A stretch of DNA of 62,572 nucleotides from the NCBI GenBank assembly GCA_964431675.1, contig CAYSKR010000110.1, forward strand, positions 1-62,572, given 5' to 3'. Made by a program: the position numbers and the translations under genes. Within the stretch, counting starts at the first letter, position 1; the number at the start of each line of letters is the position of its first letter. The stretch comes from an uncultured Myxococcales bacterium (GTDB lineage: Bacteria; Myxococcota_A; Polyangia; Fen-1088). Shown here piece by piece: positions 1 to 62,572 of this stretch. Under the pieces are notes generated by a model. That model was not told where the DNA came from. It was given only the letters and a program-made list of their open reading frames with translations, and ran no database searches.

Positions 1-1084
1 TGCCATCTATATCGACGGTAGTCAAGTCGTTTACATGTCTACATCTAGCACGGCAATTGCATGCTATCGTCGGGACATCATTCGCCTTTTAGGAAATTTT
101 CGGCGGTAACTTCAGCTTAATCGGCAGTGGTTTCCGCCATCAAGCTGTCCTGAAACAGAAACGCACACGTCGCCTCGCCACCGTAAGGCTCAATTCGCCA
201 GGGCAAGAACATTTCGGCGCGGTGGTGGATCTGTTGTTCGGCACCACGGGCATCGAGCCGGAGATCGCCAGGGCTGCGCAAGTCATGGACCTGTGGCCAG
301 GAGTCCGGGCCCCCATCGCTCGCAGCGGACACCTCATCGCGATGAAACTTCTGTCGCGCGGGCCAAGGCGCTCGATCGAATTTTGCGTGCGGCGGCGCGG
401 CGCCCGGGCCGGTGAGCCCGGCCGTCAGCGCCAGAAGCCGGCGAGACCGAAAAGAAACGCCGGTGGCCCAGCCGTGCCGGGCGCTGCGGGCAAACCGCCG
501 ATGATGGGCATGACACCCTCGACTTCGATCATCTTGCCGAGCTGACGGCGCAGCCTGGTGGCCACGCCCGGCCGCAGATCCGCGAGCACCTCGGCGGACG
601 TGGCCGAAGGCGTATGGTCGGACGTGGTTGCTTCCGTCTTATCGCGGCGGGGGAAAAGGAATTGCATGCCGAGCCCACCGACCCGCCGCCCCTCGCGCCC
701 GCACGCGGGCCACCGTACTTCCGCGGCCCCGGCACTCCGACCCGCCGCTCCGAGCCGCTGCCACTACCACCGGATTTCTACGACGCCGCCTGACCGAGCA
801 GCCCGCGCCCCGCGCCTGATCGCCGCCTGATCGCCGCCTGCTCCGGCGGAGCCGCGCCCGCTCCGGCGGGAACTCTGCTAAATTTACCGAATGCCCCTCG
901 TCGCGCACCATGTGTACCGGCTTCGGGGGGCGAAAACCACCTGCCTACACCGGGACGCATTCCGCCCGCACCCTTCCGCTCCAGCGAAAATGGCCTTTGT
1001 TTCGCTTACGGGCACGGGCACGGGCTCCGACGAGGAACTGGGTCAGCGTGAGCGGCCCGCTCTGACCCGAGCGCTACTCGTGAC

Positions 1085-1591
1085 TCAGCCTTCGGTGCAG
1101 ACCTGCGTCACGTGGGCGGGGGCCAGCGTGGGGTCCATCGTCGCCCAGAGGCAGCTGAAGAGGCGTCCGCCCGTCGCGTCGAGGAGCGGGCCGCAGGGTT
1201 CGCGGGCCTCGCGGCGCAGCTTGCGCCCGGGGAGCTCGGTGAGCACTCGGCGGCTCGGTGCGTGGATGCAAGCGCCCCGACTGCTGCGGTTGTCGATCTG
1301 AAGCTTGGTTCGCCGGACGGCATCCTGGAAGAGGCGTAGATCGGCCCTGGCCATGCAACCCTTCGCGGCCACCTTGTCGTCGTCGAGTCGCTCCCAGGTG
1401 CCTCCGCTGCGCACCTCGAAGACCTGCTTCTTGATGGCACCCCCAAGGTTGTCGATCGGCGTGCCCGCAGCGAGGGAGGTGACCGTGACGCGATAGATCA
1501 CGTCGCCCCGACCGCAGGAGCCGGTGGCGCCGGCGCTGGCGTGGGCCGTCATCAGCCCGAGTCCGAGCATCGCCAGCAACGCAATCCGCAT
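1085..1591 (-). CDS. secreted hypothetical protein
   Basis: Lies inside ORF 1085..1867(-). The internal ATG (plus-strand cat at 1589-1591) gives a signal-peptide-like N-terminus, MRIALLAMLGLGLMTAHASA. The 92 codons upstream are Arg/Pro-rich and not protein-like. Confidence 0.55.
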   Translation of the reverse strand: MRIALLAMLGLGLMTAHASAGATGSCGRGDVIYRVTVTSLAAGTPIDNLGGAIKKQVFEVRSGGTWERLDDDKVAAKGCMARADLRLFQDAVRRTKLQIDNRSSRGACIHAPSRRVLTELPGRKLRREAREPCGPLLDATGGRLFSCLWATMDPTLAPAHVTQVCTEG

Positions 1592-1766
1592 CGTCGGATT
1601 GTAGCTATCGTGAAGCGACGCCACCGAGGTGCCGATCGTGGTGCGCGGCGTTGTCGCGGCCAACCTGAACGTCAATTCGATTGACGTCCTACCACAGACC
1701 GCGACGGTCCGGCCTCCTTTCGTCAGTGAGCAACCGTGTGAAGTGCACGGCCGGTGCACAGTCGGT

Positions 1767-3102
1767 TCACGACAAGAAACGAACGCATAACGTGTACGAT
1801 CGGCCGCGCGGGATTTCGACCCAGGGGGAAGCGGCGGCACCACCAAGGTAACCGAGCGCCAGGCCACCGGTCAGCGCGCTCGATCCGTATCGGCCGCCGT
1901 ACAACTGCTCGCCCGCGCGGCCACTGGCGAGCAAACCCGCGCTCCACGCGCCGCTGGCGCTGGCAACACCAGCCAAGTGCAGATCATTGGCCGAAGGATT
2001 CATGGCGCGAGCGGCAACCACCGACGCAAGCATCAACGGCGCGGTGCCGTAGCCGACCAGCGGCGGCACGCCGGTGGCGTTGCGCTCGCCGCCGGCAGCC
2101 CGCGCAAGGCTGAAAAGGCCCAGCTCCGATCCGAGCACGAGCGAGTTCGCAAACAGGATCTGCGGGGCGGTCCACGCAAACCGCCGCGCACCCCAGATGC
2201 CCGCCACCACGCCGACCGTTTCGCCGCCGACCAGCAAACCGTATTTCAACTTGCTGTCCGCCGACCCCGACCCCGACCAGGCCATGATTCCCGCCAGGGT
2301 TCCCCACGACGTTGCATTCGCGTACCACAGGGCCTGCGCTGGTGAGGGCCGGAGCCCGAAGCGGGTCAATCCCCACGCCGTCCCACCACCGATGACCGCA
2401 CCCGCCGTGCCCAGCAAGCTGACGACGCCCACGCTGTCCTGCTGCGCGAGCAATGATAGGCCACCACCCCACACGCTGCCCGCCAGGATGGAACTCGTCA
2501 CCGCGAGTGCTGTCCCATCGGGTGGCAGTGAAGGTTGCGGAACAGGGGGGGGGTGCTTCTGCCGCAGCGACCGAAGCAGGCGCAGACGGCGCGGGGGCGG
2601 GCGGAACCAGGAATGGCGCGGGGGCTTCCGGGAGCGAGGCGTTTTCGACCGGCGCAGCAACCGGGATCGCAGCGCGCGCGGGGGTCTGCGTCTCCAGAAT
2701 CGAACGGGCCAGGCGCACTCCTTCGATGGCCTGCAACGTGAGCGGTCCTGCCGTCGCCACCATCGCGTCGAGGCGATCGGCGGGCAGGTCGGCGCGCGCC
2801 ATCTCAAGCGCACGAATGGCGGCGGCCTTCAGGCCATCCTCGGCGCTGTTGCGCACGCTGATATCGGGATCGTACGCGAGCGCCACACCCAGGGCACCCG
2901 ACGATTGATCGACCTCGCACGTCGCCAATGCTGCGGCTGCATCAAAGCGAGTCACGGCGGTCGCGGGCGGAAACAGATCTAGCAGCAACCGCGCAAGCCG
3001 TTCGGGAGGACAACGATCGACGTCCGCCGCCTGCGCCGAGGTCGTGGTCGGCACAAGCAGCGCCCATGCAGGCGACAAGACACACGCCCAGCGCAACGTC
3101 AC
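1767..3102 (-). pseudogene. frameshifted envelope protein: signal peptide, soluble domain, Pro-rich linker, Gly/Ala-rich polytopic C-terminus
   Basis: The N-terminal part is in the frame of ORF 1984..3102 (MTLRWACVLSPAWALLVPTTTSAQA...). The C-terminal hydrophobic part is in the frame of ORF 1767..2813. The two frames meet at a run of 9 G (plus strand 2545-2553). Removing one base joins ...AAAEAPPP to VPQPSLPPDGTALAVTSS... Confidence 0.6.
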
Positions 3103-3245
3103 GCCAACGCCTCAAGCAATCGACGGGCCAGCATCAAATGCAAGCGTTCTCGCGGCGACTGGCGCATCGCACCGGCACGAGCGTTGAAAAACGAACAGGT
3201 GATGATAGGAGTCTGTCATCGTAGGCGCGGTCGATCATCCCTGAT

Positions 3246-4250
3246 ATGGATGGACGAAATCAAGATCGGGAACGCATGAGCCTCAAGCAACTGAAACCAG
3301 CCGAGCAGCCCGTTGGCCTTGTGGGCCTTGGCCTGATGGGACAAGGGATCGCGTCGTGCCTGCTGGCGTCCGGCCTGCGCGTCATTGGCTGCGATGCCCA
3401 GGCGGCGCGGCGCAAGCGCGCCCGGACGCACATCGCGGCAACGTTGCGCGAGATGGTGACCCACGGCCTGCTGCCTGCGGCGCGCGCGCACACCTCGGAG
3501 CGCGACTTCGAGACGGTCGCGGCGCCTGGCGACCTCGGCGCGTGCCGCTTCGTGATCGAGAGCGTCACGGAAGATCTCGCCATCAAGCGCAAGGTGTACG
3601 CGGAACTTGAACCGGCGCTTTCCAAGAGCGCCATCATCGCGTCGAACACCTCAAGCCTTCCGATCACGCTCTTGCAAAGCACGCTCAAACATCCCGGCCG
3701 CCTCATCGGCATGCACTGGGGCGAGCCCGCGCACATCATGCGCTACCTGGAAATCGTGCCCGGCAAGAAAACTCGCCCCGACGTGGTGCGCCGGGCGCGC
3801 GCGCTGGGCGTCGCCTGCGGCAAGGCACCCACGGTGCTCCAGCGGGACATCCGCGGCTTCCTGTCGAACCGCATGATGTACGCGATGATGCGCGAGGCGT
3901 TTTTCCTGGTGGAACAGGGCGTGGCGTCGATGGAGGACGTGGACACGTCGTTTCGCAACGACATCGGCTGGTGGGCCACCATCGCCGGACCATTCCGCTG
4001 GATGGACCTCACCGGGATCCCCGCCTACGGAGCGGTGATGAAGGGCCTTCTGCCCGAGCTGTCGAATCAGAAAGACGTGCCCAAGCTGATGCGACGCATG
4101 CTCAAGCGCCGGGCCGAGGGCGTGACCAACTTGAAGGGCTTTTATCCTTACAACCGCACCACGGCGCGCCGCTGGTCACGCGTCTGGTTCGACTTCAGCT
4201 ACGAGTTGCGGAAGCTGATCGACAAGTTTGGAAAGACCGTGGACCTTTGA
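3246..4250 (+). CDS. 3-hydroxyacyl-CoA dehydrogenase family protein (NAD-binding)
   Basis: Rossmann motif GLVGLGLMGQGIA. Also NTSSLPI and GMHWGEPAHIMRYLEIVPG, typical of 3-hydroxybutyryl/3-hydroxyacyl-CoA dehydrogenases. The true start may be the ATG at 3276 (MSLKQL). Confidence 0.85.
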   Translation: MDGRNQDRERMSLKQLKPAEQPVGLVGLGLMGQGIASCLLASGLRVIGCDAQAARRKRARTHIAATLREMVTHGLLPAARAHTSERDFETVAAPGDLGACRFVIESVTEDLAIKRKVYAELEPALSKSAIIASNTSSLPITLLQSTLKHPGRLIGMHWGEPAHIMRYLEIVPGKKTRPDVVRRARALGVACGKAPTVLQRDIRGFLSNRMMYAMMREAFFLVEQGVASMEDVDTSFRNDIGWWATIAGPFRWMDLTGIPAYGAVMKGLLPELSNQKDVPKLMRRMLKRRAEGVTNLKGFYPYNRTTARRWSRVWFDFSYELRKLIDKFGKTVDL

Positions 4251-4267
4251 CCGGTCACGCCTCGCCC

Positions 4268-5239
4268 ATGCGTAGCTGGTTCCTTCTTTTCGCGTGCAAC
4301 CTGATGTGGGCGTTGCAGTTCACCTGCATCAAGCTGGTCGAAGATCACATGGGTGCCCTGTTCACGGTCTGGGGCCCCATGAGCCTGGCGACGCTGTTTC
4401 TCTGGCCCGTCATCCGTCATGAGCGCCGACGCAACCAGGACAAACCGGCACCGCCGAAGCGGCGTTCGGACATCCTGCTGTTCGCGATGCTGGCGATCCT
4501 GGGCGTGCTGCCCGGCCAGTTTCTGGTCACCTGGGGCACACGCATGTCGCTGGCCAGCAACGCCGCGCTCATCAACCTGACCATGCCGGTGGTGACCGCC
4601 GTCCTGGCCGCCGTGCTCCTCGGTGAACGCATGACACCGCGGCGCTGGCTCAGCTTCGCTGTGGCCATTGCCGGCATCGCGCTGTGTTCCGGTGCCGCGG
4701 CCAGCGGCGCTGATTTCGGCAAGAACTACCTCGTTGGCAACCTGCTCATCTTTCTCGGGACGCTGGGCAGTGCTTTTTACAACTCGTATGGCAAGAGCGT
4801 GCTCGAGCGTTACACCGCGATGGAGATGCTGTTCTTCACCTACGTCGCCGTGCTGGCGGTGATGACGCCCGCGGTGTTCGTGTTCGAGCCCGACAGTTTT
4901 GCGCGAATACCGTCATTTTCCGCCGGTGCCTGGCTCGGCTTCGGTCTGCTCACCGTGTTCCACAATTTTCTGTCGATGGTCCTGTTCCTGGGCGCGTTGC
5001 AGAAGCTGGACGCAATCCAGGCGGCGTTGTGCAACTACCTCATCACCGTGTTCGGCGTGCCGATCGCCGCGCTCGTGTTGCACGAGCACATCGGGGCGCT
5101 CGCATGGCTGGGCGGCGGTCTTGTCCTGGTCAGCACCATCGCCGTCACCTGGGACGAAGGCCGACAAGCCGCACGGGCTGCGGCGGCGCAGGCGGCGGCG
5201 CAGGCGGCAGTGGGAACGGGCGGAGCGTCAGGATCTTGA
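4268..5239 (+). CDS. DMT/EamA-family transporter
   Basis: ATG at 4268 (MRSWFLLFACNLMWALQFTCIKL...). About 10 hydrophobic segments in two EamA-like halves. The upstream part of ORF 3971..5239 overlaps the previous gene and is Arg-rich. Confidence 0.85.
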   Translation: MRSWFLLFACNLMWALQFTCIKLVEDHMGALFTVWGPMSLATLFLWPVIRHERRRNQDKPAPPKRRSDILLFAMLAILGVLPGQFLVTWGTRMSLASNAALINLTMPVVTAVLAAVLLGERMTPRRWLSFAVAIAGIALCSGAAASGADFGKNYLVGNLLIFLGTLGSAFYNSYGKSVLERYTAMEMLFFTYVAVLAVMTPAVFVFEPDSFARIPSFSAGAWLGFGLLTVFHNFLSMVLFLGALQKLDAIQAALCNYLITVFGVPIAALVLHEHIGALAWLGGGLVLVSTIAVTWDEGRQAARAAAAQAAAQAAVGTGGASGS

Positions 5240-6768
5240 GACCGTTGCTGCTCAAGAACGGATCGCTCATCGACGGGACCGGTGCCCCGCCGCTGGGTGG
5301 CGACGTCCTCGTCGCGGGCACTGGCTCCGAGGCGCGCATCGTCGCCATCGGCACCTTTGCGCCGCCGCACGACGCGCAGCAGATCGACTGCACGGGCCTG
5401 ACCGTCGCACCCGGATTCATCGACTTGCACAGCCATTCGGACTTGCAGGTGCTGCAGGGCAGGCGCGAAAAACTCGATCAAGGCGTCACATGGGAAGTGG
5501 TCGGCAACTGTGGGTTCTCGACATTCCCGGCACCGCAGGCTGACCGCGCGGCGCTGCACGACTTCGGCAACGGCATCCTGTGCGGCGAAAGCAACTGGGG
5601 CTGGCCAACGGCGCGCGACTACCTCGACGCCGTCGCGAGCAACGCGCGCATAGGAGTGTCGGCGCTGGTCGGCCATGGCACCTTGCGCATCGCCCACGCT
5701 GGCAACCGCCAGGGCCCGATCGGCGCCGCGCAGCTCGACGGGATGAAGTCCACCCTCGGCGACTGCCTTGACCAGGGCGCCGCGGGTTTCTCGACCGGCC
5801 TCATGTACGCGCCCGGATCGAGCGCCCCCACCGAGGAACTACTCGCCTTGTGCGGCGTGGTCGCCGATCGCGGCAAGCTGTACTCGACGCACATGCGCGA
5901 CTACTCGGGAAAGGTTGCCGCCGCTGCCATTGAACAGATCGACCTGGCGCAGCGCACGGGCTGCAAGCTGCAAATCTCGCATCTACAGGCCGCTGGCCGC
6001 CGCTTCTGGCCTTGCCAGGATGCTGCCGTGGCAGTGATCGAGCGGGCCCACGACGATGGCATCGACATCGCGTTCGACTGCTATCCCTACGTCGCGGGCA
6101 GCACGGTGCTGACGCAGTTTCTGCCGCAGTGGGTGCTCGACGGAGGGTCGGTGGCGATGCTGGCGCGGCTCGCCGATCGCGACACCCGCCTCCGCGTCCG
6201 CGCCGAGTTCATTGCAGCGGTGGTGCAGGAGTGGGAGGATCTCGTGGTTTCATCGGTCGCCCGCCCGGAAAACCAGCCGCTCGTGGGCAAGAACCTGGTG
6301 CAGGTAGGCGAGCTGCGCGGTTGCGAACCAGCCGATGCGGCCATCGAGCTCGTGCGCGAGGAGGCGGGCTCGGTCGTGATTCTCGAATTCAACCAGAGCG
6401 AGGAAAACCTGCGCGCCTTGCTGTCGCACCCGCTTTCGGTCGTCATCAGCGACGGCTTTTACGTCAAGGGACGCCCCCACCCACGCCTTTTCGGTGCGTT
6501 CGCGCACCTGCTTGGCCACGTCACGCGCGAGCGCAAATGGATGACGCTGCCGCAGGCCATCCACAAGATCACGGACGCTCCCGCCCGCCGCCTCGGCCTG
6601 GCGCGCCGCGGGCGTCTCGCGGTCGGTTACGCCGCCGACATCGTGGTGTTCGACGCGGCCACCGTCGGCACGCGCGCCAGTTACGAGAATCCCGCCACCA
6701 GGCCCACGGGCATCCGCCTCGTGTTGCGTGGCGGGGAGATTTCGCAGACCGACATGGAGGTATCGTGA
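5236..6768 (+). CDS. N-acyl-D-amino-acid deacylase (D-aminoacylase) family amidohydrolase
   Basis: LLLKNGSLIDGTG..., PGFIDLHSHSD, VVGNCGFS, QISHLQAAG, DCYPYVAGST. The likely start is TTG 5236-5238, overlapping the transporter stop TGA 5237-5239. The start assignment is uncertain. Confidence 0.8.
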   Translation: MRPLLLKNGSLIDGTGAPPLGGDVLVAGTGSEARIVAIGTFAPPHDAQQIDCTGLTVAPGFIDLHSHSDLQVLQGRREKLDQGVTWEVVGNCGFSTFPAPQADRAALHDFGNGILCGESNWGWPTARDYLDAVASNARIGVSALVGHGTLRIAHAGNRQGPIGAAQLDGMKSTLGDCLDQGAAGFSTGLMYAPGSSAPTEELLALCGVVADRGKLYSTHMRDYSGKVAAAAIEQIDLAQRTGCKLQISHLQAAGRRFWPCQDAAVAVIERAHDDGIDIAFDCYPYVAGSTVLTQFLPQWVLDGGSVAMLARLADRDTRLRVRAEFIAAVVQEWEDLVVSSVARPENQPLVGKNLVQVGELRGCEPADAAIELVREEAGSVVILEFNQSEENLRALLSHPLSVVISDGFYVKGRPHPRLFGAFAHLLGHVTRERKWMTLPQAIHKITDAPARRLGLARRGRLAVGYAADIVVFDAATVGTRASYENPATRPTGIRLVLRGGEISQTDMEVS

Positions 6769-9176
6769 TGCGTAGGCAAAAGCTCTCGGGGTTGTTCGGA
6801 CTTGGCATTGGGTTGCTGGCCACATTGGACGGCGCGGCCGCACTCCCCGCTGCCCCTGCCCAGCTTCCCGCCGTCGCGACCATCGCGGTGCCACAATTGA
6901 TCTTCCCCGAGCCGAAGCAAACCGTAAACACCGGCACGGGCATGCCGCTTGACGCCCGCGTGAGCATCGCGGTTCCAACCAGGGCTTCCGAACACGACCT
7001 GTTTCTCGCGCGCGCGCTCGTGGCGGAACTTTCAGACTGGTACGGGATCGCGATGCCGATCGAGCACCTGTCGCACCTGCCCGCCGGCAAGCACGTCGTG
7101 CTGATGGGAACGTTCGCCAATCCGCTGGTCAAGGAATACGTCGCCAGACACAAACTCGACGTGACGGCCAAGAGTCCGGGCCCCGAGGGCTACGTCCTGC
7201 AGATCGAACCCGAGGCCGTCGTCGTGGCCGGCAGCGACGATCGCGGCGCGTTCCATGGCTACCAGTCATTCCGTCAGGTGATCGCGGCGTCCACGCCTGG
7301 CAAACCGATGCCCGGCCTGCGCGTGCGCGACTGGCCGCACCAGGCGTTCCGCGGGGTCAAGATATTCATGCCGGGGCGCGAAAATATTCCCTTCTTCAAG
7401 CGCTTCATTGCCGACTTCATGGCGCTGTACAAGTTCAACCAGCTCGTGCTCGAAGTGAACGCGGGCATGCGCTTTGATCGTCACCCGGAACTCAACGCCG
7501 GCTGGATCGACTTCGCGAAAGACCACGTCTACACCCGGCGTGATCGGCCCGGAGGCCCGCGCGGCGAATGGCAGGACTCCACCCACTACGACACCGCGGA
7601 TGGCCGCGTGCTCGAAAAGGACGAGGTCGCTGATCTGGTGCGCTGGTCGCGTCGGCATCACATCGATGTGGTGGCCGAGGTGCCCTCGCTGAGCCATTCG
7701 TATTACCTGCTCACGCGGCATCGCGAACTCGCCGACTATCCGAAGGCCGAGTGGCCCGACGCCTACTGCCCGTCCGATCCGCGCAGCCGCAAGTTGCTGT
7801 TCGATGTGTTCGACGAACTCATCGACGTCATCAAGCCATCCATCGTTCACATCGGGCGCGACGAATGGCGCACGCCCGTCGGCATCTGCCCGCACTGCGC
7901 CGGCAAGGATCCGCGCGACCTGATGCTGGCGGACTTGCTGGAGATCCACAATTACCTCACCAAGAAGAAGCACGTGCGCGTCGCCTTGTGGGGCGATCAT
8001 TTCATCGAGGAACTGCGCGGCAAGATCGCCTCCGAGCGGTCGACGTCAGAAGGTCTGCGCTACCAGTGGCCGGGCGGCCTCCCTGCGGAAACCGTGTACA
8101 CAAAAGTTCCGAAGGACATTCTGATCTTCAACTGGTTCTGGCGCGACTGGCGCGATGCCGAGGGCGAGCTCGGCGAGAAGAAGCTGGTCAACTGGGGATT
8201 CGAACAGGTTTACGGCAACATGTTGCCCAACATCCCCAGCTACGATCGGCGCAGCCGCATCAAGGGCATGTTGGGCGGCGCGCCGTCGTCATGGGCCGCG
8301 ACCACCGAGTTCATCTTCGGCAAGGATCTTATCTGGGAGTTCGTCGGCAGCGCAGGGATCTTGTGGTCATCGGCGCATGACACAGATAAGGATCTGTTGC
8401 TGCGCGTGCAGGCGATGATGCCAGACATTCGTCGCAACTTCCGCGGCCAGCGCCCTCCCAGCGAAGACGGTGATCCGGTCAAGACGCTCGACATCGCGGC
8501 GCAGTTCAACGGTAAAAGCTCGGCCCTGTCGCTCGGCGTCGACTTGCAGGGCGGCAAGTCTGCGGACCTGATGACTGGGCGCGTACCCCTGCATCTGGCG
8601 GGCGCGGCGGCGTCCGGCAACGACGTCATCGTCGCCGGGAACGGACCCGGTGCGCCGCCGATTTCTCCGGCGATCCCCGTTGGCAAGGACGTCAGCAGCC
8701 TCGTCTTCCTTCACGCATCGCGCAGCCCCGCGGGCAACCTGCAAGCCCACTCCGCGCCGTACAACCCCGAGGACACGACCGCGCTCCTTGGTTACTACGA
8801 GGCTATTTACGACGACGGCCTGGTAGCAACGATTCCCCTGCGCTACGGGGTGAACATCCTTGAAGTCGGCTGGCGGGCGAGCAAGAACATCCGCGACTAC
8901 TGTTACCAGGCCGACGCCGTGGCCATTGGCAGCGCCGCAGTTCCGCCCACCCTGTGGGCCTTCGAATGGGTCAATCCCCGCTTCGGCAAGAAGATCAAAA
9001 CGGTACGCCTGCATGCCCGCGCGCCGGTCACCGGCAAGCAGGCCGCGACCGCCAACCTCATCGTGTTGAAGGCACTGTCGTACACTGCGGCTCGCGACAA
9101 GGGAGCGGTTCGCCGTTCCCGCGAGCCCGTGGCCGGTGGTGCTCCCCCTCCCCCCAAACCCGAAGACGACGAATAG
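6768..9176 (+). CDS. secreted glycoside hydrolase family 20-like protein (beta-N-acetylhexosaminidase-like) with C-terminal extension
   Basis: ATG 6768-6770 overlaps the previous stop (GTGATG). Signal peptide MRRQKLSGLFGLGIGLLATLDGAAA. GH20b-like segment YVLQIEPEAVVVAGSDDRGAFHGYQSFRQVI. Catalytic-type H-x-G-x-D-E motif in VHIGRDEW. Confidence 0.7.
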   Translation: MRRQKLSGLFGLGIGLLATLDGAAALPAAPAQLPAVATIAVPQLIFPEPKQTVNTGTGMPLDARVSIAVPTRASEHDLFLARALVAELSDWYGIAMPIEHLSHLPAGKHVVLMGTFANPLVKEYVARHKLDVTAKSPGPEGYVLQIEPEAVVVAGSDDRGAFHGYQSFRQVIAASTPGKPMPGLRVRDWPHQAFRGVKIFMPGRENIPFFKRFIADFMALYKFNQLVLEVNAGMRFDRHPELNAGWIDFAKDHVYTRRDRPGGPRGEWQDSTHYDTADGRVLEKDEVADLVRWSRRHHIDVVAEVPSLSHSYYLLTRHRELADYPKAEWPDAYCPSDPRSRKLLFDVFDELIDVIKPSIVHIGRDEWRTPVGICPHCAGKDPRDLMLADLLEIHNYLTKKKHVRVALWGDHFIEELRGKIASERSTSEGLRYQWPGGLPAETVYTKVPKDILIFNWFWRDWRDAEGELGEKKLVNWGFEQVYGNMLPNIPSYDRRSRIKGMLGGAPSSWAATTEFIFGKDLIWEFVGSAGILWSSAHDTDKDLLLRVQAMMPDIRRNFRGQRPPSEDGDPVKTLDIAAQFNGKSSALSLGVDLQGGKSADLMTGRVPLHLAGAAASGNDVIVAGNGPGAPPISPAIPVGKDVSSLVFLHASRSPAGNLQAHSAPYNPEDTTALLGYYEAIYDDGLVATIPLRYGVNILEVGWRASKNIRDYCYQADAVAIGSAAVPPTLWAFEWVNPRFGKKIKTVRLHARAPVTGKQAATANLIVLKALSYTAARDKGAVRRSREPVAGGAPPPPKPEDDE

Positions 9177-9195
9177 ACGCGCACGGAGAACGACC

Positions 9196-9630
9196 ATGCC
9201 CAAAAAAGAGATCTACGACCCCAAAAAAGGCGCATCGACCGGACACTACTCGGCCGGAGTGGCCATCGACGGCTGGCTCTACGTCAGCGGCCACGCGGCG
9301 ATAGACATGGATACGGGCAAAGTGGTGCCCGGCACCATCGAAGAACAGACCCTGCTGACGCTCAAGCACATCGACCGCATTCTACGCGCCGGCGGCTGCA
9401 CCACCGATGATGTAGTCAAAAGCACGGTCCACCTGTCAGACATCAATGATTTCGACAAGTTCAACGCTGCCTACGGCACCGTGTTCAAGGGCATCAGGCC
9501 GGCGCGGACCACGGTGCAGTCCGGCCTTGAAGCGGGATTGAAGATCGAGATCGATGTGGTCGCGCGGATTCCTACCCGAGCAAAGTCAGCGGCGAAACGG
9601 AAAAACACTGGCTCGCGACGGCGCAAATAG
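9196..9630 (+). CDS. ridA: RidA/YjgF/UK114 family reactive-intermediate deaminase
   Basis: MPKKEIYDPKKGASTGHYSAGVAIDGWLYVSGH...ARTTVQSGL...IEIDVVA. ATG at 9196 lies 19 nt after the upstream stop. Confidence 0.88.
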   Translation: MPKKEIYDPKKGASTGHYSAGVAIDGWLYVSGHAAIDMDTGKVVPGTIEEQTLLTLKHIDRILRAGGCTTDDVVKSTVHLSDINDFDKFNAAYGTVFKGIRPARTTVQSGLEAGLKIEIDVVARIPTRAKSAAKRKNTGSRRRK

Positions 9631-9703
9631 CCATTTCAGCGGTCGGTTTGCCTATATGCACTTTTCTGTTGCGCCAGGTATGAAAATGTGGTCTTTAGTG
9701 CAC

Positions 9704-10624
9704 ATGAATAAACCTTCTCATCGTACACACACGTCCATTTTACTTTCTGCCGTCCTCGCGTGCTCGGCCTTTGCGGCCTGTAGCAGCGGCGACCCGGCCC
9801 CGTCCGCAACCGGTGGCACGACCGGATCGGCCGGCAAAGGCGGCACCGGCGGCACGACTGGTACCGGCGGCACGACTGGCACCGGCGGCACGACTGGCAC
9901 CGGCGGCAAAGGCGGTGCCGGCGGCACGACTGGCACCGGCGGCAAAGGCGGTGCCGGCGGCACGACTGGCACCGGCGGCACGACTGCGACCGGCGGCACG
10001 ACTGGCGCGGTCGTCAAGATCCTCATCAGCAATCCGGCCTCGCCCGGCACGGCGGACGATCCGCTTGGCACGCGCATCATGGGCCTCGGCATGACGCCAG
10101 TGTTCGTTGATGCGCTAGCGACTCCCGATGCAGCCAACACCAAGCTCATCATCATCGGCGACTCCTCGCCGACGGGCGCGTTTGAGCCGAACGCCAAGCT
10201 CTACGCCGCAATGAACGTTCCAATCATCTGCACCAAGCCGCGGGTCACCGGGCTCCTCGGCCTGACCGGCATCGTGGCCGGGACCGACCTTGAGGTGGCG
10301 GACGGCCAGACGGAAATCACGATCACGCTGCCGACGCATGCGCTCGCGGCGGGCCTCAGTGGCATGGTGACGGTATCATCAGCGCCCGAGCAAATGGGCT
10401 GGGGCCTTCCGGCGTCCGGCGGCATCACCATCGCCACCATGGTGGGCGCGGCCGCGAGGTCGACCATCTTCGCCTACCCGAAGGACGCGATGACCGCGAT
10501 GGGCAAGGCACCAGCCAAGCGCGTTTCGTTGTTCCTGCGCTCTGGCCACACCTCGAAAGATGTGCTGACCCCAGACGGTTGGAAGATCTTCGACGCGGCG
10601 GTCAAGTGGGCCACCACCCCGTAA
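9704..10624 (+). CDS. lipoprotein with Gly/Thr-rich repetitive linker and uncharacterised C-terminal domain
   Basis: MNKPSHRTHTSILLSAVLACSAFAACSSG (lipobox-like FAAC), then (GGTTGT)n/(GKGGAGGTTGTG)2. An alternative ATG lies at 9680. The 5' end of the gene is visibly AT-richer than its surroundings. Confidence 0.7.
   Translation: MNKPSHRTHTSILLSAVLACSAFAACSSGDPAPSATGGTTGSAGKGGTGGTTGTGGTTGTGGTTGTGGKGGAGGTTGTGGKGGAGGTTGTGGTTATGGTTGAVVKILISNPASPGTADDPLGTRIMGLGMTPVFVDALATPDAANTKLIIIGDSSPTGAFEPNAKLYAAMNVPIICTKPRVTGLLGLTGIVAGTDLEVADGQTEITITLPTHALAAGLSGMVTVSSAPEQMGWGLPASGGITIATMVGAAARSTIFAYPKDAMTAMGKAPAKRVSLFLRSGHTSKDVLTPDGWKIFDAAVKWATTP
9811..10006 (+). repeat. in-frame tandem repeat (18-nt GGCACGACTGGCACCGGC-type units and two 36-nt units) encoding a Gly/Thr linker
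   Basis: Near-identical units read directly. ggcaaaggcggtgccggcggcacgactggcaccggc occurs twice back to back (9904-9975). Confidence 0.85.
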
Positions 10625-10654
10625 CGGCGACTTCTCACCGACCTATCAGACCAC

Positions 10655-10692
10655 AAAAGGGCTGCCGCATTTGCGGTGGCCTTTTTGTTTTG
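10655..10692. terminator. bidirectional intrinsic terminator between convergent genes
   Basis: A-tract, then stem GGGCTGCCGC/GCGGTGGCCC (two G-U pairs), then T-tract (aaaagggctgccgcatttgcggtggcctttttgtttt). It lies between the stops at 10624(+) and 10710(-). Confidence 0.55.
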
Positions 10693-10709
10693 TCGTCGGC
10701 TGCGGATTC

Positions 10710-11267
10710 CTAGAAGGCACCGTCGACGCGAAAGCCGCATTTGTCACACGGTGTCGGCGTGGCGCGAATACCGCACATGCACACGGTTCCAGCGGGCCGG
10801 GCGGGATTGCCAACCACCAGGGCAAAATCTGGCACGTTGCGGGTAACGACGGCGCCGGCTCCGACCATGCAGAAGCGGCCGAGGGTGATGCCCGGAAGCA
10901 CCGTGGCGTTGGCACCAATCGACGCGCCCTGGCGCACCAGGATCGGGTCCACGGTCCAGTCCGACTCGCGCTTGGCTGAGCCGTCGGGATTGATGGCACG
11001 GGGCACGCGGTCATTGGTGAAACACACGTGCGGACCCACAAAGACGCCGCGTTCCAGGGTAACCCCGTGAAAAATCGACACGTGATTCTGAATCTTGCAG
11101 TCATCGCCGATGTGAACATCGCAGTCGACGTAAACGCCCTTGGACAGGACGCAGCGTGCGCCGATGCGCGCGCGCTCCCGCACGTGTACCCAGTTCCAGA
11201 TCTTGGTGCCCTCACCAATGGTCGCGGTTGGATGAACCTCGGCCGTCGAGTGGACGAACGCCGACAT
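10710..11267 (-). CDS. left-handed beta-helix (hexapeptide) N-acetyltransferase, WbpD/WlbB-like, with C-terminal Cys4 ribbon
   Basis: Hexapeptide repeats (IGEGTKIWNWVHV..., IGANATVLPGITLG...). C-terminus CMCG...CDKCG. Paralog of 23003..23590. Confidence 0.85.
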   Translation of the reverse strand: MSAFVHSTAEVHPTATIGEGTKIWNWVHVRERARIGARCVLSKGVYVDCDVHIGDDCKIQNHVSIFHGVTLERGVFVGPHVCFTNDRVPRAINPDGSAKRESDWTVDPILVRQGASIGANATVLPGITLGRFCMVGAGAVVTRNVPDFALVVGNPARPAGTVCMCGIRATPTPCDKCGFRVDGAF

Positions 11268-12328
11268 CAGCCGTGGGCCTCGACGCGGCGGCGGACTTCC
11301 TCGGTCAGTTGGACGGCCACGACCGCGTCTTCGGCGGTGATGGGCAGCGAGTGGCCCAGGGTCACTGCTCGCCAGAAAGCACCGAGTTCTTCCAGCAGGG
11401 GCTCGCGCCGCTCGATCCCGAGTTCCATTTTGTCAGGCGAGGCAAACGAAAGCAGGTAGCTGTCGAAGTACGGGATGCTGTCGGGGCTGAGCCGGTTTTC
11501 AGCCAGCAACGGGTTTTGCCGAAACAGAGTCACTTGCTGCGTGGTCAAGTTCACTTCCAGGTAGCCGGAAGTGCCGGTCAGCTCGATGCGCCGGATCTTG
11601 ACCGGGGTTCGCCAGTTGACCTGCAACTGCATGCCCGCGCCGTTCGACATCCGGCCCAGCACCAGCACCGAGTCGAGCCGGTTGTCATGACGGTGGCCCG
11701 CGGCGTCCAGAATCTCGACGTTGGCCCCGGTGATAAAACGCGCCAGATCGAAGTCGTGCACCGCCAGATCCACCAGGACGTCACCCAGCGACGAGGCGTC
11801 CGCCGGGGTGCCGCCGACGCGGCGAAAGCTCATCTGCACGAGATCGCCGATCACTCGGTCGGACACCAGCTTGCGCGCGGCAACGGCGGCGGGGTTGAAT
11901 CGCTCGATGTGCCCGACGGTCAGGATCGATCCCGAGCGTTGCGCAAGGTCTGCCAGCGCGCGTCCTTGCACCGACGTCGAGGCGATGGGCTTCTCGATCA
12001 GCAGTGGGATTTTCGCCTCGATGAGAGACTGCGCCAGCTCGAAGTGAAGGGGCGTGGGGGCGGCGATGGCAGCACAAGCGGGGCGCTGTCCGTTGGCAAA
12101 GGCCGCCGTGACCTCGGCCATGGACGCGAACACGTGGCAGGACGGGTTGTCTTGCGAGGCGCGCTTGCGCCGCTCCTCGCTCGGATCAAGGACGCCCCAC
12201 ACGGCGACCGGACCCCCGATCTCGCGCGTCACGCGGGCGTGCTTGGTGCCCATGTTGCCGTACCCAACGATCAACATCGTACAGGGCGTCACGCCACGCT
12301 TGTTAGCAGGCGGTTTTGTGGCTGACAA
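11267..12328 (-). CDS. Gfo/Idh/MocA-family NAD-dependent sugar oxidoreductase (WbpB-like)
   Basis: MLIVGYGNMGTKHA Rossmann start and typical Gfo/Idh/MocA length. Its stop overlaps the start of the downstream acetyltransferase by 1 nt (11267). Confidence 0.85.
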   Translation of the reverse strand: MSATKPPANKRGVTPCTMLIVGYGNMGTKHARVTREIGGPVAVWGVLDPSEERRKRASQDNPSCHVFASMAEVTAAFANGQRPACAAIAAPTPLHFELAQSLIEAKIPLLIEKPIASTSVQGRALADLAQRSGSILTVGHIERFNPAAVAARKLVSDRVIGDLVQMSFRRVGGTPADASSLGDVLVDLAVHDFDLARFITGANVEILDAAGHRHDNRLDSVLVLGRMSNGAGMQLQVNWRTPVKIRRIELTGTSGYLEVNLTTQQVTLFRQNPLLAENRLSPDSIPYFDSYLLSFASPDKMELGIERREPLLEELGAFWRAVTLGHSLPITAEDAVVAVQLTEEVRRRVEAHG

Positions 12329-12367
12329 GCCGCGCGGCGGCGGCGAGGAAGTGACCCGGGACCGACT

Positions 12368-12949
12368 TCAGGCAGACGCTGTGCGCTGGCTGCGCCAGGT
12401 GACGGCCATGGCGAGGAGGTCCACGACGCACATGCTCACGAACAGCGCATTGAACGACACCAGCGAAACGATGAGACCACCCGCGATGGCGGCGAAGCCG
12501 GTTGCCAGGTGACTGCCACCGGCCCACAGGGCCCAGTGCCGGGCGGATCCGGCCTCGACGTCCTCGGTGAACAGCGAGTCCCATGCCGGCTCGATGAACC
12601 CGGTTGCGAGTCCAATGGCGATCTGCACGGCGAAAAGTTGCCAGGTGTTGCGAACGAAGATGTAGGCGAGGTCGCAGACGGCGGACAGCGCGAACCCCGC
12701 CATCAAAAACTTCATCAGGTGGACCTGAAACCACGGCTGTGTCCCCACGACGATCACCGCCACGCCCGTGGCGATCGAGAACACCGCAAACGCGATGCCC
12801 GCGTCGAGGATGTTGCCGCCGACTTCTTCAGTGAAAGTCGAGTAGATAGGGACCAGCATCGACTCCGCAAACGTCGTCAGGAAGCTGATCTTGAGCAAGA
12901 CCTTCGCCTGCCTTGACAGGGGCAAGGACAGGGTTGCGACGGCGGTCAT
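12368..12949 (-). CDS. half-size MFS-like membrane protein (about 6 TM)
   Basis: 193 aa with about 6 hydrophobic segments. Its pattern resembles the N-terminal half of an MFS transporter, but there is no clear motif A. It may be truncated. Confidence 0.45.
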   Translation of the reverse strand: MTAVATLSLPLSRQAKVLLKISFLTTFAESMLVPIYSTFTEEVGGNILDAGIAFAVFSIATGVAVIVVGTQPWFQVHLMKFLMAGFALSAVCDLAYIFVRNTWQLFAVQIAIGLATGFIEPAWDSLFTEDVEAGSARHWALWAGGSHLATGFAAIAGGLIVSLVSFNALFVSMCVVDLLAMAVTWRSQRTASA

Positions 12950-13065
12950 GAGCGGCGCGTGTTTTACATCAAAACCGACGGCGGAGCGTCGCCAGCCATT
13001 GCGCCCTTGCAGGGCGCGCGCCTTGTCGGGGCACGACAGTCCATGGTACGTGCAACGGAGGATTC

Positions 13066-13920
13066 ATGCGCATCGCGTTCGTCATGCCGGCTTTCAACGA
13101 GGAGGAACTCCTTGGCGAAACCGTGGATGGCGCGTTGCCCGTCTCGGATCTGATCGTGATCGTCAACGATGGATCGACCGACGGCACGGGCGCCATCGCC
13201 GATGGCTACCGGGCGCGGTACCCCGGACGGGTGGCGGTGATCCACCAGCAGAACACCGGAATCGGTGGGGCGGTGAAGGCCGGAATTTCACTGCTGCTGG
13301 AGCGATCGGACGTCGACGCCATCGGCATCACGGCGTCCGACAATCAGTGCGATCCGGCGCTGATTCCGGTGTTTCGCCACATCCTGGAGACCGAGCCGTC
13401 GATCAATCTGGCCAAGGGCTCGCGTTTCTTGCACCCCGAGTCGCTGCACAGCATGCCGCGCTTTCGCTACTACGGAAATCGCGGCGTCTCCTTCGCCATG
13501 CAGCTCGTGCTCGGGTACCACGGCATGACCGACGTCCTGCACGGGTTCCTGCTGGCACGCACGGACGTGTTTCGCCGCATGGATTTTTCCCGCATCGCGC
13601 AGGGCTACGATCTTGAGAACACCATGATGGCCGAGTTTCGCCGTCTCGGTTGCAACGCGGGTCTGGTGCCCAGCCCCTCGCGCTACGGCCGCGCCAAGTC
13701 GAAAATCGTCTACCGAACGCAGATTCCCAGGACGCTCGGGCGCTTCGGCAACCTCATGCTGCAACGCCTGACCAGTGGTCCCCTCGCCGAGCGGCTCGCG
13801 CCGTTCTTTTTTGCCGTGGGGATCTGGCCGGCCGCGTACGTTGCCATGCGCCTGACCAGCCCCCAAGTGCGGATCTTTCCCGCCGATGCGGTCGCGGGGC
13901 CCGACTCGAAAAAGCCATGA
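13066..13920 (+). CDS. family 2 glycosyltransferase, polyprenyl-phosphate sugar synthase-like (GtrB/ArnC/DPM1-like)
   Basis: MRIAFVMPAFNEEELL...VIVNDGSTDGT. One C-terminal hydrophobic segment. The stop overlaps the next start (ATGA at 13917-13920). Confidence 0.85.
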   Translation: MRIAFVMPAFNEEELLGETVDGALPVSDLIVIVNDGSTDGTGAIADGYRARYPGRVAVIHQQNTGIGGAVKAGISLLLERSDVDAIGITASDNQCDPALIPVFRHILETEPSINLAKGSRFLHPESLHSMPRFRYYGNRGVSFAMQLVLGYHGMTDVLHGFLLARTDVFRRMDFSRIAQGYDLENTMMAEFRRLGCNAGLVPSPSRYGRAKSKIVYRTQIPRTLGRFGNLMLQRLTSGPLAERLAPFFFAVGIWPAAYVAMRLTSPQVRIFPADAVAGPDSKKP

Positions 13921-15587
13921 AACGGCAGGACGCAACGCCGCTTCCCGGTCGCGTGAACTTGGCCTTCCCGCGTCACGGTCGGGTGGCGCTTTTCATCGCC
14001 GCGTTTCTGCTCTACCTGGTGTCGACCAGCCGCGAGGACACCTGGGCCGACGCCCGGCCATTGTGGGACGTCGCCGAAAGCATCGTGTACCACGGCCGGG
14101 TGAACATCTCCACGCGCTGGCCACCCGATCTGCCGCTCGGCGCGGACGGCAAGATCTACGCCGCTTCGCCGCTGCTCCCGTCGCTCGTCCAGATCCCGGG
14201 CGCGGCGCTCAAGCGCGCGCTCACGCGGTTGTTTCCAGAAGGCGCTGGCGATGCCAAGCCGCTGTTCGCGCGCCTTGCGCCCGCGGCGCTGGCGGCGCTG
14301 ACCTGCGTGATGTTTTTCGGGCTGGCCGAACGTCTGGGTGCCAGTGTTCTGGCCTCGGCCATCGGCACCCTGATGCTGGCACTCGGAACGACGCTGTGGG
14401 TTTACGCGCGCTCGCCTTACTCCGAAGCGCTGCAGGCGTTCTGCTTCACCGGATTTTTCGGGCAGCTCTGGCGATCAAGCGAACAGCCGACCAGGCGTCA
14501 CGCGCTCCTGCTCGGCCTCTGGGCGGGCTTGCTGGTGAGTGCCAAGTACAACTACGCGCTCATGGTGCCGGGTGCAGGGCTGTTTCTTCTGTGGACCTTG
14601 CGCTCGCGCTGGCGCGATCTGGCTCGCGTCGCGGCCTATGCGTCGGTGGCCCTGGCGCCCTTCTTGATGGCGATCCTGGTGTACAACCAGGTGCGCTGGG
14701 GAGCGCCCCTGACCAGCGGCTACCGCGTGATGAGCGTGCCCATCTTTCAGGGAAAGATCGTATTCGGGTTGTGGGGGCTTTTCCTTTCCCCCGGCAAGAG
14801 CGTGTTTCTCTACAGCCCGCCGTTGCTGCTGTTGCTGCCAGCCGTCGGCGTCGTGTGGCGCCGCCGACCGACCCTCGCGTGGGCGATCATCGCCACGACG
14901 GTACCTTCGATCCTGCTTTTCGCCGCCCTGCCGTACTGGGCTGGCGACTACGCCTGGGGCCCCCGATATCTCGTGTTCGCGGTGCCGGTGCTGCTGTTGC
15001 CGGTGTGCCTCTGGATCGACGAGGCCCTGGCCCTGCCCGCCGGATGGGACCAGCGCACGAAGCTGACGGCGATGGGCGTCTTGTTCCTGCTGGGGCTGGG
15101 CGTGCAGGGGCTCGGCAACGCATTTCACTGGGACCACTGGATTCGCCTCGCCAAGGACGCCCGCGCCGAGTGGCTCGGCACCGCGAATATCAGCGGCGTT
15201 TACACGCCGATGTCTGACTCGCGCAGCGAGCGCAACTGCGGCGCATGTTTTGAGGACATGCACCCAATCCAATGGTTGCCGCCCTTTGCCCCGATTCCTG
15301 GGCACTGGTGGCTGCTCCGCCACGTGGCGCAGCAGCACGATGCGGTCACGGCAGAAGCCGATGGTCCGTGGCGGCGCTACACGCGCCTGCGCATCAACAT
15401 CACCGCAGCGTACGGCCGGGCGCGATTCGACTGGTGGTTCCTGGACTATCCCGGCAACAAGCGAGCCGTCGGGCTCGGCCTTTTGACCATGATGATTTTT
15501 GGGCTTCTCGTCGCCGGGCGATCATTTGCAGCCTGTGTGCTTGCCGCGCGCGGATCGCGGGCTCCGAGCTCTGCGTCTACCGCTTGA
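13917..15587 (+). CDS. GT-C fold membrane glycosyltransferase (ArnT/PMT-like), paralog A
   Basis: ATG 13917 (MKRQDATPLPG...). Polytopic, with an early periplasmic loop carrying acidic residues (STSREDTWADARPLWDVAES). Clear paralog of 49472..51172. Confidence 0.72.
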   Translation: MKRQDATPLPGRVNLAFPRHGRVALFIAAFLLYLVSTSREDTWADARPLWDVAESIVYHGRVNISTRWPPDLPLGADGKIYAASPLLPSLVQIPGAALKRALTRLFPEGAGDAKPLFARLAPAALAALTCVMFFGLAERLGASVLASAIGTLMLALGTTLWVYARSPYSEALQAFCFTGFFGQLWRSSEQPTRRHALLLGLWAGLLVSAKYNYALMVPGAGLFLLWTLRSRWRDLARVAAYASVALAPFLMAILVYNQVRWGAPLTSGYRVMSVPIFQGKIVFGLWGLFLSPGKSVFLYSPPLLLLLPAVGVVWRRRPTLAWAIIATTVPSILLFAALPYWAGDYAWGPRYLVFAVPVLLLPVCLWIDEALALPAGWDQRTKLTAMGVLFLLGLGVQGLGNAFHWDHWIRLAKDARAEWLGTANISGVYTPMSDSRSERNCGACFEDMHPIQWLPPFAPIPGHWWLLRHVAQQHDAVTAEADGPWRRYTRLRINITAAYGRARFDWWFLDYPGNKRAVGLGLLTMMIFGLLVAGRSFAACVLAARGSRAPSSASTA

Positions 15588-16407
15588 ACGCCGGTGGACG
15601 CTTGGCCATGTTCGCCGCGTGGGCCGCGCGGAAGTCGGCCCCCGCCAGGCACTCCACTTGCGCCACAGTCTCTGCGGCGAGGGCGGTCGGCAAATCCAGG
15701 GTGGCCTCGCGATCGAGCATTTCCTTGGTCAAAGCCACGGCGCGCGTCGGACCGGCGGCGAGACGCGCGGCAAGTGCCTGGGCTTCTTCGAGCAAGCGAT
15801 CGCTCGCCACGATGTGGTTGAACAGGCCCATGGCATGCGCCTGCTCGGCCCCGATGATGTCGCCGGTGAGCAGCAACTCGCTCGCGCGGCCGAGCCCCAC
15901 GACCCGCGGCAAGAGCCACGTGACCCCCATCTCGGCCGACGACAACCCCACCTTGGGGAACACGAACCCGATTTGCGCCTCCGGCGAGGCCAGGCGGATA
16001 TCTGCCGCCAGCGCAAGCGCCGCTCCGCCGCCGACCGCGATCCCATTAACGGCGGCGATGACGGGCTTTCCAAGCTGTCGCAAGGCCAGAACCACGTCAT
16101 TGGCCAGCCGGGCGAAGGCATGTAGCCGTTCGCGATCGGCGTCGACCAGCACGCCGATGATTTCGCGCACGTGGCCACCGGAGCAGAAGCCCCGCCCTGC
16201 CCCGGTGATCACCAGCGCTCTGGCCTGTGGCAGATCCGCGAGCGCCCGCGCAACCTCGTGCAGCTCGCGGTAGGTGTCGAAGGTCAGGGCGTTGAGAGCA
16301 TCCGGCCGGTTCAGGGTCAGCGTCGCGACGCCCCGGTCATCAACATCGAGGCGAAAGGTTTTGGGGGCGGGCAGCACGCATGCCGGATATACCGCGCGCT
16401 TGACCAT
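15577..16407 (-). CDS. enoyl-CoA hydratase/isomerase (crotonase) family protein
   Basis: LTLNRPDALNALT..., ITGAGRGFCSGGHV, AAVNGIAVGGGAALALAADIRL. Convergent with the GT-C gene and overlapping it by 11 nt. Confidence 0.9.
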   Translation of the reverse strand: MVKRAVYPACVLPAPKTFRLDVDDRGVATLTLNRPDALNALTFDTYRELHEVARALADLPQARALVITGAGRGFCSGGHVREIIGVLVDADRERLHAFARLANDVVLALRQLGKPVIAAVNGIAVGGGAALALAADIRLASPEAQIGFVFPKVGLSSAEMGVTWLLPRVVGLGRASELLLTGDIIGAEQAHAMGLFNHIVASDRLLEEAQALAARLAAGPTRAVALTKEMLDREATLDLPTALAAETVAQVECLAGADFRAAHAANMAKRPPAFKR

Positions 16408-16440
16408 CGGTGCCAGTCGACCGAATGTGTTTCCTGGATG

Positions 16441-16530
16441 TTGGCGTAACTATGTGAAATTATTTATTTAAGTATAAAAACATTGGCACTCTCGGTCGGT
16501 GCTTGACAGCCGGGTGATCGTGCTTAACTC
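16441..16530 (+). promoter_or_regulatory. AT-rich divergent intergenic region with candidate promoter for the fmdB-like/groESL unit
   Basis: An AT-rich island of about 40 nt (tatgtgaaattatttatttaagtataaaaaca) in otherwise GC-rich DNA. Perfect TTGACA at 16503-16508. The only -10 candidate (TTAACT, 16524-16529) has a short 15-nt spacer. Confidence 0.3.
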
Positions 16531-16571
16531 TTACCCGCTCACCCGACGGAACCCCCCAACGGAACCTGTGG

Positions 16572-16976
16572 ATGCCTGTCTACGAGTACGAATGCAACGC
16601 TTGCAACCTTCGCTTCGAAGAACAGCAGAAGATGGCGGATCCGCCGATCCGCGTCTGCCCAAAGTGCAAGAAGCGCAAGGTGGAACGGCTCATCAGCGCC
16701 ACGTCGTTCATTCTCAAGGGCGGTGGCTGGTACAAGGATCTGTACTCCAGCAACAAGTCGGGCGACTCGTCGAGTTCGAAGGAAGACAGCAGTTCGAGCG
16801 ACGCCAAGGCGAGCGACACCAAATCCGCCGATGCCAAGGTGGCCGACGCCAAGGCGAGCGACACCAAATCCGCCGATGCGAAGGTGGCCACGTCTGCCGA
16901 CAAGCCGGCCAGCAAAGAATCGACGGCCAGCAAAGAATCCAAGGCTTCAGGCAAGAAAGCCGCGGCGACCAAGTAG
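16572..16976 (+). CDS. FmdB-family zinc-ribbon protein (CxxC...CxxC) with repetitive Ser/Asp/Lys/Ala tail
   Basis: MPVYEYECNACNLRFEE...VCPKCKKRKVERLIS is the FmdB/CxxC_CxxC_SSSS signature. The tail carries a duplicated DAKASDTKSADAKVA. Confidence 0.85.
   Translation: MPVYEYECNACNLRFEEQQKMADPPIRVCPKCKKRKVERLISATSFILKGGGWYKDLYSSNKSGDSSSSKEDSSSSDAKASDTKSADAKVADAKASDTKSADAKVATSADKPASKESTASKESKASGKKAAATK
16800..16889 (+). repeat. 45-nt in-frame tandem duplication (2 copies, 1 mismatch)
   Basis: gacgccaaggcgagcgacaccaaatccgccgatgccaaggtggcc at 16800-16844 is repeated at 16845-16889 with one C-to-G difference. Confidence 0.9.
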
Positions 16977-17020
16977 GCACCGCGCAAATGACCGTCAACG
17001 ACTGAACGAAGGAGAACATC

Positions 17021-17308
17021 ATGAAGGTACGACCGCTTTACGATCGCATTCTGGTCAAGCGCCTCGAGGAAGAAACCAAGACCGCGGGCGGCTTGTTCAT
17101 CCCCGACACCGCCAAGGAAAAGCCCCAGGAGGGCATGGTGGTGGCCGTCGGCACCGGCAAGATCCTCGAGGACGGCAAGGTGCGCAAACTCGACATCAAG
17201 GCGGGCGACAAGATCCTGTTCGCCAAGTACTCCGGCAACGACATCCGGATCGACGGCACCGATCACCTGATTCTCAAAGAGGACGACGTCCTCGCGGTTC
17301 TCGAATAG
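17021..17308 (+). CDS. groES: co-chaperonin GroES
   Basis: [43 protein letters not shown]... GGAG RBS upstream. Confidence 0.97.
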
Positions 17309-18988
<1,680 letters not shown>

Positions 18989-19024
18989 GGCGTAGCCGAC
19001 GCGGCTTGTCGGCTGGCGTAGACA

Positions 19025-19064
19025 GGGGTCCACTTCGGGTAACCGGGTGGGCCCCTTTTCTTTT
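19025..19064 (+). terminator. intrinsic terminator after groEL
   Basis: Stem GGGGTCCAC/GTGGGCCCC (one G-U pair) with an inner CGG/CCG helix, followed by TTTTCTTTT. Confidence 0.6.
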
Positions 19065-19078
19065 GGGCAAGGCCTATA

Positions 19079-19483
19079 ATGATCGGCGTGAACGAGCCGA
19101 TATCATCGCAGAATCGTCGAACCCCACGCATCGAAGTGTATGCACAGGCCGAACTGGCTGGTCAGGGCGTCTGCATCATCGCCGTGCGCAACGTGTCGGC
19201 CGGTGGGGTGTACCTCGAAGGAACCCCGGCGCAGTATCCGGCCCTTGGCCCGGGTGTCGAACTTGATCTGACGATCTTCGGATCCGAGGATGGACACGGC
19301 GCTGATCCCGAATACAACATCTTGTGCAAAGCGCGGGTCATCCGCATCGATCTGGGAGTCGAGGGCAAGCGGCCACCCGGCTTCGGCGCAACCATCGAAC
19401 CGGTGGACCAGGACGCCCGTGAGCACCTCACCAGCTTGCTGCTGCGCGCTTCGGGCTACCGGGCTGGCCACAAAGCGCCCTGA
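19079..19483 (+). CDS. PilZ domain protein (c-di-GMP-binding type)
   Basis: RRTPRIEV (RxxxR) and NVSAGGVYL (D/NxSxxG) motifs with the correct spacing. Confidence 0.75.
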   Translation: MIGVNEPISSQNRRTPRIEVYAQAELAGQGVCIIAVRNVSAGGVYLEGTPAQYPALGPGVELDLTIFGSEDGHGADPEYNILCKARVIRIDLGVEGKRPPGFGATIEPVDQDAREHLTSLLLRASGYRAGHKAP

Positions 19484-19569
19484 AGAGCTGTCATTTATTG
19501 GACAGCCCGAAAATTGGCCATGCGGCGGCCACGGTGGTATTCCCGATAGTGGTGCTCAAAATCGTCAGG

Positions 19570-19917
19570 ATGACCCTGTCGCTGGCCTGTCTGGCGGGAT
19601 TCGTGTGGTTTGGCATGCGGGTGCCGCTCGGTGAGCACACGCTGTTCGATCACATGATGCTCATCGGCAAGAGCAAGGAGTCGCAGGATCTGTATCGCGG
19701 CACCAAGGACAGGGTGACGGGCCTGTTCGAGGGCAGCAAAGGAGCCAAGGGCGGCGCGGGGGGAAGTCGGGGCACCGATCGTCCTGGCGCGCCGCCACCC
19801 AAAGTGGAGCCCGCCGAAGCCGCACCGCCGCAGGAAAAACTCTCGGACGGAGATCGCGACGACATGCGCCGCCTCATCGAGTCGCAGCGGACAAAAATCG
19901 CGAAGCACAAGAAGTAA
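19570..19917 (+). CDS. small membrane-anchored hypothetical protein
   Basis: ATG 19570 gives MTLSLACLAGFVWFGMRVPLG (one TM) followed by a charged tail. The ORF could instead begin at TTG 19498. Confidence 0.5.
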   Translation: MTLSLACLAGFVWFGMRVPLGEHTLFDHMMLIGKSKESQDLYRGTKDRVTGLFEGSKGAKGGAGGSRGTDRPGAPPPKVEPAEAAPPQEKLSDGDRDDMRRLIESQRTKIAKHKK

Positions 19918-19944
19918 CGTTCCGGGCCGTGCTTTCCCACCGCC

Positions 19945-20898
19945 TCAAGCAGTGGCGGGCAGGCCGAATCGGCGCGCGAAGTCTTCGATGGTTCGCCCGA
20001 CGCCATCTTCCAGCGACACCGAAGGCGTCCAGTTCAAGATCGCTTTTGCCCGAGTTCCGTCGGGGTTGCGCCGAACCGGGTCGTCCTTGGGCAAGGGTGC
20101 ATGAATGATCGGCGACTGCGATCGGCACAAGCGCTGCACCAGCTCGGCCAGCTCCAGCATCGTCGACTCGCGCGGATTTCCCAGGTTGATCGGTTCGAAG
20201 CCGTGGTCACTTGCCATCAGGCGCACGAATCCTTCAATCAGATCGCTCACGTAGCAGAACGACCGCGTCTGTTTACCGTTGCCAAACACCGTCATCGGTT
20301 GGCCCCGCAGCGCCGCCACCACGAAACTCGACACCACTCGGCCGTCGTTCTCGTGCATCCGCGGACCGAAGGTGTTGAAGATCCGAGCGATGCGCACCTC
20401 GACGCCAAACTGGGTCGCGTAAGCCACCGCCAGCGCCTCCGCGCAACGTTTGCCCTCGTCGTAGCAGGAGCGAGGCCCAATGGGGTTGACGTTGCCCCAG
20501 TAGGTTTCTCGCTGTGGATGCTCGAGCGGATCGCCGTAGACCTCCGACGTGGACGCCAGCAGCACGCGCGCCTTCGCCTCGCGCGCAATTTCCAGCACGT
20601 TGAGCGTCCCCTCGACGGCAGTCCGGATGGTGCGGACGGGGTTGCGCTGGTAGTGGATCGGCGAGGCCGGGCAAGCCAGGTGGTAGATTTCGTCAACCTC
20701 CATCGTCAGCCGATCCTGGACGTCGTGCCGCACCAGCTCGAAATGCGGATGACCAAGCAGATGCTCGATGTTGGCGCGCGAGCCGGTGAAGAAATTGTCG
20801 AGCGCGACGACCTCATGCCCGTCGGCAACGAGGCGGTCGCACAGGTGAGATCCGAGAAACCCCGCGCCGCCCGTGACCAGCACGCGCTGGCGCCTCAA
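19945..20898 (-). CDS. UDP-glucuronate decarboxylase (UDP-xylose synthase-like) SDR
   Basis: [38 protein letters not shown], and YDEGKR (YxxxK). Confidence 0.85.
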
Positions 20899-21911
20899 GC
20901 GCGTGCTCCCAGCGTGACCGGAGCGCCGTCGTTTACCAGCGATCTGGCCCCGGCTTCAAGCACGCGCACCACGCGAAGCGCCGAAGCACCGCTGGCGCGG
21001 GGTGTTTTCCCGGTCGCAATCGCCGCAATGAAATCTTTGCACTCGAGATCGAGCGGCTCGACCATCGGCACTCGCGGGATGTAGATGTCCCCATTCCGAA
21101 TCGACAGAAACTGGGCAAAATCAGTGAATCCGGACGGTGGTTCAAAGCCCTTGTCGTATACCCGCAGCTTCTCCACCGGGTGGACGTCGTCGAATTCAAC
21201 CATCTTCTGCGACCCCACGATGGTGAGCCGACGCTCCTTGCGCGGGTCCAGCCAGGACAAATGAATCTGCGCCATGACGCCGCTGTGAAAGCGCAGGTTG
21301 ACGAACACCACGTCTTCCACGCCTTTTTGCAGGTAGGCACCGCCCCGCGCACTGACCGACTCGGGCTCGTCATCGAGCAGGTGCAGGATCATCGACACGT
21401 CATGGGGGGCGAGGCTCCACATCGCGTTCTCGTCGGGACGCACCTTCCCCAGGTTCACCCGCAGCGCGTACAGGTACAGGACACGCCCGAGCTCACCGCT
21501 CTTGACCATGGTCGCCAAACGTTCCATCGCCGGGTGGTACAGCATCAGGTGGCCCACCATCAGGGTGCGCTTTGCCTCGGTCGCTGCGGCCACCACCGAC
21601 TCCGCGTCCGCCGCCGTCAGCGCCAGCGGCTTTTCCACCAGCACGTGTTTTCCGGCCTTGAGCGCCTTGCACGCTTGTTCGGCGTGCGCGATCGCCGGCG
21701 TTGCCAGCACGACGGCATCGACGTCAGCGCGCGCCAACGCCTCGTCCAGGGTCTTTCCCAACAGCGCACGCGGTGCGAGTCCAGCAGCCCGTTGCAAGGC
21801 TTCGTCGGATGGGTCACAGACCATCGTCAGGGTTGCGCCCTCGATCCGGCCAAACGCGCGCACGTGGTTGATGCCCCACGCTCCTGCTCCGATGACGGCA
21901 ACCCGAACCAT
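20895..21911 (-). CDS. Gfo/Idh/MocA-family sugar-nucleotide oxidoreductase (WbpB-like)
   Basis: [20 protein letters not shown]..., EKPLALT. 4-nt overlap with the downstream decarboxylase gene. Confidence 0.85.
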
Positions 21912-21917
21912 GTTCTG

Positions 21918-23006
21918 CTAGCCTGGCCCGCGATAAAATGCGGCGATCTGCTCCACCACGTGCGCCTGCTGCTCGGCGCGCAACTCGGGATAAATCGGCA
22001 AGGCCAGTGCCTCACGCGCAGCCGCCTCGCTGTGCGGGAACGCCCCTTCCTTGTAACCCAGCTCAGCGAAACAGGGCTGCTGGTGGAACGACAGCGGGTA
22101 ATAGACTTCGGTCGAAACACCCTGCTTGCCCAGATGAGCCCGCAGGGCGTCGCGCCGGGGCGCGCGCACCACGAACTGGTTGTAGATGTGTTCGGGCACG
22201 TCCCCCGGCAAGCGAAACTCCGCCGGGATGCCCGGCGCGCTTGCGAACAGCTCCCGGTAACGGCCCGCGTTTGCCCGTCGGCCCGCCGTCCAGGCCGGCA
22301 AGCGCGGCAGCTTGACCCGCAAGATCGCCGCCTGGATGGAATCGAGACGGAAGTTTCCTCCCACCGCGTGGTGGATGTATTTCGGTCGCGAGCCATGGGT
22401 CCGCAACAGGACGACCCGGTCGGCGAAGGCATCGTCGTTCGTACACAAAGCGCCGCCGTCGCCAAAGCAGCCCAGGTTCTTCGACGGAAAAAAAGACAGG
22501 CAGCTCGCGACGCCAGAAACCTTGCCCGCACCAATCGACTGCGCCGAGTCCTCGATGATCGGAACGGTGACCTTCGGCAACGTCGCCGGCCGACCGTACA
22601 GATGCACCGGAATGACCGCCTTGGTCCTGGTGCCACATGCGGCTGCCGCAGCGCCCGGATCGAGGTTGAACGAATTTGCCTCGATGTCGGCAAACACGGG
22701 CCGCGCCCCGAGGCGGGCAATGCATCCCGCCGTCGCATAAAACGAGAACGGCGTCGTCACGACTTCATCGCCCTGGCCCACCCCGAGCGCCATCAACGCG
22801 ACCAGCAACGCGTCCGTCCCCGACGACAACCCGATGGCGTGGCGGACGCTCAAGAAGGCCGCCAGCTCCTTTTCGAACGCGGCGACGTCGGGCCCCAGGA
22901 TGAAACTCCCGGCGTCGACGACGCGCCCGATCGCCGCATCGATTTCGCCGCGCAGCGGCCCGTTGCAGGCGCCGAGGTCCAGCAACGGCACCCGCGCCGT
23001 ATTCAT
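21918..23006 (-). CDS. DegT/DnrJ/EryC1/StrS-family sugar aminotransferase (WbpE-like)
   Basis: ATG (plus cat 23004-23006) gives MNTARVPLLDLGACNGPLRGEIDAAI...GDEVVTTPFSFYAT...FFPSKNLG. The upstream 78 codons of ORF 21918..23240 overlap the acetyltransferase gene. Confidence 0.9.
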   Translation of the reverse strand: MNTARVPLLDLGACNGPLRGEIDAAIGRVVDAGSFILGPDVAAFEKELAAFLSVRHAIGLSSGTDALLVALMALGVGQGDEVVTTPFSFYATAGCIARLGARPVFADIEANSFNLDPGAAAAACGTRTKAVIPVHLYGRPATLPKVTVPIIEDSAQSIGAGKVSGVASCLSFFPSKNLGCFGDGGALCTNDDAFADRVVLLRTHGSRPKYIHHAVGGNFRLDSIQAAILRVKLPRLPAWTAGRRANAGRYRELFASAPGIPAEFRLPGDVPEHIYNQFVVRAPRRDALRAHLGKQGVSTEVYYPLSFHQQPCFAELGYKEGAFPHSEAAAREALALPIYPELRAEQQAHVVEQIAAFYRGPG

Positions 23007-23590
23007 GCCCGGCCCCCATCGCGCAGCCGCAAGACCTCGCGGGCCCCATCCTTCCCCAGATCGTAACGGCACCCGCAATCCGCACAAACAAGTGTTCCGT
23101 CGCGCAGCCGCTCGCCGCACCGGCACATCCATCCGACGACCCGGCCAGGCACGCCCATCACCAGGCCGAACGCCGGTACGTCGCGCGTCACGACGGCACC
23201 CGCGCCAATGAACGCGTACTCGCCGATGCTCGTCCCGCACACCACCGTCGCGTTCGCTCCTATGGCGGCACCGCGGCCCACCCGCGTCGTCTTGTATTCA
23301 TCCTTGCGGATGATGAACGCGCGCGGATTGATCACGTTGGTGAACACTGCGGACGGCCCCACGAACACCTCATCGGCAAGCTCGACCGCATCGTAGAGCG
23401 ACACGTTGTTCTGAATCTTGCAGCCGTTGCCGACGATCGCCTTGGTGCCGACGAAGACATTCTGACCGAGCGAGCACCCGGTCCCGATCCGCGCCCCCGC
23501 CATCACGTGACAAAAGTGCCAGACCTTGGTTCCCGCACCGATCTCGCAGGGCTGGTCCACCACCGCCGTGGCATGCGCCCAGTGACTCAT
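23003..23590 (-). CDS. hexapeptide-repeat N-acetyltransferase, WbpD/WlbB-like, with C-terminal Cys-rich ribbon
   Basis: Hexapeptide repeats. C-terminus CRCG...CADCGC. 4-nt overlap with the aminotransferase gene. Confidence 0.85.
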   Translation of the reverse strand: MSHWAHATAVVDQPCEIGAGTKVWHFCHVMAGARIGTGCSLGQNVFVGTKAIVGNGCKIQNNVSLYDAVELADEVFVGPSAVFTNVINPRAFIIRKDEYKTTRVGRGAAIGANATVVCGTSIGEYAFIGAGAVVTRDVPAFGLVMGVPGRVVGWMCRCGERLRDGTLVCADCGCRYDLGKDGAREVLRLRDGGRA

Positions 23591-23609
23591 GACGTTGTGC
23601 CCCGTCGTC

Positions 23610-24218
23610 TCAAAAAATCCGCTCTTCGATCATCAGCATGTCGCCGGGAAGCACCACGACGTTGGCTTGCTTACCTTGGCTAATCTCCGCGACCCGGTAA
23701 GTCTGCGTCACCACCTTGCCCTGGACCTCGCGGCGCAGGATGACCGTGTTCTTGTCCGCAATCGGCGAAAAACCACCGGCGGCGGCGACGGCATCCACGA
23801 TGGTCATGTTGGGAAAGTACGGAATGGGGCCCGGCTTGTTGACCTGGCCCAAGACCGATACCTTGCGGCTGTTCCACTCGCGGACGATGATGGAAACCTG
23901 GGGTTTGCGCAGGTAGTCGCCTTGCAGCTTCTTGGTGATGAGTTCTTGCACCTCACCGCTCGACAGCCCAACGACGGAGAGACGCCCGGCGAACGGGTAA
24001 TCGACGGTGCCATCCGCCGCCACGCGGTACGATCCCGAAAACTCGCTTTCACCGAACACCCGCACGTCGAACACGTCTTCAACGCCGAGGCGCTCGTCGG
24101 TGGCTACCGCCAGCGGTGAAATCGGGCGCCCCGCGTCGCCGCGTTGATGACCGCATGAGGCGACCCAGATCGATGCCACGCCAACCAACAACATCGATCG
24201 CGTAAGCAATCTGATCAT
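23610..24218 (-). CDS. short outer-membrane polysaccharide export (OPX/Wza-like) lipoprotein
   Basis: ATG (cat 24216-24218) gives MIRLLTRSMLLVGVASIWVASCGH (lipobox). Poly_export-like YRVAADGTVDYPFAGRLSVVGLSSGEVQELI plus one SLBB-like segment. The protein ends ...LPGDMLMIEERIF with no C-terminal helix. Confidence 0.8.
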   Translation of the reverse strand: MIRLLTRSMLLVGVASIWVASCGHQRGDAGRPISPLAVATDERLGVEDVFDVRVFGESEFSGSYRVAADGTVDYPFAGRLSVVGLSSGEVQELITKKLQGDYLRKPQVSIIVREWNSRKVSVLGQVNKPGPIPYFPNMTIVDAVAAAGGFSPIADKNTVILRREVQGKVVTQTYRVAEISQGKQANVVVLPGDMLMIEERIF

Positions 24219-24228
24219 GCTGCACCGC

Positions 24229-25569
24229 CTAGTACGTGACACCCATGCGTGCAAAAATCTGATGCTTCGAATAGTCGGCACCGACGTCCAGCGGCAAGCT
24301 GCTGCCGTTCAACAGGAAAACATAGCCCGCGCCGGTATAGAACCACTGCTGGATGAAGTAGTCGGCGGACAAGCCGGCCTGCAAAAAATTGTCGTTGCGG
24401 GTGACGACCACGCCCTGATCTTTGTAGCCCTTGAACCGGCGGCTCTCGTAGCGAACGGTCCCCGAAAAAGAAACTCGCTGCGCGATCGATTGGCGCACGC
24501 TGAAGTAAGGTGTGTCCACGTCGTAAAAGTCGCCAAGAACCGAGTTGCGATACTCGTGACGATAGCCAATCCGCAACTCCGTCATCGGGGTGGGCTGGTA
24601 CCCAAGTTCCGCCAGGCCAGCCACGTTGCCGAAGCCTGAAGGATTGGCCGCGCCGCCTTGATAGAACGCGGCGGCATAGCCGGCCGCCAGGTTGACGCTG
24701 AGCTTGTTGGTCACAAGACCACGCAAACCAAGCAGCGCCTTGGAGGGATAGGATCCCTGCTTCGGCGTGAAGCTTGGGCTCATCTTGACGGCTGCCGGCG
24801 CATCCTTGAGGTAGCTGATCATGCCCTGCGATGCTTCCAGAAAGACGGCGGTGTTCGGGTACCACTTCCAGCTCAGGTCAGCTAGCAGCTCGTGCGCGAG
24901 GGAACTTGCGTACGTCAGGCTCGGATCCTCGAAATAATCGAGCAGATTCGAATAGCGCAGCGTGCCGTCGATGCGGCCGCCGCCCGGTGCCACCCGCAAC
25001 TCTGCGCCGACCAGGTTGGTATCCCGCACAATATTTCCATTGCCGCGCTCGTAGGGAGGATCCTGAACCCGCGTGAACGTGTCCATCAACTGAAACGACA
25101 ACTGCTGCCCGGACGAAAACTTGAGCGCCGCAGCGAGGTTCGGGTTGAACGCCCGCTGGGCCTTCACCGCCGCATCGTCGGACAGGTATTCGCGATACTG
25201 CAACAACGCGCGCAGGTTGTAGAAAATGGGCGGAATCCCGCCACTGCGGGTGCCGTTGGTCAGTTCGGCAAACGGGGTCACCCGCAACATCGGCGCCGCG
25301 GTGGGAGCGAGCTTCGAATAGAACACGTTCGAGTCGTAGCCTCCCTCGGCCCCAACACCCACGTGCAATAGACTCGTTTCGCTGAGGGAGACACCAGCCC
25401 GGCCCGGCCCAACCTGGACCGCATCGCGAGCGCGCAATGCCGCATCGCTGCCGATGTTGCTGAAGCCTGGACTGGACGCCAGACCTCCCCCGTTATCCGC
25501 CCGCGCGTTCGCCGCTGCAAGGAGTACCGCCGCCAGCGCGACGTAAGAAGCAGTAAAGCGGAAAGTCAT
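24229..25569 (-). CDS. outer-membrane beta-barrel protein (GltH/NfsH-like or Wzp-type porin partner of the OPX)
   Basis: ATG (cat 25567-25569) gives signal peptide MTFRFTASYVALAAVLLAAANARA. Alternating-hydrophobic beta pattern throughout. C-terminal ...FARMGVTY ends in an aromatic residue. Confidence 0.65.
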   Translation of the reverse strand: MTFRFTASYVALAAVLLAAANARADNGGGLASSPGFSNIGSDAALRARDAVQVGPGRAGVSLSETSLLHVGVGAEGGYDSNVFYSKLAPTAAPMLRVTPFAELTNGTRSGGIPPIFYNLRALLQYREYLSDDAAVKAQRAFNPNLAAALKFSSGQQLSFQLMDTFTRVQDPPYERGNGNIVRDTNLVGAELRVAPGGGRIDGTLRYSNLLDYFEDPSLTYASSLAHELLADLSWKWYPNTAVFLEASQGMISYLKDAPAAVKMSPSFTPKQGSYPSKALLGLRGLVTNKLSVNLAAGYAAAFYQGGAANPSGFGNVAGLAELGYQPTPMTELRIGYRHEYRNSVLGDFYDVDTPYFSVRQSIAQRVSFSGTVRYESRRFKGYKDQGVVVTRNDNFLQAGLSADYFIQQWFYTGAGYVFLLNGSSLPLDVGADYSKHQIFARMGVTY

Positions 25570-25657
25570 GTTGGGCAGGATGTCCTTGAATGCAGCGCGA
25601 CGGTGCGGGTGGGCTGGAAGCAGACTGACTGGCAAACTCTCTGTCCTCTACGGCTTG

Positions 25658-26302
25658 CTACTTGAAGGTACTCGCGAGCACCGGACGCGCGGTGCTGTCC
25701 GTTGTGGCGCCGGTTGTGGTGCTGCCCGTTTCGGATTTGGTCAAGTCCTGTTTCGTCATGTTCGAATCGCGCTCCATCGTACGCGTGGCCGCGCCGAGGT
25801 AGCTGGCCTCCGCGCCCGCGCACTTCTCGGCTTCCGCGTCGATAACCTGGGCCTTTTGGTTCAAAATCGTGACCCGCGTGTACTCGTGCAGGCAGTCCCC
25901 ATCGGCTTTCTTGGCCAACTCATCGTCATTGCGAGCCGCCGCAGCGGCTTTCCGGGCGGCCCCATCTTGCAGGGCAAGCAAGCCCTGATCGGTCATGTTC
26001 AGATTCGCCTTGGCCTCGGCTTGGTTGCCCTGGAGGCAGTTGATGCGAATGACGTCTTTCTCTTTTCGCGCCGACTCGAGCAGGGTGTCGACGTGGCGCA
26101 GCGTCGCTTCGATCTTCTGGCGGTAAATCTGGCACTGACTGATCATTTCGGCGGGACTGATCGTCGAACGCTGGGGCAACGACAAGCTAACGTCAGGCGG
26201 CGGTGCCTGCGTCGTGGTGCCTGGCGTCTGCGCCAGCGCGGTACCAATAGCGGTCGCCAGGGCGAAAATCGCCCCCAAGCTCGTTGTTGTCGCCTTGGAC
26301 AT
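25658..26302 (-). CDS. secreted coiled-coil protein with four Cys
   Basis: GGAGG RBS 8 nt upstream. Signal peptide MSKATTTSLGAIFALATAIGTALA. Heptad-like Ala/Lys/Glu-rich body. Confidence 0.6.
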   Translation of the reverse strand: MSKATTTSLGAIFALATAIGTALAQTPGTTTQAPPPDVSLSLPQRSTISPAEMISQCQIYRQKIEATLRHVDTLLESARKEKDVIRINCLQGNQAEAKANLNMTDQGLLALQDGAARKAAAAARNDDELAKKADGDCLHEYTRVTILNQKAQVIDAEAEKCAGAEASYLGAATRTMERDSNMTKQDLTKSETGSTTTGATTDSTARPVLASTFK

Positions 26303-26453
26303 AACTATCCTCCTCGCGCGTCGGTTGGTGGTGCATCGGTCGGCAGGAAAAGCTGCGACAGCACGCCGCTGAGCCTACAATCGGCGGCAATATAAGTGTA
26401 TGCAGCACGCTGTGTCAACAAGGCCACACGGGCATTTATGTCTTTGTGCGTTG

Positions 26454-27866
26454 TCACTGTGACGCCGTGAAAACAAAGGGGAAAGAGACCTCGACCGCGC
26501 CCCCGGAAGGAGCCGGGAAACGCCACCTGGCGACCAGGCCCTTGATGCAGCCTGAGACCTCTGAATCGCCCAGCGTGTCCTCTTCGATATCGACCCCAGA
26601 CACCGTTCCGGCCGGGGTAATGGTCCAATGGACCTTGATCTTGCCAGATAGGCTAGGGTTCCGCTTCAAGGCGCGCTCGTAGCAGGCCTTGATGGCACCC
26701 ATGCGCGCCCGGACTTCCTTGGACACGATGTTGGGGTCAAGCTCGCCGTCGACGGCCGGTGCCTCGTGCTTGACGATGCCCGATACGCGCCGCTCGGAGC
26801 CCTGGCCGGTGCCGCCTTCAGCGATGCCCGATCCGCCGCGCAGGCCACCGACGCTGGCGATCTTGCCGCTCCCTCCGGTGCCGGTCTTGACCCCGCGCAG
26901 CGTGTCGCCGCCGGTGGCCACGGTCAAGCCTCCTACCCCCTGGAACGCTTTCTCCTGATCGCGATCGACGTCGCCCTTGCCGAGCACGTCGGCGATCGAC
27001 CCGTCCTCACCCTTGGCACCCAGCAACTTGAGGATGCCGGTGTTCTTCACCGCCTCCACGAGACGGGCACGGCGCTCTGCCGCCGCCTTCTCCTTCTCTT
27101 CCTCGCGTTTCTTCTTGTCTTCCTCGGTCAGTTCTTTCTGTTCTTTCTTCGGCGCCGCCGCGACCGGCTTCTTCTTGTCTTCGCCTTTGGTGTCGTCCTT
27201 CTTCTCTTCCTTGGGCTTGGGCGGCTCGATCGCCTTCTTTTGCACGACCATCTTGATGAAGCGATCAGGGATTTCTTCGATGTCTGGTTTGCGTGGCCAA
27301 TCCACGCTGCGCAGGTAGATGACCATCACCAGGTGCATGGCGAACGACGTGGACGCGATCGCGGTGAAGAACCAGTCCATCTGGCCAGCGAAACTTCCGC
27401 GCACCGACGCCGGCAACTGCGGCCGCGGCTGCGGTGGCGGCGGCGTGACGAACTGAAACAAGATGGTGGTGTCGCCAACAACGATCTTGCCACGCGAGCG
27501 CTCGTCGAGCGCCAAGAGCCAGGCCGATCCCTGCTTCTTGATCTTGCCGGTCTGTTTGAGCTGGCCGAGGGTGATGACCTCGTTGCCCACGGCGATGCGC
27601 GCATCCATCGCGTCCGCGAAGTGCCCGACGTAGCCCTTCGGCGTCTCCTGGAAGAGCAGCCACTCGCGCGGCAGGTATTCAGTTGGGACGACGAACATGT
27701 TGCGTGCCGATTGCCCTACGGTGATGTTTTCGCGCTTGCGCACCAGGCGTTCCTCTACGATGCGCCCCCCTTGAATGACGCCAATGCGTAAAATCTTCTG
27801 CCGGGGAACAGCGCGAGCCGCTGTGCCTGCATGAGAGCTCTTGTTGCTTGCCTGTGGAGTCGCCAT
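26454..27866 (-). CDS. bitopic TonB-like protein, GltG/PglI (NfsG)-like: cytoplasmic FHA-like domain, one TM, Lys/Glu/Pro linker, AgmX/PglI-type C-terminal domain
   Basis: N-terminus ILRIGVIQGGRIVEERLVRKRENITVGQSARNMFVV. TM FFTAIASTSFAMHLVMVIYL. Linker KPKEEKKDDTKGEDKKKP. C-terminus ...IKACYERAL...GCIKGLVARWRFPAPSGGAVEVSFPFVF. Confidence 0.7.
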   Translation of the reverse strand: MATPQASNKSSHAGTAARAVPRQKILRIGVIQGGRIVEERLVRKRENITVGQSARNMFVVPTEYLPREWLLFQETPKGYVGHFADAMDARIAVGNEVITLGQLKQTGKIKKQGSAWLLALDERSRGKIVVGDTTILFQFVTPPPPQPRPQLPASVRGSFAGQMDWFFTAIASTSFAMHLVMVIYLRSVDWPRKPDIEEIPDRFIKMVVQKKAIEPPKPKEEKKDDTKGEDKKKPVAAAPKKEQKELTEEDKKKREEEKEKAAAERRARLVEAVKNTGILKLLGAKGEDGSIADVLGKGDVDRDQEKAFQGVGGLTVATGGDTLRGVKTGTGGSGKIASVGGLRGGSGIAEGGTGQGSERRVSGIVKHEAPAVDGELDPNIVSKEVRARMGAIKACYERALKRNPSLSGKIKVHWTITPAGTVSGVDIEEDTLGDSEVSGCIKGLVARWRFPAPSGGAVEVSFPFVFTASQ

Positions 27867-27888
27867 GGAAGGGGGGTCCTCTGCTGAG

Positions 27889-28290
27889 TTAGAACGGAGA
27901 TCGGGTGACGCTGTCCATGATCTTCGGGATGAAATCTTGCTTCAGATCCTGCCAGTCGTAGTTGATGCCGGACTTCTGAAGTACGTAGAAAGCTTCAGGT
28001 TTTTGAATCTTTCCTTCTATCGTGACCACGTCGGTGATCACATAGACCTTCTTGCCGCCTGCGCCGCGTTCGATCTTGACGCCGGTCGGTTTGGTATCGC
28101 CGCCTTGCTGCGCCGCGGCACCCGCAGGCTGGCCCGCCCCCACCGCAGGTGGCTTGGCTGCGGCTGACTTCTGCGCCTGGGCAGCAGGCAAGACCGATGC
28201 CGCGCCGAGCCAAAAACCAAGGCACGCAAACACCACCCGCGGCGCGGGATGACCTGGGAGTTTCCTCATTTGATCTCGCATGAGCTTCAT
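27889..28290 (-). CDS. small secreted protein in the GltF/NfsF position
   Basis: The start shares 1 nt with the upstream stop (TAATG). Hydrophobic signal segment VVFACLGFWLGAASVLPAAQA. Assigned by position and size only. Confidence 0.55.
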   Translation of the reverse strand: MKLMRDQMRKLPGHPAPRVVFACLGFWLGAASVLPAAQAQKSAAAKPPAVGAGQPAGAAAQQGGDTKPTGVKIERGAGGKKVYVITDVVTIEGKIQKPEAFYVLQKSGINYDWQDLKQDFIPKIMDSVTRSPF

Positions 28291-29291
28291 TACTTCAGCG
28301 GCAAAGGTGCGTCGGCCGCGGGTGTTGCCTTGGATGGTGAAAGGGCCGCGGGCGCGGCAGCGGATCCTGCCGCAGCCGCTGCGTCTTTGGCCGCCTTTTG
28401 TGCTGCGCGCGCCTTGTCGCGTTCGAGTTGCTTTTGCACGCGCTCGATGCGCTTCTGTTCCTTCTTGATCCCCTCGCCTGCCTCGGTGATGTACTGGTCG
28501 ACGGGATCCTTGTCGAGCGACTGCCCGGACGACTGCATCATCTGCTTGTAGCGCTGGAAGTAGGCAATCGCGGCGTTCATTTTGGCCGTCAGATCCATGT
28601 TCGGCATCTTGTCGGCGTCAAGGTACAAGATGCCCTGGTTGAACACGGCGTCGGCGTAGTTGGGGTAAAGCTGCAAGGCGTGCTGGTACGAGGCCAGCGC
28701 CTTGTCGTAGTCCTTGAGACCGCGGTAAGCGTCGCCGAGATTCAAATGGGCCTTGGCGAATCCCGGATGCAGCGACACCGATCTTTCCAGCAACGGGGTC
28801 GCCTCGCGGTAGTTCTTCGCTTCAAGGTACTGCGCCGCCAGGTTGTTCCACATGATCGCGTTCTCGGGCCGCGCTAGGGTGGCCTTCTTGAGCATCTCGA
28901 TCGCGCCCGGGCCGTTGCCTTTCTCGCGCTCCATGAACGCGAGCAACTGATACATATCGCCTCGCTCGGCGTCAGCGGCCTTGTTCGCCTGCATCATGTC
29001 CCACAAGGTTTTGACCCACTCGTACTTGTGCAGCTTGTAGTAGCCCTTGGCCATCAGGAGCATGGCGGGCGTGAAAGTTTCGTTCTTGGCCAGCGCCACC
29101 TTGGCCGCCGCGACCGTGCCCTCGTAGTTCCCGGCCTCATACTGTCGGCCAGCGGCGGCCGTCTCGTCGATGGGAATGACCTTGGGCGGCGGCTGGCGCT
29201 TCTTGCGCGCGGCATCCTGGGCATGCGCCGCCCCAACCCCGGAAAACCCGAGGGCAAAACCGATGAACAGCCACATTTTCATTGACTTCAC
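28290..29291 (-). CDS. secreted TPR-repeat protein, GltE/AglT (NfsE)-like
   Basis: Signal peptide MKSMKMWLFIGFALGFSGVGAAHA. Several TPR units (NNLAAQYLEAKNYREA, LNLGDAYRGLKDYDKALASYQHALQLYPNY). 4-nt overlap with the upstream gene. Confidence 0.72.
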   Translation of the reverse strand: MKSMKMWLFIGFALGFSGVGAAHAQDAARKKRQPPPKVIPIDETAAAGRQYEAGNYEGTVAAAKVALAKNETFTPAMLLMAKGYYKLHKYEWVKTLWDMMQANKAADAERGDMYQLLAFMEREKGNGPGAIEMLKKATLARPENAIMWNNLAAQYLEAKNYREATPLLERSVSLHPGFAKAHLNLGDAYRGLKDYDKALASYQHALQLYPNYADAVFNQGILYLDADKMPNMDLTAKMNAAIAYFQRYKQMMQSSGQSLDKDPVDQYITEAGEGIKKEQKRIERVQKQLERDKARAAQKAAKDAAAAAGSAAAPAALSPSKATPAADAPLPLK

Positions 29292-32200
29292 GGGTACTCC
29301 ACCCCGATGCGCTCGTCCTTTATATAGGGAAACTCGTCGGGCAAATACTTCGAAAGATTCTCACGCGCCTTCTTGACGTAGTCGTTGGTGACGCCAAGCT
29401 GGGCCGCTCTTTCAAGGGTGGCCTTCCATTCGGTCTTGGCCGTGTCTTCGATCGGCGTCACAAACTGATAGATGGCGTCCTTGTACTGCGTCAAAGCTTC
29501 GCCGCACAGACTTGGATCGGCGCGGCACGCCTTCTTATCGATCGACTTGACCTCGTCAGGGGGCGCGTCGGCTGCCTTGACCAGCTTCTGCGCGAACTCG
29601 TAGAAGATGTCGCCGCGGCGCAAAAACGAAGCCAGGGTCCAGGTGGCATCCTTGTAATCCCACACCCGCTTGTACTCTTCCTGCAGCGCTCTGGCCTCGG
29701 CGATGAAAGCATCAATGACCGCCTTGGCTTTCTTCGTCTCGGTTAGCCGCAGTTGCTTGGCCTTGAACACGTTGAACTTGTCGTCGAGCAGCAGGTACTC
29801 AGCCTTGGCCGCCGCAGCGGCCGCCGGCGTCGCGGGCGGCAGATGCCGCGCTAAAAACTCGTTGCGCACCTTCTGATAGGCGGCCAAAACGTCCTTGCGA
29901 TTGCGGCTCTGCTGCTCGGTGAGCGTCGCCTTCTTGAGGTAAGCGTCGATGACGTAGTCGCCGGCGTCCTGCGCTCCGGAATAGCGCCGGATGAGCTCAT
30001 CGAGACACTGGCGATACTTGCCGTAATCCTTGGCCTTCTCGTAGTCGTTGCAGGCGTTCATGTAGGCCTGCGCGGCATCCTTGGGCTTGTCGGCAACCGC
30101 GTCGGCGTACTGCTTGAAGAGCTGCGCGGCGCGCGGGTACTGCTGATCGTTGTCGACCAGGATCGCCGCCTTGCCGAGGGCCTCCTTGCGATGCTCGTTG
30201 CCGGTAAACTTTGGGTCGGTGGCGACCTTGGTGTAGTAGGCGACCGCCTTGTCGAACTCGAACGCGCGGCTGTAGTTGTTGGCCGCGTTCCAGGTGGCTT
30301 CCTTGCCCAGCGCCGTATCACCGTAGTCGCGCGCCAGACGCTCGTAGCACTTGGTGGCTTCCGCCGGCTGGAAGAGCTTTTCGTAGATGACGCACGCGTT
30401 GTTCAGGTTGTTGGGCGCGTCCTCTTCCTTCGGGCTCTCGTTGACCAGATCCATCAGGTCCAGCGCGAGGCTGGCATCAAGGCCCGAGGCGATTGCCTTG
30501 CTACCTGGGGCCGGAGCCACGCCCGGCTTGGTGGTCGCCACACCGCGCACGATGTCGATGCCGCCGGTGCCTTCCTTGCAACGGGCCACCTGCTTCGAGG
30601 TGCCTTTCTCTTCGTTCTCGATCTCGTTCTGCGCCGTCTGCGTGATCACGGTCGAGCGCACCGAGCTCTTGATCTGCTTGATGCGCGCGATGAACTCACC
30701 GCCGTTCTGCGACTTGGCACACGGCGATTCGCTGAACTGCTCGGCAATCGCCAGGAGTCGTCCGAGGGCACAGTCCTTTTGTTCAGCGTCGGGAACCAGG
30801 TAGTCGATGAAGTAGGTCTGCAGCAGCGACTGGTAAGCCGTGAGGCCCACGTCGGACTGCGTACCGCAATAGGTATCAGCCACCGACTGCAAGCGCTTCC
30901 GGCCCTCGGGCCAGTCCTTGTAGCGCAGCACCATGACGGCGGCCGCATACTTCATGCCGGGGACCTTCTCGTCCTTCAGGTTGGCGACGTACCAGTCGAG
31001 CGCGCCCAGGTACTTGGTGTAGATCTCGGGCAGCGCAATCGGCGTCACCGGTGGCTTGGTGTTCTTCTCGTCGGGGATCGGCGGATCCTCGAGCTGCTTC
31101 GCCACCTTCATCCGATCGATGATCGCCTCGTACGACTTGATGATCTGAAACGCCGCCGTGACCTGGTTCTTGTTGTCGAGGACCGAGTCACGGACCAGCG
31201 TGTAGGCCGCGATGGCCGCATCGAACTGGTCGGAGAAATACAGCGCGTCGGCGTAGAAGGCGGAAAAGTCATAAGCCTGCTTCGAGTTCGGATAGGCGAC
31301 CAGATACTTTTCGTAAAGCTCGCCAGCGTTCTTGTACAGGACTTTGCACTGCAAAAGCTTGCTCGTGTCCGACTGGTTCTTCTGCCACTGATCCTTGCAC
31401 CCCTGCGCCGCCGCATGCACGTTGGTGGCCGCGATCAGCAAGGCGTCCTCGGCCAGCTGCTGCGCCACCGCCAGGGCTTCGGGGTTGTCCTTGTTCTTGT
31501 CGAACCAGGCCGTGCCCTTGGTGTAGTTGCGCCCCAGCAGCTCGCGCTCTTTCGCTGCGGCTTCAAGATTGCGGTCGCGCTCGAACGCCTTGACGATCTT
31601 CTCCTGCACCTGGGGGGCTTCGATGTAGTATGGCCACTTCGCCAAAAGAGCGCGGTAAACGGCGATCGCCTCGGGGAACTTCGTCTGATCGAAGTAGATG
31701 TCGCCGAGGCGCTGGTAGACCTCGCGCACGTGCGGCTCGACCTCGCGGCCGGCGTAGAACTTTTCCATGCGAGCAAGGCCGGTCTCGGGGTCGGGCAGGG
31801 TGTCGCCGTCCCAGTCCGACTCGTTGAAGCTGATGCCCAGGTACTGCACCGCTTCGGGACGCAAATCAGAGCCGAATTTTTCGCCCGAACTCTTGCGCCC
31901 GTCGGCCCATTTCACCAGGCCATCGAATTCCTTGATGGCCTCGGAAAAGCGGTTGTCGCGGTAATACGACCACGCCAGCTTGTACAGCGCCTTGTCGTAA
32001 TAGGTCGAATCGGGAAACTCCAGCACCTTCCCGTAGGCACCGATGGCCAGGCCCAGCTCGGCGTTGTCGAAGTGCATCTCGCCCACCCGGGTCCATGCCT
32101 CGGCGAGAAACTTCGAATCCTTTTTTACAGGCACGCAATCCTTGTAAACCTCCGCCGAGGCGGAGCGCGACGCCAGCGCGCCACCCCGGGAAACCTGCGG

Positions 32201-32851
32201 CGGCGGCGGCGGATCGAGCGGCTTGTATCGATTCGAGCAAGTCATGGCGAGCAGCACCTGCTTGGCCTCGGCATCCTGGCCCATTTCGCCCAGGCAAAAG
32301 CCCAGCAAGTAGTACGCGGCGTCGAGCAATCGGTAATTCGGAAACTCGGTGAGCAGGCGGCGGTACAGGTCCACCGTGTTGGCGTAGTTGGGCCTGGGCG
32401 ATGGCGTCGTGGGCGGGGTCGGCGAATCGAGCGCCTTCTGGTACTCCTCCTGGATGGTGAGGAACTCGTCGGACGACTTCTCGTAATAAAGTTCCGCCAG
32501 CCGGAACATCGCGTCCGGGGTCCAGCGCCGATCATTGGGGTACCTGCGCAGGAACTGCTCGAACATCGCGATGGCGTCGAGCCGCCGCTCCCGCTCTTCC
32601 TTCTCATTCAAAGAAATCAGTGGCTCGTACTTGGACTTGATGCCCTTCATCTTGTCGATGTAGGCGCGACGAATGACCACGTTGGCGGCAGCCCGGTAGC
32701 CCTTCACCGCTTCGCTGAAGCGCGCCACGTCGTTGGCCATTTCCTCGAGCTGCTGCGGATCGAGCGTGGCGGGCGCGGAAGCGGCGTGAGCGAGGCTGGT
32801 CGCGATCATCCCGAGCGCACCGAACACAGCGGCGGGCGCGATGCGCGTCAC
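29288..32851 (-). CDS. large (1187 aa) secreted TPR-repeat protein, GltD/AgmU (NfsD)-like
   Basis: Signal peptide MTRIAPAAVFGALGMIATSLAHA. TPR-like helical repeats throughout. Size and position match AgmU-type proteins. 4-nt overlaps at both ends. Confidence 0.7.
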   Translation of the reverse strand: MTRIAPAAVFGALGMIATSLAHAASAPATLDPQQLEEMANDVARFSEAVKGYRAAANVVIRRAYIDKMKGIKSKYEPLISLNEKEERERRLDAIAMFEQFLRRYPNDRRWTPDAMFRLAELYYEKSSDEFLTIQEEYQKALDSPTPPTTPSPRPNYANTVDLYRRLLTEFPNYRLLDAAYYLLGFCLGEMGQDAEAKQVLLAMTCSNRYKPLDPPPPPQVSRGGALASRSASAEVYKDCVPVKKDSKFLAEAWTRVGEMHFDNAELGLAIGAYGKVLEFPDSTYYDKALYKLAWSYYRDNRFSEAIKEFDGLVKWADGRKSSGEKFGSDLRPEAVQYLGISFNESDWDGDTLPDPETGLARMEKFYAGREVEPHVREVYQRLGDIYFDQTKFPEAIAVYRALLAKWPYYIEAPQVQEKIVKAFERDRNLEAAAKERELLGRNYTKGTAWFDKNKDNPEALAVAQQLAEDALLIAATNVHAAAQGCKDQWQKNQSDTSKLLQCKVLYKNAGELYEKYLVAYPNSKQAYDFSAFYADALYFSDQFDAAIAAYTLVRDSVLDNKNQVTAAFQIIKSYEAIIDRMKVAKQLEDPPIPDEKNTKPPVTPIALPEIYTKYLGALDWYVANLKDEKVPGMKYAAAVMVLRYKDWPEGRKRLQSVADTYCGTQSDVGLTAYQSLLQTYFIDYLVPDAEQKDCALGRLLAIAEQFSESPCAKSQNGGEFIARIKQIKSSVRSTVITQTAQNEIENEEKGTSKQVARCKEGTGGIDIVRGVATTKPGVAPAPGSKAIASGLDASLALDLMDLVNESPKEEDAPNNLNNACVIYEKLFQPAEATKCYERLARDYGDTALGKEATWNAANNYSRAFEFDKAVAYYTKVATDPKFTGNEHRKEALGKAAILVDNDQQYPRAAQLFKQYADAVADKPKDAAQAYMNACNDYEKAKDYGKYRQCLDELIRRYSGAQDAGDYVIDAYLKKATLTEQQSRNRKDVLAAYQKVRNEFLARHLPPATPAAAAAAKAEYLLLDDKFNVFKAKQLRLTETKKAKAVIDAFIAEARALQEEYKRVWDYKDATWTLASFLRRGDIFYEFAQKLVKAADAPPDEVKSIDKKACRADPSLCGEALTQYKDAIYQFVTPIEDTAKTEWKATLERAAQLGVTNDYVKKARENLSKYLPDEFPYIKDERIGVEYP

Positions 32852-35199
32852 TTCTGGTCCTCCTCAAGCAAGGACTTGAAGTCGTCCTCGATCGACTTGA
32901 GCTCCAACTTTTGCATGTTGATGAGCTTCGACACCGCGCTGGTTTTTTGATCTTTGAGGCCCCACGACACGTCGATGAGGCCGACGTCGGACTGCACCAC
33001 CAGCTCGTAGAATCGGTCGCTGACCTTGGTGAGCATGGCGGACGCGAGCCCACCGCCGAGGCTCTGCGACTCGGACATGAGGCCACCGAGGCGCGCGGTG
33101 GCTTGCTGCAACTGCGCCTGCTCGATCACCATGCGCTCCTTGACCGAAACCAGGCGCTGATCGGCCGCGGCATCGATCCGGCCGTCAAATTCCGCCAGTT
33201 GCGTCTGCACGACATCGGCTCGTCGCAAGACCGAGGCCACCGCATCGAACTCACCCCGCGCACCCGACGGCAGACGCGGCTGCACTTTGGCGAGCTCTTC
33301 CAGCTCGGCCTTCATGAGGTCGGACAGCCGAAGCGTTGCCCTGCGCTCACCCGGGTCGGAACCAGACGTGGCTGCTTCCTGGGCGGTCACCTCGATCTCG
33401 CGCCGGACCTTCTCCAGCGCGGTCTGGGCGACCGCAATCTCGGTCCGCAGGTCGGCCACTGGCCCCTGCAAATCCTCCGGGCGAATCTTCTGCTCGGCCC
33501 GCGAGGTAACGTAGTACTGCTCGATGGCGATGAGTTCGGCTTCGAGCGAGCGGATAAGGACGTTGAGCTCCGACGCCTGGGCGTCGAATCCCGTCACCGC
33601 ACCGCGCACGTTCCGGTCTCTTTCCTTGAGTGCTGCGGCGGACATCGGCAAAGCCTGCGTCTGCTGTTCGAGCAGTGCCCGCTCGCTTGCGATGCGATCG
33701 ATGGCCAGCTTTTCCTCGGCGGACAGGTGCGAAGCCACGAGGCCCCGCAACCGGCCAGCAAAGCGGCCACGGATGTCCATGGTCTGGTTCAAGATTTCGA
33801 CCGAATCCGTGCGCGCATTCGACAGATCCGAAAAAAGGCCCGACCGGCCCACGCCCGTGACCGCGCGATCAAGACGATCCATGAGCTGCTCGGAAGCCCG
33901 CATGTCGCGCTTTATCTCGCTCACCTCCTCGACCAGCGCGAGCATGCGCTCCATCTCGACGTCGGGCTTGATCCACTTGGCCGCCGCCGGGGGCACAAAC
34001 GCCGCGATGTTGAACTTGTCGAGGTTCTTGCCGATCAGGTTCTCGAAGTATTTGGCGTCCGACTGCGACCGCACCTTCTGCTCGCCAACCTGCTTGAGCA
34101 GGGGCTCGAACTGGTCGCGCATCTCGCTGAAGTTGCCGTTGGCGACAAAGAAGTTGCCGAGGCGCAGGTTCAAGTTGCCCATGAGCAACCGAAGTTCCGG
34201 TGCCTGGGAACCGTTGGCGTCCTGGAGCAGCAGCAAGTCCAGGGCGCGGTATGCGCTCTTGAAGTCCTTTGCCTTGATCGCGTTCCACGCCGACTCGTAC
34301 ATGGACTCGGTGAAGTACTTGGAATCCCTGGGCACGGCCGCGTACGCATCCCGCGCCTTGTCGAACTGGCCGCGGTCGAAATACACCCGGCCAATGGCCA
34401 TGTGGGCCAGATCCTGAATTTCCTTTTCGTCGTCGCTGCGCGCCTGGATGCGCAGCACCATGTCGAACGCGGTGGCGGCGTCGGCCATTTCGCCCTGCTT
34501 GACCGAGATGGTGGCGATGAAATAGCGCGCCTGCATGTAATAGGGACTCGTCGGCGCGATGCCGCCGAACGAGGCCAGGGCCACGTCGAGCTTGCCGCGA
34601 AAATAACTGTATTTGCCGCGCACGTAGGGGACCGACGCCTCCAGTTTCTGCTGCGGCACCTTGTCGAGACGGCCGAGGTAGCCATCGACGTTGCCGTAGT
34701 CGTCGGTGCGCAGCGCGATCTCGACCAGGCGCTGCAGCGCCCGCTGCTCGGCCCGGGAACCGGTCTCCTTGGTAATCGCCTGCTCGAAGTAGCGCCGCGC
34801 CGAGTTCAGATCCTTGCCGAGAAAGCGCGCTTCGCCGAGGAGCAGAACCGCATCGTCAAACGCGCGCGAATTGGGATACTTCTCGATGACGTCGAGCAGC
34901 ATGATCGCTGCCTCGTCGTAGTTTTTTAGCTCGAACAACGTTTGCGCCGCGATCACGCGACGGTCGGCCACCAGCGGATCGGACTGCGCGGCCTGGTTGT
35001 CGCGGAACTCGGCGGCTATCTGCCGGACCCTGCCATCGAGTTCAAACAACTTCTTGTTGGCATCGTCGAAGTCGTCGGCCAGGGCCGCCGCAGATCCGAA
35101 CAGAACCACGCCCATGGCCAACGCAGCCGGGCGACCGCTCCGCGGTCTCGCCAGCCACGCGCCGCGCCGGTCGCGGATCGGATGCTCATCCTCGTGCAT
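32848..35199 (-). CDS. TPR plus long coiled-coil envelope protein in the GltC/NfsC position
   Basis: Hydrophobic N-terminal segment. TPR-like N-terminal half (AQTLFELKNYDEAAIMLLDVIEKYPNS...). The C-terminal roughly 350 aa is heptad-rich and Glu/Arg/Leu/Ala/Gln-rich. Confidence 0.65.
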   Translation of the reverse strand: MHEDEHPIRDRRGAWLARPRSGRPAALAMGVVLFGSAAALADDFDDANKKLFELDGRVRQIAAEFRDNQAAQSDPLVADRRVIAAQTLFELKNYDEAAIMLLDVIEKYPNSRAFDDAVLLLGEARFLGKDLNSARRYFEQAITKETGSRAEQRALQRLVEIALRTDDYGNVDGYLGRLDKVPQQKLEASVPYVRGKYSYFRGKLDVALASFGGIAPTSPYYMQARYFIATISVKQGEMADAATAFDMVLRIQARSDDEKEIQDLAHMAIGRVYFDRGQFDKARDAYAAVPRDSKYFTESMYESAWNAIKAKDFKSAYRALDLLLLQDANGSQAPELRLLMGNLNLRLGNFFVANGNFSEMRDQFEPLLKQVGEQKVRSQSDAKYFENLIGKNLDKFNIAAFVPPAAAKWIKPDVEMERMLALVEEVSEIKRDMRASEQLMDRLDRAVTGVGRSGLFSDLSNARTDSVEILNQTMDIRGRFAGRLRGLVASHLSAEEKLAIDRIASERALLEQQTQALPMSAAALKERDRNVRGAVTGFDAQASELNVLIRSLEAELIAIEQYYVTSRAEQKIRPEDLQGPVADLRTEIAVAQTALEKVRREIEVTAQEAATSGSDPGERRATLRLSDLMKAELEELAKVQPRLPSGARGEFDAVASVLRRADVVQTQLAEFDGRIDAAADQRLVSVKERMVIEQAQLQQATARLGGLMSESQSLGGGLASAMLTKVSDRFYELVVQSDVGLIDVSWGLKDQKTSAVSKLINMQKLELKSIEDDFKSLLEEDQK

Positions 35200-35205
35200 G
35201 CCCCG

Positions 35206-35919
35206 TCACTTCTTCGCCGCGGTGCCGCTGCCCTCCGGGTTCATCACGTTCACGCGAAACTGGATGTCCGGCTTCTCTTCCATGTTCGTGGTGATGCCGC
35301 CCTTTTCAAACCCGACGACCGTGACGACCGTCGCCTTGCCTTCGGCCGCGACGAAGGTGTTGCTGGCGCGCACGTTGAACTTGTAGCCCTTCAGGTAACT
35401 GAAAACCCCGAATCCGTTGCCCTGGTACTGCAAGCTCACGGAAAGCGAGTGCGATCCCTGCTGAATCGCGCCGTTGTAGATGTCGAACTCGCCCATGTCG
35501 GCGAGGTGCCCGCTGTCATCAGCCCGGCTGAAGATCTGAACCCCGTCGAGCGCGTAGACGGCCTTGATGAGCTTGAAGGTTCCGCTCATCTCGTTCTTGT
35601 GACGGATGATGCCCCGGGACGCGCCGATGTGGACGCCAAGGACCGTTTCCTTGAGCAGGTTGAGGCGCGCCTTGGTGCGAAAAACCTGCTCCTTGAGTTC
35701 GTTGACGTTGCGCTCAAGGGCCTTGAGCCGGACGTTGTAGCCGCCGCTATCGGCGGAACCTGCCGACGAAGCCGCCGGCGCGGCGAGCGGCGCGGCGGGC
35801 GGCACGGCGCTTGCGCCTTGAGCGAGCACCACCGCGGAAGGCATGGCGAACAACACCGCCGTGCCCAGAACAACGCTGCAAACACCCGTGAGAATTCGCC
35901 AAGTTGGAACGCGCGTCAT
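35206..35919 (-). CDS. secreted protein with short coiled coil and beta-rich domain (first gene of the string)
   Basis: GGGAG RBS. Signal peptide ...VVLGTAVLFAMPSAVVLAQG. Coiled segment NVRLKALERNVNELKEQVFRTKARLNLLKE, then a beta-strand pattern. Confidence 0.6.
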   Translation of the reverse strand: MTRVPTWRILTGVCSVVLGTAVLFAMPSAVVLAQGASAVPPAAPLAAPAASSAGSADSGGYNVRLKALERNVNELKEQVFRTKARLNLLKETVLGVHIGASRGIIRHKNEMSGTFKLIKAVYALDGVQIFSRADDSGHLADMGEFDIYNGAIQQGSHSLSVSLQYQGNGFGVFSYLKGYKFNVRASNTFVAAEGKATVVTVVGFEKGGITTNMEEKPDIQFRVNVMNPEGSGTAAKK

Positions 35920-36010
35920 GTCGAAGCTCCCGAGTGTCTTTGAGGGTACGCCTCGCCCCGTGCGGACGAGGACGGCGGGCGTCTTCTATACCAGGCCATG
36001 GGAAGGTGAG

Positions 36011-37045
36011 TCAAAATAGGAACCCCTTGACCTTTGACCCCTTGAGCACCTGCCAGGCGGCTTCGCACACCTCGGACACCCCTTCGCCAGTGACGGCGCT
36101 GATGCCGTAGAGGCGAATCCCGCGTTTCTGCAGAGCGCGAGCCAGGGCAGGTAGCTTGCGGCGGGTTTCGGGCAAGTCGATCTTGTTGAGCGCGGCGATC
36201 TGGGGCCGCGCGGCCAGATCGGCGTCGTAAAGCTCGAGCTCGCGGCAGATCGTGTCGAAGTCTTTGAGCGGCGTCCGGCCCGGCTCGGGGCTGACTTCGA
36301 GCAGATGCACAAGCACGCGCGTGCGTTCGAGGTGCTTGAGAAAACGGTGGCCGAGGCCGAGGCCGGCGTGCGCGCCCTTGACCAGTCCGGGCACGTCGGC
36401 GACCACAAACGTGCGCAACGACTCGTGGTCCCCGGGGAGTTGCACCACGCCCAGGTTCGGCACCAGGGTGGTGAAGGGATAATCGGCGATGCGCGGGCGC
36501 GCAGCGGAAATGCGCGCGATCAAAGAAGACTTGCCCACGTTGGGAAAGCCGAGGAGGCCCACGTCGGCGAGCAATTTGAGCTCGAGGCGAACGGTGCGCT
36601 CTTGCCCCGCCGAGCCGCGCTCGGCCCGACGCGGCGCCCGATCGGTCGACGTGGCGAAGTGAATGTTGCCCCGGCCGCCCCGGCCGCCAATCGCAATCAC
36701 GAATTTCTCGCCGTCGCTGCGCAGGTCGGCGACCTGTTCTCCGGTTTTATCCACGAACACCTGCGTCCCGATGGGCACCCGCAGGAAGGTGTCGAGGCCA
36801 CCCTTGCCGTACATGTCCTTGTTGGCACCGGGCTCTCCCGTCGCTGCAATGACACGCCGCTTGCTGCGAAAATCGAGCAGGGTCGAAAGCCCCTCGGCCG
36901 CCACCAGAACGACGCTGCCGCCGTTGCCGCCGTCACCGCCGGAAGGCCCCCCCTTGGGCACGAACTTCTCGCGGCGAAACGCGACCTTGCCGTCGCCACC
37001 GTCGCCACCGCGAACGTAGATGACGGCTTCATCGATGAAGGTCAT
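36011..37045 (-). CDS. obg: GTPase Obg/CgtA
   Basis: MTFIDEAVIYVRGGDGGDGKVAFRREKFVPKGGPSGGDGGNGGSV..., GFPNVGKSS, DVPGL. Confidence 0.95.
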   Translation of the reverse strand: MTFIDEAVIYVRGGDGGDGKVAFRREKFVPKGGPSGGDGGNGGSVVLVAAEGLSTLLDFRSKRRVIAATGEPGANKDMYGKGGLDTFLRVPIGTQVFVDKTGEQVADLRSDGEKFVIAIGGRGGRGNIHFATSTDRAPRRAERGSAGQERTVRLELKLLADVGLLGFPNVGKSSLIARISAARPRIADYPFTTLVPNLGVVQLPGDHESLRTFVVADVPGLVKGAHAGLGLGHRFLKHLERTRVLVHLLEVSPEPGRTPLKDFDTICRELELYDADLAARPQIAALNKIDLPETRRKLPALARALQKRGIRLYGISAVTGEGVSEVCEAAWQVLKGSKVKGFLF

Positions 37046-37088
37046 CGCGGCACCAACGGACGATCACAAAAGGGCAATCGCCCGCGCG

Positions 37089-37364
37089 CTACGCTGCCGA
37101 TTTCACGGGCAACTTCAACGGGTCAACGGCGACGACTTTGCGCGATCCCGCACGCTTGTAGCGCACGAGACCCTCTTTGAGCGCAAACAACGTGAAGTCG
37201 CGGCCCATGCCGACGTTGATGCCGGGGTGGACCACGGTGCCGACCTGACGCACCAGGATGTTCCCGGCCTTGACATGCTCGCCCGAGAAACGCTTGATGC
37301 CCCGCCGCTGGCCGTGCGAGTCGCGCCCATTGCGGGACGTGCCTTGGCCTTTTTTGTGTGCCAT
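37089..37364 (-). CDS. rpmA: 50S ribosomal protein L27
   Basis: [52 protein letters not shown]. Confidence 0.97.
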
Positions 37365-37367
37365 GGA

Positions 37368-37685
37368 CTAGGCCTCGACCGTGATGCCGGTGATCTTGAG
37401 CGCCGTGAATGGTTGCCGGTGCCCCTGCTTGCGGCGGTAACTCTTGCGGCGCTTGTACTTGAAAATGATGATCTTCTTGCCCAGGCCTTGCTCGGCGACC
37501 TCCGCCTGCACCTTGACCCCGGCAACTTTCGGCTGGCCGACGTGAACGCTGCCGCCGTCGTCGGCGAACAACAAGGGTTCGAACGTCAGCTTGTCGCCTT
37601 GCGCGGCTAAGAGCTTTTCGACGCGCAAGGTTTCGCCCGCAGCGACGCGGTACTGCTTGCCTCCGGTTTGAATGATGGCGTACAT
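37368..37685 (-). CDS. rplU: 50S ribosomal protein L21
   Basis: [20 protein letters not shown]...[21 protein letters not shown]...I..I. Confidence 0.97.
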
Positions 37686-37739
37686 GGCTTTGATGCTCCT
37701 CGAAGCGAGCCGGGTAATTTAGAAGATGCCTGGGTTCTG

Positions 37740-39020
37740 TCAAGCACTTGCGGCTTGGCCGCGGATTTTGGTCGCCCGGGCGTGGCCGGACAGGCCTTCC
37801 ACCTCGGCCAGCACAGCGATGTCATCGGCGTGGCGGGCGAGCGCGGCGCGGTCGTACTCGATGAACGACGTCCGCTTGACGAAGTCGCCGACTCCCAGCG
37901 GCGACGTGAACCGCGCACTGCCTCCCGTGGGCAGAACGTGGCTCGGCCCGGCAAAATAGTCGCCCACCGGCTCAGGCGCGTGGCCACCAACAAAGACGGC
38001 ACCCGCGGTGGTGACCAGGGCGGCCAGCGTGGCGGCGTTGTGCAGGGCGATCCCGGCGTGCTCGGGCGCGAGGCAATTGACCACTGCAATCGCCCGCGCG
38101 GGCGTGTCGACGACGATGGCCCATCCCTGCTCCGCCAGCGACTGGCGGGCAATGTCCCGCCGCGGCAGGTCCGCTAGCTGACGGACGATTTCGGCGTTCA
38201 CCCGGTCGGCGACCGCGCGGCCCACCGCCACCAAAATCGGCACTGCCAGCGCGTCGTGTTCCGCCTGCGCGAGCAAATCTGCCGCGATGTGTACTGGCAT
38301 CGCGGTGTCGTCGGCGGCCACCACGACCTCGGTCGGTCCAGCGAGAAAGTCGATGCCCACGTCGCCGTAGACCTGCCGCTTGGCCTCGGTCACGTACGCA
38401 TTGCCCGGACCAACGATCTTGTCGACGCGCGGCACGCTGTCGGTGCCATACGCCAGCGCCGCCACCGCCTGCGCGCCACCGATGACAAACACGCGATCCA
38501 CGCCGGCGATGGACGCCGCAGCCAGGGTTTCGGGCGATGGGCCAGGCGTGGTCATGATGACTTCGGATACCCCGGCGACTTTCGCCGGAATCGCGGTCAT
38601 GAGCACGGTGGAAGGGTAACGAGCGGTGCCGCCCGGCACGTACAAGGCGACGCGCTCAAGCGGACTCACCCGCGAGGCGGTGCGGATGCCGGGTTCGAGA
38701 ATCTCGTACGACGCCGGGATCTGGCGCTCATGAAAAATGCGAATCCTGGCCGCCGCGCGGTCGAGCGCGTCGCGCACCGGCTTTTGCACCTGCGCAGCTC
38801 CCGCGTCCCATTCTGTGCGGGACAACTCCATGGCGGTGATGGTTCGCTGCTCGAAACGCAACGAAAGCTCGCGCACGGCCGCATCTCCTCGGGTACGCAC
38901 GTCCGCCACGATGGTTTTGACGGCGGCGATGATCTGGGGCGACGCTGCGGCGGTTCGCCGGGCGAGCGCACCAATGCGCGCGTCGAAGTCGGCATCGGTC
39001 GAAGAAAGAATCCTGAGCAT
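37740..39020 (-). CDS. hisD: histidinol dehydrogenase
   Basis: Length 426 aa. ...ALYVPGGTARYPSTVLM..., LLAQAEHD, FVGGHAPEPVGDYFAGPSHVLPTGGSARF. Confidence 0.93.
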   Translation of the reverse strand: MLRILSSTDADFDARIGALARRTAAASPQIIAAVKTIVADVRTRGDAAVRELSLRFEQRTITAMELSRTEWDAGAAQVQKPVRDALDRAAARIRIFHERQIPASYEILEPGIRTASRVSPLERVALYVPGGTARYPSTVLMTAIPAKVAGVSEVIMTTPGPSPETLAAASIAGVDRVFVIGGAQAVAALAYGTDSVPRVDKIVGPGNAYVTEAKRQVYGDVGIDFLAGPTEVVVAADDTAMPVHIAADLLAQAEHDALAVPILVAVGRAVADRVNAEIVRQLADLPRRDIARQSLAEQGWAIVVDTPARAIAVVNCLAPEHAGIALHNAATLAALVTTAGAVFVGGHAPEPVGDYFAGPSHVLPTGGSARFTSPLGVGDFVKRTSFIEYDRAALARHADDIAVLAEVEGLSGHARATKIRGQAASA

Positions 39021-39089
39021 GACGGTGCCAAGGGTAGCACCCCAATGTGGCAGGCGGGCGGTGACGCCTGAATGCTGGTGGCCCTGGCC

Positions 39090-39446
39090 CTACTTCGACT
39101 GCTTGGCCCGGCGGGCTTCGCGGTACTTCTTGATCTCGGCCTTGGGCACACTCCTGTGCTGGCTGCACACCATGCCAAACACCGGTGCCGCGACATTCTT
39201 GCACCCGGGGTAGGGACAAAACTGCTTTGGTCGGCGCTTGACGGGGGCTGACACAGAGGCGTAGTTCAAAAAGCCGGGATTCTTTGGCGGCCGACCGCGG
39301 CGACGTGGCGCGACGACGCCCGCTGCGGACAAGACGGCGGCATGCACGCGCGCGGTGGTGGCGGCTTCGACGATGGCGCTCAATCGCTCAACAAAATCGC
39401 CAACGAGGGTCGCTAGATCGTGATTCGCTGATGCTGTTTTTTGCAT
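39090..39446 (-). CDS. small basic protein with AT-hook-like motif and Cys/His cluster (putative DNA-binding)
   Basis: ATG (cat 39444-39446) gives MQKTASANHD...PRRRGRPPKNPG (an RGRP AT-hook core)...CPYPGCKN...VCSQH...KKYREARRAKQSK. An alternative ATG lies at 39458. Confidence 0.5.
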   Translation of the reverse strand: MQKTASANHDLATLVGDFVERLSAIVEAATTARVHAAVLSAAGVVAPRRRGRPPKNPGFLNYASVSAPVKRRPKQFCPYPGCKNVAAPVFGMVCSQHRSVPKAEIKKYREARRAKQSK

Positions 39447-39602
39447 TGGTGGGGGCATATTGGAGACAGCGACAGCGAAAGTAAAGTGATTTCTGTTGGT
39501 GCCAGGCCGGGGGAGGGGCCGACCAGGAAGAACGCCACCGTCACGGTGCCCCAGAAAAAATTCGCTTGACCGCCGCAAGAGACATTTCAATCATGCGAGC
39601 CA

Positions 39603-41615
39603 ATGAAAGCGGCGAGGCGTACTTCCCCAGGGGGATTTGTTTCCTTGCTGGCCAGGCAGGACGTGCGCGCGCTCGTCGGACGCTATTCAGACATCGGGCT
39701 TGCGGCGCTGGTGGTGGCGATCGTTGGAATGATGATCATTCCGCTGCCCACGCTTGCGCTCGATCTGCTGATTTCTCTCAACATTGCAACCGCCGTTAGC
39801 TTGTTGCTCATCGCCATTTATGTGGGCGACGCGCTCAAGATCGCAACGTTCCCCACCTTGTTGTTGCTGACGACTTTGTTCCGGTTGTCGCTTGAAGTGT
39901 CGGCCACCCGCCTCATCCTGTTGAAGGCAGACGCGGGAGACGTTATCCACGCTTTCGGCAATTTCGTCGTGGCCGGCAACCTGGTGGTCGGCGGCGTCAT
40001 CTTCTTCATCCTCACGATCATTCAGTTCATCGTGATTTCGAAAGGCTCCGAGCGGGTGGCCGAGGTCGGGGCGCGCTTCGCCCTCGATGCGATGCCGGGG
40101 AAACAGATGTCCATCGACGCGGAGCTGCGGGCCGGCCACATCGATCACAACGAGGCCCGCAGACGCCGGGCAATGCTGACCCGCGAATCGCAATTCTTCG
40201 GCTCGATGGACGGCGCGATGAAGTTCGTCAAGGGTGACGCCATCGCGGGAATCATCGTGCTGCTGGTGAACATCGTCGGCGGGCTCATCATCGGCGTCGT
40301 GCAGCGTGGGATGGACGCTGCGACCGCGGCGCGCACGTTCACCGTGCTGACCATCGGCGAAGGTCTGGTGTCGCAGATCCCCGCGCTCATCATCTCGACC
40401 GGGGCGGGCATCATCGTGACCCGCGTTGCGTCCGAGGAGGAGGGCGGGCACCTCGGCCGCGACATTGCCACGCAGGTGCTGGCCCAGCCCAAGGCGCTGG
40501 CGATTGCAGGAGGGCTGCTCATTCTGATGGCGCTGGTGCCAGGATTGCCGACCGTTCCATTTGTCCTGCTGGGAAGCGGGATCGCCTTCATAGCGTGGAA
40601 CCTGATGAAGACACCGCCCGGCAAGGCCGAATCGGCCAAGGCAAACGCTGGCGAAACCGGCGGCACCCGCGCGGGCGGCGCAGCCAAGGCCGCGGCGCGA
40701 CCGGAGGGTCCAGCGCCAATCATGACGCCGATCACGATCGAGGTGTCGACGGAACTTGGGCAGACCCTGCTGGCCCCGGGAGGACGCTTGCTCGGACAGT
40801 TGATTCCGGCGCTGCGCGAGCAGCTTTTCGCCGAAGCGGGCATTGCATTGCCGGCCGTCCGGGCCCGACAAGCGCCTGGTCTTGGACCTGCCGAATACGT
40901 GTTGCGCCTGCAGGAGATACCCATGGGGCGGGGTGCGGTCCGGATCGGCGACGCTGACGGACCGGCCCCCGAGGAAGCGATCATCGCGCATTTGCGCACG
41001 CTGGTGCGCCGCTACGGCTACGAATTCATCAGCATCCAGGAGACCCAGACGCTGCTCGACGCGCTCGAACGCAGCCACCCGGCCCTGGTGCGCGAAGTGG
41101 TGCCGCGGCTGGTCTCGCTGGTGGTGCTGACGGATGTCTTGCGTCGGCTGGCCGAGGAAAGTGTCTCGCTGCGCAACCTGCGCGAGATCCTCTCGGCGCT
41201 GGCCGAATGGGCGCCCCAGGAACGCGATCCCGTCGTCCTGACCGAGCACGTGCGCGGAGCCCTGCGGCGGGCCATCACCCATCAGCACGCCGGGCCCGAG
41301 GGAAAGCTGAGCGTGTTCCTGCTCGATCCGTTGATTGAAGAAACCGTGCGCGAGGCGATCCACAAAACGGCAACGGGCAGTTACCTGGCGCTCGAACCAC
41401 AGCTTGGGCGGGACATGCTGGCCGCGGTGGGACGAAGCCTGGGGAACGGCGCGGGGGTCATCCTGACCCAAAGCGATATCCGACGTTACGTGCGCCGACT
41501 GGTCGAAACCGAGTACCCTCAGATCGCCGTGCTGTCGTTTCAAGAACTGGTGCCCGAAACGCAAATTCAACCGCTCGGGCGGGTACAGGCATCGGCCTCT
41601 TCCCACTCAGAATAA
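39603..41615 (+). CDS. FHIPEP-family type III export gate protein (FlhA/SctV-like), full length
   Basis: GSERVAEVGARFALDAMPGKQMSIDAELRAGHIDHNEARRRRAMLTRESQFFGSMDGAMKFVKGDAIAG. Eight TM-like segments plus a cytoplasmic domain of about 320 aa. Confidence 0.9.
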   Translation: MKAARRTSPGGFVSLLARQDVRALVGRYSDIGLAALVVAIVGMMIIPLPTLALDLLISLNIATAVSLLLIAIYVGDALKIATFPTLLLLTTLFRLSLEVSATRLILLKADAGDVIHAFGNFVVAGNLVVGGVIFFILTIIQFIVISKGSERVAEVGARFALDAMPGKQMSIDAELRAGHIDHNEARRRRAMLTRESQFFGSMDGAMKFVKGDAIAGIIVLLVNIVGGLIIGVVQRGMDAATAARTFTVLTIGEGLVSQIPALIISTGAGIIVTRVASEEEGGHLGRDIATQVLAQPKALAIAGGLLILMALVPGLPTVPFVLLGSGIAFIAWNLMKTPPGKAESAKANAGETGGTRAGGAAKAAARPEGPAPIMTPITIEVSTELGQTLLAPGGRLLGQLIPALREQLFAEAGIALPAVRARQAPGLGPAEYVLRLQEIPMGRGAVRIGDADGPAPEEAIIAHLRTLVRRYGYEFISIQETQTLLDALERSHPALVREVVPRLVSLVVLTDVLRRLAEESVSLRNLREILSALAEWAPQERDPVVLTEHVRGALRRAITHQHAGPEGKLSVFLLDPLIEETVREAIHKTATGSYLALEPQLGRDMLAAVGRSLGNGAGVILTQSDIRRYVRRLVETEYPQIAVLSFQELVPETQIQPLGRVQASASSHSE

Positions 41616-41618
41616 CCC

Positions 41619-44402
41619 ATGCGCCCAAGTTTCGTCTGGCTGTCCGTGGCGCTTGCAGCGAACGTCGCCGGTTGCGCTGCGACGGGCCTGCCGGACAAGC
41701 CGGTGGTCAAGAACTACGAGCTGTCGCAGACCGTCTTCGATCGGCCAAGCGGGCTCAAGGTGATCGTCCAGGAGGATCACAGTGCCCCCGTCGCCACGGT
41801 GGTCGTCGCCTACGCGGTCGGAGCGACATCTGATCCGAAGGGCGTGGAGGGCCTGGCGCATGTGGTTGAGCACATGATGTTCCGGGCCCAGCCAGGTGGC
41901 GAGCAGGTGTGGGACCACCTGAAACGCATGGGAGCATCCTTCAACGCGTTCACGTCCGAGGACATGACGGTGTACTTCGAGACCGCGCACAAGGACAACC
42001 TCAACTCCATGATGCAGCTTGAGGCGTGGCGCATGCTGCGAGCGCTCGAAGGCGTGACGCCCGAAGTGTTCAAGACCGAACGCGAGGTGGTCCGCAACGA
42101 GCTACGGCAAGGCGGCGAAACCGAGGTGGGCGGCAAGCTTTTCGACACCCTCCTGCGCCAGTTGTTCCCCACCAGTCATCCCCTGTCGCGATCGATCATC
42201 GGAACGCACGAGTCGCTCTGTGCCGCAACGCTGGAGCACGCGAGGGCCTTCACCGCTCAGCACTACAAGCCACAGAACTGCACGGTGGTGATTTCGGGCG
42301 ACGTCGACACCGACGAGGTGAAGAAGCTGCTGGGGATGTGGCCGGCCGAGCTGCTTTTCGGCCCGGGGGGTCCGGGGGGCGGGGCGGTTCCACCGCACAA
42401 GAGCGTCAGCGAGAAGGCGACCATCTCGGTCCCGCCGCCCGCTTCGACCGAGCTGACGCGCCACAAGGGGCCCGTAGAACAGCCGCTTCTCTTGCTGGCG
42501 TGGTCGGCCCCGGGGGGGCATCGCGGCAACGACGGACTCCTGGCATTCGCTGCTTCGCGCCTGAACCTGGCGCTGGCGGAAGGCCTGGCACCGCACCTGG
42601 CCTACGACGATGACATCGAGGGTGCCGGGGCGTTCGTGATGCCGTTCGCCGACGCATCGGTCTTCATGGTGCAAGTCAACCTGCGGCCGGGCGCCAATCC
42701 CGAGAAGGCGCGCACGCGGGTGCTGGACACGCTGGTGAACGCCTGGATAACCGAACTCGGAACATTGCAGACCGAGTCGAGCCGCTGGGGTGCCGCCACG
42801 AACCTCCTGCTGCAAACGGCTTCTCCGGAGGGATTGGCCACCGAGTTGGCGGTGTACGCCAGCAACACGGGCCAGACGGCCTATTTCAAGAATACGCTCG
42901 AAGAGCTCGCGGCGATCAAGCCCGGACAGATCATGGACTTTGCCCACCAATGGCTGACCCGTGAGCGCGCCGCCTCGGTCTACTTCGAGCCCGAGAACGA
43001 CGAGGCACCCCGGCTGGTGGCAGGGGCGGGGGGCTCGGCGAAGAGCGGGGGCGGGCAACGAAGCCATGAACTCGGTGTCGGCGCGACGGGAACGCCGCAG
43101 GGCTTGGGGGCTGATCGGATTCGCGAGGTGGCTCGTTCTCCGCGATTGGCCGCGCTTGCACGGTTCAAGCTCGCCAACGGACTCGAGGTCGTGACGGCTC
43201 CACACGGCACGGCACCGGTTGCGCAGATCGTCGTCGGAATTCGCGGCGGGGACGCGCACACCCAGCCTTACGGCCTGTCGAACTTTGCCACCATGTTCGC
43301 CCAATCAAAGTGCCGCAACTACGGCGATCTGGAGCCGGTGGGCGGGCAAATCGGTTGGGGTTCCGGGGTCACCCGCACGACGGCGTTCGTCGAGGTCATG
43401 TCGGGCAACCTCGCCAACGGCATCGCTGTGCTATCCGACAAGATCGGGTGCATGGAAGCCAGCGACGAGCGGTTCCTGATGCGCGACCGGGTGATCGAAT
43501 TGCAGGGTCGCTTCCTCGACCGCGCGGCCAAGATGCCGGACTTCCTGGCCACCAAGCGCTTCATGGCTGAGCTTTACCCCGGCCATCCTTATGGGGTCGT
43601 CGCACCGGATCCCGGGGCCCTCAAAGCGATCACATTCGAAAACGTCGCGGCCTACTTGCGCAACCACTTTCGCCCCGAGAATGCCATCGCCGTGGTGGTG
43701 GGCGACGTCAATCCTCGCGAAACCCGCGAATTGGCCGAGAAGTACTTGTCGCAGTGGAGTGGCGGCGGATCTTCAGCGGCCATGTCGCTCGATCCGGGTG
43801 CCGGGCCGAAGGGGCGCAAGGTTTTCCTGGTGGACAGACCGGGCGGTACCCAGGCCACCACCCGCATCGGCTGCCGGTTACCCGAATCAAGCGCCGAAAA
43901 AGTGCCCGCATACGATCTCCTGGAAGCACTGGTGAACGAACGCGCGTGGTCGATTCGCGAACAGTACGGTGCCACCTACGGCATGCACGCCGCGGTCGAC
44001 CTGTTGCCTGGACGCGCAGCGCACCTGGCGTTGTCGGGCGCCATCGTCAACAAGCAGGCAGGAGTTTCGATCGCGAAACTGCTCGACCTTCTGGCTGGAC
44101 TGGCGACCGATGGCCTTGACGAACGAACGTTCCTGCTCAAGCGCTGGGACGTCGCACGCGAGTTTTCCGCGCGCTTGCACACCGGCAAACAGATCGCCTC
44201 CGCCATCTTGCAAGCCTCCGAGCACGGCTGGCCCATCGAAGTGTGGGACGAATACGGCGGGCGTCTTGCTGCGACGACCGCAGACGACATTCGCGCGCTG
44301 CTAAAACCGTGCATCGGCCACGAGATCGTCAGCATCGCGGGTGACGCGGCCACCTTGCGGCCACAGCTTCTTGCAGCCGGACTGACCCTGGAAAGCGAGT
44401 GA
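41619..44402 (+). CDS. lipoprotein M16 (pitrilysin/insulinase) family zinc peptidase, double-unit
   Basis: MRPSFVWLSVALAANVAGC (lipobox). HxxEH zinc motif in LAHVVEHMMFR. At 927 aa it equals two tandem M16 active/inactive pairs. The start lies 3 nt after the FHIPEP stop. Confidence 0.85.
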   Translation: MRPSFVWLSVALAANVAGCAATGLPDKPVVKNYELSQTVFDRPSGLKVIVQEDHSAPVATVVVAYAVGATSDPKGVEGLAHVVEHMMFRAQPGGEQVWDHLKRMGASFNAFTSEDMTVYFETAHKDNLNSMMQLEAWRMLRALEGVTPEVFKTEREVVRNELRQGGETEVGGKLFDTLLRQLFPTSHPLSRSIIGTHESLCAATLEHARAFTAQHYKPQNCTVVISGDVDTDEVKKLLGMWPAELLFGPGGPGGGAVPPHKSVSEKATISVPPPASTELTRHKGPVEQPLLLLAWSAPGGHRGNDGLLAFAASRLNLALAEGLAPHLAYDDDIEGAGAFVMPFADASVFMVQVNLRPGANPEKARTRVLDTLVNAWITELGTLQTESSRWGAATNLLLQTASPEGLATELAVYASNTGQTAYFKNTLEELAAIKPGQIMDFAHQWLTRERAASVYFEPENDEAPRLVAGAGGSAKSGGGQRSHELGVGATGTPQGLGADRIREVARSPRLAALARFKLANGLEVVTAPHGTAPVAQIVVGIRGGDAHTQPYGLSNFATMFAQSKCRNYGDLEPVGGQIGWGSGVTRTTAFVEVMSGNLANGIAVLSDKIGCMEASDERFLMRDRVIELQGRFLDRAAKMPDFLATKRFMAELYPGHPYGVVAPDPGALKAITFENVAAYLRNHFRPENAIAVVVGDVNPRETRELAEKYLSQWSGGGSSAAMSLDPGAGPKGRKVFLVDRPGGTQATTRIGCRLPESSAEKVPAYDLLEALVNERAWSIREQYGATYGMHAAVDLLPGRAAHLALSGAIVNKQAGVSIAKLLDLLAGLATDGLDERTFLLKRWDVAREFSARLHTGKQIASAILQASEHGWPIEVWDEYGGRLAATTADDIRALLKPCIGHEIVSIAGDAATLRPQLLAAGLTLESE

Positions 44403-44403
44403 C

Positions 44404-45645
44404 ATGAACGAATCCGTTTCGCCCAACGAGGCCACGAAAAAAAATGCCGTCACGCTGGCCGTTGTGGTCGCCGCGCTCGGTTACTTTGTCGACATCTACG
44501 ACTTGATTCTGTTCGCCATCATCCGCGTGCCCAGCTTGCGCGACATCGGCGTGGCCGAAGGTTCACTGATGAGCGAGGGCGCGTTGATCCTCAACATGCA
44601 GATGGGCGGCATGCTGATCGGAGGACTGCTGTGGGGCATCCTGGGCGATCGCCGCGGCCGACTGTCGGTGCTGTTCGGATCGATCATCATGTATTCGCTC
44701 GGCAACATCGCCAACGGCCTGGTCCACAGCACGACGGCGTACGCGATCGTCCGCCTGGTGGCCGGCATTGGCCTCGCCGGCGAGCTGGGTGCCGGCATCA
44801 CGCTGGTCAGCGAGGTCATGCGCAAGGAGTCGCGCGGCTACGGCACCGCCATCGTCGCCTCGGTCGGCATCTGCGGCGCTCTGGTCGCAGCCGTGGTCGG
44901 TGAAATGACCCACTGGCGAACGGCCTACTTCATTGGCGGTGGCCTTGGCATCGGCCTGCTGGCGCTGCGGGTCGGCGTCCTGGAATCCGGGATGTGGTCG
45001 CACACCAAACAGAAGTCGGTCAGCCGCGGCAACTTCCTGATGCTGTTTCACACGCGTTCGCGAATTCGCCGCTACGTCGGCGTGATCTTGGTCGGCATTC
45101 CGGTCTGGTACGTCATTGGCGTGCTGATCACCTTCTGCCCGGAGATCGGCAAGTCGCTGGGCATGGTGGAAGCCCCGAAGTCGAGCCGCGCGGTGTTTTT
45201 CTGCTACGCCGGCCTGGCCCTTGGCGGCATCGCCAGCGGCTTCGCTGGCCAGTGGATGCACAGCCGCAAGAAGAGTCTCGGCGCGTCGCTGGTGGCGACG
45301 GTCGTATTCGTGGCGGGCTACTTCCTCATCGGTCCGATGTCGCTGACCTGGTTCTACACGATGTGCATCGGCCTTGGGATCGCCACCGGCTACTGGGCAG
45401 TGTTCGTCACCGTGGCGAGCGAGCAGTTCGGCACCAACATCCGCGCCACCGCAACCACCACAGCGCCCAATTTCGTCCGCGGCGCCGTGGTGCCCATGAC
45501 GTCGGCGTTCGTATGGTGCAAGGGTCCGCTGGGCGTCTGGGGCAGCGCGCTGCTGGTCGGATGCGTGACCATCACGATGGCCTTCATCGCCCTGCGCGGC
45601 ATCGAAGAGACGTACGGTCGGGATCTCGACTTCCTCGAAGAGTAG
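44404..45645 (+). CDS. MFS transporter
   Basis: The start lies 1 nt after the M16 stop. 12 TM-like segments. Motif A-like GILGDRRGRL. Confidence 0.85.
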   Translation: MNESVSPNEATKKNAVTLAVVVAALGYFVDIYDLILFAIIRVPSLRDIGVAEGSLMSEGALILNMQMGGMLIGGLLWGILGDRRGRLSVLFGSIIMYSLGNIANGLVHSTTAYAIVRLVAGIGLAGELGAGITLVSEVMRKESRGYGTAIVASVGICGALVAAVVGEMTHWRTAYFIGGGLGIGLLALRVGVLESGMWSHTKQKSVSRGNFLMLFHTRSRIRRYVGVILVGIPVWYVIGVLITFCPEIGKSLGMVEAPKSSRAVFFCYAGLALGGIASGFAGQWMHSRKKSLGASLVATVVFVAGYFLIGPMSLTWFYTMCIGLGIATGYWAVFVTVASEQFGTNIRATATTTAPNFVRGAVVPMTSAFVWCKGPLGVWGSALLVGCVTITMAFIALRGIEETYGRDLDFLEE

Positions 45646-45738
45646 AGTGCGCACCCGGGCGCCGACGCAAAAAACTGGGGCGGTTGGACCCCTGCGCGGC
45701 TTTGGTGCTAGAAGTCGCCGCAGCCAAAGGAGCTTTCC

Positions 45739-46350
45739 ATGTTCGACGATCCACAATCACTGACTTCCGTTCTCTTGCGCTTCGGGCACATCGCCTTCGG
45801 CATCATCTGGATCGGTCACCTGTACTTCTTCAACCTGGTCAACGTCCCGTTTCAGGCGGACCTGGACAAGGAGCTCAAGCCCAAGGTCAATCCGAAGCTG
45901 CTTCTGCGCGCGTTCTGGTGGTTCCGCTGGAGCGCGATGTACACGTTCATTTTTGGCTGGTTGCTGTTCGGCCACAAATACATGTCGCAGCACTTGCTGA
46001 CCGACGCCGACGGCATCACGAACCGCGCGCTGTGGATTCTGTTCGGCGGCCTCATCGGAACCGTCATGTGGTTCAACGTATGGTTCGTCATCTGGCCACG
46101 CCAGAAGCTGATTCTCGGCGGGCTCGCCAGCGGCAACCCACACCCCGACGCGGCGAAGTTGGCCGCGGTTGCAGGCAAAGCATCGCGCTTCAACACCTAC
46201 GCCTCGGGCCCGATGCTGATCGGCATGATCGTCCCCAACAACTACGGTGGCTGGCACGCGGGCGGCATGCTGCTGGCGATCGTCATCGGCTGCGGCTTCT
46301 GGTTCGGGATGATCAAGCGTTCGTTCAAAGTCAAAACGACCGTCGAGTAG
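45739..46350 (+). CDS. integral membrane protein, tentatively urate-hydroxylase (PuuD) N-terminal-domain-like
   Basis: AAGGAG RBS 7 nt upstream. LLRFGHIAFGIIWIGHLYFFNLVN and 4-5 TM segments. The family call is from memory of the motif and is tentative. Confidence 0.55.
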   Translation: MFDDPQSLTSVLLRFGHIAFGIIWIGHLYFFNLVNVPFQADLDKELKPKVNPKLLLRAFWWFRWSAMYTFIFGWLLFGHKYMSQHLLTDADGITNRALWILFGGLIGTVMWFNVWFVIWPRQKLILGGLASGNPHPDAAKLAAVAGKASRFNTYASGPMLIGMIVPNNYGGWHAGGMLLAIVIGCGFWFGMIKRSFKVKTTVE

Positions 46351-47535
46351 ATGCGCGTGGCGCCAGGCCGTCGCATTGGCCGTCGCGCAGCGGGGATCGA
46401 GACCTCGATCTTCAGCGAGATCACGCGCTTGGCCGTCGCGCACGGCGCGGTCAACCTGGGCCAGGGCTTCCCCGACTTCCCCGCACCCGCCTTCATCAAG
46501 GACGCCGCCGCGCGCGCCATCGCGGCGGACCACAACCAGTACGCGCCCTCGCCCGGCGTGCCGCGACTGCGCCGGGCGATCGCGGCGGGCTTCGAGAAAC
46601 GCCACGGCCGCAGCGTCGATCCCGAGGCCGAGCTCACCATCGCAAGCGGCGCGACGGAGATCATTTGCGACGCCATCCTGGCCCTGGTCGATCCGGACGA
46701 CGAGGTCATCCTGCTCGATCCGCACTACGACTCGTACCTGCCCAACGTGCAGATGGCGGGTGGCGTGGCGCGAATTGTGTCCATGCACGCGCCCACCTGG
46801 TCGATCGATCCGGACGAGCTGCGCGCCGCTTTCGGACCGAAGACCAAACTCATCGTCCTGAACACGCCGCACAACCCGACGGGGAAAGTGTTGTCCGAAA
46901 GCGAGCTCGACCTCGTCGCGTCGCTATGCCAGGAGCACGACGTGGTCGCTGTGTCCGACGAGGTCTACAGCGAGATCGTGTTCGACGGCGCCCGGCACGT
47001 GCCCATCGCCACCCGGCCGGGCATGTGGGATCGGACGATCACGGTCGACAGCATCGGCAAGACCTTCAGCGTCACCGGCTGGAAGATCGGCTGGGCCATC
47101 GCTTGTGCGCCATTGTCGCAGGCGCTGCGCGCAGTTCATCAGTTCGTCACGTTTTGCAGCGCCACGCCCCTGCAGGAAGCGGCCGCCGACGCGCTCGTGG
47201 CAGCGGAAATCAACGGCTACTTCGCCGAGCTGCGCGCCGCCTATGCGCGCCGTCGCGACCTGCTGAGCGACGTGCTGCGCGCGGCGAGGCTACAACCACT
47301 GCCCGTGCGCGGATCGTACTTTCTGCTCGCCGACGTGTCGCACCTTGGGGTCCACGATGGCCCCACGTTTTGCAAGCGCCTGGTCACCGAGATTGGCGTC
47401 GCCGCGATTCCGATGTCGGCCTTTTATGCGGATGCTGCTGCCGCTCCGACGATGGTGCGGTTTTGTTTCGCCAAGCGCGACGAAACCATCCTCGCCGCCG
47501 GGCCGCGGTTGCGACGGCTTGAGCGGGGCGATTGA
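46351..47535 (+). CDS. class I/II PLP-dependent aminotransferase (YbdL/kynurenine aminotransferase-like)
   Basis: NLGQGFPDFP, LNTPHNPTGKV, SIGKTFSVTGWKIGW (PLP lysine). The ATG directly follows the upstream TAG. Confidence 0.9.
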   Translation: MRVAPGRRIGRRAAGIETSIFSEITRLAVAHGAVNLGQGFPDFPAPAFIKDAAARAIAADHNQYAPSPGVPRLRRAIAAGFEKRHGRSVDPEAELTIASGATEIICDAILALVDPDDEVILLDPHYDSYLPNVQMAGGVARIVSMHAPTWSIDPDELRAAFGPKTKLIVLNTPHNPTGKVLSESELDLVASLCQEHDVVAVSDEVYSEIVFDGARHVPIATRPGMWDRTITVDSIGKTFSVTGWKIGWAIACAPLSQALRAVHQFVTFCSATPLQEAAADALVAAEINGYFAELRAAYARRRDLLSDVLRAARLQPLPVRGSYFLLADVSHLGVHDGPTFCKRLVTEIGVAAIPMSAFYADAAAAPTMVRFCFAKRDETILAAGPRLRRLERGD

Positions 47536-47581
47536 TCCAGGGGCTGGCCCTGTTTTCGGCATCGCCCCCGCAAGGTTCTTG

Positions 47582-48571
47582 CTACTTCATCGCCAGGTAG
47601 CCGCGTTCAAGCAACCCCACAAGAACCTGGGCCGTGTCGAGGTCGGCCACGCGAGACTGATCGAGCAAGCCTTGCGTGCTGGTCGTGCCCGCAAGCACGA
47701 GTTGCAGCATGTCGAGTTCCTCGGGCGACAGGTCGCGCAGCTTTCCACCGAGCGGCTTGGCCACGGATACGGTCGCGTTGACGGGAGGCAACTGCGGTGC
47801 CAGCGCGCGCAGCTCGTCGAGGTGGCGCATGCCGTCCATCAGCATTCCCTCCGTCGAGTCGGTCAGCTCCTCGAGAACGGCGCGCTCGTCTGGTGGTTCA
47901 AGCTCGAAGGCACCCTGGGTCCACGTCAGCATGCGAAACAACGCCTTGCGTGGCCCCATGTCGAATCCGTCGTCGATGGTGGCGAAATAGATCTGTCCCT
48001 TGCGCAGGAACAAACGGCCGGTGCCCCAGTCTGAACGCACGACCACGACGCCGCTCTTCCGGCTGGTCGACAATAGCTGCACCAGATCCGGCAGTGGGAT
48101 TTCCTCGATGCTGCCCGACATCGACTTGGCGGCCGGCCGGCGGTTGGCGGCGACCTGCAAGTTGGAACGCGCCTCGTTCTCGCTTACCGCGCTTGAACCC
48201 TCGCCGTTGTGCGCGCACAGCTTGATGATCGAGGTTCCGATCAGTATGCGATCGCCTTCTTTGATCTCGACGTTGCGGATTTTTTCGCCGTTGACGAACG
48301 TCCCGTTGGTCGAGCCGAGGTCTTGAATGGAGACCGCCCGGTCGTCGGTGCTGATCGTCGCGTGCTTGCGCGAAACCATGTCTTCCACCAGCACCATGTC
48401 GAGATCGGACGATCGCCCGATCACGATTTCCCGATTGGACCGCAGCGGAAACTCGCCACCCTGGTACTTGCCCGAAATGAACCGCAAGCTCCACATGACC
48501 GCATCGGACGCATCGGACGCAGGTGTGCCGACGTCTCCGGGAGTCACTTCGGGCAAGTCGCGGGTGCTCAA
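47582..48571 (-). CDS. FHA domain plus DUF4388 domain protein
   Basis: FHA: IVIGRSSDLDMVLVEDMVSRKHATIS...IQDLGSTNGTFVNGEKI. DUF4388-like: GSIEEIPLPDLVQLLSTSRKSGVVVV...GRLFLRKGQIYFA. Confidence 0.8.
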   Translation of the reverse strand: MSTRDLPEVTPGDVGTPASDASDAVMWSLRFISGKYQGGEFPLRSNREIVIGRSSDLDMVLVEDMVSRKHATISTDDRAVSIQDLGSTNGTFVNGEKIRNVEIKEGDRILIGTSIIKLCAHNGEGSSAVSENEARSNLQVAANRRPAAKSMSGSIEEIPLPDLVQLLSTSRKSGVVVVRSDWGTGRLFLRKGQIYFATIDDGFDMGPRKALFRMLTWTQGAFELEPPDERAVLEELTDSTEGMLMDGMRHLDELRALAPQLPPVNATVSVAKPLGGKLRDLSPEELDMLQLVLAGTTSTQGLLDQSRVADLDTAQVLVGLLERGYLAMK

Positions 48572-48583
48572 AACGCTGAAATG

Positions 48584-49471
48584 TTAAACACTTGGAACTT
48601 GGGCGTCAAACGCGGGGGTGATCGCCGCGCGGCCGTGACGAAGCAGGTGATCGAGAGTGGTGGCAACCTGCGGGTCCACCAGCAAGCCAGAGTGGCTGGT
48701 GGGCAGGCGAATTTGCCTGACGCCTTCGAGCAAAGTCGAGGCCACGGGCGCGAGAAAATCGCGCTCGGCGGTGACGGATACGATGTCCACGCCGGTGGGC
48801 ATGGGGCCTTCGCCAAGCTCACGCAGAAAATCACTGGCAGGCAAAAGCTGCAGCCCGGCGCGGCCGAGTGGCAACGCAGGCAAGCCGAGCAGCGCCGACC
48901 AGGTGCCGTGAATCGGTGCTCCCAGCATGACGAGTCGGCGCACCTTGGCGGCACCGCCGAGCCGCTTCAGGTAGTAAAGCGCCAGCAAGCCGCCCATCGA
49001 GTGTCCAACGATGTCAGCGCGCGCAACGCCGGTTTGGGCCAGCAGAGCGTCAACCTTGAGCGCGAACTTGCGCGCCGCCGCGCGGATGTCGCCGAGGCTC
49101 TGCAGCCCGAGGCGGTACGACAGAACCACATGCCCAAGTGCGTGCATGCGCTGTTCGAGCAAGTGCAGCGATCCTCGGTTGGCCAGGTAGCCGTGGACCA
49201 GCAACACGGGGGCTTGCGGTGCCCCATCGTTGCTCCCCGGCCGAGGCGGCGTGGTGCTGGCCACCGCTGGCACCCGGTCACCGCGCAAAAGCTGCCGCAA
49301 ATACACCAACGCCTGGCCGGCGTCGGCAAGGCCGGGTCGCAGGTTTCGGGTGGCGAGCAGGTCGGGCAGAGGCATCTTCCAATAGTACCAACTGATGGGC
49401 CAATCGACGAGCTTGCGCGTCGCGATCGAGGTCAAGGCGGCCCCGCAGGTGCGCCCGGACCCTGAGCGCAT
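48584..49471 (-). CDS. alpha/beta hydrolase (lipase/esterase-like)
   Basis: VLLVHGY...GHSMGG nucleophile elbow. The ATG abuts the upstream stop (TGAATG). Confidence 0.75.
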   Translation of the reverse strand: MRSGSGRTCGAALTSIATRKLVDWPISWYYWKMPLPDLLATRNLRPGLADAGQALVYLRQLLRGDRVPAVASTTPPRPGSNDGAPQAPVLLVHGYLANRGSLHLLEQRMHALGHVVLSYRLGLQSLGDIRAAARKFALKVDALLAQTGVARADIVGHSMGGLLALYYLKRLGGAAKVRRLVMLGAPIHGTWSALLGLPALPLGRAGLQLLPASDFLRELGEGPMPTGVDIVSVTAERDFLAPVASTLLEGVRQIRLPTSHSGLLVDPQVATTLDHLLRHGRAAITPAFDAQVPSV

Positions 49472-51172
49472 TCAGATCGTGCCGCCAGGACGCACGCGGC
49501 GCAGCGCCCTTATCCACAGGGCCGCACCCGCCGCGAGGAGCGACGTCAAGGTCGCCAGCAGCGCGGCCGCGGCGCCCTTGTGTTCAGCGTAATCCAGCCC
49601 CCACCAGTCGATTCGTGCGCGGCGATACATCTCGGTCACGGGCAAACCCAGCTTGGTGTCCGGGTGCCAGGGCGCGTCCGGTTCGGCCACCTTGAAGTCG
49701 TCCTGGAAGGGGACGTGTTTGAGCAGCCACCAGTGTCCGAGGATGGGCTGGAACTGGGGTACCCAGTGCAACTGGTAAAGATCCTCGAAGCAACCGTCGC
49801 ACCCGGCGAAGCTGTCGCGGTAGGGGGTGATCGCGCCGCCGCGGTTGGGCGCTCCAAGCCAGCGGCTCTTGGCCTCCATGGCGATGCGAATGTAGTGATC
49901 CCAGTAGAAGGCATTGCCGAGAGTTTGCACGAACGCTCCCGTGCCCAGCGCGAGGGCAAAGACCGCGATGGCGAGCTTCCTGCGGCCGTCGGCAAGCATG
50001 TCGCCGATGACAAGCACCGCGGGGAGCAAGGCAACCGGCACCAGGAACGTCAGGTAGCGCGGCCCCCATGCGTAGTCGCCGTGCCAGAACGCATACTTGG
50101 CGTAGACCAGCACGACCGGGATACCGGCGGACGCGATGACCGCTGCGGATGTGCCGAATCGACGCACAAACCGACGGAGTCCGACCAGCGCCAACAACAG
50201 GGCGGGCGTGTAGAGAAAAATGCTCTTGCCGGGGGACAGCAAATAGCCCCAGAGACCAACCGCCATCCGCCCACGGCCGAAATATTCGCCGGCGTAGGCG
50301 TTGTAACCGCTGTTGAGCGCGCCGCCGAAACGCAGCCAGTTGTAATAGAGGATGAGAGCTGCGGCGGGAACCAGCGGCGCGCCTGACCACAAGAACGCGC
50401 GCAGCAGGGCGCGCGGCCGCGAACGAAGCGTCCACGCCAGGACCAGCACCGGGCCAGGCAGCGCCGCGGCGAACACCACCTTCGAGTTCACCAGCAGCCC
50501 GGCGAAAAGTCCGATGAGCAGGCCACTCGAACGGCCGGGCGCATCCACCCCGCGCAACACGGCAAGGACGAACCCGGTGAAGCACGCGGCCTGCAAGATC
50601 TCGCTGTACGGGTAACGCGCGTACACCCAGACGACCGACCCCAGGCCGAGCAGCAACGTGCCGAGCGACGCCTGCCGGGCGGACAAGCCGTGCTGGCGAC
50701 ACAACAAGAAAAAGAGCCAACACACCAGGGCCCCGAGCGCCGCCGGACCAAGGTGGCAGGCCCACGGCCACGCCAGAGCCGAGACGATCGCGCCGGGATC
50801 CGGTGTCTTTCCGTCGCTTCGCCTGGGCCACAGCGTTGCGAGTCCGACCCGAAGTGCTGCGCCCGGGACGTGGACCAGCGACGTGAGCAATGGATTGAAG
50901 GCATAGTTTTTTCCTTCGCGTCCAGGGGCGGCATCGGCAGGCCAGCGCACCGACACCGCCACGGTCTGCGTGTACACGAGGTTTTCGGCCACCTCGTACA
51001 TCGGGTTGGCGTCGGCCCAGGGCCGCTCGCGGCTCATGCCCAGCAGGTAGACGGCGAAGAAAACCAGAAAGACGCCCGCCCCGATCCCACGGCGCGGCAC
51101 GGTGCGTGACACGGGCAGTGATGTCTCAGGTGGCGGCGCTTGCTCGCCGGGAGCGGCGTCATCGGGGGTCAA
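49472..51172 (-). CDS. GT-C fold membrane glycosyltransferase (ArnT/PMT-like), paralog B
   Basis: Aligns by eye with 13917..15587 at both ends (SRERPWADANPMYEVAEN vs SREDTWADARPLWDVAES; CDGCFEDLYQLHWVPQF...GHWWLLKHV vs CGACFEDMHPIQWLPPF...GHWWLLRHV). Proposed TTG start at 51172 overlaps the upstream TGA. The start is uncertain. Confidence 0.7.
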   Translation of the reverse strand: MTPDDAAPGEQAPPPETSLPVSRTVPRRGIGAGVFLVFFAVYLLGMSRERPWADANPMYEVAENLVYTQTVAVSVRWPADAAPGREGKNYAFNPLLTSLVHVPGAALRVGLATLWPRRSDGKTPDPGAIVSALAWPWACHLGPAALGALVCWLFFLLCRQHGLSARQASLGTLLLGLGSVVWVYARYPYSEILQAACFTGFVLAVLRGVDAPGRSSGLLIGLFAGLLVNSKVVFAAALPGPVLVLAWTLRSRPRALLRAFLWSGAPLVPAAALILYYNWLRFGGALNSGYNAYAGEYFGRGRMAVGLWGYLLSPGKSIFLYTPALLLALVGLRRFVRRFGTSAAVIASAGIPVVLVYAKYAFWHGDYAWGPRYLTFLVPVALLPAVLVIGDMLADGRRKLAIAVFALALGTGAFVQTLGNAFYWDHYIRIAMEAKSRWLGAPNRGGAITPYRDSFAGCDGCFEDLYQLHWVPQFQPILGHWWLLKHVPFQDDFKVAEPDAPWHPDTKLGLPVTEMYRRARIDWWGLDYAEHKGAAAALLATLTSLLAAGAALWIRALRRVRPGGTI

Positions 51173-52779
51173 CTTGCCTCCGTCTCGGCGAGCGTCAGGT
51201 GGCGCGCGCAGCGCTGCCGAAAACGGACCCACCACGCAGCGCCGTAAAACAAGACGCCGCCCAAGATTCCGATCCCGAACAGGTGATACGTCGCCGCGAA
51301 GATCATGCCGCCCTTGGAATAGACCAGCAACGCCGGCAGCGACAGGGGCAACGTGAAGAGCGCGAGCTTCAACAAGAACGCATTGCGAGACCAGGCCAGT
51401 AGCCCAACCATCAGTGGAAAGATCCACCAGCGATGTTTTTGTTCAAACGGCATGCGCTGGCCGATCACGACGCTCGCGCTGGGAAGATCGGCCAGGATGG
51501 ACCAGGCCCGGCGCGCCAGGATGCCCAGGTACCACCCAGGATCCTGGCGGAGGTCCGACACGATCTTGTCGCGAATGATGTCGAAGTAATGTGGCACGTC
51601 GTACGGGAGTCGAGGGTAACGCTTCTTGGCATCGAGGAAACTCCCGTCCAGCGTGTAGCCGCCAGTCCAGCGTGGGAAGGGGACGCCGTATTTTTTCTGC
51701 AAGACGCCTTGCACGTCATGGTGCGCGGCGAGGTCGCTCCACGCGTAGCCCTTGGCGGCGCCGAAATCGCCAAGGCCCGTCCACAAGGGGAACAGGACGT
51801 CGTGGTTCATGGCGGGGGTAAGCGCGGCCGGATGGGCAGCGCCACCAGCCTTTTCGACGACGTCATACGCATTGGCGATCTTTGTCTTCCAGTACTGGTT
51901 CCACGCGGCTTGCGTGCCCAAAAAACCGGCGGCCAGGACCACGACCAACGCCAGTCGGCGACGCCAGGGGAAGCCGCGCACCAACGCAGCGGCACCAAGG
52001 GCCGACAAAACTATCAGCGCCGATTCCATGCGGACCGTGCGGATGGTTCCCAGGAGCAGGCCGAGCAGGACACACAGGATGACTGCGCGCTTCCATCGCG
52101 GCCCGCGGGGGTCGAGCAACGGCAAGCACAACGCCAGGGCGAAGTTGGCGGTGGTGATGGTCCAGCCAAATATGTTGGGCCGGGCGTAGACCTCGAACAG
52201 TTGCATGGGATGGCTACCGATGAGCAACACCAGCACGCCGCCCAGAGCTGGCAGGCCGATCCACCAGAACGCGAACGTCACGGCCATCAGTGACAGGATG
52301 AACCCCCCCACGTTGGCGGGTCTGGGCGTCAGGTTCTGGGTGCCGCGTTTGCCGATGGCGTCGGGGTAGTACAGCAACATGCGGGTGTGATCGCCGTTGC
52401 GAATCTGTGCCGACGAGGGAATACCGACCTCCATCACAAGAGAGTCGCCGTGCTTTTCCACGATGGTGCGCGCACCTGCGGCGGACTGTTCGGCGGCGGG
52501 CAATGTGGTCGCCACCGGGTAAAGGCCCAGGTAGTAGTAGAAGTAGAAAAGCGGCTCCTGGGTCAGCAGGCCCGTCGCTGCGTTGAGGCGATACGGCAAA
52601 CACGTCCTGGCGATGCGTGGCGTGTCGTGCTCGAAGTACGTCTGCCAGGCACCAATGAACAGAAGCCAGGCGATGAGCACGGCGGGATGCCGCCGCGACC
52701 GGCGCGAAAGCGGTCGCCGCAGGGTGATGCGCAGCAGGCGGGGCAGCGTCCGCAGGATCGTCAGCGCGCGCGCGCCCAT
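51169..52779 (-). CDS. polytopic membrane protein of unknown function with a large extracytoplasmic loop
   Basis: ATG (cat 52777-52779) overlaps the upstream stop by 1 nt (TGATG). About 10 hydrophobic segments. Trp/Tyr-rich loop of about 130 aa (WNQYWKTKIANAYD...). Confidence 0.6.
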   Translation of the reverse strand: MGARALTILRTLPRLLRITLRRPLSRRSRRHPAVLIAWLLFIGAWQTYFEHDTPRIARTCLPYRLNAATGLLTQEPLFYFYYYLGLYPVATTLPAAEQSAAGARTIVEKHGDSLVMEVGIPSSAQIRNGDHTRMLLYYPDAIGKRGTQNLTPRPANVGGFILSLMAVTFAFWWIGLPALGGVLVLLIGSHPMQLFEVYARPNIFGWTITTANFALALCLPLLDPRGPRWKRAVILCVLLGLLLGTIRTVRMESALIVLSALGAAALVRGFPWRRRLALVVVLAAGFLGTQAAWNQYWKTKIANAYDVVEKAGGAAHPAALTPAMNHDVLFPLWTGLGDFGAAKGYAWSDLAAHHDVQGVLQKKYGVPFPRWTGGYTLDGSFLDAKKRYPRLPYDVPHYFDIIRDKIVSDLRQDPGWYLGILARRAWSILADLPSASVVIGQRMPFEQKHRWWIFPLMVGLLAWSRNAFLLKLALFTLPLSLPALLVYSKGGMIFAATYHLFGIGILGGVLFYGAAWWVRFRQRCARHLTLAETEAS

Positions 52780-54563
52780 CAGGGGATCTCCACCAGCGCA
52801 AGCTGAGTGCGGATGCCGCCGTTGCGCAGGTCGTGGGTCTGCCGGATGGGCAGGCCGATGGCCTTGTGAACGGCGGACGGGGCGAGAATTGCGGCTCGCC
52901 ATCCGGCAAAGCGCTCGCGCAACGCACGGCCAAGGTTTCGCCACAGCGTCGGGCCACCCTGCAGCCGGTGCCCGTAAGGCGGGTTCGCCACCACCAGGCC
53001 ACGCGCGCCGGACGGGACGGGCGCGGCGCTGATTTCGGCCTTCTCGATCGTCATGTGCGCAAGCAGGCCGGCGCGCTCGGCGTTGCGTCGCGTCGTTTCA
53101 ATCGCGCGTTCGGATCGATCAGAGCCGAAGATCGCCGCCGGTGGTGCGGCAAGTTCGGCGCTTCGGGCTGCTGCGCGCAGCCGCTGCCACGCGGCGGCGT
53201 CGAACATCGGCCAGCGTTCGAAAGCAAACGAGCGATCGATGCCCGGTGCGCGCCGCAGGGCCATCGAGCAGGCCTCGATCACGAGGCTGCCGGCACCGCA
53301 CAAGGGATCGCACAGCGGCTCAAGTCCGTTCCATCCGGCGAGCGCAAGCATGCCTGCGGCCAGGGTCTCTCGCACCGGGGCCTTCCCCGTCTCGACCCGC
53401 GCGCCGCGCTTGTGCAGCAGATCGCCGGACGCATCGATGCTGAAGGTGAACCGATCGTCGACGCCGCGAACCAGAATGCGGGTGGTGCCTTCGCCCTCCG
53501 GCGCAGCCGTAGGCAACGCGCCCACCGCATCGGCCAGCGCCAGCGCCATGGTTTCTGCTATCGCGCCGGTGTGGTACAGGCGGCTGCGCGACGCCGACGC
53601 GGTGAAGGCAACGGGCCGATCACGCGAGATGAACGGTGCCCACGGAAGCTTCGCCGACATCCAGCGTAGCTTGCCGAACTCGCGCGCACGGACTTCTCCG
53701 ACGCGCACCAGGATGCGAGTCGCGATGCGCAGGTGCAAATTCGCCGCCATGCCGATGCCGAGCGGGCCGGAAAACTCGACCCCACCTGCCACCGCCGTCG
53801 CGCCCGTGACGCCTTCAAGGCGCTCCACTTCGCGCAGCACGGCGAGTTCAAGGCCGGGGGCCGCCACCGCGAACCAGTTCAGCTTTTCCGTCGTTGCAGT
53901 GGCCTTCGCCCCGACCCGTGTGCGTGCAGTCGCCTTGGTTCGTGGCGCGGCCGCAGGCTGGCCCCGCGTCGGCATGTGCTCCGGTCGGCCGTCAAAGCAC
54001 AGGTGCGCCAGCACCTCGACCGTGCCCGCGCCACCAGGCACCGTGGAGTCCATATGCGAGAGCACGCGAAAGCCAAGATCCCGCGCCTTGGCGGTGAAGC
54101 GTTGCAGCGCGCGCGCGCGCCAGGTTGCGTCGTCGCCGCCGCCGTCCGCGGGCCGGGCGCGATCGGGAAGCTCGAACTGCGGCTTGACCAGGACCACGCC
54201 CTCGGCGCCCGGTCGCAGCCGAAAGGCAAGGCTGCGCAGCATGTTGCGCGCGGCGACGAAACTCACGTCGACGGTGAAAAAGTCGAACGGACCGGGGGCC
54301 ACCGAGAGGGACAAGATTTTCCAGTCGGTCTGTTCCAGGTTTTGCACGCGGGCGTCGCGGGCCAGCGATGGATGCAGCTGTCCTCGTCCCACGTCGACCG
54401 CCAGCACGGTCTTCGCGCCGCGCGCGAGCAGCACCGATGTGAATCCACCCGTCGACGCGCCCACGTCCACCGCGCGAGCGCCGCGAATCCGCTCGCCAAG
54501 GCCAAACTGGTCCACGGCTATTTCCAGCTTCAACCCGCCGCGGCCTGGAGGTGGTGGCGTCAC
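52779..54563 (-). CDS. fusion of a TlyA-like (FtsJ-fold) RNA 2'-O-methyltransferase lacking S4 with a THUMP/UPF0020 (RlmL-like) RNA methyltransferase
   Basis: N-terminus GGLKLEIAVDQFG...VDVGASTGGFTSVLLARGAKTVLAVDVGRGQL...LVKPQFE (TlyA pattern). C-terminus ...LHLRIATRILV..., DPLCGAGSLVIEA, VVANPPYG. Confidence 0.75.
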   Translation of the reverse strand: MTPPPPGRGGLKLEIAVDQFGLGERIRGARAVDVGASTGGFTSVLLARGAKTVLAVDVGRGQLHPSLARDARVQNLEQTDWKILSLSVAPGPFDFFTVDVSFVAARNMLRSLAFRLRPGAEGVVLVKPQFELPDRARPADGGGDDATWRARALQRFTAKARDLGFRVLSHMDSTVPGGAGTVEVLAHLCFDGRPEHMPTRGQPAAAPRTKATARTRVGAKATATTEKLNWFAVAAPGLELAVLREVERLEGVTGATAVAGGVEFSGPLGIGMAANLHLRIATRILVRVGEVRAREFGKLRWMSAKLPWAPFISRDRPVAFTASASRSRLYHTGAIAETMALALADAVGALPTAAPEGEGTTRILVRGVDDRFTFSIDASGDLLHKRGARVETGKAPVRETLAAGMLALAGWNGLEPLCDPLCGAGSLVIEACSMALRRAPGIDRSFAFERWPMFDAAAWQRLRAAARSAELAAPPAAIFGSDRSERAIETTRRNAERAGLLAHMTIEKAEISAAPVPSGARGLVVANPPYGHRLQGGPTLWRNLGRALRERFAGWRAAILAPSAVHKAIGLPIRQTHDLRNGGIRTQLALVEIP

Positions 54564-54681
54564 GCGCGCACTTTAACCCCGGTTGGCGGTCGGAGTTCGG
54601 TTCAGGAACGCATCGGTGCCTGCCGACGCGGGTAGGCGAAATCCACAGTTGAGGAGCCTGCACCAGACTGCGAGCGTGCCC

Positions 54682-54996
54682 TCAGGCGAGCGGATTTTTC
54701 CAGCGCAATCCAGGGAACCGCCCAAAATCCGTGTCGTTGGGTGGAACCTTGGCTCGGATGGCCTCGTCTTCCAGTTCGTCGGCCAGACGGTTGAAACCTG
54801 CGGGATCGATGCCCGGGCGCAGGATGCCGGGCCACGGTTTGACCCGAAAAGCGGGCCGCTTTTGCCGTCCGCCGGCGCCCCCCAGCGCGCGGCGAATCGC
54901 ATCATTGACCACGTGCTTGAACGGCCGCCGCTGACGATGCACCTCCTCGTCAATGAGGCGTTTGACGTCGGGGTCGAGCGTCAAGGTGGTTCGCAT
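54682..54996 (-). CDS. VapB-type antitoxin-like protein carrying a PIN-toxin C-terminal remnant
   Basis: ATG (cat 54994-54996) gives MRTTLTLDPDVKRLIDEEVHRQRRPFKHVVNDAIRRAL...LADELEDEAIRAKV, followed by PPNDTDFGRFPGLRWKNPLA, which looks like the end of a VapC/PIN protein. Confidence 0.5.
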   Translation of the reverse strand: MRTTLTLDPDVKRLIDEEVHRQRRPFKHVVNDAIRRALGGAGGRQKRPAFRVKPWPGILRPGIDPAGFNRLADELEDEAIRAKVPPNDTDFGRFPGLRWKNPLA

Positions 54997-55140
54997 CGAG
55001 ACATCCTGATGCGCGAAAATCGATGGGTCAAGCGCCGAGCAAAGGTCATTGCGCGACCATCGTCCGTCACGCCTGCCGCGCTTCCGCCGGCGTTGCGGTG
55101 CCGTCCGTCGCCGTGGTACGACCACTCTGGGTCGGACGCC

Positions 55141-58100
55141 ATGTCTGTGCGCAAGTTTGAAAGGGTGCTGGTCGCGAATCGCAGCGAGATCGCGATTCGC
55201 GTCTTTCGCGCATGCACCGAGCTGGGCATCCGCACGCTCGGCGTGTTCAGCAAGGAAGATCGCACGGCGCTGCACCGTTACAAGGCGGACGAAACCTACC
55301 CGCTCGACGAGACGAAGGATCCCGTCAAGGCGTACCTCGACATCCCGGGCATCATCGCCATCGCGGCCCGACATGGGGCCGACGCGATCCACCCTGGATA
55401 CGGCTTTTTGTCCGAGAACTCGGACTTCGCGCGCGCGTGTGCTGCGGCGGGGATCGTTTTCATCGGTCCGTCGCCTCACGTCCTTGACCTGATGGGCGAC
55501 AAGACGGCGGCGCGCAAGCAGGCGCAGGCCATTGGCGTGCTTGTGCTGCCGGGTGCCGACGATCCAGTTCCGGACGCGCCGACGGCGGCGAAGCTGGCCA
55601 AGACCATCGGGTACCCCATCATCTTGAAGGCGTCATTCGGCGGCGGTGGGCGCGGCATGCGCGTGTGTCGCGGCGAATCTGAGGTCGCCGAGTTTTTCGC
55701 CCAGGCCGAGCGCGAAGCGACCGCCGCCTTCGGCAAGGGCGACATCTTCATCGAGAAGTACTTAGAGGGCCCCAAGCACATCGAAGTGCAGATCCTCGCC
55801 GATGCGCACGGCCACGTCGTTCATTTGTTCGAACGCGACTGCTCGGTGCAGCGCCGCCACCAGAAAGTGGTCGAGATCGCGCCGGCGCCGAAGCTCGATC
55901 CGGCGCTGCGCGACCGGCTGTGCGCCGACGCCGTGCGCCTCGCCAAGGCGGTGGGCTACGTCAACGCAGGGACGGTGGAATTCCTGGTCGACCGCACGGG
56001 CGCCGCCTACTTCATCGAGATGAACCCGCGCATTCAGGTCGAGCACACCGTCACCGAGATGGTGACCGGGATCGATCTGGTCAAGTGCCAGATCCACGTC
56101 GCCGAGGGCCACCCGCTCGCCAGCCCCGAGGTCGGCATCGGATCGCAGTCGGACATCTCGGTGCGCGGGTACGCGGTCCAGTGCCGAATCACCACCGAAG
56201 ATCCGACGCGCGGCTTCATCCCCGACTACGGCCGCATCTCGCACTACCGCTCGGCGGCCGGCTTCGGCATTCGACTCGACGCGGGAACCGCGTTCTCGGG
56301 CGCGCTCATTACGCCGTACTACGATTCGATGCTGGTCAAGGTGTCGGCGTCCGGCCTGACCTTCGCCGAAGCTTGCCGAAAGATGGAACGCGCGCTGGCG
56401 GAATGGCGCGTCCGCGGCGTCAAAACCAACATTCCGTTTCTGCGCAACGTCGTCAATCACCCGAAATTTCTCGCCGGCGAAGCCTCGACGACGTTCATCA
56501 CCGACACGCCGGAGCTGTTGACGTTCAAGGAGCGCTTTGACCGCGCGTCCAAGATCCTGCAGTTCATCGGCGACGTCAGCGTCAACGGCAACCCCGAAGT
56601 CAGCGGCCGCCGCCCCGCGAACCTGCGCAAACCCATCGTGCCGCAGTTCGATCCGGATGTGCCGCCGCCCCCAGGCACCCGCGATCTGTGGAAGAAGCTC
56701 GGCAGCGAAAAGTTTTGCGTACACGTGCGCGACAGCCAGGCACTGCTGCTGACCGACACGACCTTCCGGGACGCGCACCAGTCGTTGCTCGCGACGCGCC
56801 TGCGCACCCACGACATGCTGCGCGTGGCACCAGCGGTCGCGCGCCATCTGTCCGGCCTGTTCTCACTCGAGATGTGGGGCGGCGCGACCTTCGACGTGTC
56901 GATGCGCTTCCTGCACGAAGATCCCTGGGATCGTCTGGCCCAGCTGCGCAAACAGATCCCCAACATCCTTTTTCAAATGCTGCTGCGTGGCGCGAACGCG
57001 GTCGGCTACGCCAACTATCCCGACAACGTGGTTCGCCGGTTCATCGAGGAAGCGACGCGAACCGGCATCGACGTCTTTCGCGTCTTCGACTCACTCAACT
57101 GGCTGCCCGGGATCTTGCCCGCGCTCACCATGGTGCGCGAGGCGGGCGCGCTCGCCGAGGGCGCGATCTGCTACACCGGCAACATCGACGATCCGAAACG
57201 GGATCGCTACGATCTCGCCTACTACATCAAGATCGCCAAGGAGCTTGAAAAGGCCGGCGCACACATCCTGGGCATCAAGGACATGGCGGGCCTGCTGCGA
57301 CCTTTCGCTGCGCGGCGACTCGTGTCAGCGTTGCGCCAGGAAGTCGGCCTTCCCATTCACTTGCACACCCACGACACGCCTGGCGTGCAGGCGGCGTCGT
57401 TGCTGTTTGCGGCGGAGGCCGGCGTGCACGTGGTCGATGCAGCGTTCGGCGCCATGTCGACCCTGACGTCGCAGCCAAACCTCGAGGCGATCGTCGCGGC
57501 CCTGCAGCATCATCCGCGCTCGACTGGGCTCGATTTCGCTCAGCTCCTCGAACACACGTACTACTGGGAAGACGTTCGCAACCACTACTCGGCCTTTGAA
57601 AGCGGCCTGCGCGCCAGCTCCGCCGACGTCTACGTGCATGAGATCCCCGGCGGGCAGTACTCGAACCTGCGTCCGCAGGCCGACGCCGTGGGCCTCGGGC
57701 ACCGCCTGCCCGAGCTCAAGCGCATGTACGCCGTCGTCAATCACATGCTCGGCGATATCGTCAAGGTGACTCCGTCGTCGAAAGTGGTCGGCGATCTGGC
57801 GCTGTTCATGCTCACCAACAACCTGACCGCGCAGGACGTGCTCGACCGCGGGCATGAGCTGACCTTCCCGCAGTCGGTCATCGGCTACTTCATGGGCGAC
57901 ATCGGTCAGCCTCCGGGAGGCTTCCCCGAGCGTCTCGCGAAGATCGTGCTCAAGAACCACAAGCCCGATCTGCGGCGTCCGGGCGATCGCCTACCCGCGG
58001 TGGCCTTCGATCAGGTCCGCACCGAGGTGCAAGGAAAGATCGACCGCCCCGCGAATGACCAGGAAGTTCTGTCGTACCTGATGTACCCGAAGGTCTTCGT

Positions 58101-58584
58101 CGACTTCGCCGAGTTCGGCAAGAAGTACGGCGACGTGTCGATGGTGCCGACCGACGTGACGTTCTACGGCCTCGCCAAGGGCGAAGAGACCGAGGTCGAG
58201 ATTGAAAAGGGCAAGACGCTCTTCATTCGCCTGGTCGCCATCAGCGAGCCGAACGAACGCGGCGTGCGCACGTTGTTCTTCGACCTGAACGGGCACCCAC
58301 GCGAAGTTTCGGTGCTCGACCGAAAGTTCGGCAAGGAGGCGCCCGCGCGCCCCAAGGCCGTTCGCGAAAACCTGCATCACCTTGGCGCGCCGATGCCAGG
58401 AACCATCGTCGAGGTGAAGGTCAAACCAGGAGATCCGGTCACCGAGCATCAGAAACTGGTCGTGCTCGAAGCGATGAAGATGGAGATGACGCTGTCCTCG
58501 CCGCTCGCGGGCGTGATCAAAGAGATCCACGTCAAGGCAAAAGATCGCGTCGACGCCGGCGATCTCGTGATCGTGTTCGAGTAG
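55141..58584 (+). CDS. pyc: pyruvate carboxylase (single-chain)
   Basis: [30 protein letters not shown]... (biotin carboxylase), a carboxyltransferase domain, and C-terminal biotinyl motif LEAMKME. The upstream 186 codons of ORF 54583..58584 are not protein-like. Confidence 0.95.
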   Translation: [1147 protein letters not shown]

Positions 58585-58667
58585 GATCTGCGTCACTGCA
58601 TAGGTGGCGCGAGCGGTGAAACGGCACCAGCGCGCGGGCGATTAAGCGATCAAGGGCTATAGTCGCC

Positions 58668-59206
58668 GTGATGCCAGCCCCGTCGTTCGCCCTGGTCGCG
58701 GCTCTGTTCGCCGCCGCCGCAGCCACACCACCACCCGCGTCAGTGGTGCATCCGGGCGCCGATCCTTCCTCGGACGACCCGGCACCTGGCACGGTGGGCA
58801 GCCACAACATGCACGTCGAGCTGCATGAGTTCATCCAGCCGCAATATCAGTGGCACGACGATGCCGATTCGGGCCTTGATCCGGTCACCGGCGCGCCGCT
58901 CGAGACGAGTCGTTTCGTCATCCGCCGAGCGCGTCTATCCGCCACCGCCACCGCCACCGCTCCCCGCACCCGGTTCTACGTCCAGTTGGACTGGTCGTCC
59001 GGGGCGACGATTTTCGCGTGACCGCGAACGCCGGCGGCATCTGCCCAGCGGCCGCTGTCAGCACCGGCCGCACCACCGTCGGCGGCGGATTTCTCATCTA
59101 CCTGTCCTCGGCCCTGCGCAGCATGATCGTGCTTGAACACGCCAAGGAGCGGACCGCGCCCGGCGCAACCAACTACGCCACGGCGACCCTGCAGGGCCGG
59201 TTTTAG
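58668..59206 (+). pseudogene. possible remnant of a phosphate-selective-porin-like outer-membrane protein
   Basis: The N-terminal piece has a signal peptide and FVIRRARL...FYVQLDW (porin O/P-like). The frame breaks at 59019-59021. A different frame ends ...NYATATLQGRF with a terminal aromatic residue. The total length is far too short for a barrel. Confidence 0.3.
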
Positions 59207-59270
59207 CTAAACCCTCGCCGCAGACATCTGGGCTTCGGCCCATCGGGCAGCCACGGCGCGGGGCCCGCGC

Positions 59271-60119
59271 TTACAGCGCAATGGTCAGGCCCTCGGCGGC
59301 ACCGATGACGTCGCAGTTGCCGCCACGCGACGCCATCAGGCTCTGCGCCCGAGTCACCACCTCGTCGACGTCGTGGTCGGTGTAGTCCTGTTCATAGTGG
59401 AACAGCGCCAGCTTGCGCGCCCCCGCGCCGACGGCGGCGGCGACGGCGTCCTCGAACGAGGACAGCCCGCGGTCAAGGAGCCCGGCTCTGTCTTCCGGGG
59501 TGTACGTGCTGTCGTGAATCAGCAAATCCGCGCCCCGGTAGTGCGCGATGGCCGCTGCGTCCGGACCGCCAGCGCCGTAGCCCACGTCGCTCGCGTACAC
59601 CAGCGTCTTGTCGGCTTCCTCGATGCGGAACGACAGCGCGCCGGTTTGACCGTGTGGGTTGCCGCGCGAACGGATGGTCGCCGCGCCGACGCGGAACACC
59701 TTGCCCTCGTCCACCGCATGCAGGCGGATGCCAGCGCCCATGTTGCGGAAGCTCTGCACCGGGAAGAACTGCGCGGCCATCTGCCCTTCCAAAATTTGCT
59801 CCAGCAACATCGGGTTCTTCGCCCCGCCGTAAATGTCGAACATGTTCCCGGGAACGTAAAACGGACCAAAGAACGGGAAGCCCTGAATGTGATCCCAGTG
59901 CGCGTGCGACAGCAACAGCGCGGCCTTGCCCTGACCCCGGCCGAACGGGCCCGCCGCCAGCGCCAGGCCGAGGTTGCGCGCCCCTGTTCCACAGTCGATC
60001 ACGATCAGCGCGCCGCTGGCGAGCTCCACCGCAACGCACGACGTGTTTCCCCCATAGCGAACGGTGCCCGGGCCGGGTGACGGTATCGATCCGCGCACGC
60101 CCCAGAAGGTGACCTTCAT
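59271..60119 (-). CDS. MBL-fold metallo-hydrolase
   Basis: MKVTFWGVRGSIPSPG...GGNTSCV...LLSHAHWDHIQGFPFF (HxHxDH). Confidence 0.8.
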   Translation of the reverse strand: MKVTFWGVRGSIPSPGPGTVRYGGNTSCVAVELASGALIVIDCGTGARNLGLALAAGPFGRGQGKAALLLSHAHWDHIQGFPFFGPFYVPGNMFDIYGGAKNPMLLEQILEGQMAAQFFPVQSFRNMGAGIRLHAVDEGKVFRVGAATIRSRGNPHGQTGALSFRIEEADKTLVYASDVGYGAGGPDAAAIAHYRGADLLIHDSTYTPEDRAGLLDRGLSSFEDAVAAAVGAGARKLALFHYEQDYTDHDVDEVVTRAQSLMASRGGNCDVIGAAEGLTIAL

Positions 60120-61051
60120 GAGGTCTTCCCCAGCGCCAGGTCCAGGCCTTCAAACGCGGCGATGACTTCAATGCCGCCGCCTGCCGTACGCGCGAGATTG
60201 CCGGCGTCGGCCAGCATCGCGTCCACTTCGGCGTCGGATCGCTCGGGCGCATGATGGAACAGCGCCACCTTGCGCGCACCCGCCTCCTTGGCGATCTCGA
60301 TGGCGTCGGCGGGGCGCGAATGGCCGAAGTGGGGCATCAGGCGATAGTCCTCGGCGGTGAACATGGTGTCGTAAATCACCAGATCTGATCCCTCGCACAG
60401 ACGCGCCACCGCAGCGCGCATCGCCGCCAGCTTATCGCGATCTCCTGGCGGCAGTTCGTGATCGGGCGGAGGCGGTGCGCCGATGAATTCCTCACCGAAC
60501 AGAATGTGGCTGAACGGCGCGGTATCGGCCACGTAGCTCACCCGTGCGCCATCGACGGTCAGGGCGTACGCGGTCGCCAGGTACGGATGGTTGAGCCGTG
60601 CGGTGACAACCTGGACGTCATCGATCGAAAATTTCTCATCGTCGCCGAGCCCCTGAAAATCCACGTCGGCGCGGGTGTCGTCAAACGCGATCGGAAAGTA
60701 GGGCGCCTCGTTCTGGGTCGCAAACACCGCCCGCAAGTGGACGTCGTCACGCTCGCGCGCGTACACCATCAGGCGGTTGCCGGCCTCGTAAAGCGGAGCG
60801 AAAAACGGCATGCCCTGGATGTGATCCCAGTGCGTGTGGCTGATGAGAATGTGCGCGGTTCCCTTACCCTCGCGAAACTCCGTGCGCATGAGTTCCTGCC
60901 CCAGGCGGCGGATCCCCGTCCCGGCATCGATGATGATCCGGGTGCCCGCCGCCGACTGGACCTCGACGCACGACGTGTTGCCGCCGTAGCGCTCGGTCTT
61001 AAGCCCCGGCACGGGCAATGACCCACGGACGCCCCAGAAGCGGACTCTCAT
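60116..61051 (-). CDS. MBL-fold metallo-hydrolase (tandem paralog)
   Basis: MRVRFWGVRGSLPVPG...GGNTSCV...LISHTHWDHIQGMPFF. 4-nt overlap with the downstream paralog. Confidence 0.8.
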   Translation of the reverse strand: MRVRFWGVRGSLPVPGLKTERYGGNTSCVEVQSAAGTRIIIDAGTGIRRLGQELMRTEFREGKGTAHILISHTHWDHIQGMPFFAPLYEAGNRLMVYARERDDVHLRAVFATQNEAPYFPIAFDDTRADVDFQGLGDDEKFSIDDVQVVTARLNHPYLATAYALTVDGARVSYVADTAPFSHILFGEEFIGAPPPPDHELPPGDRDKLAAMRAAVARLCEGSDLVIYDTMFTAEDYRLMPHFGHSRPADAIEIAKEAGARKVALFHHAPERSDAEVDAMLADAGNLARTAGGGIEVIAAFEGLDLALGKTS

Positions 61052-61221
61052 CAGAGTGCCACTATAACCTGTACCCCAGAATCTGTGGCTGACCGCCTTG
61101 CAGGGGCTTCAGCTACTTACCGGTCGCTGCGGAACCCCTGGCAGTCGCGGAGTCGCCCCCGATGCATCCGTACTGCCGACCCCCTCCCAAGCAAGAAGGA
61201 TTAGTGATAAAATCCATACCA

Positions 61222-61797
61222 ATGTCAACCTTGCGTTGTTCGAGTGTGATCCTGTTTGGTGCCCTGGCGCTCGCTTGCGGGAAGTCGCGGCCGCCACCTG
61301 CGCCCGCGGCACCTGCCGCCACAACCGCCACGGATCCGGTGTTCAATGCGCGCTGGTCGTCGCTCGCGCAGACCGGTACCGAGGCGATCTACATCGAGGA
61401 CGATCGTGGCGAGGGCCTCATGGGCAACGTGCGTCGCGCGCCGCGCCCAGCGCCCCCGACGCTCGATCCGACGAATCAGCTCTTGCCGACGAATCAGCTC
61501 TTGCCGCCCGCGCCCGCCGGCGAGGAAGTGGCGCGGGTGATTCATTCGAATCTACCGGCAGTGAAGGGTTGCTACATGACGATGGCGCGCTCGGGTTCCA
61601 CCCGATCGGGCAAGGCGATCGTCAGCTTCGAGATCGGTGCCGATGGTCGGCCTGCCGCAGTGCGGGTGGACGCGCCTTCGTTTGACGGCACGCCGCTGTC
61701 GGGTTGTGTCGTCGCCCAGGTGAACCGCTGGGCGTTTCCAAAGTCGCAGAAGGGCGGGGGGGCGGTCAGCTATCCATTCGTGTTCGTCGGTAGCTGA
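61222..61797 (+). CDS. lipoprotein with AgmX/PglI-type (TonB-C-like) C-terminal domain
   Basis: ATG 61222 gives MSTLRCSSVILFGALALACG (lipobox). C-terminus ...VKGCYMTM...GCVVAQVNRWAFPKSQKGGGAVSYPFVFVGS. Confidence 0.7.
   Translation: MSTLRCSSVILFGALALACGKSRPPPAPAAPAATTATDPVFNARWSSLAQTGTEAIYIEDDRGEGLMGNVRRAPRPAPPTLDPTNQLLPTNQLLPPAPAGEEVARVIHSNLPAVKGCYMTMARSGSTRSGKAIVSFEIGADGRPAAVRVDAPSFDGTPLSGCVVAQVNRWAFPKSQKGGGAVSYPFVFVGS
61468..61503 (+). repeat. perfect 18-nt in-frame tandem duplication (PTNQLL x2)
   Basis: ccgacgaatcagctcttg occurs twice in tandem. Confidence 0.9.
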
Positions 61798-61810
61798 AAG
61801 CGCCTGACGC

Positions 61811-62428
61811 ATGACCAGGCAACTTCCGGCCGTCGCTGCGGTCGTGTGGGGATCGGCTGCGATCTTGTTTGCGGAGGTCGGCTGTCATGGTTTAAAGCCA
61901 CCGGCTCCTCCGGCGGTGCCTGCCGAGCAGGCGCAAGCTCTTGTGCCCGCGAATCCCAAGTTCGACGAGGCCTGGCGTTCTCTCGGAGCGCGTGCCGGGG
62001 TCGCGGCCGAAGTTTTCTACATCGAGGACGATCGCGGCGAGGGCCTGATGGGCCGCGTCCGCCGCGCCGCAAGAGCGGTGCCCAAACCGGCACCGCCGCC
62101 TGAAAACGAAGCACCCCCCACGCACACAGGCGACCCCGAGGTTCCCGACGGCGAGGAAGTGTCGTCCGTGGTGCGCGCGAATCTGCCCAGCATCAAGGCG
62201 TGCTACCTGCGCATGACCCGCGCGGGCACGTTGATCTCGGGCCGCGCCATCATCAACTTTACCGTCGACAAAACTGGATCCGTGGGCAACGTCCTGGTGG
62301 ACGCACCGGTGTTTCGCGACACCGATCTGCCTCGTTGCGTGAGTCAGCAGGTGGCGCGCTGGGCATTCCCGAAGTCGCGCAGGGGTGGCCTCGCGGTCAG
62401 CTACCCGTTCGTGTTTGTCGGCGGCTGA
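61811..62428 (+). CDS. lipoprotein with AgmX/PglI-type C-terminal domain (tandem paralog)
   Basis: MTRQLPAVAAVVWGSAAILFAEVGC. Shares YIEDDRGEGLMG.VRRA and the C-terminus ...IKACYLRM...RCVSQQVARWAFPKSRRGGLAVSYPFVFVGG with the upstream gene. Confidence 0.7.
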   Translation: MTRQLPAVAAVVWGSAAILFAEVGCHGLKPPAPPAVPAEQAQALVPANPKFDEAWRSLGARAGVAAEVFYIEDDRGEGLMGRVRRAARAVPKPAPPPENEAPPTHTGDPEVPDGEEVSSVVRANLPSIKACYLRMTRAGTLISGRAIINFTVDKTGSVGNVLVDAPVFRDTDLPRCVSQQVARWAFPKSRRGGLAVSYPFVFVGG

Positions 62429-62431
62429 GAG

Positions 62432-62572
62432 CTACCGCGCCTTGGGCTCTTGCCAGTAGAAAACCGTGATCGCGAGGCAGTGGAACGCCTCGTCCGAGGA
62501 CTGCGTCACGATGGTGTCGGCGATCTGGCAATCCTGGTGGTCCCGGATCCAGGTGGTGACTTTATCACCAAG
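62432..62572 (-). CDS. 3' end of an unidentified CDS running off the window
   Basis: Open frame to the window edge, ending ...HCLAITVFYWQEPKAR then stop (plus cta 62432-62434). Too short to identify. Confidence 0.3.
   Translation of the reverse strand, partial: LGDKVTTWIRDHQDCQIADTIVTQSSDEAFHCLAITVFYWQEPKAR

Follow-up and report, generated by a model that had tools for sequence, protein, structure and literature searches.

Organization of the locus

The window, a 62,572-nt contig (CAYSKR010000110.1, 64% GC) from an uncultured Myxococcales bacterium, carries a string of thirteen minus-strand genes running from 35919 to 19945. An ORF listing and a junction check reproduced this string together with every junction claimed in an earlier note on the same DNA: 4-nt overlaps at 32848-32851, 29288-29291, 23003-23006 and 20895-20898, a 1-nt overlap at 28290, small gaps of 6, 22, 10, 19 and 6 nt, and two longer ones of 151 nt (26303-26453) and 88 nt (25570-25657). 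The string ORFs have GC3 values of 0.75-0.84, which are typical of genuine genes (g05, at 27889-28290, fell below the size cut-off of that listing). The earlier note had the co-directional run begin at 35919, but hisD, rplU, rpmA and obg precede it on the same strand. NCBIfam models supported hisD (483 bits), L21 (123 bits) and Obg (465 bits), rpmA being an ORF of the appropriate size, and the order hisD-rplU-rpmA-obg-g01 is also found upstream in relatives. The context and the first six genes are as follows.

36011-39020, minus strand: hisD (37740-39020), rplU (37368-37685), rpmA (37089-37364) and obg (36011-37045); directly upstream, true start of the co-directional run, outside the system
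35206-35919, minus strand: g01, 237-aa secreted protein of unassigned function, first gene of the Glt-like unit
32848-35199, minus strand: GltC-like protein, 783 aa, N-terminal TPR and long C-terminal coiled coil, counterpart of MXAN_1923
29288-32851, minus strand: GltD-like TPR protein, 1187 aa, signal peptide, counterpart of MXAN_1922
28290-29291, minus strand: GltE-like TPR protein, 333 aa, counterpart of MXAN_1921
27889-28290, minus strand: GltF-like small secreted protein, 133 aa, counterpart of MXAN_1920
26454-27866, minus strand: GltG-like inner-membrane protein, 470 aa, counterpart of MXAN_1919

A Glt-like unit of the G4 kind

Judged from their sequences, the genes between 35919 and 26454 (unit 1) form a 'core-type' Glt paralog of the kind represented in Myxococcus xanthus by G4 (MXAN_1919-1923), a Glt paralog cluster of unknown function (Luciano 2011). 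Their kinship with the Glt/Nfs family, which the earlier note had proposed, rests on a GltG-like protein that scores 174 bits on the GltG model and passes the AgmX/PglI cut-off, and on weaker NCBIfam matches to GltC, GltE and CglF that occur in the right gene order. The 470-aa GltG-like protein, presumed to be the motor-coupling subunit, crosses the membrane with one helix and has a cytoplasmic domain at its N-terminus and a Lys/Glu-rich linker leading to a TonB-C-like AgmX/PglI domain. It reached 106.6 bits on NF033768 (AgmX/PglI C-terminal domain; cut-off 40), missed the GltG cut-off of 650 (E 4.5e-51), scored 65 bits on the GltJ model, and aligned over its full length with MXAN_1919 at 35% identity (E 5e-75). 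MXAN_1919 has near-identical scores (161 bits for GltG, 107 for NF033768 and 64.5 for GltJ), and the M. xanthus G4 proteins show the same sub-threshold profile on the Glt models as the window proteins.

The 783-aa protein has Pfam TPR matches at residues 69-340, a GltC match of 42 bits (E 4e-11) that misses the cut-off of 450, and 26% identity to a colinear 809-aa Myxococcus protein (tblastn, E 1e-18). Pfam TPR and NCBIfam YbgF/CpoB-type TPR matches were found in the 1187-aa protein, whose residues 46-1179 are 31% identical to a 1111-aa Myxococcus protein (E 3e-112). The 333-aa protein matched the GltE model at 55 bits (E 6.6e-15; cut-off 225 missed) and a 495-aa Myxococcus protein at 34% identity (E 1e-25). 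On the CglF model, the 133-aa protein matched weakly (E 0.0098) and MXAN_1920 at E 5e-8; the two proteins share 43% identity over the C-terminal 47 aa (E 3e-10).

For g01, at the head of the unit, neither Pfam nor NCBIfam gave a match. Its product has a signal peptide and an Ala/Pro linker, along with a single long helix and a domain rich in beta strands; it is 59-82% identical across 42 related loci, always encoded between obg and the GltC-like gene. AlphaFold2 run on a 30-sequence alignment gave a helix at residues 60-92 and beta strands, with a mean pLDDT of only 54; the models of g01 and of g07 (below) are of low or moderate confidence.

A predicted export unit behind a conserved promoter

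The remaining features of the string are listed below.

26389-26418, minus strand: predicted conserved sigma-70-type promoter, TTGACA, 18-nt spacer, TATATT
25658-26302, minus strand: g07, 214-aa periplasmic protein, counterpart of MXAN_1917, first gene of the export unit
24229-25569, minus strand: predicted WzpB-like outer-membrane beta-barrel, 446 aa, signal peptide and C-terminal ...GVTY beta-signal
23610-24218, minus strand: class-3 OPX lipoprotein, WzaB-like, 202 aa, Poly_export and SLBB domains, without the Wza_C outer-membrane helix
23003-23590, minus strand: WlbB/WbpD-type sugar 3-N-acetyltransferase, 195 aa, Hexapep 83 bits
21918-23006, minus strand: nucleotide-sugar 3-aminotransferase of the DegT family, 362 aa, DegT_DnrJ_EryC1 327 bits
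20895-21911, minus strand: GFO/IDH/MocA oxidoreductase, 338 aa, Pfam GFO_IDH_MocA 88 bits
19945-20898, minus strand: UDP-glucuronate decarboxylase (UDP-xylose synthase), 317 aa, final gene of the string and convergent with the gene beyond it

The predicted promoter in the 151-nt gap matches 11 of 12 consensus positions. Of 56 related loci, 55 have the pattern TTGAC-N17-20-TAnnnT, which occurs just once or twice per 12-21-kb locus, at the same position. The same element stands upstream of the MXAN_1917 homologue in Myxococcus, where it is the sole match in 10.7 kb. Its hexamers are invariant across loci; spacer and flanks have diverged. As a control, we searched the obg-g01 intergenic region, where the pattern occurred in 0 of 39. 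The element would drive the genes for the 214-aa protein, barrel, OPX and sugar enzymes. Because of this conserved promoter, the string is predicted to comprise at least two transcription units, which could therefore be expressed separately and are probably transcribed at least partly independently. The single string of the earlier note thus stands as a co-directional run but not as one simple operon, and the module boundary, which the note had set ahead of the beta-barrel gene, sits ahead of g07.

No family in Pfam or NCBIfam matched g07, which was nevertheless found in 40 of the 41 related loci with enough sequence and is 30% identical to a 203-aa Myxococcus protein (E 3e-11). Two of its cysteines are invariant and an RPxxAS motif lies at its C-terminus; C89, C161, H139, P207 and S211 are among the conserved columns. 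Single-sequence AlphaFold2 placed helices at residues 50-109 and 115-192 (pLDDT ~70-77 in the helices), and g07 is predicted to form a long helical hairpin. A literature search found no mention of a MXAN_1917-like gene heading an export unit.

The next two genes bear out the beta-barrel/OPX pair that the earlier note had described, followed by amino-sugar and UDP-xylose enzymes. The 446-aa protein weakly matched EpsL outer-membrane protein (E 5e-5) and is 26% identical to the colinear Myxococcus WzpB at the MXAN_1916 position (E 2e-13), with which it shares the ...VTY terminus; its homologue at locus L068 gave a weak BBP2_2 porin match. WzpB has been modelled as an 18-stranded PgaA-like barrel (PMC9603273). 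The 202-aa OPX protein has a VASC lipobox, Poly_export (73 bits) and SLBB (42 bits) domains, and 39% identity to its Myxococcus counterpart (E 4e-37). Its best solved structure, 9n9a_A (a 186-aa polysaccharide export protein; E 3.7e-35), aligned to the last residue, and the aligned 163 residues of 9n9a_A are 100% identical to Myxococcus WzaB (P0121). Barrel and OPX together are predicted to form a class-3 composite polysaccharide translocon.

The acetyltransferase aligned over its full length with PDB 3mqg, a lipopolysaccharide biosynthesis acetyltransferase (220 bits, E 1.9e-64), and the aminotransferase matched 2oga (284 bits) and WbpE 3nu7 (248 bits). A close solved structure was not found for the oxidoreductase in the PDB search (best 3c1a, E 1e-30), and its best NCBIfam model was archaeal UDP-GlcNAc 3-dehydrogenase (161 bits, missing the cut-off of 450); from its gene neighbours, it is probably a UDP-GlcNAc(A) 3-dehydrogenase. 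Residues 3-310 of the decarboxylase matched the human UXS1 structures 4gll and 2b69 (416 bits, E 7e-124). Pfam, NCBIfam and PDB matches thus agreed with the domain calls of the earlier note (TPR, GltG-like AgmX/PglI TonB-C-like, OPX and four sugar enzymes). Pfam scans of all sizeable ORFs also agreed with it in finding no Wzx, Wzy, Wzc or other PCP, initiating transferase or TolQR/ExbBD-type motor in the 62.6-kb contig. Another pair of acetyltransferase and oxidoreductase genes lies 8 kb from the string, accompanied by genes for a GT2 and a PMT/ArnT-like protein.

Conservation and the Myxococcus xanthus counterpart

Using the WzaB crystal-structure sequence, we located a Myxococcus locus (L064) in which eight window proteins have matches at 26-43% identity, with order and strand both kept. 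Their sizes are 783, 1187, 333, 133, 470, 214, 446 and 202 aa in the window and 809, 1111, 495, 91, 447, 203, 421 and 204 aa in Myxococcus. The eight- or nine-gene block at 35199-23610 is colinear with MXAN_1923-1915, where MXAN_1916 is WzpB and MXAN_1915 is WzaB (PMC9603273), the outer-membrane exporter of biosurfactant polysaccharide (BPS). The layout is therefore real and conserved but not new: the earlier note had thought the configuration undescribed and different from M. xanthus, where MXAN_1923-1915 has the same gene order, and this match makes G4/BPS, rather than Nfs/Exo, the relevant comparison. On the wzaB side, the one flank that the Myxococcus locus covers, the neighbouring genes are not those of the window, so there the block alone is common to both.

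Stigmatella (CP002271) has exactly the order of the window, a Myxococcaceae MAG has the same order, and 62 species-level loci from uncultured Myxococcales/Polyangia keep obg, g01, the GltC-, D-, E-, F- and G-like genes and g07. Of the 41 loci with sufficient sequence, 36 have a barrel gene next; the Glt-like unit lacks an adjoining barrel gene in 5 loci and an adjacent OPX gene in ~15. The adjacency of the two modules is thus kept in related genomes, and the case that the earlier note had named as refuting, halves never adjacent, is not what these loci show.

The tail after the barrel varies between species. About 20 loci have OPX, Wzy_C-TPR and glycosyltransferases, and ~15 have acetyltransferase, aminotransferase and oxidoreductase; the window combines both types and adds the UDP-xylose synthase, which among the 62 related loci is linked only in L060 (73% identity, opposite strand). 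Same-strand genes 3' of OPX in relatives encode, in this order, Wzy_C-TPR, a membrane protein of 474 aa and GT4, in some cases with an initiating transferase of the Glycos_transf_4 family.

Interpretation

We favour, with a probability of roughly 0.55, the reading that this region is the counterpart of MXAN_1923-MXAN_1915, made up of two co-directional units, a G4-type Glt paralog and a class-3 export unit, for which we infer a role on the same polymer. Unit 1 would comprise three secreted TPR scaffolds (GltC-, GltD- and GltE-like), the small GltF-like protein, the TolA/TonB-like GltG-like protein and g01. Unit 2, which runs from the 26418 promoter to 19945, would comprise the hairpin protein, the WzpB-like barrel with the WzaB-like OPX, and sugar enzymes that in this genome would synthesize a UDP-2,3-diacetamido sugar and UDP-xylose. 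It would export an acidic or amino-sugar polysaccharide, which may be assembled by Wzx/Wzy-type genes elsewhere in the genome. At this spot, relatives have genes for Wzy_C-TPR, for a polyprenyl-phosphate sugar transferase and for glycosyltransferases. Unit 1 would act on this polymer in the way that Agl-Nfs acts on the Exo/MASC spore-coat polymer: its periplasmic TPR proteins would form a scaffold that reaches toward the barrel, and its GltG-like protein would couple it to a proton-driven TolQR/AglRQS-type motor encoded elsewhere. By this analogy, functional coupling of the Glt-like unit and the export unit is plausible.

When MXAN_1922, listed as the gltD homologue within G4 (Luciano 2011), was disrupted by a polar insertion, motility was not appreciably altered on either hard or soft agar (PMC3169522), and this speaks against an essential role. 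BPS-pathway mutants show swarm phenotypes (PMC7310880), and G4 is thus probably dispensable for BPS export. It is more likely that unit 1 has a modulating or organising role than that secretion requires it.

The strong conserved promoter between the units also suits a different explanation, which we regard as possible but do not favour: the units are functionally independent conserved neighbours, and their adjacency is an old inherited arrangement and not joint function. Unit 1 would then be a Tol-Pal/CpoB-like envelope-maintenance system, or one for other cargo, tied to the housekeeping rplU-rpmA-obg genes, and unit 2 an ordinary cassette for polysaccharide export under its own promoter. YbgF/CpoB-type TPRs are indeed the best non-Glt matches of the two large TPR proteins, the Glt-like unit always lies 3' of obg without a recognisable consensus promoter of its own, the MXAN_1922 mutant has no motility phenotype, and the barrel or adjacent OPX gene is missing in the loci counted above. 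In M. xanthus, moreover, the wzc/wzy/wzx partners of wzaB are ~1 Mb away, and wzaB has been called orphan-like (PMC7310880). However, independent units would have to have kept the order and strand of eight or nine genes from Myxococcia to the Polyangia-type MAG clade at 26-43% identity, beside a differing downstream flank. Such retention of gene order usually reflects selection for linkage. The glycan assembly genes of relatives gather at exactly this spot, and the sole Glt paralog with a known non-motility function acts on a Wza-exported polymer.

It is improbable that unit 2 and its variable tail serve O-antigen/LPS or protein O-glycosylation instead of a secreted BPS-like polymer. On this reading, the relatives' Wzy_C-TPR protein would be a WaaL/PglL-type ligase, and the 2,3-diacetamido sugar and xylose would be components of a lipid-linked glycan. 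Wzy_C is an O-antigen ligase family domain, TPR-fused in relatives, although Wzy polymerases also carry it; WlbB/WbpE-type enzymes are classically O-antigen/LPS enzymes, and the second acetyltransferase/oxidoreductase pair, with its GT2 and PMT/ArnT-like protein, would fit as well. An OPX lipoprotein with a paired barrel, however, is a hallmark of free-polymer export and not of ligation to lipid A or protein, and the M. xanthus orthologue WzaB has been genetically assigned to BPS (PMC7310880). That the cluster is this organism's true machine for gliding (Glt) or for the spore coat (Nfs) is very unlikely: its resemblance at family level to GltC, D, E, F and G is set against equivalog cut-offs missed widely (GltG 174 against 650, GltE 55 against 225, GltC 42 against 450), GltA/B/H/I/J/K, AglRQS and CglB homologues that are neither adjacent nor in the window, colinearity with G4, and a MXAN_1922 disruption that affects neither gliding nor twitching (PMC3169522).

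Comparison with known systems

The sugar genes resemble the WbpB/WbpE/WbpD (WlbA/C/B) route to UDP-2,3-diacetamido-2,3-dideoxy-glucuronate, with an acetyltransferase strongly like WlbB, an aminotransferase strongly like WbpE and an oxidoreductase gene that follows them as in those operons. The oxidoreductase is, however, not alike to WbpB/WlbA at E 1e-20, being closer to archaeal UDP-GlcNAc 3-dehydrogenase, and the window has no WbpA 6-dehydrogenase or WbpI 2-epimerase. The synthase-dependent exporters PgaA, BcsC and AlgK/AlgE likewise set periplasmic TPR proteins beside a PgaA-like barrel, and MXAN_1921 gave weak BcsC and PgaA TPR matches; but the window has no synthase and its TPR proteins are separate polypeptides. 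This likeness is generic TPR similarity and no sign of membership, and such exporters offer a mechanistic analogy for unit 1 serving unit 2. With the class-3 translocons WzaB/WzpB, EpsY/EpsX and ExoA/ExoB, unit 2 shares an OPX of ~200 aa that ends after SLBB and an adjoining barrel gene of ~420-450 aa; it differs in having no cognate Wzx, Wzy or PCP genes in the window and in the extra conserved MXAN_1917-like gene at its head.

Unit 1 has the four core types of the Agl-Glt gliding machinery and its ancestral 'core complex' (GltC, D, E, G and AglRQS; Luciano 2011), plus GltF, but no motor adjacent or in the window. Because every equivalog cut-off was missed and GltA/B/H/I/J/K homologues are absent, the module appears not to be a Glt or Nfs orthologue. 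The closest likeness is to M. xanthus G4 with MXAN_1917/wzpB/wzaB, in order, strand, protein sizes and the promoter-like element before the MXAN_1917-type gene. Myxococcus differs in the extra cNMP-binding gene MXAN_1918 between the units, in a GltE-like protein of 490 (Luciano table) to 495 aa (L064 gene call) against 333 aa, and in having nothing glycan-related after wzaB, where the window has four nucleotide-sugar genes.

Agl-Nfs, which works with the Exo/MASC Wzx/Wzy pathway, is another Glt paralog that includes TPR proteins and a GltG homologue of the TonB-like type. It has the outer-membrane proteins NfsA, NfsB and NfsH, homologues of which the window lacks, and it uses AglRQS and is encoded apart from exo, whereas here the exporter genes are physically adjacent. 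Agl-Nfs has a functional tie to its polymer, which a class-3 OPX/barrel pair exports, and is the precedent for a Glt paralog that handles a Wza-exported polymer (PMC3858216); in the window the link is genomic only.

Gene string and family assignments

A six-frame ORF list with a GC3 filter and a junction check reproduced the 13 minus-strand genes between 35919 and 19945 and every junction listed in the earlier note: 4-nt overlaps at 32848-32851, 29288-29291, 23003-23006 and 20895-20898, a 1-nt overlap at 28290, small gaps of 6, 22, 10, 19 and 6 nt, and two larger gaps of 151 and 88 nt. That note had taken these genes as the co-directional string; the 13 genes stand, and the true run is longer, with obg, rpmA, rplU and hisD (36011-39020) on the same strand immediately upstream. 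At its terminus (19945) the string is convergent with a small plus-strand ORF, followed by groES-groEL. Pfam and NCBIfam profiles, together with solved-structure matches, bore out the identities that had been proposed gene by gene:

35206-35919, minus strand: g01, 237 aa; secreted, without family match in Pfam or NCBIfam
Next, minus strand: GltC-like, 783 aa; TPR and coiled coil, weak GltC match (E 4e-11, 42 bits against a cut-off of 450)
Next, minus strand: GltD-like, 1187 aa; TPR protein
Next, minus strand: GltE-like, 333 aa; TPR, weak GltE match (E 6.6e-15, 55 bits against a cut-off of 225)
Next, minus strand: GltF-like, 133 aa; marginal CglF match
Next, minus strand: GltG-like, 470 aa; GltG model 174 bits against a cut-off of 650
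25658-26302, minus strand: g07, 214 aa, MXAN_1917-like; secreted, without family match
24229-25569, minus strand: WzpB-like barrel, 446 aa; signal peptide, C-terminal ...GVTY beta-signal, weak EpsL outer-membrane protein match
23610-24218, minus strand: WzaB-like OPX protein, 202 aa; lipoprotein, Poly_export and SLBB domains at residues 38-112 and 119-196, nothing after
Next, minus strand: acetyltransferase; Bordetella WlbB structure 3mqg, 220 bits
Next, minus strand: aminotransferase; DesV 284 bits, WbpE 248 bits
Next, minus strand: GFO/MocA oxidoreductase; closest model archaeal UDP-GlcNAc 3-dehydrogenase, 161 bits, below the cut-off of 450
Last, minus strand: UDP-glucuronate decarboxylase (UXS); human UXS1, 416 bits, E 7e-124, residues 3-310

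Among the proteins of the Glt-like unit, the only model passed was the AgmX/PglI C-terminal (TonB-C-like) domain, for which the GltG-like protein exceeded the curated cut-off (107 against 40 bits); all Glt equivalog thresholds were missed. GltA/B/H/I/J/K-type families had no NCBIfam or Pfam match in the string or the window, and none of the outer-membrane GltA/B/H (NfsA/B/H) components was matched in the window, where the sole barrel is the WzpB-like one. On equivalog scores and gene content, orthology of the unit to Glt or Nfs was rejected. Conservation within the locus is highest for g01 (59-82% identity among relatives); its low-confidence AlphaFold2 model (mean pLDDT 54), built on a 30-sequence alignment, consists of a single long helix and a domain rich in beta structure.

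Colinearity with the G4 and wzpB/wzaB genes of Myxococcus

M. xanthus has extra Glt-like clusters, among them G4 (MXAN_1919-1923; 447, 91, 490, 1111 and 809 aa), which contains the gltD homologue MXAN_1922 and was described as of unknown function (Luciano et al. 2011, PMC3169522). MXAN_1915 and MXAN_1916 have been named WzaB and WzpB, which in the pathway for biosurfactant polysaccharide (BPS) are the OPX protein and the barrel (PMC7310880, PMC9603273). The Myxococcus WzaB sequence, reconstructed from the 9n9a PDB alignment, served as the query that retrieved the loci of Myxococcus and Stigmatella; the aligned part of the rebuilt 9n9a_A sequence was 100% identical to Myxococcus WzaB. On a single strand, the Myxococcus locus encodes proteins of 809 (TPR), 1111 (TPR), 495, 91, 447, 148 (cNMP-binding), 203, 421 and 204 aa, the last being WzaB, after which the strand switches.

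By tblastn, eight window proteins were colinear with this locus (L064). Identity was 26% for the GltC-like protein, 31% over the full length of the GltD-like protein (E 3e-112), 34% for the GltE-like protein, 43% across the C-terminus of the GltF-like protein, 35% for the GltG-like protein (E 5e-75), 30% for g07 (E 3e-11) and 39% for the OPX protein (E 4e-37). The five matches at G4 positions (GltC- to GltG-like) were colinear, with E values of 3e-10 to 3e-112, and sizes agreed with the published table. Sub-threshold Glt scores were near-equal for M. xanthus G4 and the window (GltG 161/174 and GltJ 64.5/65.5 bits), as were those for the AgmX/PglI domain (107/107 bits). The order in Stigmatella aurantiaca, which lacks the cNMP gene, was exactly that of the window; the Myxococcus gene order was seen in a Myxococcaceae MAG (L068). 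The cNMP-binding gene (148-155 aa, MXAN_1918 position) lies between the G4 and export units in Myxococcus (L063/L064, 7503-7949) and in the MAG (L068, 7592-8059), whereas it is absent from Stigmatella and the window; its product is a possible lineage-specific regulator at this junction.

The colinear matches, the shared Glt score profile and the Stigmatella order together indicate that the merged layout is not peculiar to the window. The earlier note had not recognised this configuration as described, a view that falls because Myxococcus itself has G4 with MXAN_1917, wzpB and wzaB in the same order. Judged from sequence comparison, the string is very probably (roughly 0.9) orthologous to that M. 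xanthus arrangement. The window result is therefore mainly one of correct annotation, an orthologue of a known arrangement and not a new kind of machine: the parts are known separately in M. xanthus (G4 since 2011, WzaB since 2020, WzpB since 2022), and the window adds a lineage-specific sugar cassette.

The gene mxan_1915 has been termed 'orphan-like' (Islam 2020, PMC7310880). In the literature searched, MXAN_1917-1923 were mentioned only by Luciano 2011, and for MXAN_1917 itself no mention was found in the searchable literature. No text connecting G4 with wzpB/wzaB was found in the open-access literature, and the published supplements searched give none of the genes adjoining Haliangium Hoch_6494-6498. 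A 2015 opinion article by Agrebi et al. reportedly derives Glt/Nfs from a capsule assembly system, and may mention a linkage of the G4-wzaB type.

Linkage of the two units in uncultured relatives

A genome-collection scan with the GltG-like alignment as query yielded 62 loci at species level. All of these come from MAGs of uncultured Myxococcales/Polyangia, and their GltG-like proteins share 60-78% identity with that of the window. The genes rplU, obg and g01 and those for the GltC-, D-, E-, F- and G-like proteins were retained in all loci extending far enough. Where at least 3 kb followed the GltG-like gene (41 loci), g07 came next in 40, and the barrel then in 36. Adjacency of the Glt-like and export units, which the earlier note had seen in the window, thus recurs in related genomes: in the 62-locus scan, in Myxococcus and in Stigmatella.

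Content after the barrel varied. An OPX gene was present in about 20 loci, and an acetyltransferase, aminotransferase and oxidoreductase without an adjacent OPX gene in about 15; three loci had mixed tails of OPX and sugar-enzyme genes, four lacked the barrel and carried the acetyltransferase/oxidoreductase pair in inverted orientation, and one had nothing recognisable. The window's exact tail occurred in none of the relatives, and L060 alone had a linked UXS gene, which lies on the opposite strand. On the same strand 3' of the OPX gene, OPX-type loci encode a Wzy_C-TPR protein (820-880 aa), a 474-aa membrane protein and a GT4 glycosyltransferase, and some also carry a Glycos_transf_4 polyprenyl-phosphate sugar transferase; none of these assembly genes was found in the window. 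Such variation marks the region that follows the Glt-like unit as a variable locus for glycan assembly and export.

In two relatives (L005 and L061), g07 is separated from the GltG-like gene by an insertion of ~3-4 kb carrying an SDR/epimerase-like gene (28-31% identity to the UXS), and in a third (L027) the same SDR-like gene directly follows the GltG-like gene, the sequence stopping before the g07 position. This junction is evidently a site of gene gain.

Export unit and internal promoter

Single-sequence AlphaFold2 predicted a long antiparallel helical hairpin for g07 (pLDDT ~70-77 in the helices). Its homologues in L001-L068, the Myxococcus member included, share two invariant cysteines and the motifs KD-I-x-LNC, HE-x-TR-x-TI and, at the C-terminus, RPxxAS; the window copy (25658-26302) has a 14-residue Ala-rich insertion. 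The MXAN_1917 family is thereby flagged as a conserved gene heading a class-3 OPX operon. The barrel gene adjoins the OPX gene (10-nt gap), and its product, a putative barrel, has 26% identity to the product of the WzpB-position gene (E 2e-13). For the OPX protein, the best solved-structure match was 9n9a_A (E 3.7e-35), and the alignment runs to the C-terminal end of that WzaB crystal chain; it is a short class-3 OPX protein without the C-terminal outer-membrane helix.

Within the 151-nt gap, a consensus scan found a minus-strand TTGACA-18-TATATT element (26418-26389) that agrees with the consensus at 11 of 12 positions. In 55 of 56 relatives the pattern TTGAC-N17-20-TAnnnT lay in the gap that separates g07 from the GltG-like gene, and in Myxococcus its sole match in 10.7 kb was just upstream of the MXAN_1917 homologue; its general frequency was 1-2 per locus of 12-21 kb. 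Aligned, the region had both hexamers fixed while spacer and flanks drifted. The control region, the obg-g01 intergenic, had the pattern in 0 of 39 loci, and upstream of g01 no sigma-70-consensus or sigma-54-type pattern was found in any relative. By its phylogenetic footprint the TTGACA/TATATT element reads as a genuine promoter, and g07, the barrel, OPX and sugar genes are predicted to form their own transcription unit, into which upstream transcription may read through. The earlier note had divided the modules before the barrel gene; the promoter instead places the functional boundary before g07. A riboswitch after the conserved promoter was dropped, as the 5' leader sequence is not conserved and Rfam had no match in the window.

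Sugar enzymes and missing components

The four enzymes at the end of the string would provide UDP-xylose and a UDP-2,3-diacetamido sugar for the exported polymer, the 3-dehydrogenase role of the GFO/MocA protein resting on its 161-bit sub-threshold match and gene context. A second glycan gene set, whose role may be sugar modification of lipid A or of a lipid carrier, lies 8 kb from the string (10710-15587):

10710-11267, minus strand: hexapeptide acetyltransferase
11267-12328, minus strand: GFO/MocA oxidoreductase, with a 1-nt overlap to the acetyltransferase
12368-12949: MFS fragment, near this second acetyltransferase/oxidoreductase pair
13066-13920, plus strand: GT2 glycosyltransferase
13650-15587, plus strand: 645-aa protein, weak PMT/ArnT-like matches

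Pfam scans of all sizeable ORFs confirmed that Wzx, Wzy, PCP, an initiating transferase, MotA/ExbB and ExbD/TolR are absent from the window, as had been noted before. In two relatives, no motor genes were found within +/-10 kb; those serving this system may lie at another genomic site. The partner genes for BPS assembly in M. xanthus lie ~1 Mb from wzaB (PMC7310880), and that species also has a motor paralog of unassigned role at a separate locus, MXAN_3003-3005 (PMC3169522, PMC3858216).

Other genes in the window

Several further features were observed outside the string:

39603-41615: SctV/HrcV-type type III secretion export-gate gene (749 bits, exceeding its cut-off); further T3SS core genes were not seen in its vicinity
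47582-48571: protein with FHA, YscD-cytoplasmic-like and DUF4388 matches, 6 kb from the SctV/HrcV-type gene
49472-54563, minus strand: three large ORFs (651, 591 and 594 aa when called at the first start codon) mutually overlapping by 150-260 nt; Pfam gave no match to the first two, the third is a fused FtsJ/RlmL-type methyltransferase, and the starts will probably have to be revised
6012-9176: long ORF with GH20 (beta-hexosaminidase) domains, overlapping the end of an amidohydrolase gene (5029-6768); its true start is probably further downstream
54583-58584: pyruvate-carboxylase-type biotin enzyme, 1333 aa from the first start codon, with the first domain match ~190 residues in; the leading ~190 residues may be an N-terminal extension or a mis-called start

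Functional relation of the two units

Only two M. xanthus Glt-like systems have known roles, in gliding and in spore-coat assembly, and G4 and G5 have been unassigned since 2011. In the mechanism we propose, the export unit would carry polysaccharide across the outer membrane, as proposed for WzaB/WzpB-type pairs, the G4-type unit would act on the same polymer, and the GltG-like protein would couple to a TolQR-type motor encoded elsewhere. Drawn by analogy, such functional coupling is quite possible, at somewhat less than even odds. The G4-type cluster is linked to the MXAN_1917/wzpB/wzaB unit across two deep myxobacterial lineages, and this linkage, with the downstream glycan cassettes and the separate promoter, amounts to a concrete G4-BPS hypothesis that is genetically testable in a tractable model organism.

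The main rival explanation, inheritance of the two units as neighbours and nothing more, is only slightly less probable in our estimate. BPS mutants have swarm defects (PMC7310880), and a polar insertion in MXAN_1922 left movement normal on both hard and soft agar (PMC3169522). Given the internal promoter, wzpB and wzaB would escape the effect of that polar insertion. G4 appears dispensable for the swarm/motility phenotype, which counts against strict dependence.

A broader form of functional coupling, which we regard as unlikely, would make the G4-type Glt paralog the dedicated periplasmic/inner-membrane partner of the WzpB/WzaB-type exporter throughout Myxococcota, and the MXAN_1917-family hairpin the third component of the class-3 OPX translocon. 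The TPR scaffold and TonB-like subunit would then guide, gate or distribute biosurfactant-type polysaccharide at the barrel, and the helical hairpin would be an unrecognised component.

Known systems offer two analogies for coupling: Agl-Nfs acts on the Exo/MASC polymer (PMC3858216), as the G4-type unit would on the exported polymer, and the TPR-plus-barrel exporters PgaA, BcsC and AlgK/AlgE resemble the G4-type unit taken together with the barrel. As an exporter partner, G4 would stand beside Glt and Nfs as a third motor-coupled polymer-handling machine.

What the first reader, a model, noticed from the sequence alone, without database searches (positions are those of the whole stretch)
23610..25569. 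Short OPX lipoprotein without an outer-membrane helix, preceded by a dedicated beta-barrel
The Wza-like protein is only about 202 aa. It has a lipobox, a Poly_export-like region and one SLBB-like region. It stops at ...GDMLMIEERIF, so it lacks the C-terminal amphipathic helix that lets E. coli Wza span the outer membrane.

The gene 10 nt upstream encodes a beta-barrel with a signal peptide and a terminal aromatic residue. In M. xanthus, truncated OPX proteins are known to pair with separate integral beta-barrel (Wzp-type) porins.

This barrel also occupies the GltH/NfsH position of the upstream cluster. One barrel may therefore serve both roles, or the GltH-like assignment may be wrong.
Basis: partly seen in the sequence, partly recalled or inferred. 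Interest (0 to 1): 0.6.

Follow-up and report, generated by a model that had tools for sequence, protein, structure and literature searches.

The report
Short polysaccharide exporter with its porin
These two genes are the counterparts of the Myxococcus xanthus WzaB/WzpB pair, a short periplasmic lipoprotein plus an 18-strand outer-membrane barrel that together let a secreted polysaccharide leave the cell; the pair is a known kind of system, and it sits, as in most myxobacteria, at the end of a gliding-motor-like gene cluster whose function is still unknown.

Summary
Window 23610-24218(-) encodes a 202-aa lipoprotein with Poly_export and one SLBB domain and nothing after them. Ten nt upstream, 24229-25569(-) encodes a 446-aa secreted protein that models as an 18-strand beta-barrel (pLDDT 87).

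Both are orthologues of characterised M. xanthus proteins:
- The OPX aligns end to end with the WzaB crystal structure 9n9a (E 4e-35).
- The barrel profile matches WzpB over its full length (hhalign 99.7%). It is the only hit in a complete Myxococcus genome.
- The barrel profile does not match GltH or NfsH orthologues (2.3% and 0.6%).

The OPX is not truncated: 111 of 115 orthologues stop within 2 residues of the same position, on a hydrophobic or aromatic residue.

This genome has one OPX, one such barrel and one PCP-2A, so the pair is probably its only outer-membrane polysaccharide outlet.

The upstream cluster corresponds to the M. xanthus "G4" Glt paralogue, whose function is unknown. Across 57 Myxococcota loci, the barrel follows a short GltG-like gene in 49 and precedes an OPX in 45.

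Verdict: a new member of a known kind. The G4 linkage is a testable lead. This scan has already reported that linkage on at least seven other genomes.

The parts
23610..24218 (-). wzaB-like gene. It encodes a 202-aa Class-3 (D1D2) OPX lipoprotein with Poly_export and one SLBB domain. It ends in Ile-Phe.
   Evidence: - Pfam domains.
- Best solved relative is 9n9a_A (M. xanthus WzaB), E 3.7e-35, aligned to both C-termini.
- It is the only Poly_export gene in the genome.
- Orthologues end at the same position.
24229..25569 (-). wzpB-like gene. It encodes a 446-aa secreted 18-strand outer-membrane beta-barrel with a C-terminal Tyr.
   Evidence: - AF2 model, pLDDT 87.3, 18 strands.
- hhalign against the Myxococcus WzpB orthologue, 99.7%.
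- Weak EpsL (TIGR03014) hit.
- Homologues carry PF10082.
- It is the only member of its family in the genome.
25658..26302 (-). Gene for a 214-aa secreted three-helix-bundle protein with two invariant Cys. It is the counterpart of the gene just upstream of wzpB in Myxococcus. It travels with the barrel and OPX even where the Glt-like genes are missing.
   Evidence: - blastp against Myxococcus, Corallococcus and Archangium loci.
- Present between the GltG-like gene and the barrel in 43 of 57 loci, and in 7 loci without G4.
- Alignment A2.
- AF2 model, helices 50-81, 84-123 and 127-162.
- No informative fold match.
26389..26418 (-). Sigma-70-like promoter match (TTGACA-18-TATATT, 11 of 12) in the 151-nt gap before the 214-aa gene.
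   Evidence: It is the only match in 19500-37500 on either strand. It is a consensus match only, with no transcript evidence.
26454..27866 (-). Short GltG-like gene of the G4 type. The product is 470 aa, has a TonB_C-like AgmX/PglI tail and no FHA domain.
   Evidence: - NCBIfam gliding_GltG E 4.5e-51, model positions 204-648; myxo_SS_tail 106.6 bits, above its cut-off.
- Orthologous to the G4-type paralogue beside wzpB in Myxococcus.
27889..28290 (-). Small GltF/CglF-like gene.
   Evidence: Weak CglF hit. blastp hits to the same position in Myxococcus-type loci.
28290..29291 (-). GltE-like TPR protein gene (333 aa).
   Evidence: gliding_GltE E 6.6e-15. TPR domains. Synteny.
29288..32851 (-). 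GltD-like TPR protein gene (1187 aa). It is the counterpart of the G4 gltD homologue (MXAN_1922 type).
   Evidence: blastp 318-420 bits to the gene at the same position in five loci. Luciano 2011 names MXAN_1922 as the G4 gltD homologue.
32848..35199 (-). GltC-like TPR protein gene (783 aa).
   Evidence: gliding_GltC E 4e-11. TPR domains. Synteny.
35206..35985 (-). First gene of the string. The product is 259 aa with no family hit.
   Evidence: No Pfam or NCBIfam hit. A gene of similar size sits at this position in L001, L003 and L005.
19945..23590 (-). Four amino-sugar modification genes directly after the OPX:
- a NeuD/PglB-type acetyltransferase
- a DegT aminotransferase
- a UDP-GlcNAc 3-dehydrogenase-like oxidoreductase
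- a 4,6-dehydratase/epimerase
   Evidence: Pfam. NCBIfam, all below the equivalog cut-offs.

Best explanation
The two genes encode a composite Class-3 OPX/beta-barrel translocon, orthologous to M. xanthus WzaB/WzpB.

Proposed mechanism:
- The 202-aa protein is exported and acylated on Cys22. It assembles under the outer membrane as a ring of D1-D2 (Poly_export-SLBB) units. It cannot cross the membrane itself.
- The 446-aa protein forms the 18-strand pore.
- The hydrophobic/aromatic C-terminal tip of the OPX (Ile-Phe here, Phe-Phe in WzaB) docks on the periplasmic rim of the barrel.
- The apical loop YLRKPQ (YVRRPQ in WzaB) contacts the periplasmic crown of the single PCP-2A (Wzc) of the genome, which is encoded on another contig with a Wzx flippase and glycosyltransferases.
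- An amino-sugar-rich polymer made by a Wzx/Wzy-dependent pathway leaves the cell through this conduit.

Shown here: domain make-up, strand number, orthology, gene order, and single copy in the genome. Inferred from the M. xanthus experiments: oligomerisation, docking, the PCP contact and the nature of the polymer.
For: OPX:
- Poly_export plus SLBB and nothing after them.
- End-to-end alignment with WzaB structure 9n9a, E 3.7e-35. That sequence is 100% identical to an M. xanthus AM003 locus.
- Better match to the WzaB orthologue (128 bits) than to another OPX of the same Myxococcus genome (85 bits).
- The C-terminal position is conserved in 111 of 115 orthologues. The last residue is F, L, Y or I in 114 of 115.

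Barrel:
- 18 strands.
- Full-length hhalign match to WzpB.
- Its profile finds a single place in a 9.5-Mb Myxococcus genome, next to wzaB.

Gene arrangement:
- A 10-nt gap and the same barrel-then-OPX order as in Myxococcus.
- OPX directly downstream of the barrel in 45 of 57 phylum-wide loci.

Genome content:
- One OPX, one barrel and one Wzz-domain PCP.
- The PCP has a fused tyrosine autokinase, as WzcB does.

Mechanistic basis from the literature:
- Mellouk 2026, PMC12819527.
- Saidi 2022.
- Schwabe 2022.
Against:
- The two binding motifs mapped in WzaB are only partly kept: Phe-Phe is Ile-Phe, and Arg-Arg is Arg-Lys.
- Barrel identity to WzpB is low (about 22-25% by blastp).
- Foldseek did not single out AlgE or PgaA among generic barrels.
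- No Wzy was identified with confidence.
- The PCP and biosynthesis genes lie on another contig of a 279-contig assembly, so their link to this pair is by exclusion only.
Confidence: 0.85

Rival explanations
1. Dual role. The WzpB-type barrel is both the exit pore for the OPX and the outer-membrane end of the upstream G4-type Glt/Nfs-like trans-envelope complex. It fills the place that the small barrel GltH/NfsH holds in the Glt and Nfs systems. On this view G4 acts on the exported polymer, as Nfs acts on the Exo/MASC polymer.
For: - The barrel lies within 3.5 kb downstream of a short GltG-like gene on the same strand in 49 of 57 loci, spanning many families of the phylum.
- In 12 loci the barrel stays with G4 while the OPX lies elsewhere. 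All five of those genomes that were tested have a short OPX elsewhere.
- The G4 string has no GltH-sized barrel gene.
- The Agl-Nfs machine handles the ExoA-exported polymer in M. xanthus (Wartel 2013).
- G4 has no known function (Luciano 2011).
Against: - The evidence is synteny only.
- A strong promoter-like site separates the G4 genes from the 214-aa/barrel/OPX genes.
- In 8 loci the barrel and OPX occur without G4, 7 of them also keeping the 214-aa gene, so the export module works as a separable unit.
- The papers read on BPS, WzaB and WzpB report no G4 involvement.
Confidence: 0.3
2. The barrel is only a Glt/Nfs component (a GltH/NfsH equivalent), and its position next to the OPX is incidental.
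For: It occupies the last position of a gltC-D-E-F-G-like string.
Against: - GltH is 209 aa and NfsH 200 aa, against 446 aa and 18 strands here.
- hhalign against the GltH and NfsH orthologues gives 2.3% and 0.6%, against 99.7% for WzpB.
- WzpB is needed for BPS export and binds WzaB in vitro.
- The barrel and OPX persist without G4 in 8 loci.
Confidence: 0.03
3. The barrel is a general nutrient porin, or the OPX is an assembly-truncated full-length Wza.
For: - Foldseek lists OmpF-type porins and TonB-dependent receptors first.
- The assembly is fragmented (279 contigs).
Against: - The Foldseek matches have TM below 0.5 and are generic to barrels.
- Sequence orthology and synteny point to WzpB.
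- The OPX stop codon is followed 20 nt later by the next gene's start.
- 111 of 115 orthologues, and the WzaB crystal construct, end at the same position.
Confidence: 0.02

Closest known systems
M. xanthus WzaB (MXAN_1915, PDB 9n9a) and WzpB (MXAN_1916), the biosurfactant-polysaccharide (BPS) Class-3 OPX/porin translocon
   Same: - Same gene order (barrel then OPX) and same sizes (204 and about 420 aa, against 202 and 446).
- Same domains, and a lipoprotein OPX.
- An 18-strand barrel.
- An aromatic C-terminal residue on the OPX.
- A basic pair in the YxRxPQ loop.
- The PCP-2A partner is encoded elsewhere in the genome.
- The same upstream neighbours.
   Different: - About 40% (OPX) and 22-25% (barrel) identity.
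- The tip is Ile-Phe instead of Phe-Phe, and the loop has Arg-Lys instead of Arg-Arg.
- Here the pair is the only OPX/porin in the genome, whereas M. xanthus has three.
- Amino-sugar genes follow directly downstream.
M. xanthus G4 cluster (gltD homologue MXAN_1922; Luciano et al. 2011), a Glt/Nfs paralogue of unknown function
   Same: - The window string C-D-E-F-short G matches, gene by gene, the genes upstream of wzpB in Myxococcus, Corallococcus and Archangium loci.
- The GltG-like score is comparable: 181 bits here against 173 bits for the Myxococcus copy next to wzpB.
   Different: - Obg lies upstream here. In M. xanthus the adjacent locus tags MXAN_1925/1926 appear in papers on MglA/MglB (titles only, not read).
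- The link of G4 to wzpB/wzaB is not discussed in the papers read.
M. xanthus EpsY/EpsX (WzaX/WzpX) and ExoA/ExoB (WzaS/WzpS)
   Same: Same architecture: a D1D2 OPX next to an 18-strand barrel.
   Different: - The window barrel profile does not detect the barrel-sized gene next to another OPX of a Myxococcus genome (hhalign 0.5%).
- The EpsY model scores only 64 bits against a 320-bit cut-off.
- So this is the B-type orthogroup, not X or S.
E. coli Wza (Class-1 OPX, PDB 2J58)
   Same: The Poly_export and first SLBB domains align (E about 1e-16).
   Different: Wza has further SLBB domains and the C-terminal amphipathic helix that forms the outer-membrane pore. Both are absent here.
EpsL / PF10082 (BBP2_2) barrels of PEP-CTERM-type exopolysaccharide loci, with the short pepcterm_export OPX
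   Same: - Weak barrel hit to TIGR03014 (E 5e-5).
- Many homologues carry PF10082.
- The best NCBIfam hit of the OPX is pepcterm_export.
   Different: All scores are far below the curated cut-offs. PF10082 finds nothing in this genome at E<=0.01.
GltH (MXAN_4866) and NfsH (MXAN_3378)
   Same: Outer-membrane barrels encoded after gltG/nfsG.
   Different: They are 209 and 200 aa small barrels with no profile similarity to this barrel.

Membership tests
Class-3 / D1D2 OPX (WzaB type) | Poly_export (PES) domain | tested here: met
   PF02563 at residues 38-112, E 2.1e-20, 73 bits against a 28-bit cut-off.
Class-3 / D1D2 OPX (WzaB type) | One or two SLBB domains and no outer-membrane-spanning C-terminal domain | tested here: met
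   SLBB/SLBB_2 covers 119-196 of 202 residues. No other Pfam hit appears at E<=1. The protein ends with WzaB in the alignment.
Class-3 / D1D2 OPX (WzaB type) | Length <=280 aa with a coupled barrel gene within five genes (Schwabe 2022 criterion) | tested here: met
   The protein is 202 aa, and the barrel gene lies 10 nt upstream.
Class-3 / D1D2 OPX (WzaB type) | Type II signal peptide (lipoprotein) | tested here: met
   The lipobox V-A-S-C (Cys22) was read from the sequence. No predictor was run.
Class-3 / D1D2 OPX (WzaB type) | C-terminal Phe-Phe motif that binds the porin | tested here: inconclusive
   The window protein ends in Ile-Phe. Among 115 orthologues the last residue is F in 86, L in 19, Y in 7 and I in 2. 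The FF pair occurs in 58. The motif was defined.
Class-3 / D1D2 OPX (WzaB type) | Arg106-Arg107 loop that binds the PCP | tested here: inconclusive
   YLRKPQ aligns with YVRRPQ, so one Arg is kept and one is replaced by Lys.
Class-3 / D1D2 OPX (WzaB type) | Lipidation-dependent oligomerisation and a requirement for secretion | not testable with these tools
   Needs biochemistry or genetics.
Wzp porin (WzpB orthogroup) | 18-strand integral outer-membrane barrel with a type I signal peptide | tested here: met
   The AF2 model has 18 strands, pLDDT 87.3 and pTM 0.83. The signal peptide and terminal Tyr were read.
Wzp porin (WzpB orthogroup) | Sequence homology to MXAN_1916 | tested here: met
   - The profile hits the ORF upstream of wzaB in M. 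xanthus AM003 (E 3.6e-21) and in more than 60 other loci.
- hhalign gives 99.7% over 379 columns.
- It is the single hit in a Myxococcus genome.
Wzp porin (WzpB orthogroup) | Synteny with a Class-3 OPX gene | tested here: met
   Adjacent here. Adjacent in 45 of 57 sampled loci.
Wzp porin (WzpB orthogroup) | Fold likeness to the synthase-pathway porins AlgE/PgaA | tested here: inconclusive
   Foldseek returned only generic barrels with TM below 0.5. AlgE and PgaA were not in the top 50. The PDB profile search found no barrel.
GltH / NfsH | Small barrel of about 200 aa encoded after gltG/nfsG | tested here: not met
   This barrel is 446 aa with 18 strands. GltH is 209 aa and NfsH 200 aa.
GltH / NfsH | Sequence similarity to GltH or NfsH | tested here: not met
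   hhalign against the Myxococcus sp. Y35 orthologues gives 2.3% (signal peptide only) and 0.6%.

The most novel reading that the evidence does not exclude
The WzpB-type barrel, perhaps with the conserved 214-aa helical protein, is the physical junction between a Class-3 OPX polysaccharide outlet and the G4 Glt-like trans-envelope complex. On this view G4 is a motor-coupled device that handles or deposits the exported polymer, as Agl-Nfs does for spore-coat polysaccharide. That would give a function to a cluster left unexplained since 2011.
Probability: 0.3. Interest if true: 0.7.

Novelty: new member of a known kind. Interest (0 to 1): 0.4.

Why it matters
The pair itself adds a distant orthologue from a small genome to the Class-3 OPX/Wzp system. 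It shows which features survive at about 25-40% identity:
- the 18 strands of the barrel
- the exact C-terminal end of the OPX, with a hydrophobic or aromatic tip
- one basic residue of the PCP-binding loop

In this 3.5-Mb genome the pair is the only outer-membrane polysaccharide outlet. That makes it a simpler background than M. xanthus, which has three parallel pathways.

The wider point is the phylum-wide linkage of this outlet to the G4 Glt paralogue. It turns "what does G4 do?" into a concrete genetic test in a model organism.

Tried and rejected
- Pfam on the barrel gave nothing above noise (DUF2490, E 0.14).
- PF10082 against the own genome found no hit at E<=0.01.
- A profile search of the barrel family against PDB sequences gave only chance hits.
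- A guessed NCBIfam accession for GltH turned out to be TraA. GltH and NfsH orthologues were instead taken from the genes after gltG and nfsG in a Myxococcus genome.
- Foldseek of the 214-aa three-helix bundle gave no match below E 0.015.
- An OPX-barrel complex model was not possible, because the structure tool folds single chains only.
- The idea that family f11 genomes separate the barrel from the GltG-like gene arose from the truncated list. It was withdrawn after the loci were fetched.
Full report
**What is in the sequence.** All genes of interest lie on the minus strand.
- The OPX ORF starts at ATG 24218 and stops at TGA 23610-23612. It is 202 aa and ends ...GDMLMIEERIF.
- Its N-terminus, MIRLLTRSMLLVGVASIWVAS-C, has a lipobox (VASC).
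- The barrel ORF starts at ATG 25569 and stops at TAG 24229-24231. It is 446 aa, has a signal peptide ending ANARA/DNGG, and its last residue is Tyr.
- Ten bases separate the two genes.

**The OPX.**
- Pfam places Poly_export at residues 38-112 and SLBB/SLBB_2 at 119-196. Nothing else matches at E<=1.
- NCBIfam gives sub-threshold hits to pepcterm_export, EpsE, a Wza subfamily and EpsY.
- Against PDB sequences the best match is 9n9a_A, E 3.7e-35. It aligns query 39-202 with chain 24-186, so both proteins reach their C-termini together.
- That chain is 100% identical to an M. xanthus AM003 locus. It is therefore the WzaB structure of Mellouk et al. 2026 (PMC12819527).
- E. coli Wza matches only over D1-D2 (E about 1e-16).
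- The WzaB tip VPESFF corresponds to IEERIF here. The WzcB-binding loop YVRRPQ corresponds to YLRKPQ.
- In 115 loci carrying an orthologue, 111 end 0-2 residues after the end of the profile match. The last residue is F in 86, L in 19, Y in 7 and I in 2.

The short length is therefore the native state of the family and not an assembly artefact.

**The barrel.**
- Pfam gives nothing. NCBIfam gives a weak EpsL hit (E 5e-5).
- The large protein collection holds 132 relatives at E<=0.001. Most are unnamed, several are labelled Polyangia, and many carry a PF10082 (BBP2_2) hit.
- An AlphaFold2 model built on 55 of them has pLDDT 87.3 and pTM 0.83. It shows 18 strands between residues 67 and 445, after a disordered stretch at 16-53.
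- Foldseek against the PDB returns only generic barrels with TM below 0.5.

Sequence profiles are decisive.
- The family profile hits the ORF immediately upstream of wzaB in M. xanthus AM003 (E 3.6e-21) and in more than 60 other Myxococcaceae and Archangiaceae loci.
- hhalign against the Myxococcus sp. Y35 copy gives 99.7%, E 1.8e-26, over 379 columns and the full length.
- In that complete 9.5-Mb genome the profile finds this one place only. The genome has three Poly_export genes.
- A barrel-sized gene beside another of those OPX genes gives 0.5%.

The window barrel thus belongs to the WzpB orthogroup specifically.

**GltH/NfsH comparison.**
- GltH is 209 aa (Luciano 2011) and NfsH is 200 aa (Muller 2010).
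- I took their orthologues from the genes following gltG (1094 bits, over the cut-off) and the nfsG-like gene in Myxococcus sp. Y35.
- hhalign against the barrel family gives 2.3% (signal peptide only) and 0.6%.

The barrel stands where gltH would stand, but it is not a GltH/NfsH relative.

**The neighbourhood.** The genes upstream of the barrel are, in order outwards from it:
- a 214-aa secreted protein
- a 470-aa GltG-like protein (gliding_GltG E 4.5e-51 over model positions 204-648, so without the FHA part)
- a small CglF-like protein
- GltE-like, 1187-aa and GltC-like TPR proteins
- a 259-aa protein
- Obg

Downstream of the OPX are four amino-sugar genes.

blastp shows that the whole string matches, gene by gene, the region upstream of wzpB-wzaB in Myxococcus, Corallococcus, Archangium and two MAGs. 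The matched order is C, D, E, F, short G, the 214-aa gene, barrel, OPX.

Luciano et al. 2011 call the M. xanthus cluster holding the gltD homologue MXAN_1922 "G4". They found no motility defect on its disruption and left its function unknown. Islam et al. 2020 describe mxan_1915 (wzaB) as orphan-like, 1.016 Mbp from the BPS cluster. The main texts of Saidi 2022 and Schwabe 2022 do not mention Glt or G4.

**How deep the linkage goes.** In 81 sampled Myxococcota genomes, 58 have a barrel of this family. I fetched 57 loci and scored them with profiles built from the window and eight related loci.

| Feature around the barrel | Loci (of 57) |
|---|---|
| Short GltG-like gene within 3.5 kb upstream, same strand | 49 |
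| 214-aa homologue between GltG-like gene and barrel | 43 |
| OPX directly downstream | 45 |
| Both GltG-like gene and OPX | 37 |
| G4 and barrel, no OPX within 10 kb | 12 |
| Barrel and OPX, no G4 | 8 |

- Five of the 12 genomes with no nearby OPX were tested. Each has a short OPX elsewhere.
- Seven of the 8 loci without G4 keep the 214-aa gene.
- In the closest relatives of the window (L001, L003, L005) the eight-gene string up to the barrel is constant. The OPX is adjacent in L001, 6 kb away in L003 and 3.6 kb away in L005.

The barrel is thus the hinge between two modules.

The only sigma-70-like match in 18 kb lies in the 151-nt gap before the 214-aa gene (TTGACA-18-TATATT). This fits a separable export module, but it is only a consensus match.

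**The rest of the pathway.** The assembly is 3.47 Mb in 279 contigs, reported as 100% complete.
- It has one Poly_export gene and one barrel of this family.
- It has one Wzz-domain protein, on contig C224. That protein is a 733-aa PCP-2A with GNVR and a tyrosine autokinase domain (TIGR01007, 175 bits, over the cut-off).
- Next to the PCP lie a Polysacc_synt flippase, a Glycos_transf_4 initiating transferase, glycosyltransferases and a carbamoyltransferase.
- A PCP-2A encoded away from the OPX/porin pair is also the BPS arrangement in M. xanthus.
- A second, canonical glt cluster sits on contig C148. It has a full-length GltG (417 bits) and a 3487-aa GltI-like gene.
- Eight MotA/ExbB-family genes lie on other contigs, and none lies in the window.

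**The 214-aa protein.** An alignment of 24 homologues shows two invariant cysteines and a conserved RPPPASP-like tail. The model is a three-helix bundle (residues 50-162, pLDDT above 95) with disordered ends. It has no informative fold match. Its role is unknown. Its distribution ties it to the barrel and OPX rather than to G4.

**Mechanism.** By orthology with the M. xanthus system, the proposed steps are:
- The lipoprotein forms a periplasmic ring under the outer membrane.
- Its C-terminal tip docks on the 18-strand barrel.
- Its apical loop meets the PCP-2A.
- A Wzx/Wzy-made, amino-sugar-containing polymer passes out through this conduit.

Composition, fold, orthology and gene order are shown here. 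Contacts, stoichiometry and substrate are inferred.

**Novelty and earlier findings.** The pair is a new member of a known kind. The G4 linkage is present but, in the papers I read, unremarked in the model species. It gives a testable hypothesis.

After I had reached this reading, a look-up showed that this scan had already reported the same G4 plus WzpB/WzaB linkage on at least seven other genomes. My tests agree with those reports.

Noticed in passing
window 25658-26302 (-): A conserved 214-aa secreted three-helix-bundle protein with two invariant Cys. It is present from this lineage to Myxococcus. It stays with the barrel and OPX even where the Glt-like genes are absent. The window copy has a 14-residue insertion with an extra Cys.
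   Followed up: partly
window 26389-26418 (-): The only sigma-70-like promoter match in 18 kb (11 of 12). It sits in the gap between the GltG-like gene and the 214-aa gene, which suggests a separate transcription start for the export module.
   Followed up: partly
G000 contig C148, about 3467-24660 (locus L142 covers part): A second, canonical glt-type cluster in the same genome. It holds a full-length GltG (758 aa, 417 bits), a 1188-aa GltD-like gene and a 3487-aa GltI-like gene.
   Followed up: partly
G000 contig C224 (L141) 46-16273: A polysaccharide assembly locus. It holds the only PCP-2A of the genome, a Wzx-type flippase, a Glycos_transf_4 initiating transferase, several glycosyltransferases, an FkbM methyltransferase and a carbamoyltransferase. 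A 784-aa protein there has no family hit and might be the polymerase.
   Followed up: partly
L137 (G047:C7:447908-448700): In one genome of the same class the barrel gene is split into two short frames (221 and 119 aa), while the OPX gene still follows. This may be a frameshift or a decaying gene.
   Followed up: no
L094, L096, L100, L103, L126, L133 (family f14) and L095, L125: These lineages carry the barrel and OPX (with the 214-aa gene in all but L094) but no Glt-like genes within 8 kb upstream. The export module can therefore stand alone.
   Followed up: partly
window 39570-41615 (+): A FHIPEP (FlhA/SctV-type) export-gate gene (E 1e-209) in a member of a phylum not known for flagella. The rest of its apparatus was not looked for.
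   Followed up: no
window 47582-48583 (-): A protein with FHA and DUF4388 (PATAN-like) domains. It lies close to two large unannotated minus-strand ORFs (49472-53097) with no Pfam hit.
   Followed up: no

Follow-up and report, generated by a model that had tools for sequence, protein, structure and literature searches.

A Polyangia locus predicted to be orthologous to the G4 gene cluster of Myxococcus xanthus, within a conserved nine-gene array that includes a Wzp-type porin and a class-3 OPX protein

Introduction

In the Agl-Glt gliding machinery GltD acts as a pillar, GltE and GltC are TPR partners, GltF is a small bridge, and GltG runs from an FHA-like domain beside the membrane through a transmembrane helix (TMH) and a long disordered linker to a TonB-like end (PMC11761067). 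The N-terminal FHA domain of GltG binds GltI, and its central FHA domain precedes the TMH; in the published model, the docking sites are AglR5QS for the TMH and central FHA domain and GltD for the C-terminal domain (PMC11761067). A Glt-type C-D-E-F-G complex is functionally tied to a Wza/Wzp-exported polysaccharide in the spore-coat system Agl-Nfs, in which the TolQR-like motor is contacted via the G protein and the polymer that the machine moves is Exo, whose exporter, ExoA/ExoB, is of the Wza type (Wartel et al. 2013, PMC3858216).

The G4 cluster of M. xanthus has been described as five genes only, of unknown function (Luciano et al. 2011, PMC3169522). MXAN_1923-1919 encode C, D, E, F and G proteins of 809, 1111, 490, 91 and 447 aa, and Haliangium Hoch_6494-6498 encode proteins of 823, 1202, 422, 120 and 490 aa (PMC3169522). 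Luciano et al. also described a "core complex", GltC-D-E-x-AglR-Q-S-GltG, in Geobacter and gammaproteobacteria (PMC3169522). One kind of polysaccharide translocon pairs a class-3 OPX protein, which has about 200 aa with a PES (Poly_export) and an SLBB domain but without the C-terminal Wza_C helix, with an adjacent barrel of at least 16 and typically 18 strands; in the BPS pathway this translocon is WzpB/WzaB (MXAN_1916/1915), an 18-stranded porin with a class-3 OPX (PMC9603273, PMC9601211, PMC12819527). Here we describe a locus from a member of the Polyangia in which relatives of these components lie side by side.

Results

The locus was analysed within a window of 62.6 kb, the whole stretch of DNA under study. 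It comprises nine genes in the order X237, C, D, E, F, G, Y214, 18-stranded Wzp porin and class-3 OPX (Wza), corresponding to MXAN_1924-1919 and MXAN_1917-1915 (Table 1). The open reading frames of the initial annotation were all confirmed on the minus strand. The 446-aa length given for the barrel holds for an ATG at 25569 followed by a signal peptide, but the full reading frame (24229-25635) starts from TTG and encodes 468 aa. The cluster had been ended one gene too early, at the barrel, which is followed by the class-3 OPX gene. The gaps between successive genes from the head gene to the barrel (6, -4, -4, -1, 22, 151 and 22 nt) are so small that the genes can be regarded as packed in an operon-like manner. 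The array genes have GC3 values of 0.75-0.84, like those of neighbouring housekeeping genes, and obg is the upstream neighbour. Because database homologues are numerous for every protein, the array is far beyond chance.

Table 1. Features of the array and adjoining genes.
Feature	Position	Strand	Length (aa)	M. xanthus counterpart	Remarks
X237, head gene	35206..35919	-	237	MXAN_1924	uncharacterised family
C-like protein	32848..35199	-	783	MXAN_1923 (809 aa)	exported
D-like protein	29288..32851	-	1187	MXAN_1922	exported TPR "pillar"
E-like protein	28290..29291	-	333	MXAN_1921	TPR protein
F-like protein	27889..28290	-	133	MXAN_1920	small, exported
G-like protein	26454..27866	-	470	MXAN_1919 (447 aa)	bitopic inner-membrane protein
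Candidate promoter	26389..26418	-			sigma-70-like, TTGACA-18-TATATT; in the sole sizeable intergenic gap, 5' of Y214
Y214	25658..26302	-	214	MXAN_1917	exported; two conserved Cys
Outer-membrane beta-barrel	24229..25569	-	446	WzpB/MXAN_1916	ORF to 25635
Class-3 OPX lipoprotein, short	23610..24218	-	~202	WzaB/MXAN_1915	ORF to 24281 (223 aa)
Four sugar-nucleotide genes	19945..23590	-			same strand as array

The cluster had been likened to gltC-H and nfsC-H, and this comparison stands in part: the C-, E-, F- and G-like proteins are distant true relatives of the Glt proteins and the order C-D-E-F-G is kept, but the scores are far below the equivalog cut-offs and the H assignment failed. In the HMM comparison that had been proposed as a check, homology to the NCBIfam Glt models was detected, but none of the four proteins reached its equivalog cut-off: GltG gave 174 bits (E=4.5e-51; cut-off 650), GltE 55 bits (E=6.6e-15; cut-off 225), GltC 42 bits (E=4e-11; curated cut-off 450) and CglF (=GltF) a weak 16 bits (E=0.0098; cut-off 90). 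The Myxococcus G4 proteins show the same sub-threshold NCBIfam pattern. Given that all scores are sub-threshold and that the Myxococcus G4 pattern is identical, the cluster groups with a third paralogue type, G4, and not with glt or, in all probability, nfs. G4 is marked by a short G (~450-490 aa) and a long C (~780-820 aa) in a cluster ordered C-D-E-F-G, and this pattern was found here and likewise in 83 related loci.

Gene order points the same way. In a Myxococcus sp. locus (L081), MglB (159 aa) and MglA (196 aa) are followed by ten genes, with products of 240, 811, 1148, 593, 82, 443, 145 (cNMP), 215, 417 and 203 aa; nine of the ten are homologous to the nine of the window, with the order kept. 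Since MglA is MXAN_1925 and MglB is MXAN_1926, the genes after mglBA in L081 are MXAN_1924-1915, with which their sizes also agree. Each of the nine window proteins has its match, in unchanged order, in this locus or in others from Myxococcaceae, and synteny places the locus with G4 rather than nfs. Pfam and NCBIfam searches detected no GltA/B/H/K, GltI or GltJ-type proteins at the locus and no A/B/H-type outer-membrane proteins of Nfs; matches to the NCBIfam GltJ model within the window were confined to the C-terminal domain of that model. We conclude from gene order and NCBIfam scores that the cluster is an orthologue of M. xanthus G4 (MXAN_1919-1923) and not of glt nor, in all probability, of nfs; the region is a predicted Polyangia counterpart of G4, widened by conserved partners to a nine-gene array.

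The G4 clusters of M. xanthus and Haliangium resemble the window (783/1187/333/133/470 aa) in the order C-D-E-F-G, in protein sizes, in the short G and in their sub-threshold Glt scores, and in the Myxococcus locus, too, the G4 genes are flanked by X237, Y214, barrel and OPX. Unlike M. xanthus G4, the window has obg and not mglBA upstream, lacks the cNMP-binding gene between G and Y214, encodes a shorter E protein, and carries sugar-nucleotide genes directly 3' of the array. The module logic of Agl-Glt, with a D pillar, a small F bridge, E and C as TPR partners and a G protein of the GltG layout, is recognisable; in contrast, the GltA/B/H/K-CglB adhesin module, GltI, GltJ and the N-terminal FHA domain of G were not found at the locus, and all scores are sub-threshold. 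Nfs differs in having NfsA/B/H outer-membrane proteins and its exo genes at a separate locus, whereas the window has porin and OPX in the array and no A/B/H-type proteins.

The TPR repeats claimed for the 783-, 1187- and 333-aa proteins were borne out by Pfam. Those of the C-like protein fall in its N-terminal half (residues 67-340), and the long C-terminal half is probably helical; syntenic homologues of this protein were found in 83 loci. The D-like protein has homologues at 60-74% identity in many Polyangia MAGs, shares 29-30% identity with its orthologues from the corresponding array of Myxococcaceae, and retrieved 2792 representative clusters at E<=1e-3. Many D homologues carry the automatic annotation "cellulose synthase operon protein C". 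At its N-terminus the E-like protein has a type-I signal peptide without a lipobox Cys. The F-like protein consists of a variable low-complexity N-terminal part and ~55 conserved C-terminal residues; its gene is syntenic in almost every related locus, and its Myxococcus orthologue matches the CglF model at 8.8e-6.

X237, which had been taken for a departure from the Glt order, is a conserved member of the array: it is 44-82% identical across Myxococcota and invariably lies immediately 5' of the C gene. It has 2238 homologues, and all the named ones are "hypothetical". Its layout comprises an N-terminal signal or anchor helix, an Ala/Pro-rich linker, a long helix (residues 57-92) and a roughly 9-strand beta domain. 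Pfam and NCBIfam searches with X237 gave no match, nor did a PDB fold comparison with its AF2 model (pLDDT 61).

Most of what had been proposed for the 470-aa G-like protein was confirmed. It has a single hydrophobic segment (residues 165-185), a charged Pro/Lys/Glu linker (22 K, 16 E and 6 P among 90 residues) and, at residues 376-466, a TonB-C-like AgmX/PglI domain (NF033768, 106.6 bits against a cut-off of 40). Residues 26-469 align with positions 204-648 of the GltG model. The protein is, as had been suspected, shorter than GltG, and it is shorter because the N-terminal FHA domain, which binds GltI in GltG, is missing. The proposed FHA-like N-terminus fared less clearly: Pfam detected no FHA domain, but the aligned stretch covers the central FHA domain that precedes the TMH in GltG, and this part of the protein is assigned as a cytoplasmic FHA-like domain next to the membrane. 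A TM anchor, a charged extended linker and a TonB-like C-terminal domain fit the topology of a TonB/TolA-like transducer, and in these features G resembles the transducers of TonB-ExbBD and TolA-TolQR; it differs from them in that the canonical TonB_C model TIGR01352 matches weakly (E=0.003) and that no TonB box partner is known.

The 446-aa barrel had been assigned as GltH/NfsH. This was ruled out, as GltH has 209 aa and the window barrel has 446 aa, 18 strands, a BBP2_2 match and a short OPX partner, which is the WzpB/WzaB arrangement. The AF2 model of the barrel shows 18 strands (pLDDT 86.8, pTM 0.82); the Pfam BBP2_2 score is 26.8 bits (gathering threshold 23.7) and the EpsL model matches at 5.8e-5, while Foldseek with the barrel model returned generic outer-membrane barrels only. 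The entire barrel aligns, at 25% identity, with the Myxococcus protein in the WzpB position. Its stop codon lies ~10 nt 5' of the start of the OPX gene, whose 223-aa reading frame contains Poly_export (residues 59-133, 2.9e-20) and SLBB (residues 140-217, 9.8e-11) by Pfam and a lipobox-like VASC after M22. No outer-membrane-spanning Wza_C helix was found in the OPX protein, as the 223-aa frame has no further domain past SLBB. The protein matches the NCBIfam PEP-CTERM export, EpsE and EpsY models and is 40% identical to its Myxococcus orthologue. OPX and the adjacent 18-stranded barrel have the domain and strand features of a class-3 OPX/Wzp translocon, and the barrel is a Wzp-type polysaccharide porin. 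WzpB/WzaB likewise consists of a ~200-aa OPX protein (Poly_export, SLBB, no Wza_C) encoded ~10 nt after an 18-stranded barrel of ~420-450 aa, and its position in Myxococcus is orthologous to that of the window pair. In contrast to that system, the window barrel is just 25% identical, its neighbours suggest a 2,3-diacetamido-type sugar, and the window has no Wzx/Wzy/Wzc.

Y214 gave no Pfam or NCBIfam family match. It had been regarded as an "extra" gene, yet it was present in all 37 loci that have the barrel and is therefore a conserved member of the array. The candidate sigma-70-like promoter 5' of Y214 was the single promoter-like match in 13.5 kb, and for that reason the match count alone is not significant. 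A TTGAC[AT]-N16-19-TAnAnT match was, however, found in the G-Y214 gap of 10 of 14 related loci, where the flanking sequence is not conserved. A conserved predicted promoter at this position suggests two transcription units, with a porin module that could also be expressed alone.

Linkage was counted at species level in 49 loci that had 4 kb or more of sequence after G. The porin was present in 37, of which 32 had Y, barrel and OPX and five had Y and barrel without OPX; neither barrel nor OPX followed G in ten. With porin and OPX missing in 10 of 49 loci and OPX alone in 5 of 49, the link between G4 and the porin is strong, not obligatory. It spans Myxococcia (mglBA upstream), Polyangia (obg upstream) and one Bradymonadaceae MAG (L077), and linkage of a Glt-like array to a polysaccharide exporter appears itself to be unreported. 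No MotA/ExbB or ExbD motor genes were found in the 62.6-kb window, the single contig covered by the search. Eight related loci carry motor genes in-line between F and G: MotA_ExbB and two ExbD genes were identified by Pfam in L042, L053 and L077, and MotA/ExbB-ExbD genes by tblastn in L038, L044 and L073 and, in part, in L050 and L080. The in-line motor is combined with Y-barrel-OPX in L042, L053, L073 and L077.

The four sugar-nucleotide genes encode a hexapeptide acetyltransferase, a DegT aminotransferase, a GFO/MocA 3-dehydrogenase-like enzyme and an SDR epimerase/dehydratase, a set that resembles WbpD/E/B; a WbpD/E/B-like trio also lies 3' of the array in L001, L003, L027, L030 and L035. 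Enzymes of the WbpB/E/D type are associated with a route to 2,3-diacetamido-type sugars, and the neighbours here suggest a sugar of this type rather than proven ManNAcA. No Wzx, Wzy or Wzc genes were found in the window; Wzy_C-TPR and GT4 genes come immediately after OPX in L002, L029 and L055.

Discussion

The porin identity of the last "barrel" gene and the adjoining OPX gene hint at a role for the orphan G4 machine. We consider it moderately probable that the G4 orthologue and its nine-gene array constitute a periplasmic scaffold, coupled to a motor, that serves a translocon for polysaccharide export. A proton motor of the MotA/ExbB-ExbD2 (AglRQS) type, which would be encoded elsewhere in this genome and, in some relatives, in-line between F and G, would engage two parts of G, the TM helix and the FHA-like domain next to it. 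The long charged linker of G would span the periplasm, and its TonB-like end would dock on the D pillar, to which E, C and F would also be attached, in keeping with the model for GltG/D/E/C/F. The scaffold would then meet Y214 and the Wzp-Wza translocon in place of the Glt adhesin module (GltA/B/H/K). Through this contact the machine would determine where an acidic amino-sugar polysaccharide is exported, gate its export or supply the energy for it; alternatively, it would handle the polymer once exported. Agl-Nfs offers a parallel in its handling of the Exo polymer from ExoA/ExoB. The promoter before Y214 may define two transcription units, with the porin module separately expressible, and it counts against the proposed mechanism that this conserved predicted internal promoter permits independent expression of that module. 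The lack of motor, Wzx, Wzy and Wzc genes in the window, the loci without porin or OPX, and the lack of any recognised fold or family for X237 and Y214 likewise count against it. Gliding and spreading on soft agar looked wild-type in an M. xanthus strain with a polar insertion in MXAN_1922, whereas spreading was severely impaired in BPS-pathway mutants, including wzaB, so that G4 is probably dispensable for BPS export in laboratory conditions.

These observations bear on whether the two modules are neighbours only, that is, whether C-D-E-F-G and X237 have an unrelated envelope role (Tol-like integrity, or protein or lipid transport) and Y214-Wzp-Wza is a separate export unit downstream. We judge this rather unlikely. 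It would account for the conserved predicted promoter ahead of Y214, for the loci without the porin module (10 of 49) or without OPX (5), and for the polar MXAN_1922 insertion having, unlike BPS-pathway mutations, no reported spreading defect; moreover, both BPS laboratories regard MXAN_1915 as an orphan partnered with a distant wzx/wzy/wzc cluster. Nevertheless, the adjacency has outlasted protein divergence to 25-40% identity, holds in three classes and survives wholly different genes upstream (mglBA or obg) and downstream; single-locus versions unite motor, Glt-like genes, porin and OPX; and Nfs, the nearest characterised paralogue, acts on a Wza/Wzp-exported polymer.

The G protein weighs against the improbable alternative that C, D and E form a motor-free periplasmic TPR guide from inner-membrane machinery to the Wzp barrel, a split version of BcsC/PgaA/AlgK-AlgE with G as a mere anchor: G keeps the TM and juxtamembrane domain that, in the model of GltG, dock on the AglR pentamer, as well as the TonB-like C-terminal domain, and MotA/ExbB-ExbD2 genes lie inside the array of eight related loci (two partial). 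The passive guide is consistent with three large TPR proteins beside an 18-stranded barrel, with published fold recognition relating the WzpB-type barrel to that of PgaA, with the automatic annotation of many D homologues noted above, with weak TPR-level matches of the Myxococcus orthologues to PgaA and BcsC models, and with a window without motor genes. In BcsC, PgaA and AlgK-AlgE, too, a TPR scaffold is joined with a polysaccharide barrel; in the window, by contrast, TPR repeats and barrel are found on different polypeptides. A true gliding or spore-coat machine, functionally orthologous to gltC-H or nfsC-H, is very improbable, and synteny may be said to have largely refuted it already. The order C-D-E-F-G and the protein architectures match, and the nfs genes likewise lie in one cluster, but the scores are 4- to 10-fold under the equivalog cut-offs, the locus has no GltA/B/H/K, GltI or GltJ-type proteins, G lacks the GltI-binding N-terminal FHA domain, the barrel is Wzp-type and not GltH-type, and M. 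xanthus does not need its orthologous cluster, which is distinct from nfs, for motility.

A broader and tentative extension of the motor-coupled scaffold is possible, although we would not rely on it. G4-type Glt complexes might be proton-motor-driven accessory machines of Wzx/Wzy export, in which G and D/E/C/F couple MotA/ExbB-ExbD2 to Y214-Wzp-Wza and thereby open the porin or pull or distribute the polymer, and a single array X-C-D-E-F-R-Q-S-G-Y-Wzp-Wza might be near the ancestral state of Glt and Nfs. If this motor-driven reading is true, such an array stands close to the form from which gliding (Glt) and spore-coat (Nfs) machinery split. The "core complex" of Luciano et al. is matched by the relatives L042, L053, L073 and L077 in that motor genes lie in-line immediately before G; compared with it, the window array has lost or relocated the motor genes and adds X237, F, Y214, porin and OPX.

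The array in the window

The genes at 24229-35919 had been read in the initial annotation as gltC-H or nfsC-H. We found an array of ORFs on the minus strand (23.6-35.9 kb) encoding proteins of 237, 783, 1187, 333, 133, 470, 214, and 468 aa (X237, C, D, E, F, G, Y214, and the barrel), with GC3 values of 0.75-0.84 and gaps of 6, −4, −4, −1, 22, 151, and 22 nt along the array. The lengths annotated earlier, 237 to 214 aa and 446 aa, were confirmed, the last being the product of an internal ATG in the 468-aa ORF, and so were the TPR calls, as repeats were detected in the 783-, 1187-, and 333-aa proteins. Every array protein but the 470-aa one has a signal-peptide-like start; the 470-aa protein has one hydrophobic segment (165-185) followed by a Lys/Glu-rich stretch. 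A TTGACA-18-TATATT element lies within the 151-nt gap upstream of Y214, and 10 of 14 related loci have matching promoter-like elements in the equivalent gap, where the surrounding sequence is not conserved. This recurrence suggests that the array may be split into two transcription units at the G-Y214 gap. For X237, Foldseek found nothing credible with the structural model (pLDDT 61; best E 0.027, TM about 0.1). A GltA/B-type barrel and an ExbD-like protein were both considered and rejected, given the lack of a family hit, the variable N-terminus, and a model in which a beta-sandwich-like domain follows a helix.

The barrel did not prove to be of the GltH/NfsH type: GltH has 209 aa, whereas the 446-aa barrel matches Pfam BBP2_2 above threshold (and EpsL weakly) and has 18 strands in a model from a 50-sequence alignment (pLDDT 86.8, pTM 0.82). 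Its identity to the Myxococcus protein at the MXAN_1916 position is 25% across the full length. Searching PDB sequences with the barrel yielded nothing beyond noise or weak matches. Foldseek returned only generic outer-membrane barrels (TonB-dependent receptors, OmpF, OmpG; TM 0.35-0.47) and did not single out PgaA, so that the Wzp assignment is based on strand count, the Pfam match, the OPX pairing, and synteny. The OPX gene lies beyond the span first annotated and encodes a lipoprotein of roughly 202 aa whose only domains are Poly_export and SLBB, the architecture of a "class-3" OPX protein. Two laboratories have shown that class-3 OPX proteins pair with 18-stranded Wzp porins (PMC9603273, PMC9601211, PMC12819527). 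One such pair, WzaB/WzpB (MXAN_1915/1916), has been assigned to the pathway for biosurfactant polysaccharide (BPS), and the exporter genes wzpB and wzaB have so far been treated as orphans without informative neighbours.

The same-strand genes beyond the OPX gene encode a hexapeptide acetyltransferase, a DegT aminotransferase, a GFO/MocA oxidoreductase (best match UDP-GlcNAc 3-dehydrogenase), and an SDR epimerase/dehydratase, a set typical of 2,3-diacetamido-sugar synthesis (WbpB/E/D pathway). In relatives, Wzy_C-TPR and GT4 genes follow the OPX gene. A second acetyltransferase-oxidoreductase pair stands 10 kb from the WbpD/E/B-like set. In five closely related loci (L001, L003, L027, L030, L035) the barrel is kept, with no OPX gene ahead of the hexapeptide/DegT/GFO genes. 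The PilZ-domain gene adjoining the sugar-nucleotide genes and the cNMP-binding protein of Myxococcaceae hint at second-messenger control.

Comparison with Glt proteins

An HMM comparison, proposed with the initial reading, was run with the curated Myxococcus models of NCBIfam, which carry equivalog cut-offs. Four window proteins were related to Glt proteins, each far under the cut-off: G to GltG (E=4.5e-51, 174 bits, cut-off 650), E to GltE (6.6e-15, 55 bits, cut-off 225), C to GltC (4e-11, 42 bits, cut-off 450), and F to CglF, which is GltF (0.0098, 16 bits, cut-off 90). The 1187-aa D protein had no Glt-type match in the NCBIfam search, only the TPR model YbgF; a Tol-Pal/CpoB system, prompted by the YbgF matches, was rejected, as these covered TPR repeats only and neither TolB nor Pal genes were present.

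The AgmX/PglI C-terminal domain of G passes its cut-off (106.6 bits versus 40), and residues 26-469 align to positions 204-648 of the GltG model. A published structural model of GltG has a GltI-binding FHA domain at the N-terminus (1-114), a central FHA domain (190-329), docked on the AglR pentamer, directly ahead of the TM helix, and a TonB-like C-terminal domain (PMC11761067). Because the alignment starts at position 204, the window's G keeps the membrane-proximal FHA-like domain and lacks the N-terminal one, the absence of which explains its shortness. The FHA-like N-terminus annotated for G is thus upheld indirectly by the alignment to the central FHA region, but Pfam detected no FHA domain in G. 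A PDB sequence search with G returned noise or weak TonB C-terminal matches (E 0.1-1). Elsewhere in the window, an FHA-DUF4388 protein matches positions 22-127 of the GltG model (57 bits), the N-terminal FHA region missing from G; this match is probably generic FHA similarity. Two tandem small proteins both end in an AgmX/PglI domain (GltG/GltJ-type, TonB-like) scoring above the cut-off.

Assignment to the G4 cluster

According to Luciano et al., M. xanthus has three more clusters that resemble glt: G3 (nfs), G4 (with the gltD homologue MXAN_1922), and G5 (MXAN_1327). They gave the functions of G4 and G5 as unknown and found motility unaffected by insertions in these two (PMC3169522). Their supplementary table, in which the G4 "homologue of" column is apparently in reverse order, lists 447, 91, 490, 1111, and 809 aa for MXAN_1919-1923 and 823, 1202, 422, 120, and 490 aa for Haliangium Hoch_6494-6498 (PMC3169522). 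The window's 783, 1187, 333, 133, and 470 aa are far closer to these sizes than to those of Glt (GltC 673, GltE 471, GltG 640 aa).

We scanned species-representative genomes for orthologues, seeding with an alignment of D-like proteins, unlabelled relatives drawn from a search of 1.84 billion representatives, and mapped the nine window proteins onto 80 loci and three metagenomic contexts. The order X237-C-D-E-F-G-Y214-barrel-OPX was found again throughout the mapped loci. In Myxococcus sp. MY1 (L081) the ORFs have 159, 196, 240, 811, 1148, 593, 82, 443, 145, 215, 417, and 203 aa, of which the first encodes a Roadblock/LC7 protein, the second a Ras-like GTPase, and the 145-aa ORF a cNMP-binding protein. 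Since MglB and MglA are MXAN_1926 and MXAN_1925, the ten genes that follow correspond to MXAN_1924-1915, and the sizes agree with those published for MXAN_1923-1919, WzpB (about 421 aa), and WzaB (about 204 aa). The NCBIfam scores of the Myxococcus G4 proteins also fall below threshold in the same pattern as those of the window proteins. Because gene order, L081 sizes, and this pattern agree, the window cluster is, as judged from sequence, the G4 orthologue, extended on both sides.

Conservation of the linkage and embedded motor genes

Of the 49 species-level loci that extend 4 kb or more past G, Y214, barrel, and OPX were all present in 32, Y214 and barrel without OPX in five, Y214 alone in two, and none of the three in ten; Y214 accompanied the barrel wherever a barrel occurred. 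The linkage spans Myxococcaceae (mglBA upstream), Polyangia (L21-L27-obg upstream, window included), and a Bradymonadaceae MAG (L077), with protein identity down to 25-40% and unrelated downstream genes. In Myxococcia the complete array directly follows mglB-mglA; in L081 and L069 the X237-homologue ORF, from its first possible start, shares 4 nt with the end of mglA, across its stop codon. In Polyangia, the window included, the GTPase gene obg takes the upstream place. Five loci (L017, L018, L019, L040, L041), which form one subclade, have at about 7.7-14 kb of each locus a single ORF of about 2000-2100 aa that covers the regions resembling C, D, and E, apparently a fusion, and have no Y214, barrel, or OPX after G.

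No MotA/ExbB or ExbD gene was found in the window. Eight related loci carry one MotA_ExbB and two ExbD genes between F and G, the position of the motor genes in the ancestral "core complex" of Luciano et al., and in L042, L053, L073, and L077 scaffold, motor, porin, and OPX all stand in one array. By sequence, embedded motor genes such as those of L042, L053, and L077 are predicted to be of the AglRQS type.

Features of the window and of related loci (L numbers)
Locus	Coordinates	Strand	Feature
Window	10710-12328	−	Second hexapeptide acetyltransferase and GFO/MocA oxidoreductase
Window	13650-15587		Roughly 650-aa protein, weakly resembling LA_3751/3752-type putative glycosyltransferases
Window	19079-19483	+	PilZ-domain protein
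Window	19945-23590	−	WbpD/E/B-like set
Window	23610-24218	−	OPX; start about ten bases past barrel stop codon
Window	39603-41615	+	SctV/FlhA-family type III export gate
Window	47582-48571	−	FHA-DUF4388 protein
Window	49472-51427		As 13650-15587
Window	61162-61797	+	AgmX/PglI-domain protein, 211 aa
Window	61811-62428	+	AgmX/PglI-domain protein, 205 aa
L001	18644-21581		AAA_14/DUF4143 gene and transposase at the OPX spot
L081	5590-7393		Array directly downstream of mglB-mglA, as in about 25 other Myxococcaceae loci (e.g. L062, L069, L079)
L081	16770-17207		cNMP-binding protein between G-like gene and Y214
L042	15206-17183		In-line motor genes (Pfam)
L053	15606-17895		In-line motor genes (Pfam)
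L077	15098-17074		In-line motor genes (Pfam)
L038, L044, L073			In-line motor genes (tblastn)
L050, L080			In-line motor genes, in part (tblastn)

Proposed role and alternatives

The results identify the cluster as a Glt paralogue of the G4 type that is joined to a Wzp/Wza translocon. That it is a Glt or Nfs orthologue proper can essentially be excluded; although C, E, F, and G are related to Glt proteins, the sub-cut-off scores, sizes, and synteny point to G4. We infer that a motor-coupled periplasmic scaffold would serve polysaccharide export or handle the polymer afterwards, given how deep the linkage is, the motors found in line in some relatives, the structural model of GltG, GltD, and AglR, and Agl-Nfs as a precedent, which acts on polymer exported by ExoA/ExoB (PMC3858216). 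Several observations speak against a strict requirement and make it the main rival that the Glt-like and porin modules are mere neighbours: a strain with a polar MXAN_1922 insertion looked wild-type in its spreading on hard and soft agar (PMC3169522), in contrast to the severe soft-agar defect of BPS-pathway mutants; one locus in five has no porin module after G; and the porin module is probably under its own promoter. A passive scaffold like BcsC/AlgK ranks lower as a rival to the motor-coupled one.

No function has been assigned since 2011 to G4, a paralogue of the gliding and sporulation machinery of Myxococcus, and in the literature examined only Luciano et al. cite MXAN_1917-1924. The window and 83 related loci place G4 and wzpB/wzaB in one deeply conserved array, sometimes with an embedded proton motor. 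This array-level linkage seems unreported so far: the Glt papers examined nowhere mention Wza or Wzp beside G4, although the opinion article of Agrebi et al. (2015, Nat Rev Microbiol) on capsule-motility evolution may. Two loose ends thereby become one hypothesis, testable in a genetically tractable organism, that a Glt-like, motor-coupled scaffold serves a class-3 OPX/porin translocon. The linkage also has implications for the opening or energising of polysaccharide porins in the outer membrane and for the proposal that gliding motility descended from a system that handled polysaccharides. The window itself adds one more member of a widespread, uncharacterised myxobacterial system and not a new gliding or sporulation machine. 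Outside the array, the SctV/FlhA-family gene (749 bits, above the SctV cut-off) stands alone beside hisD, away from any other gene for a T3SS or flagellum, and has the same placement in the related contigs L001 and L003.
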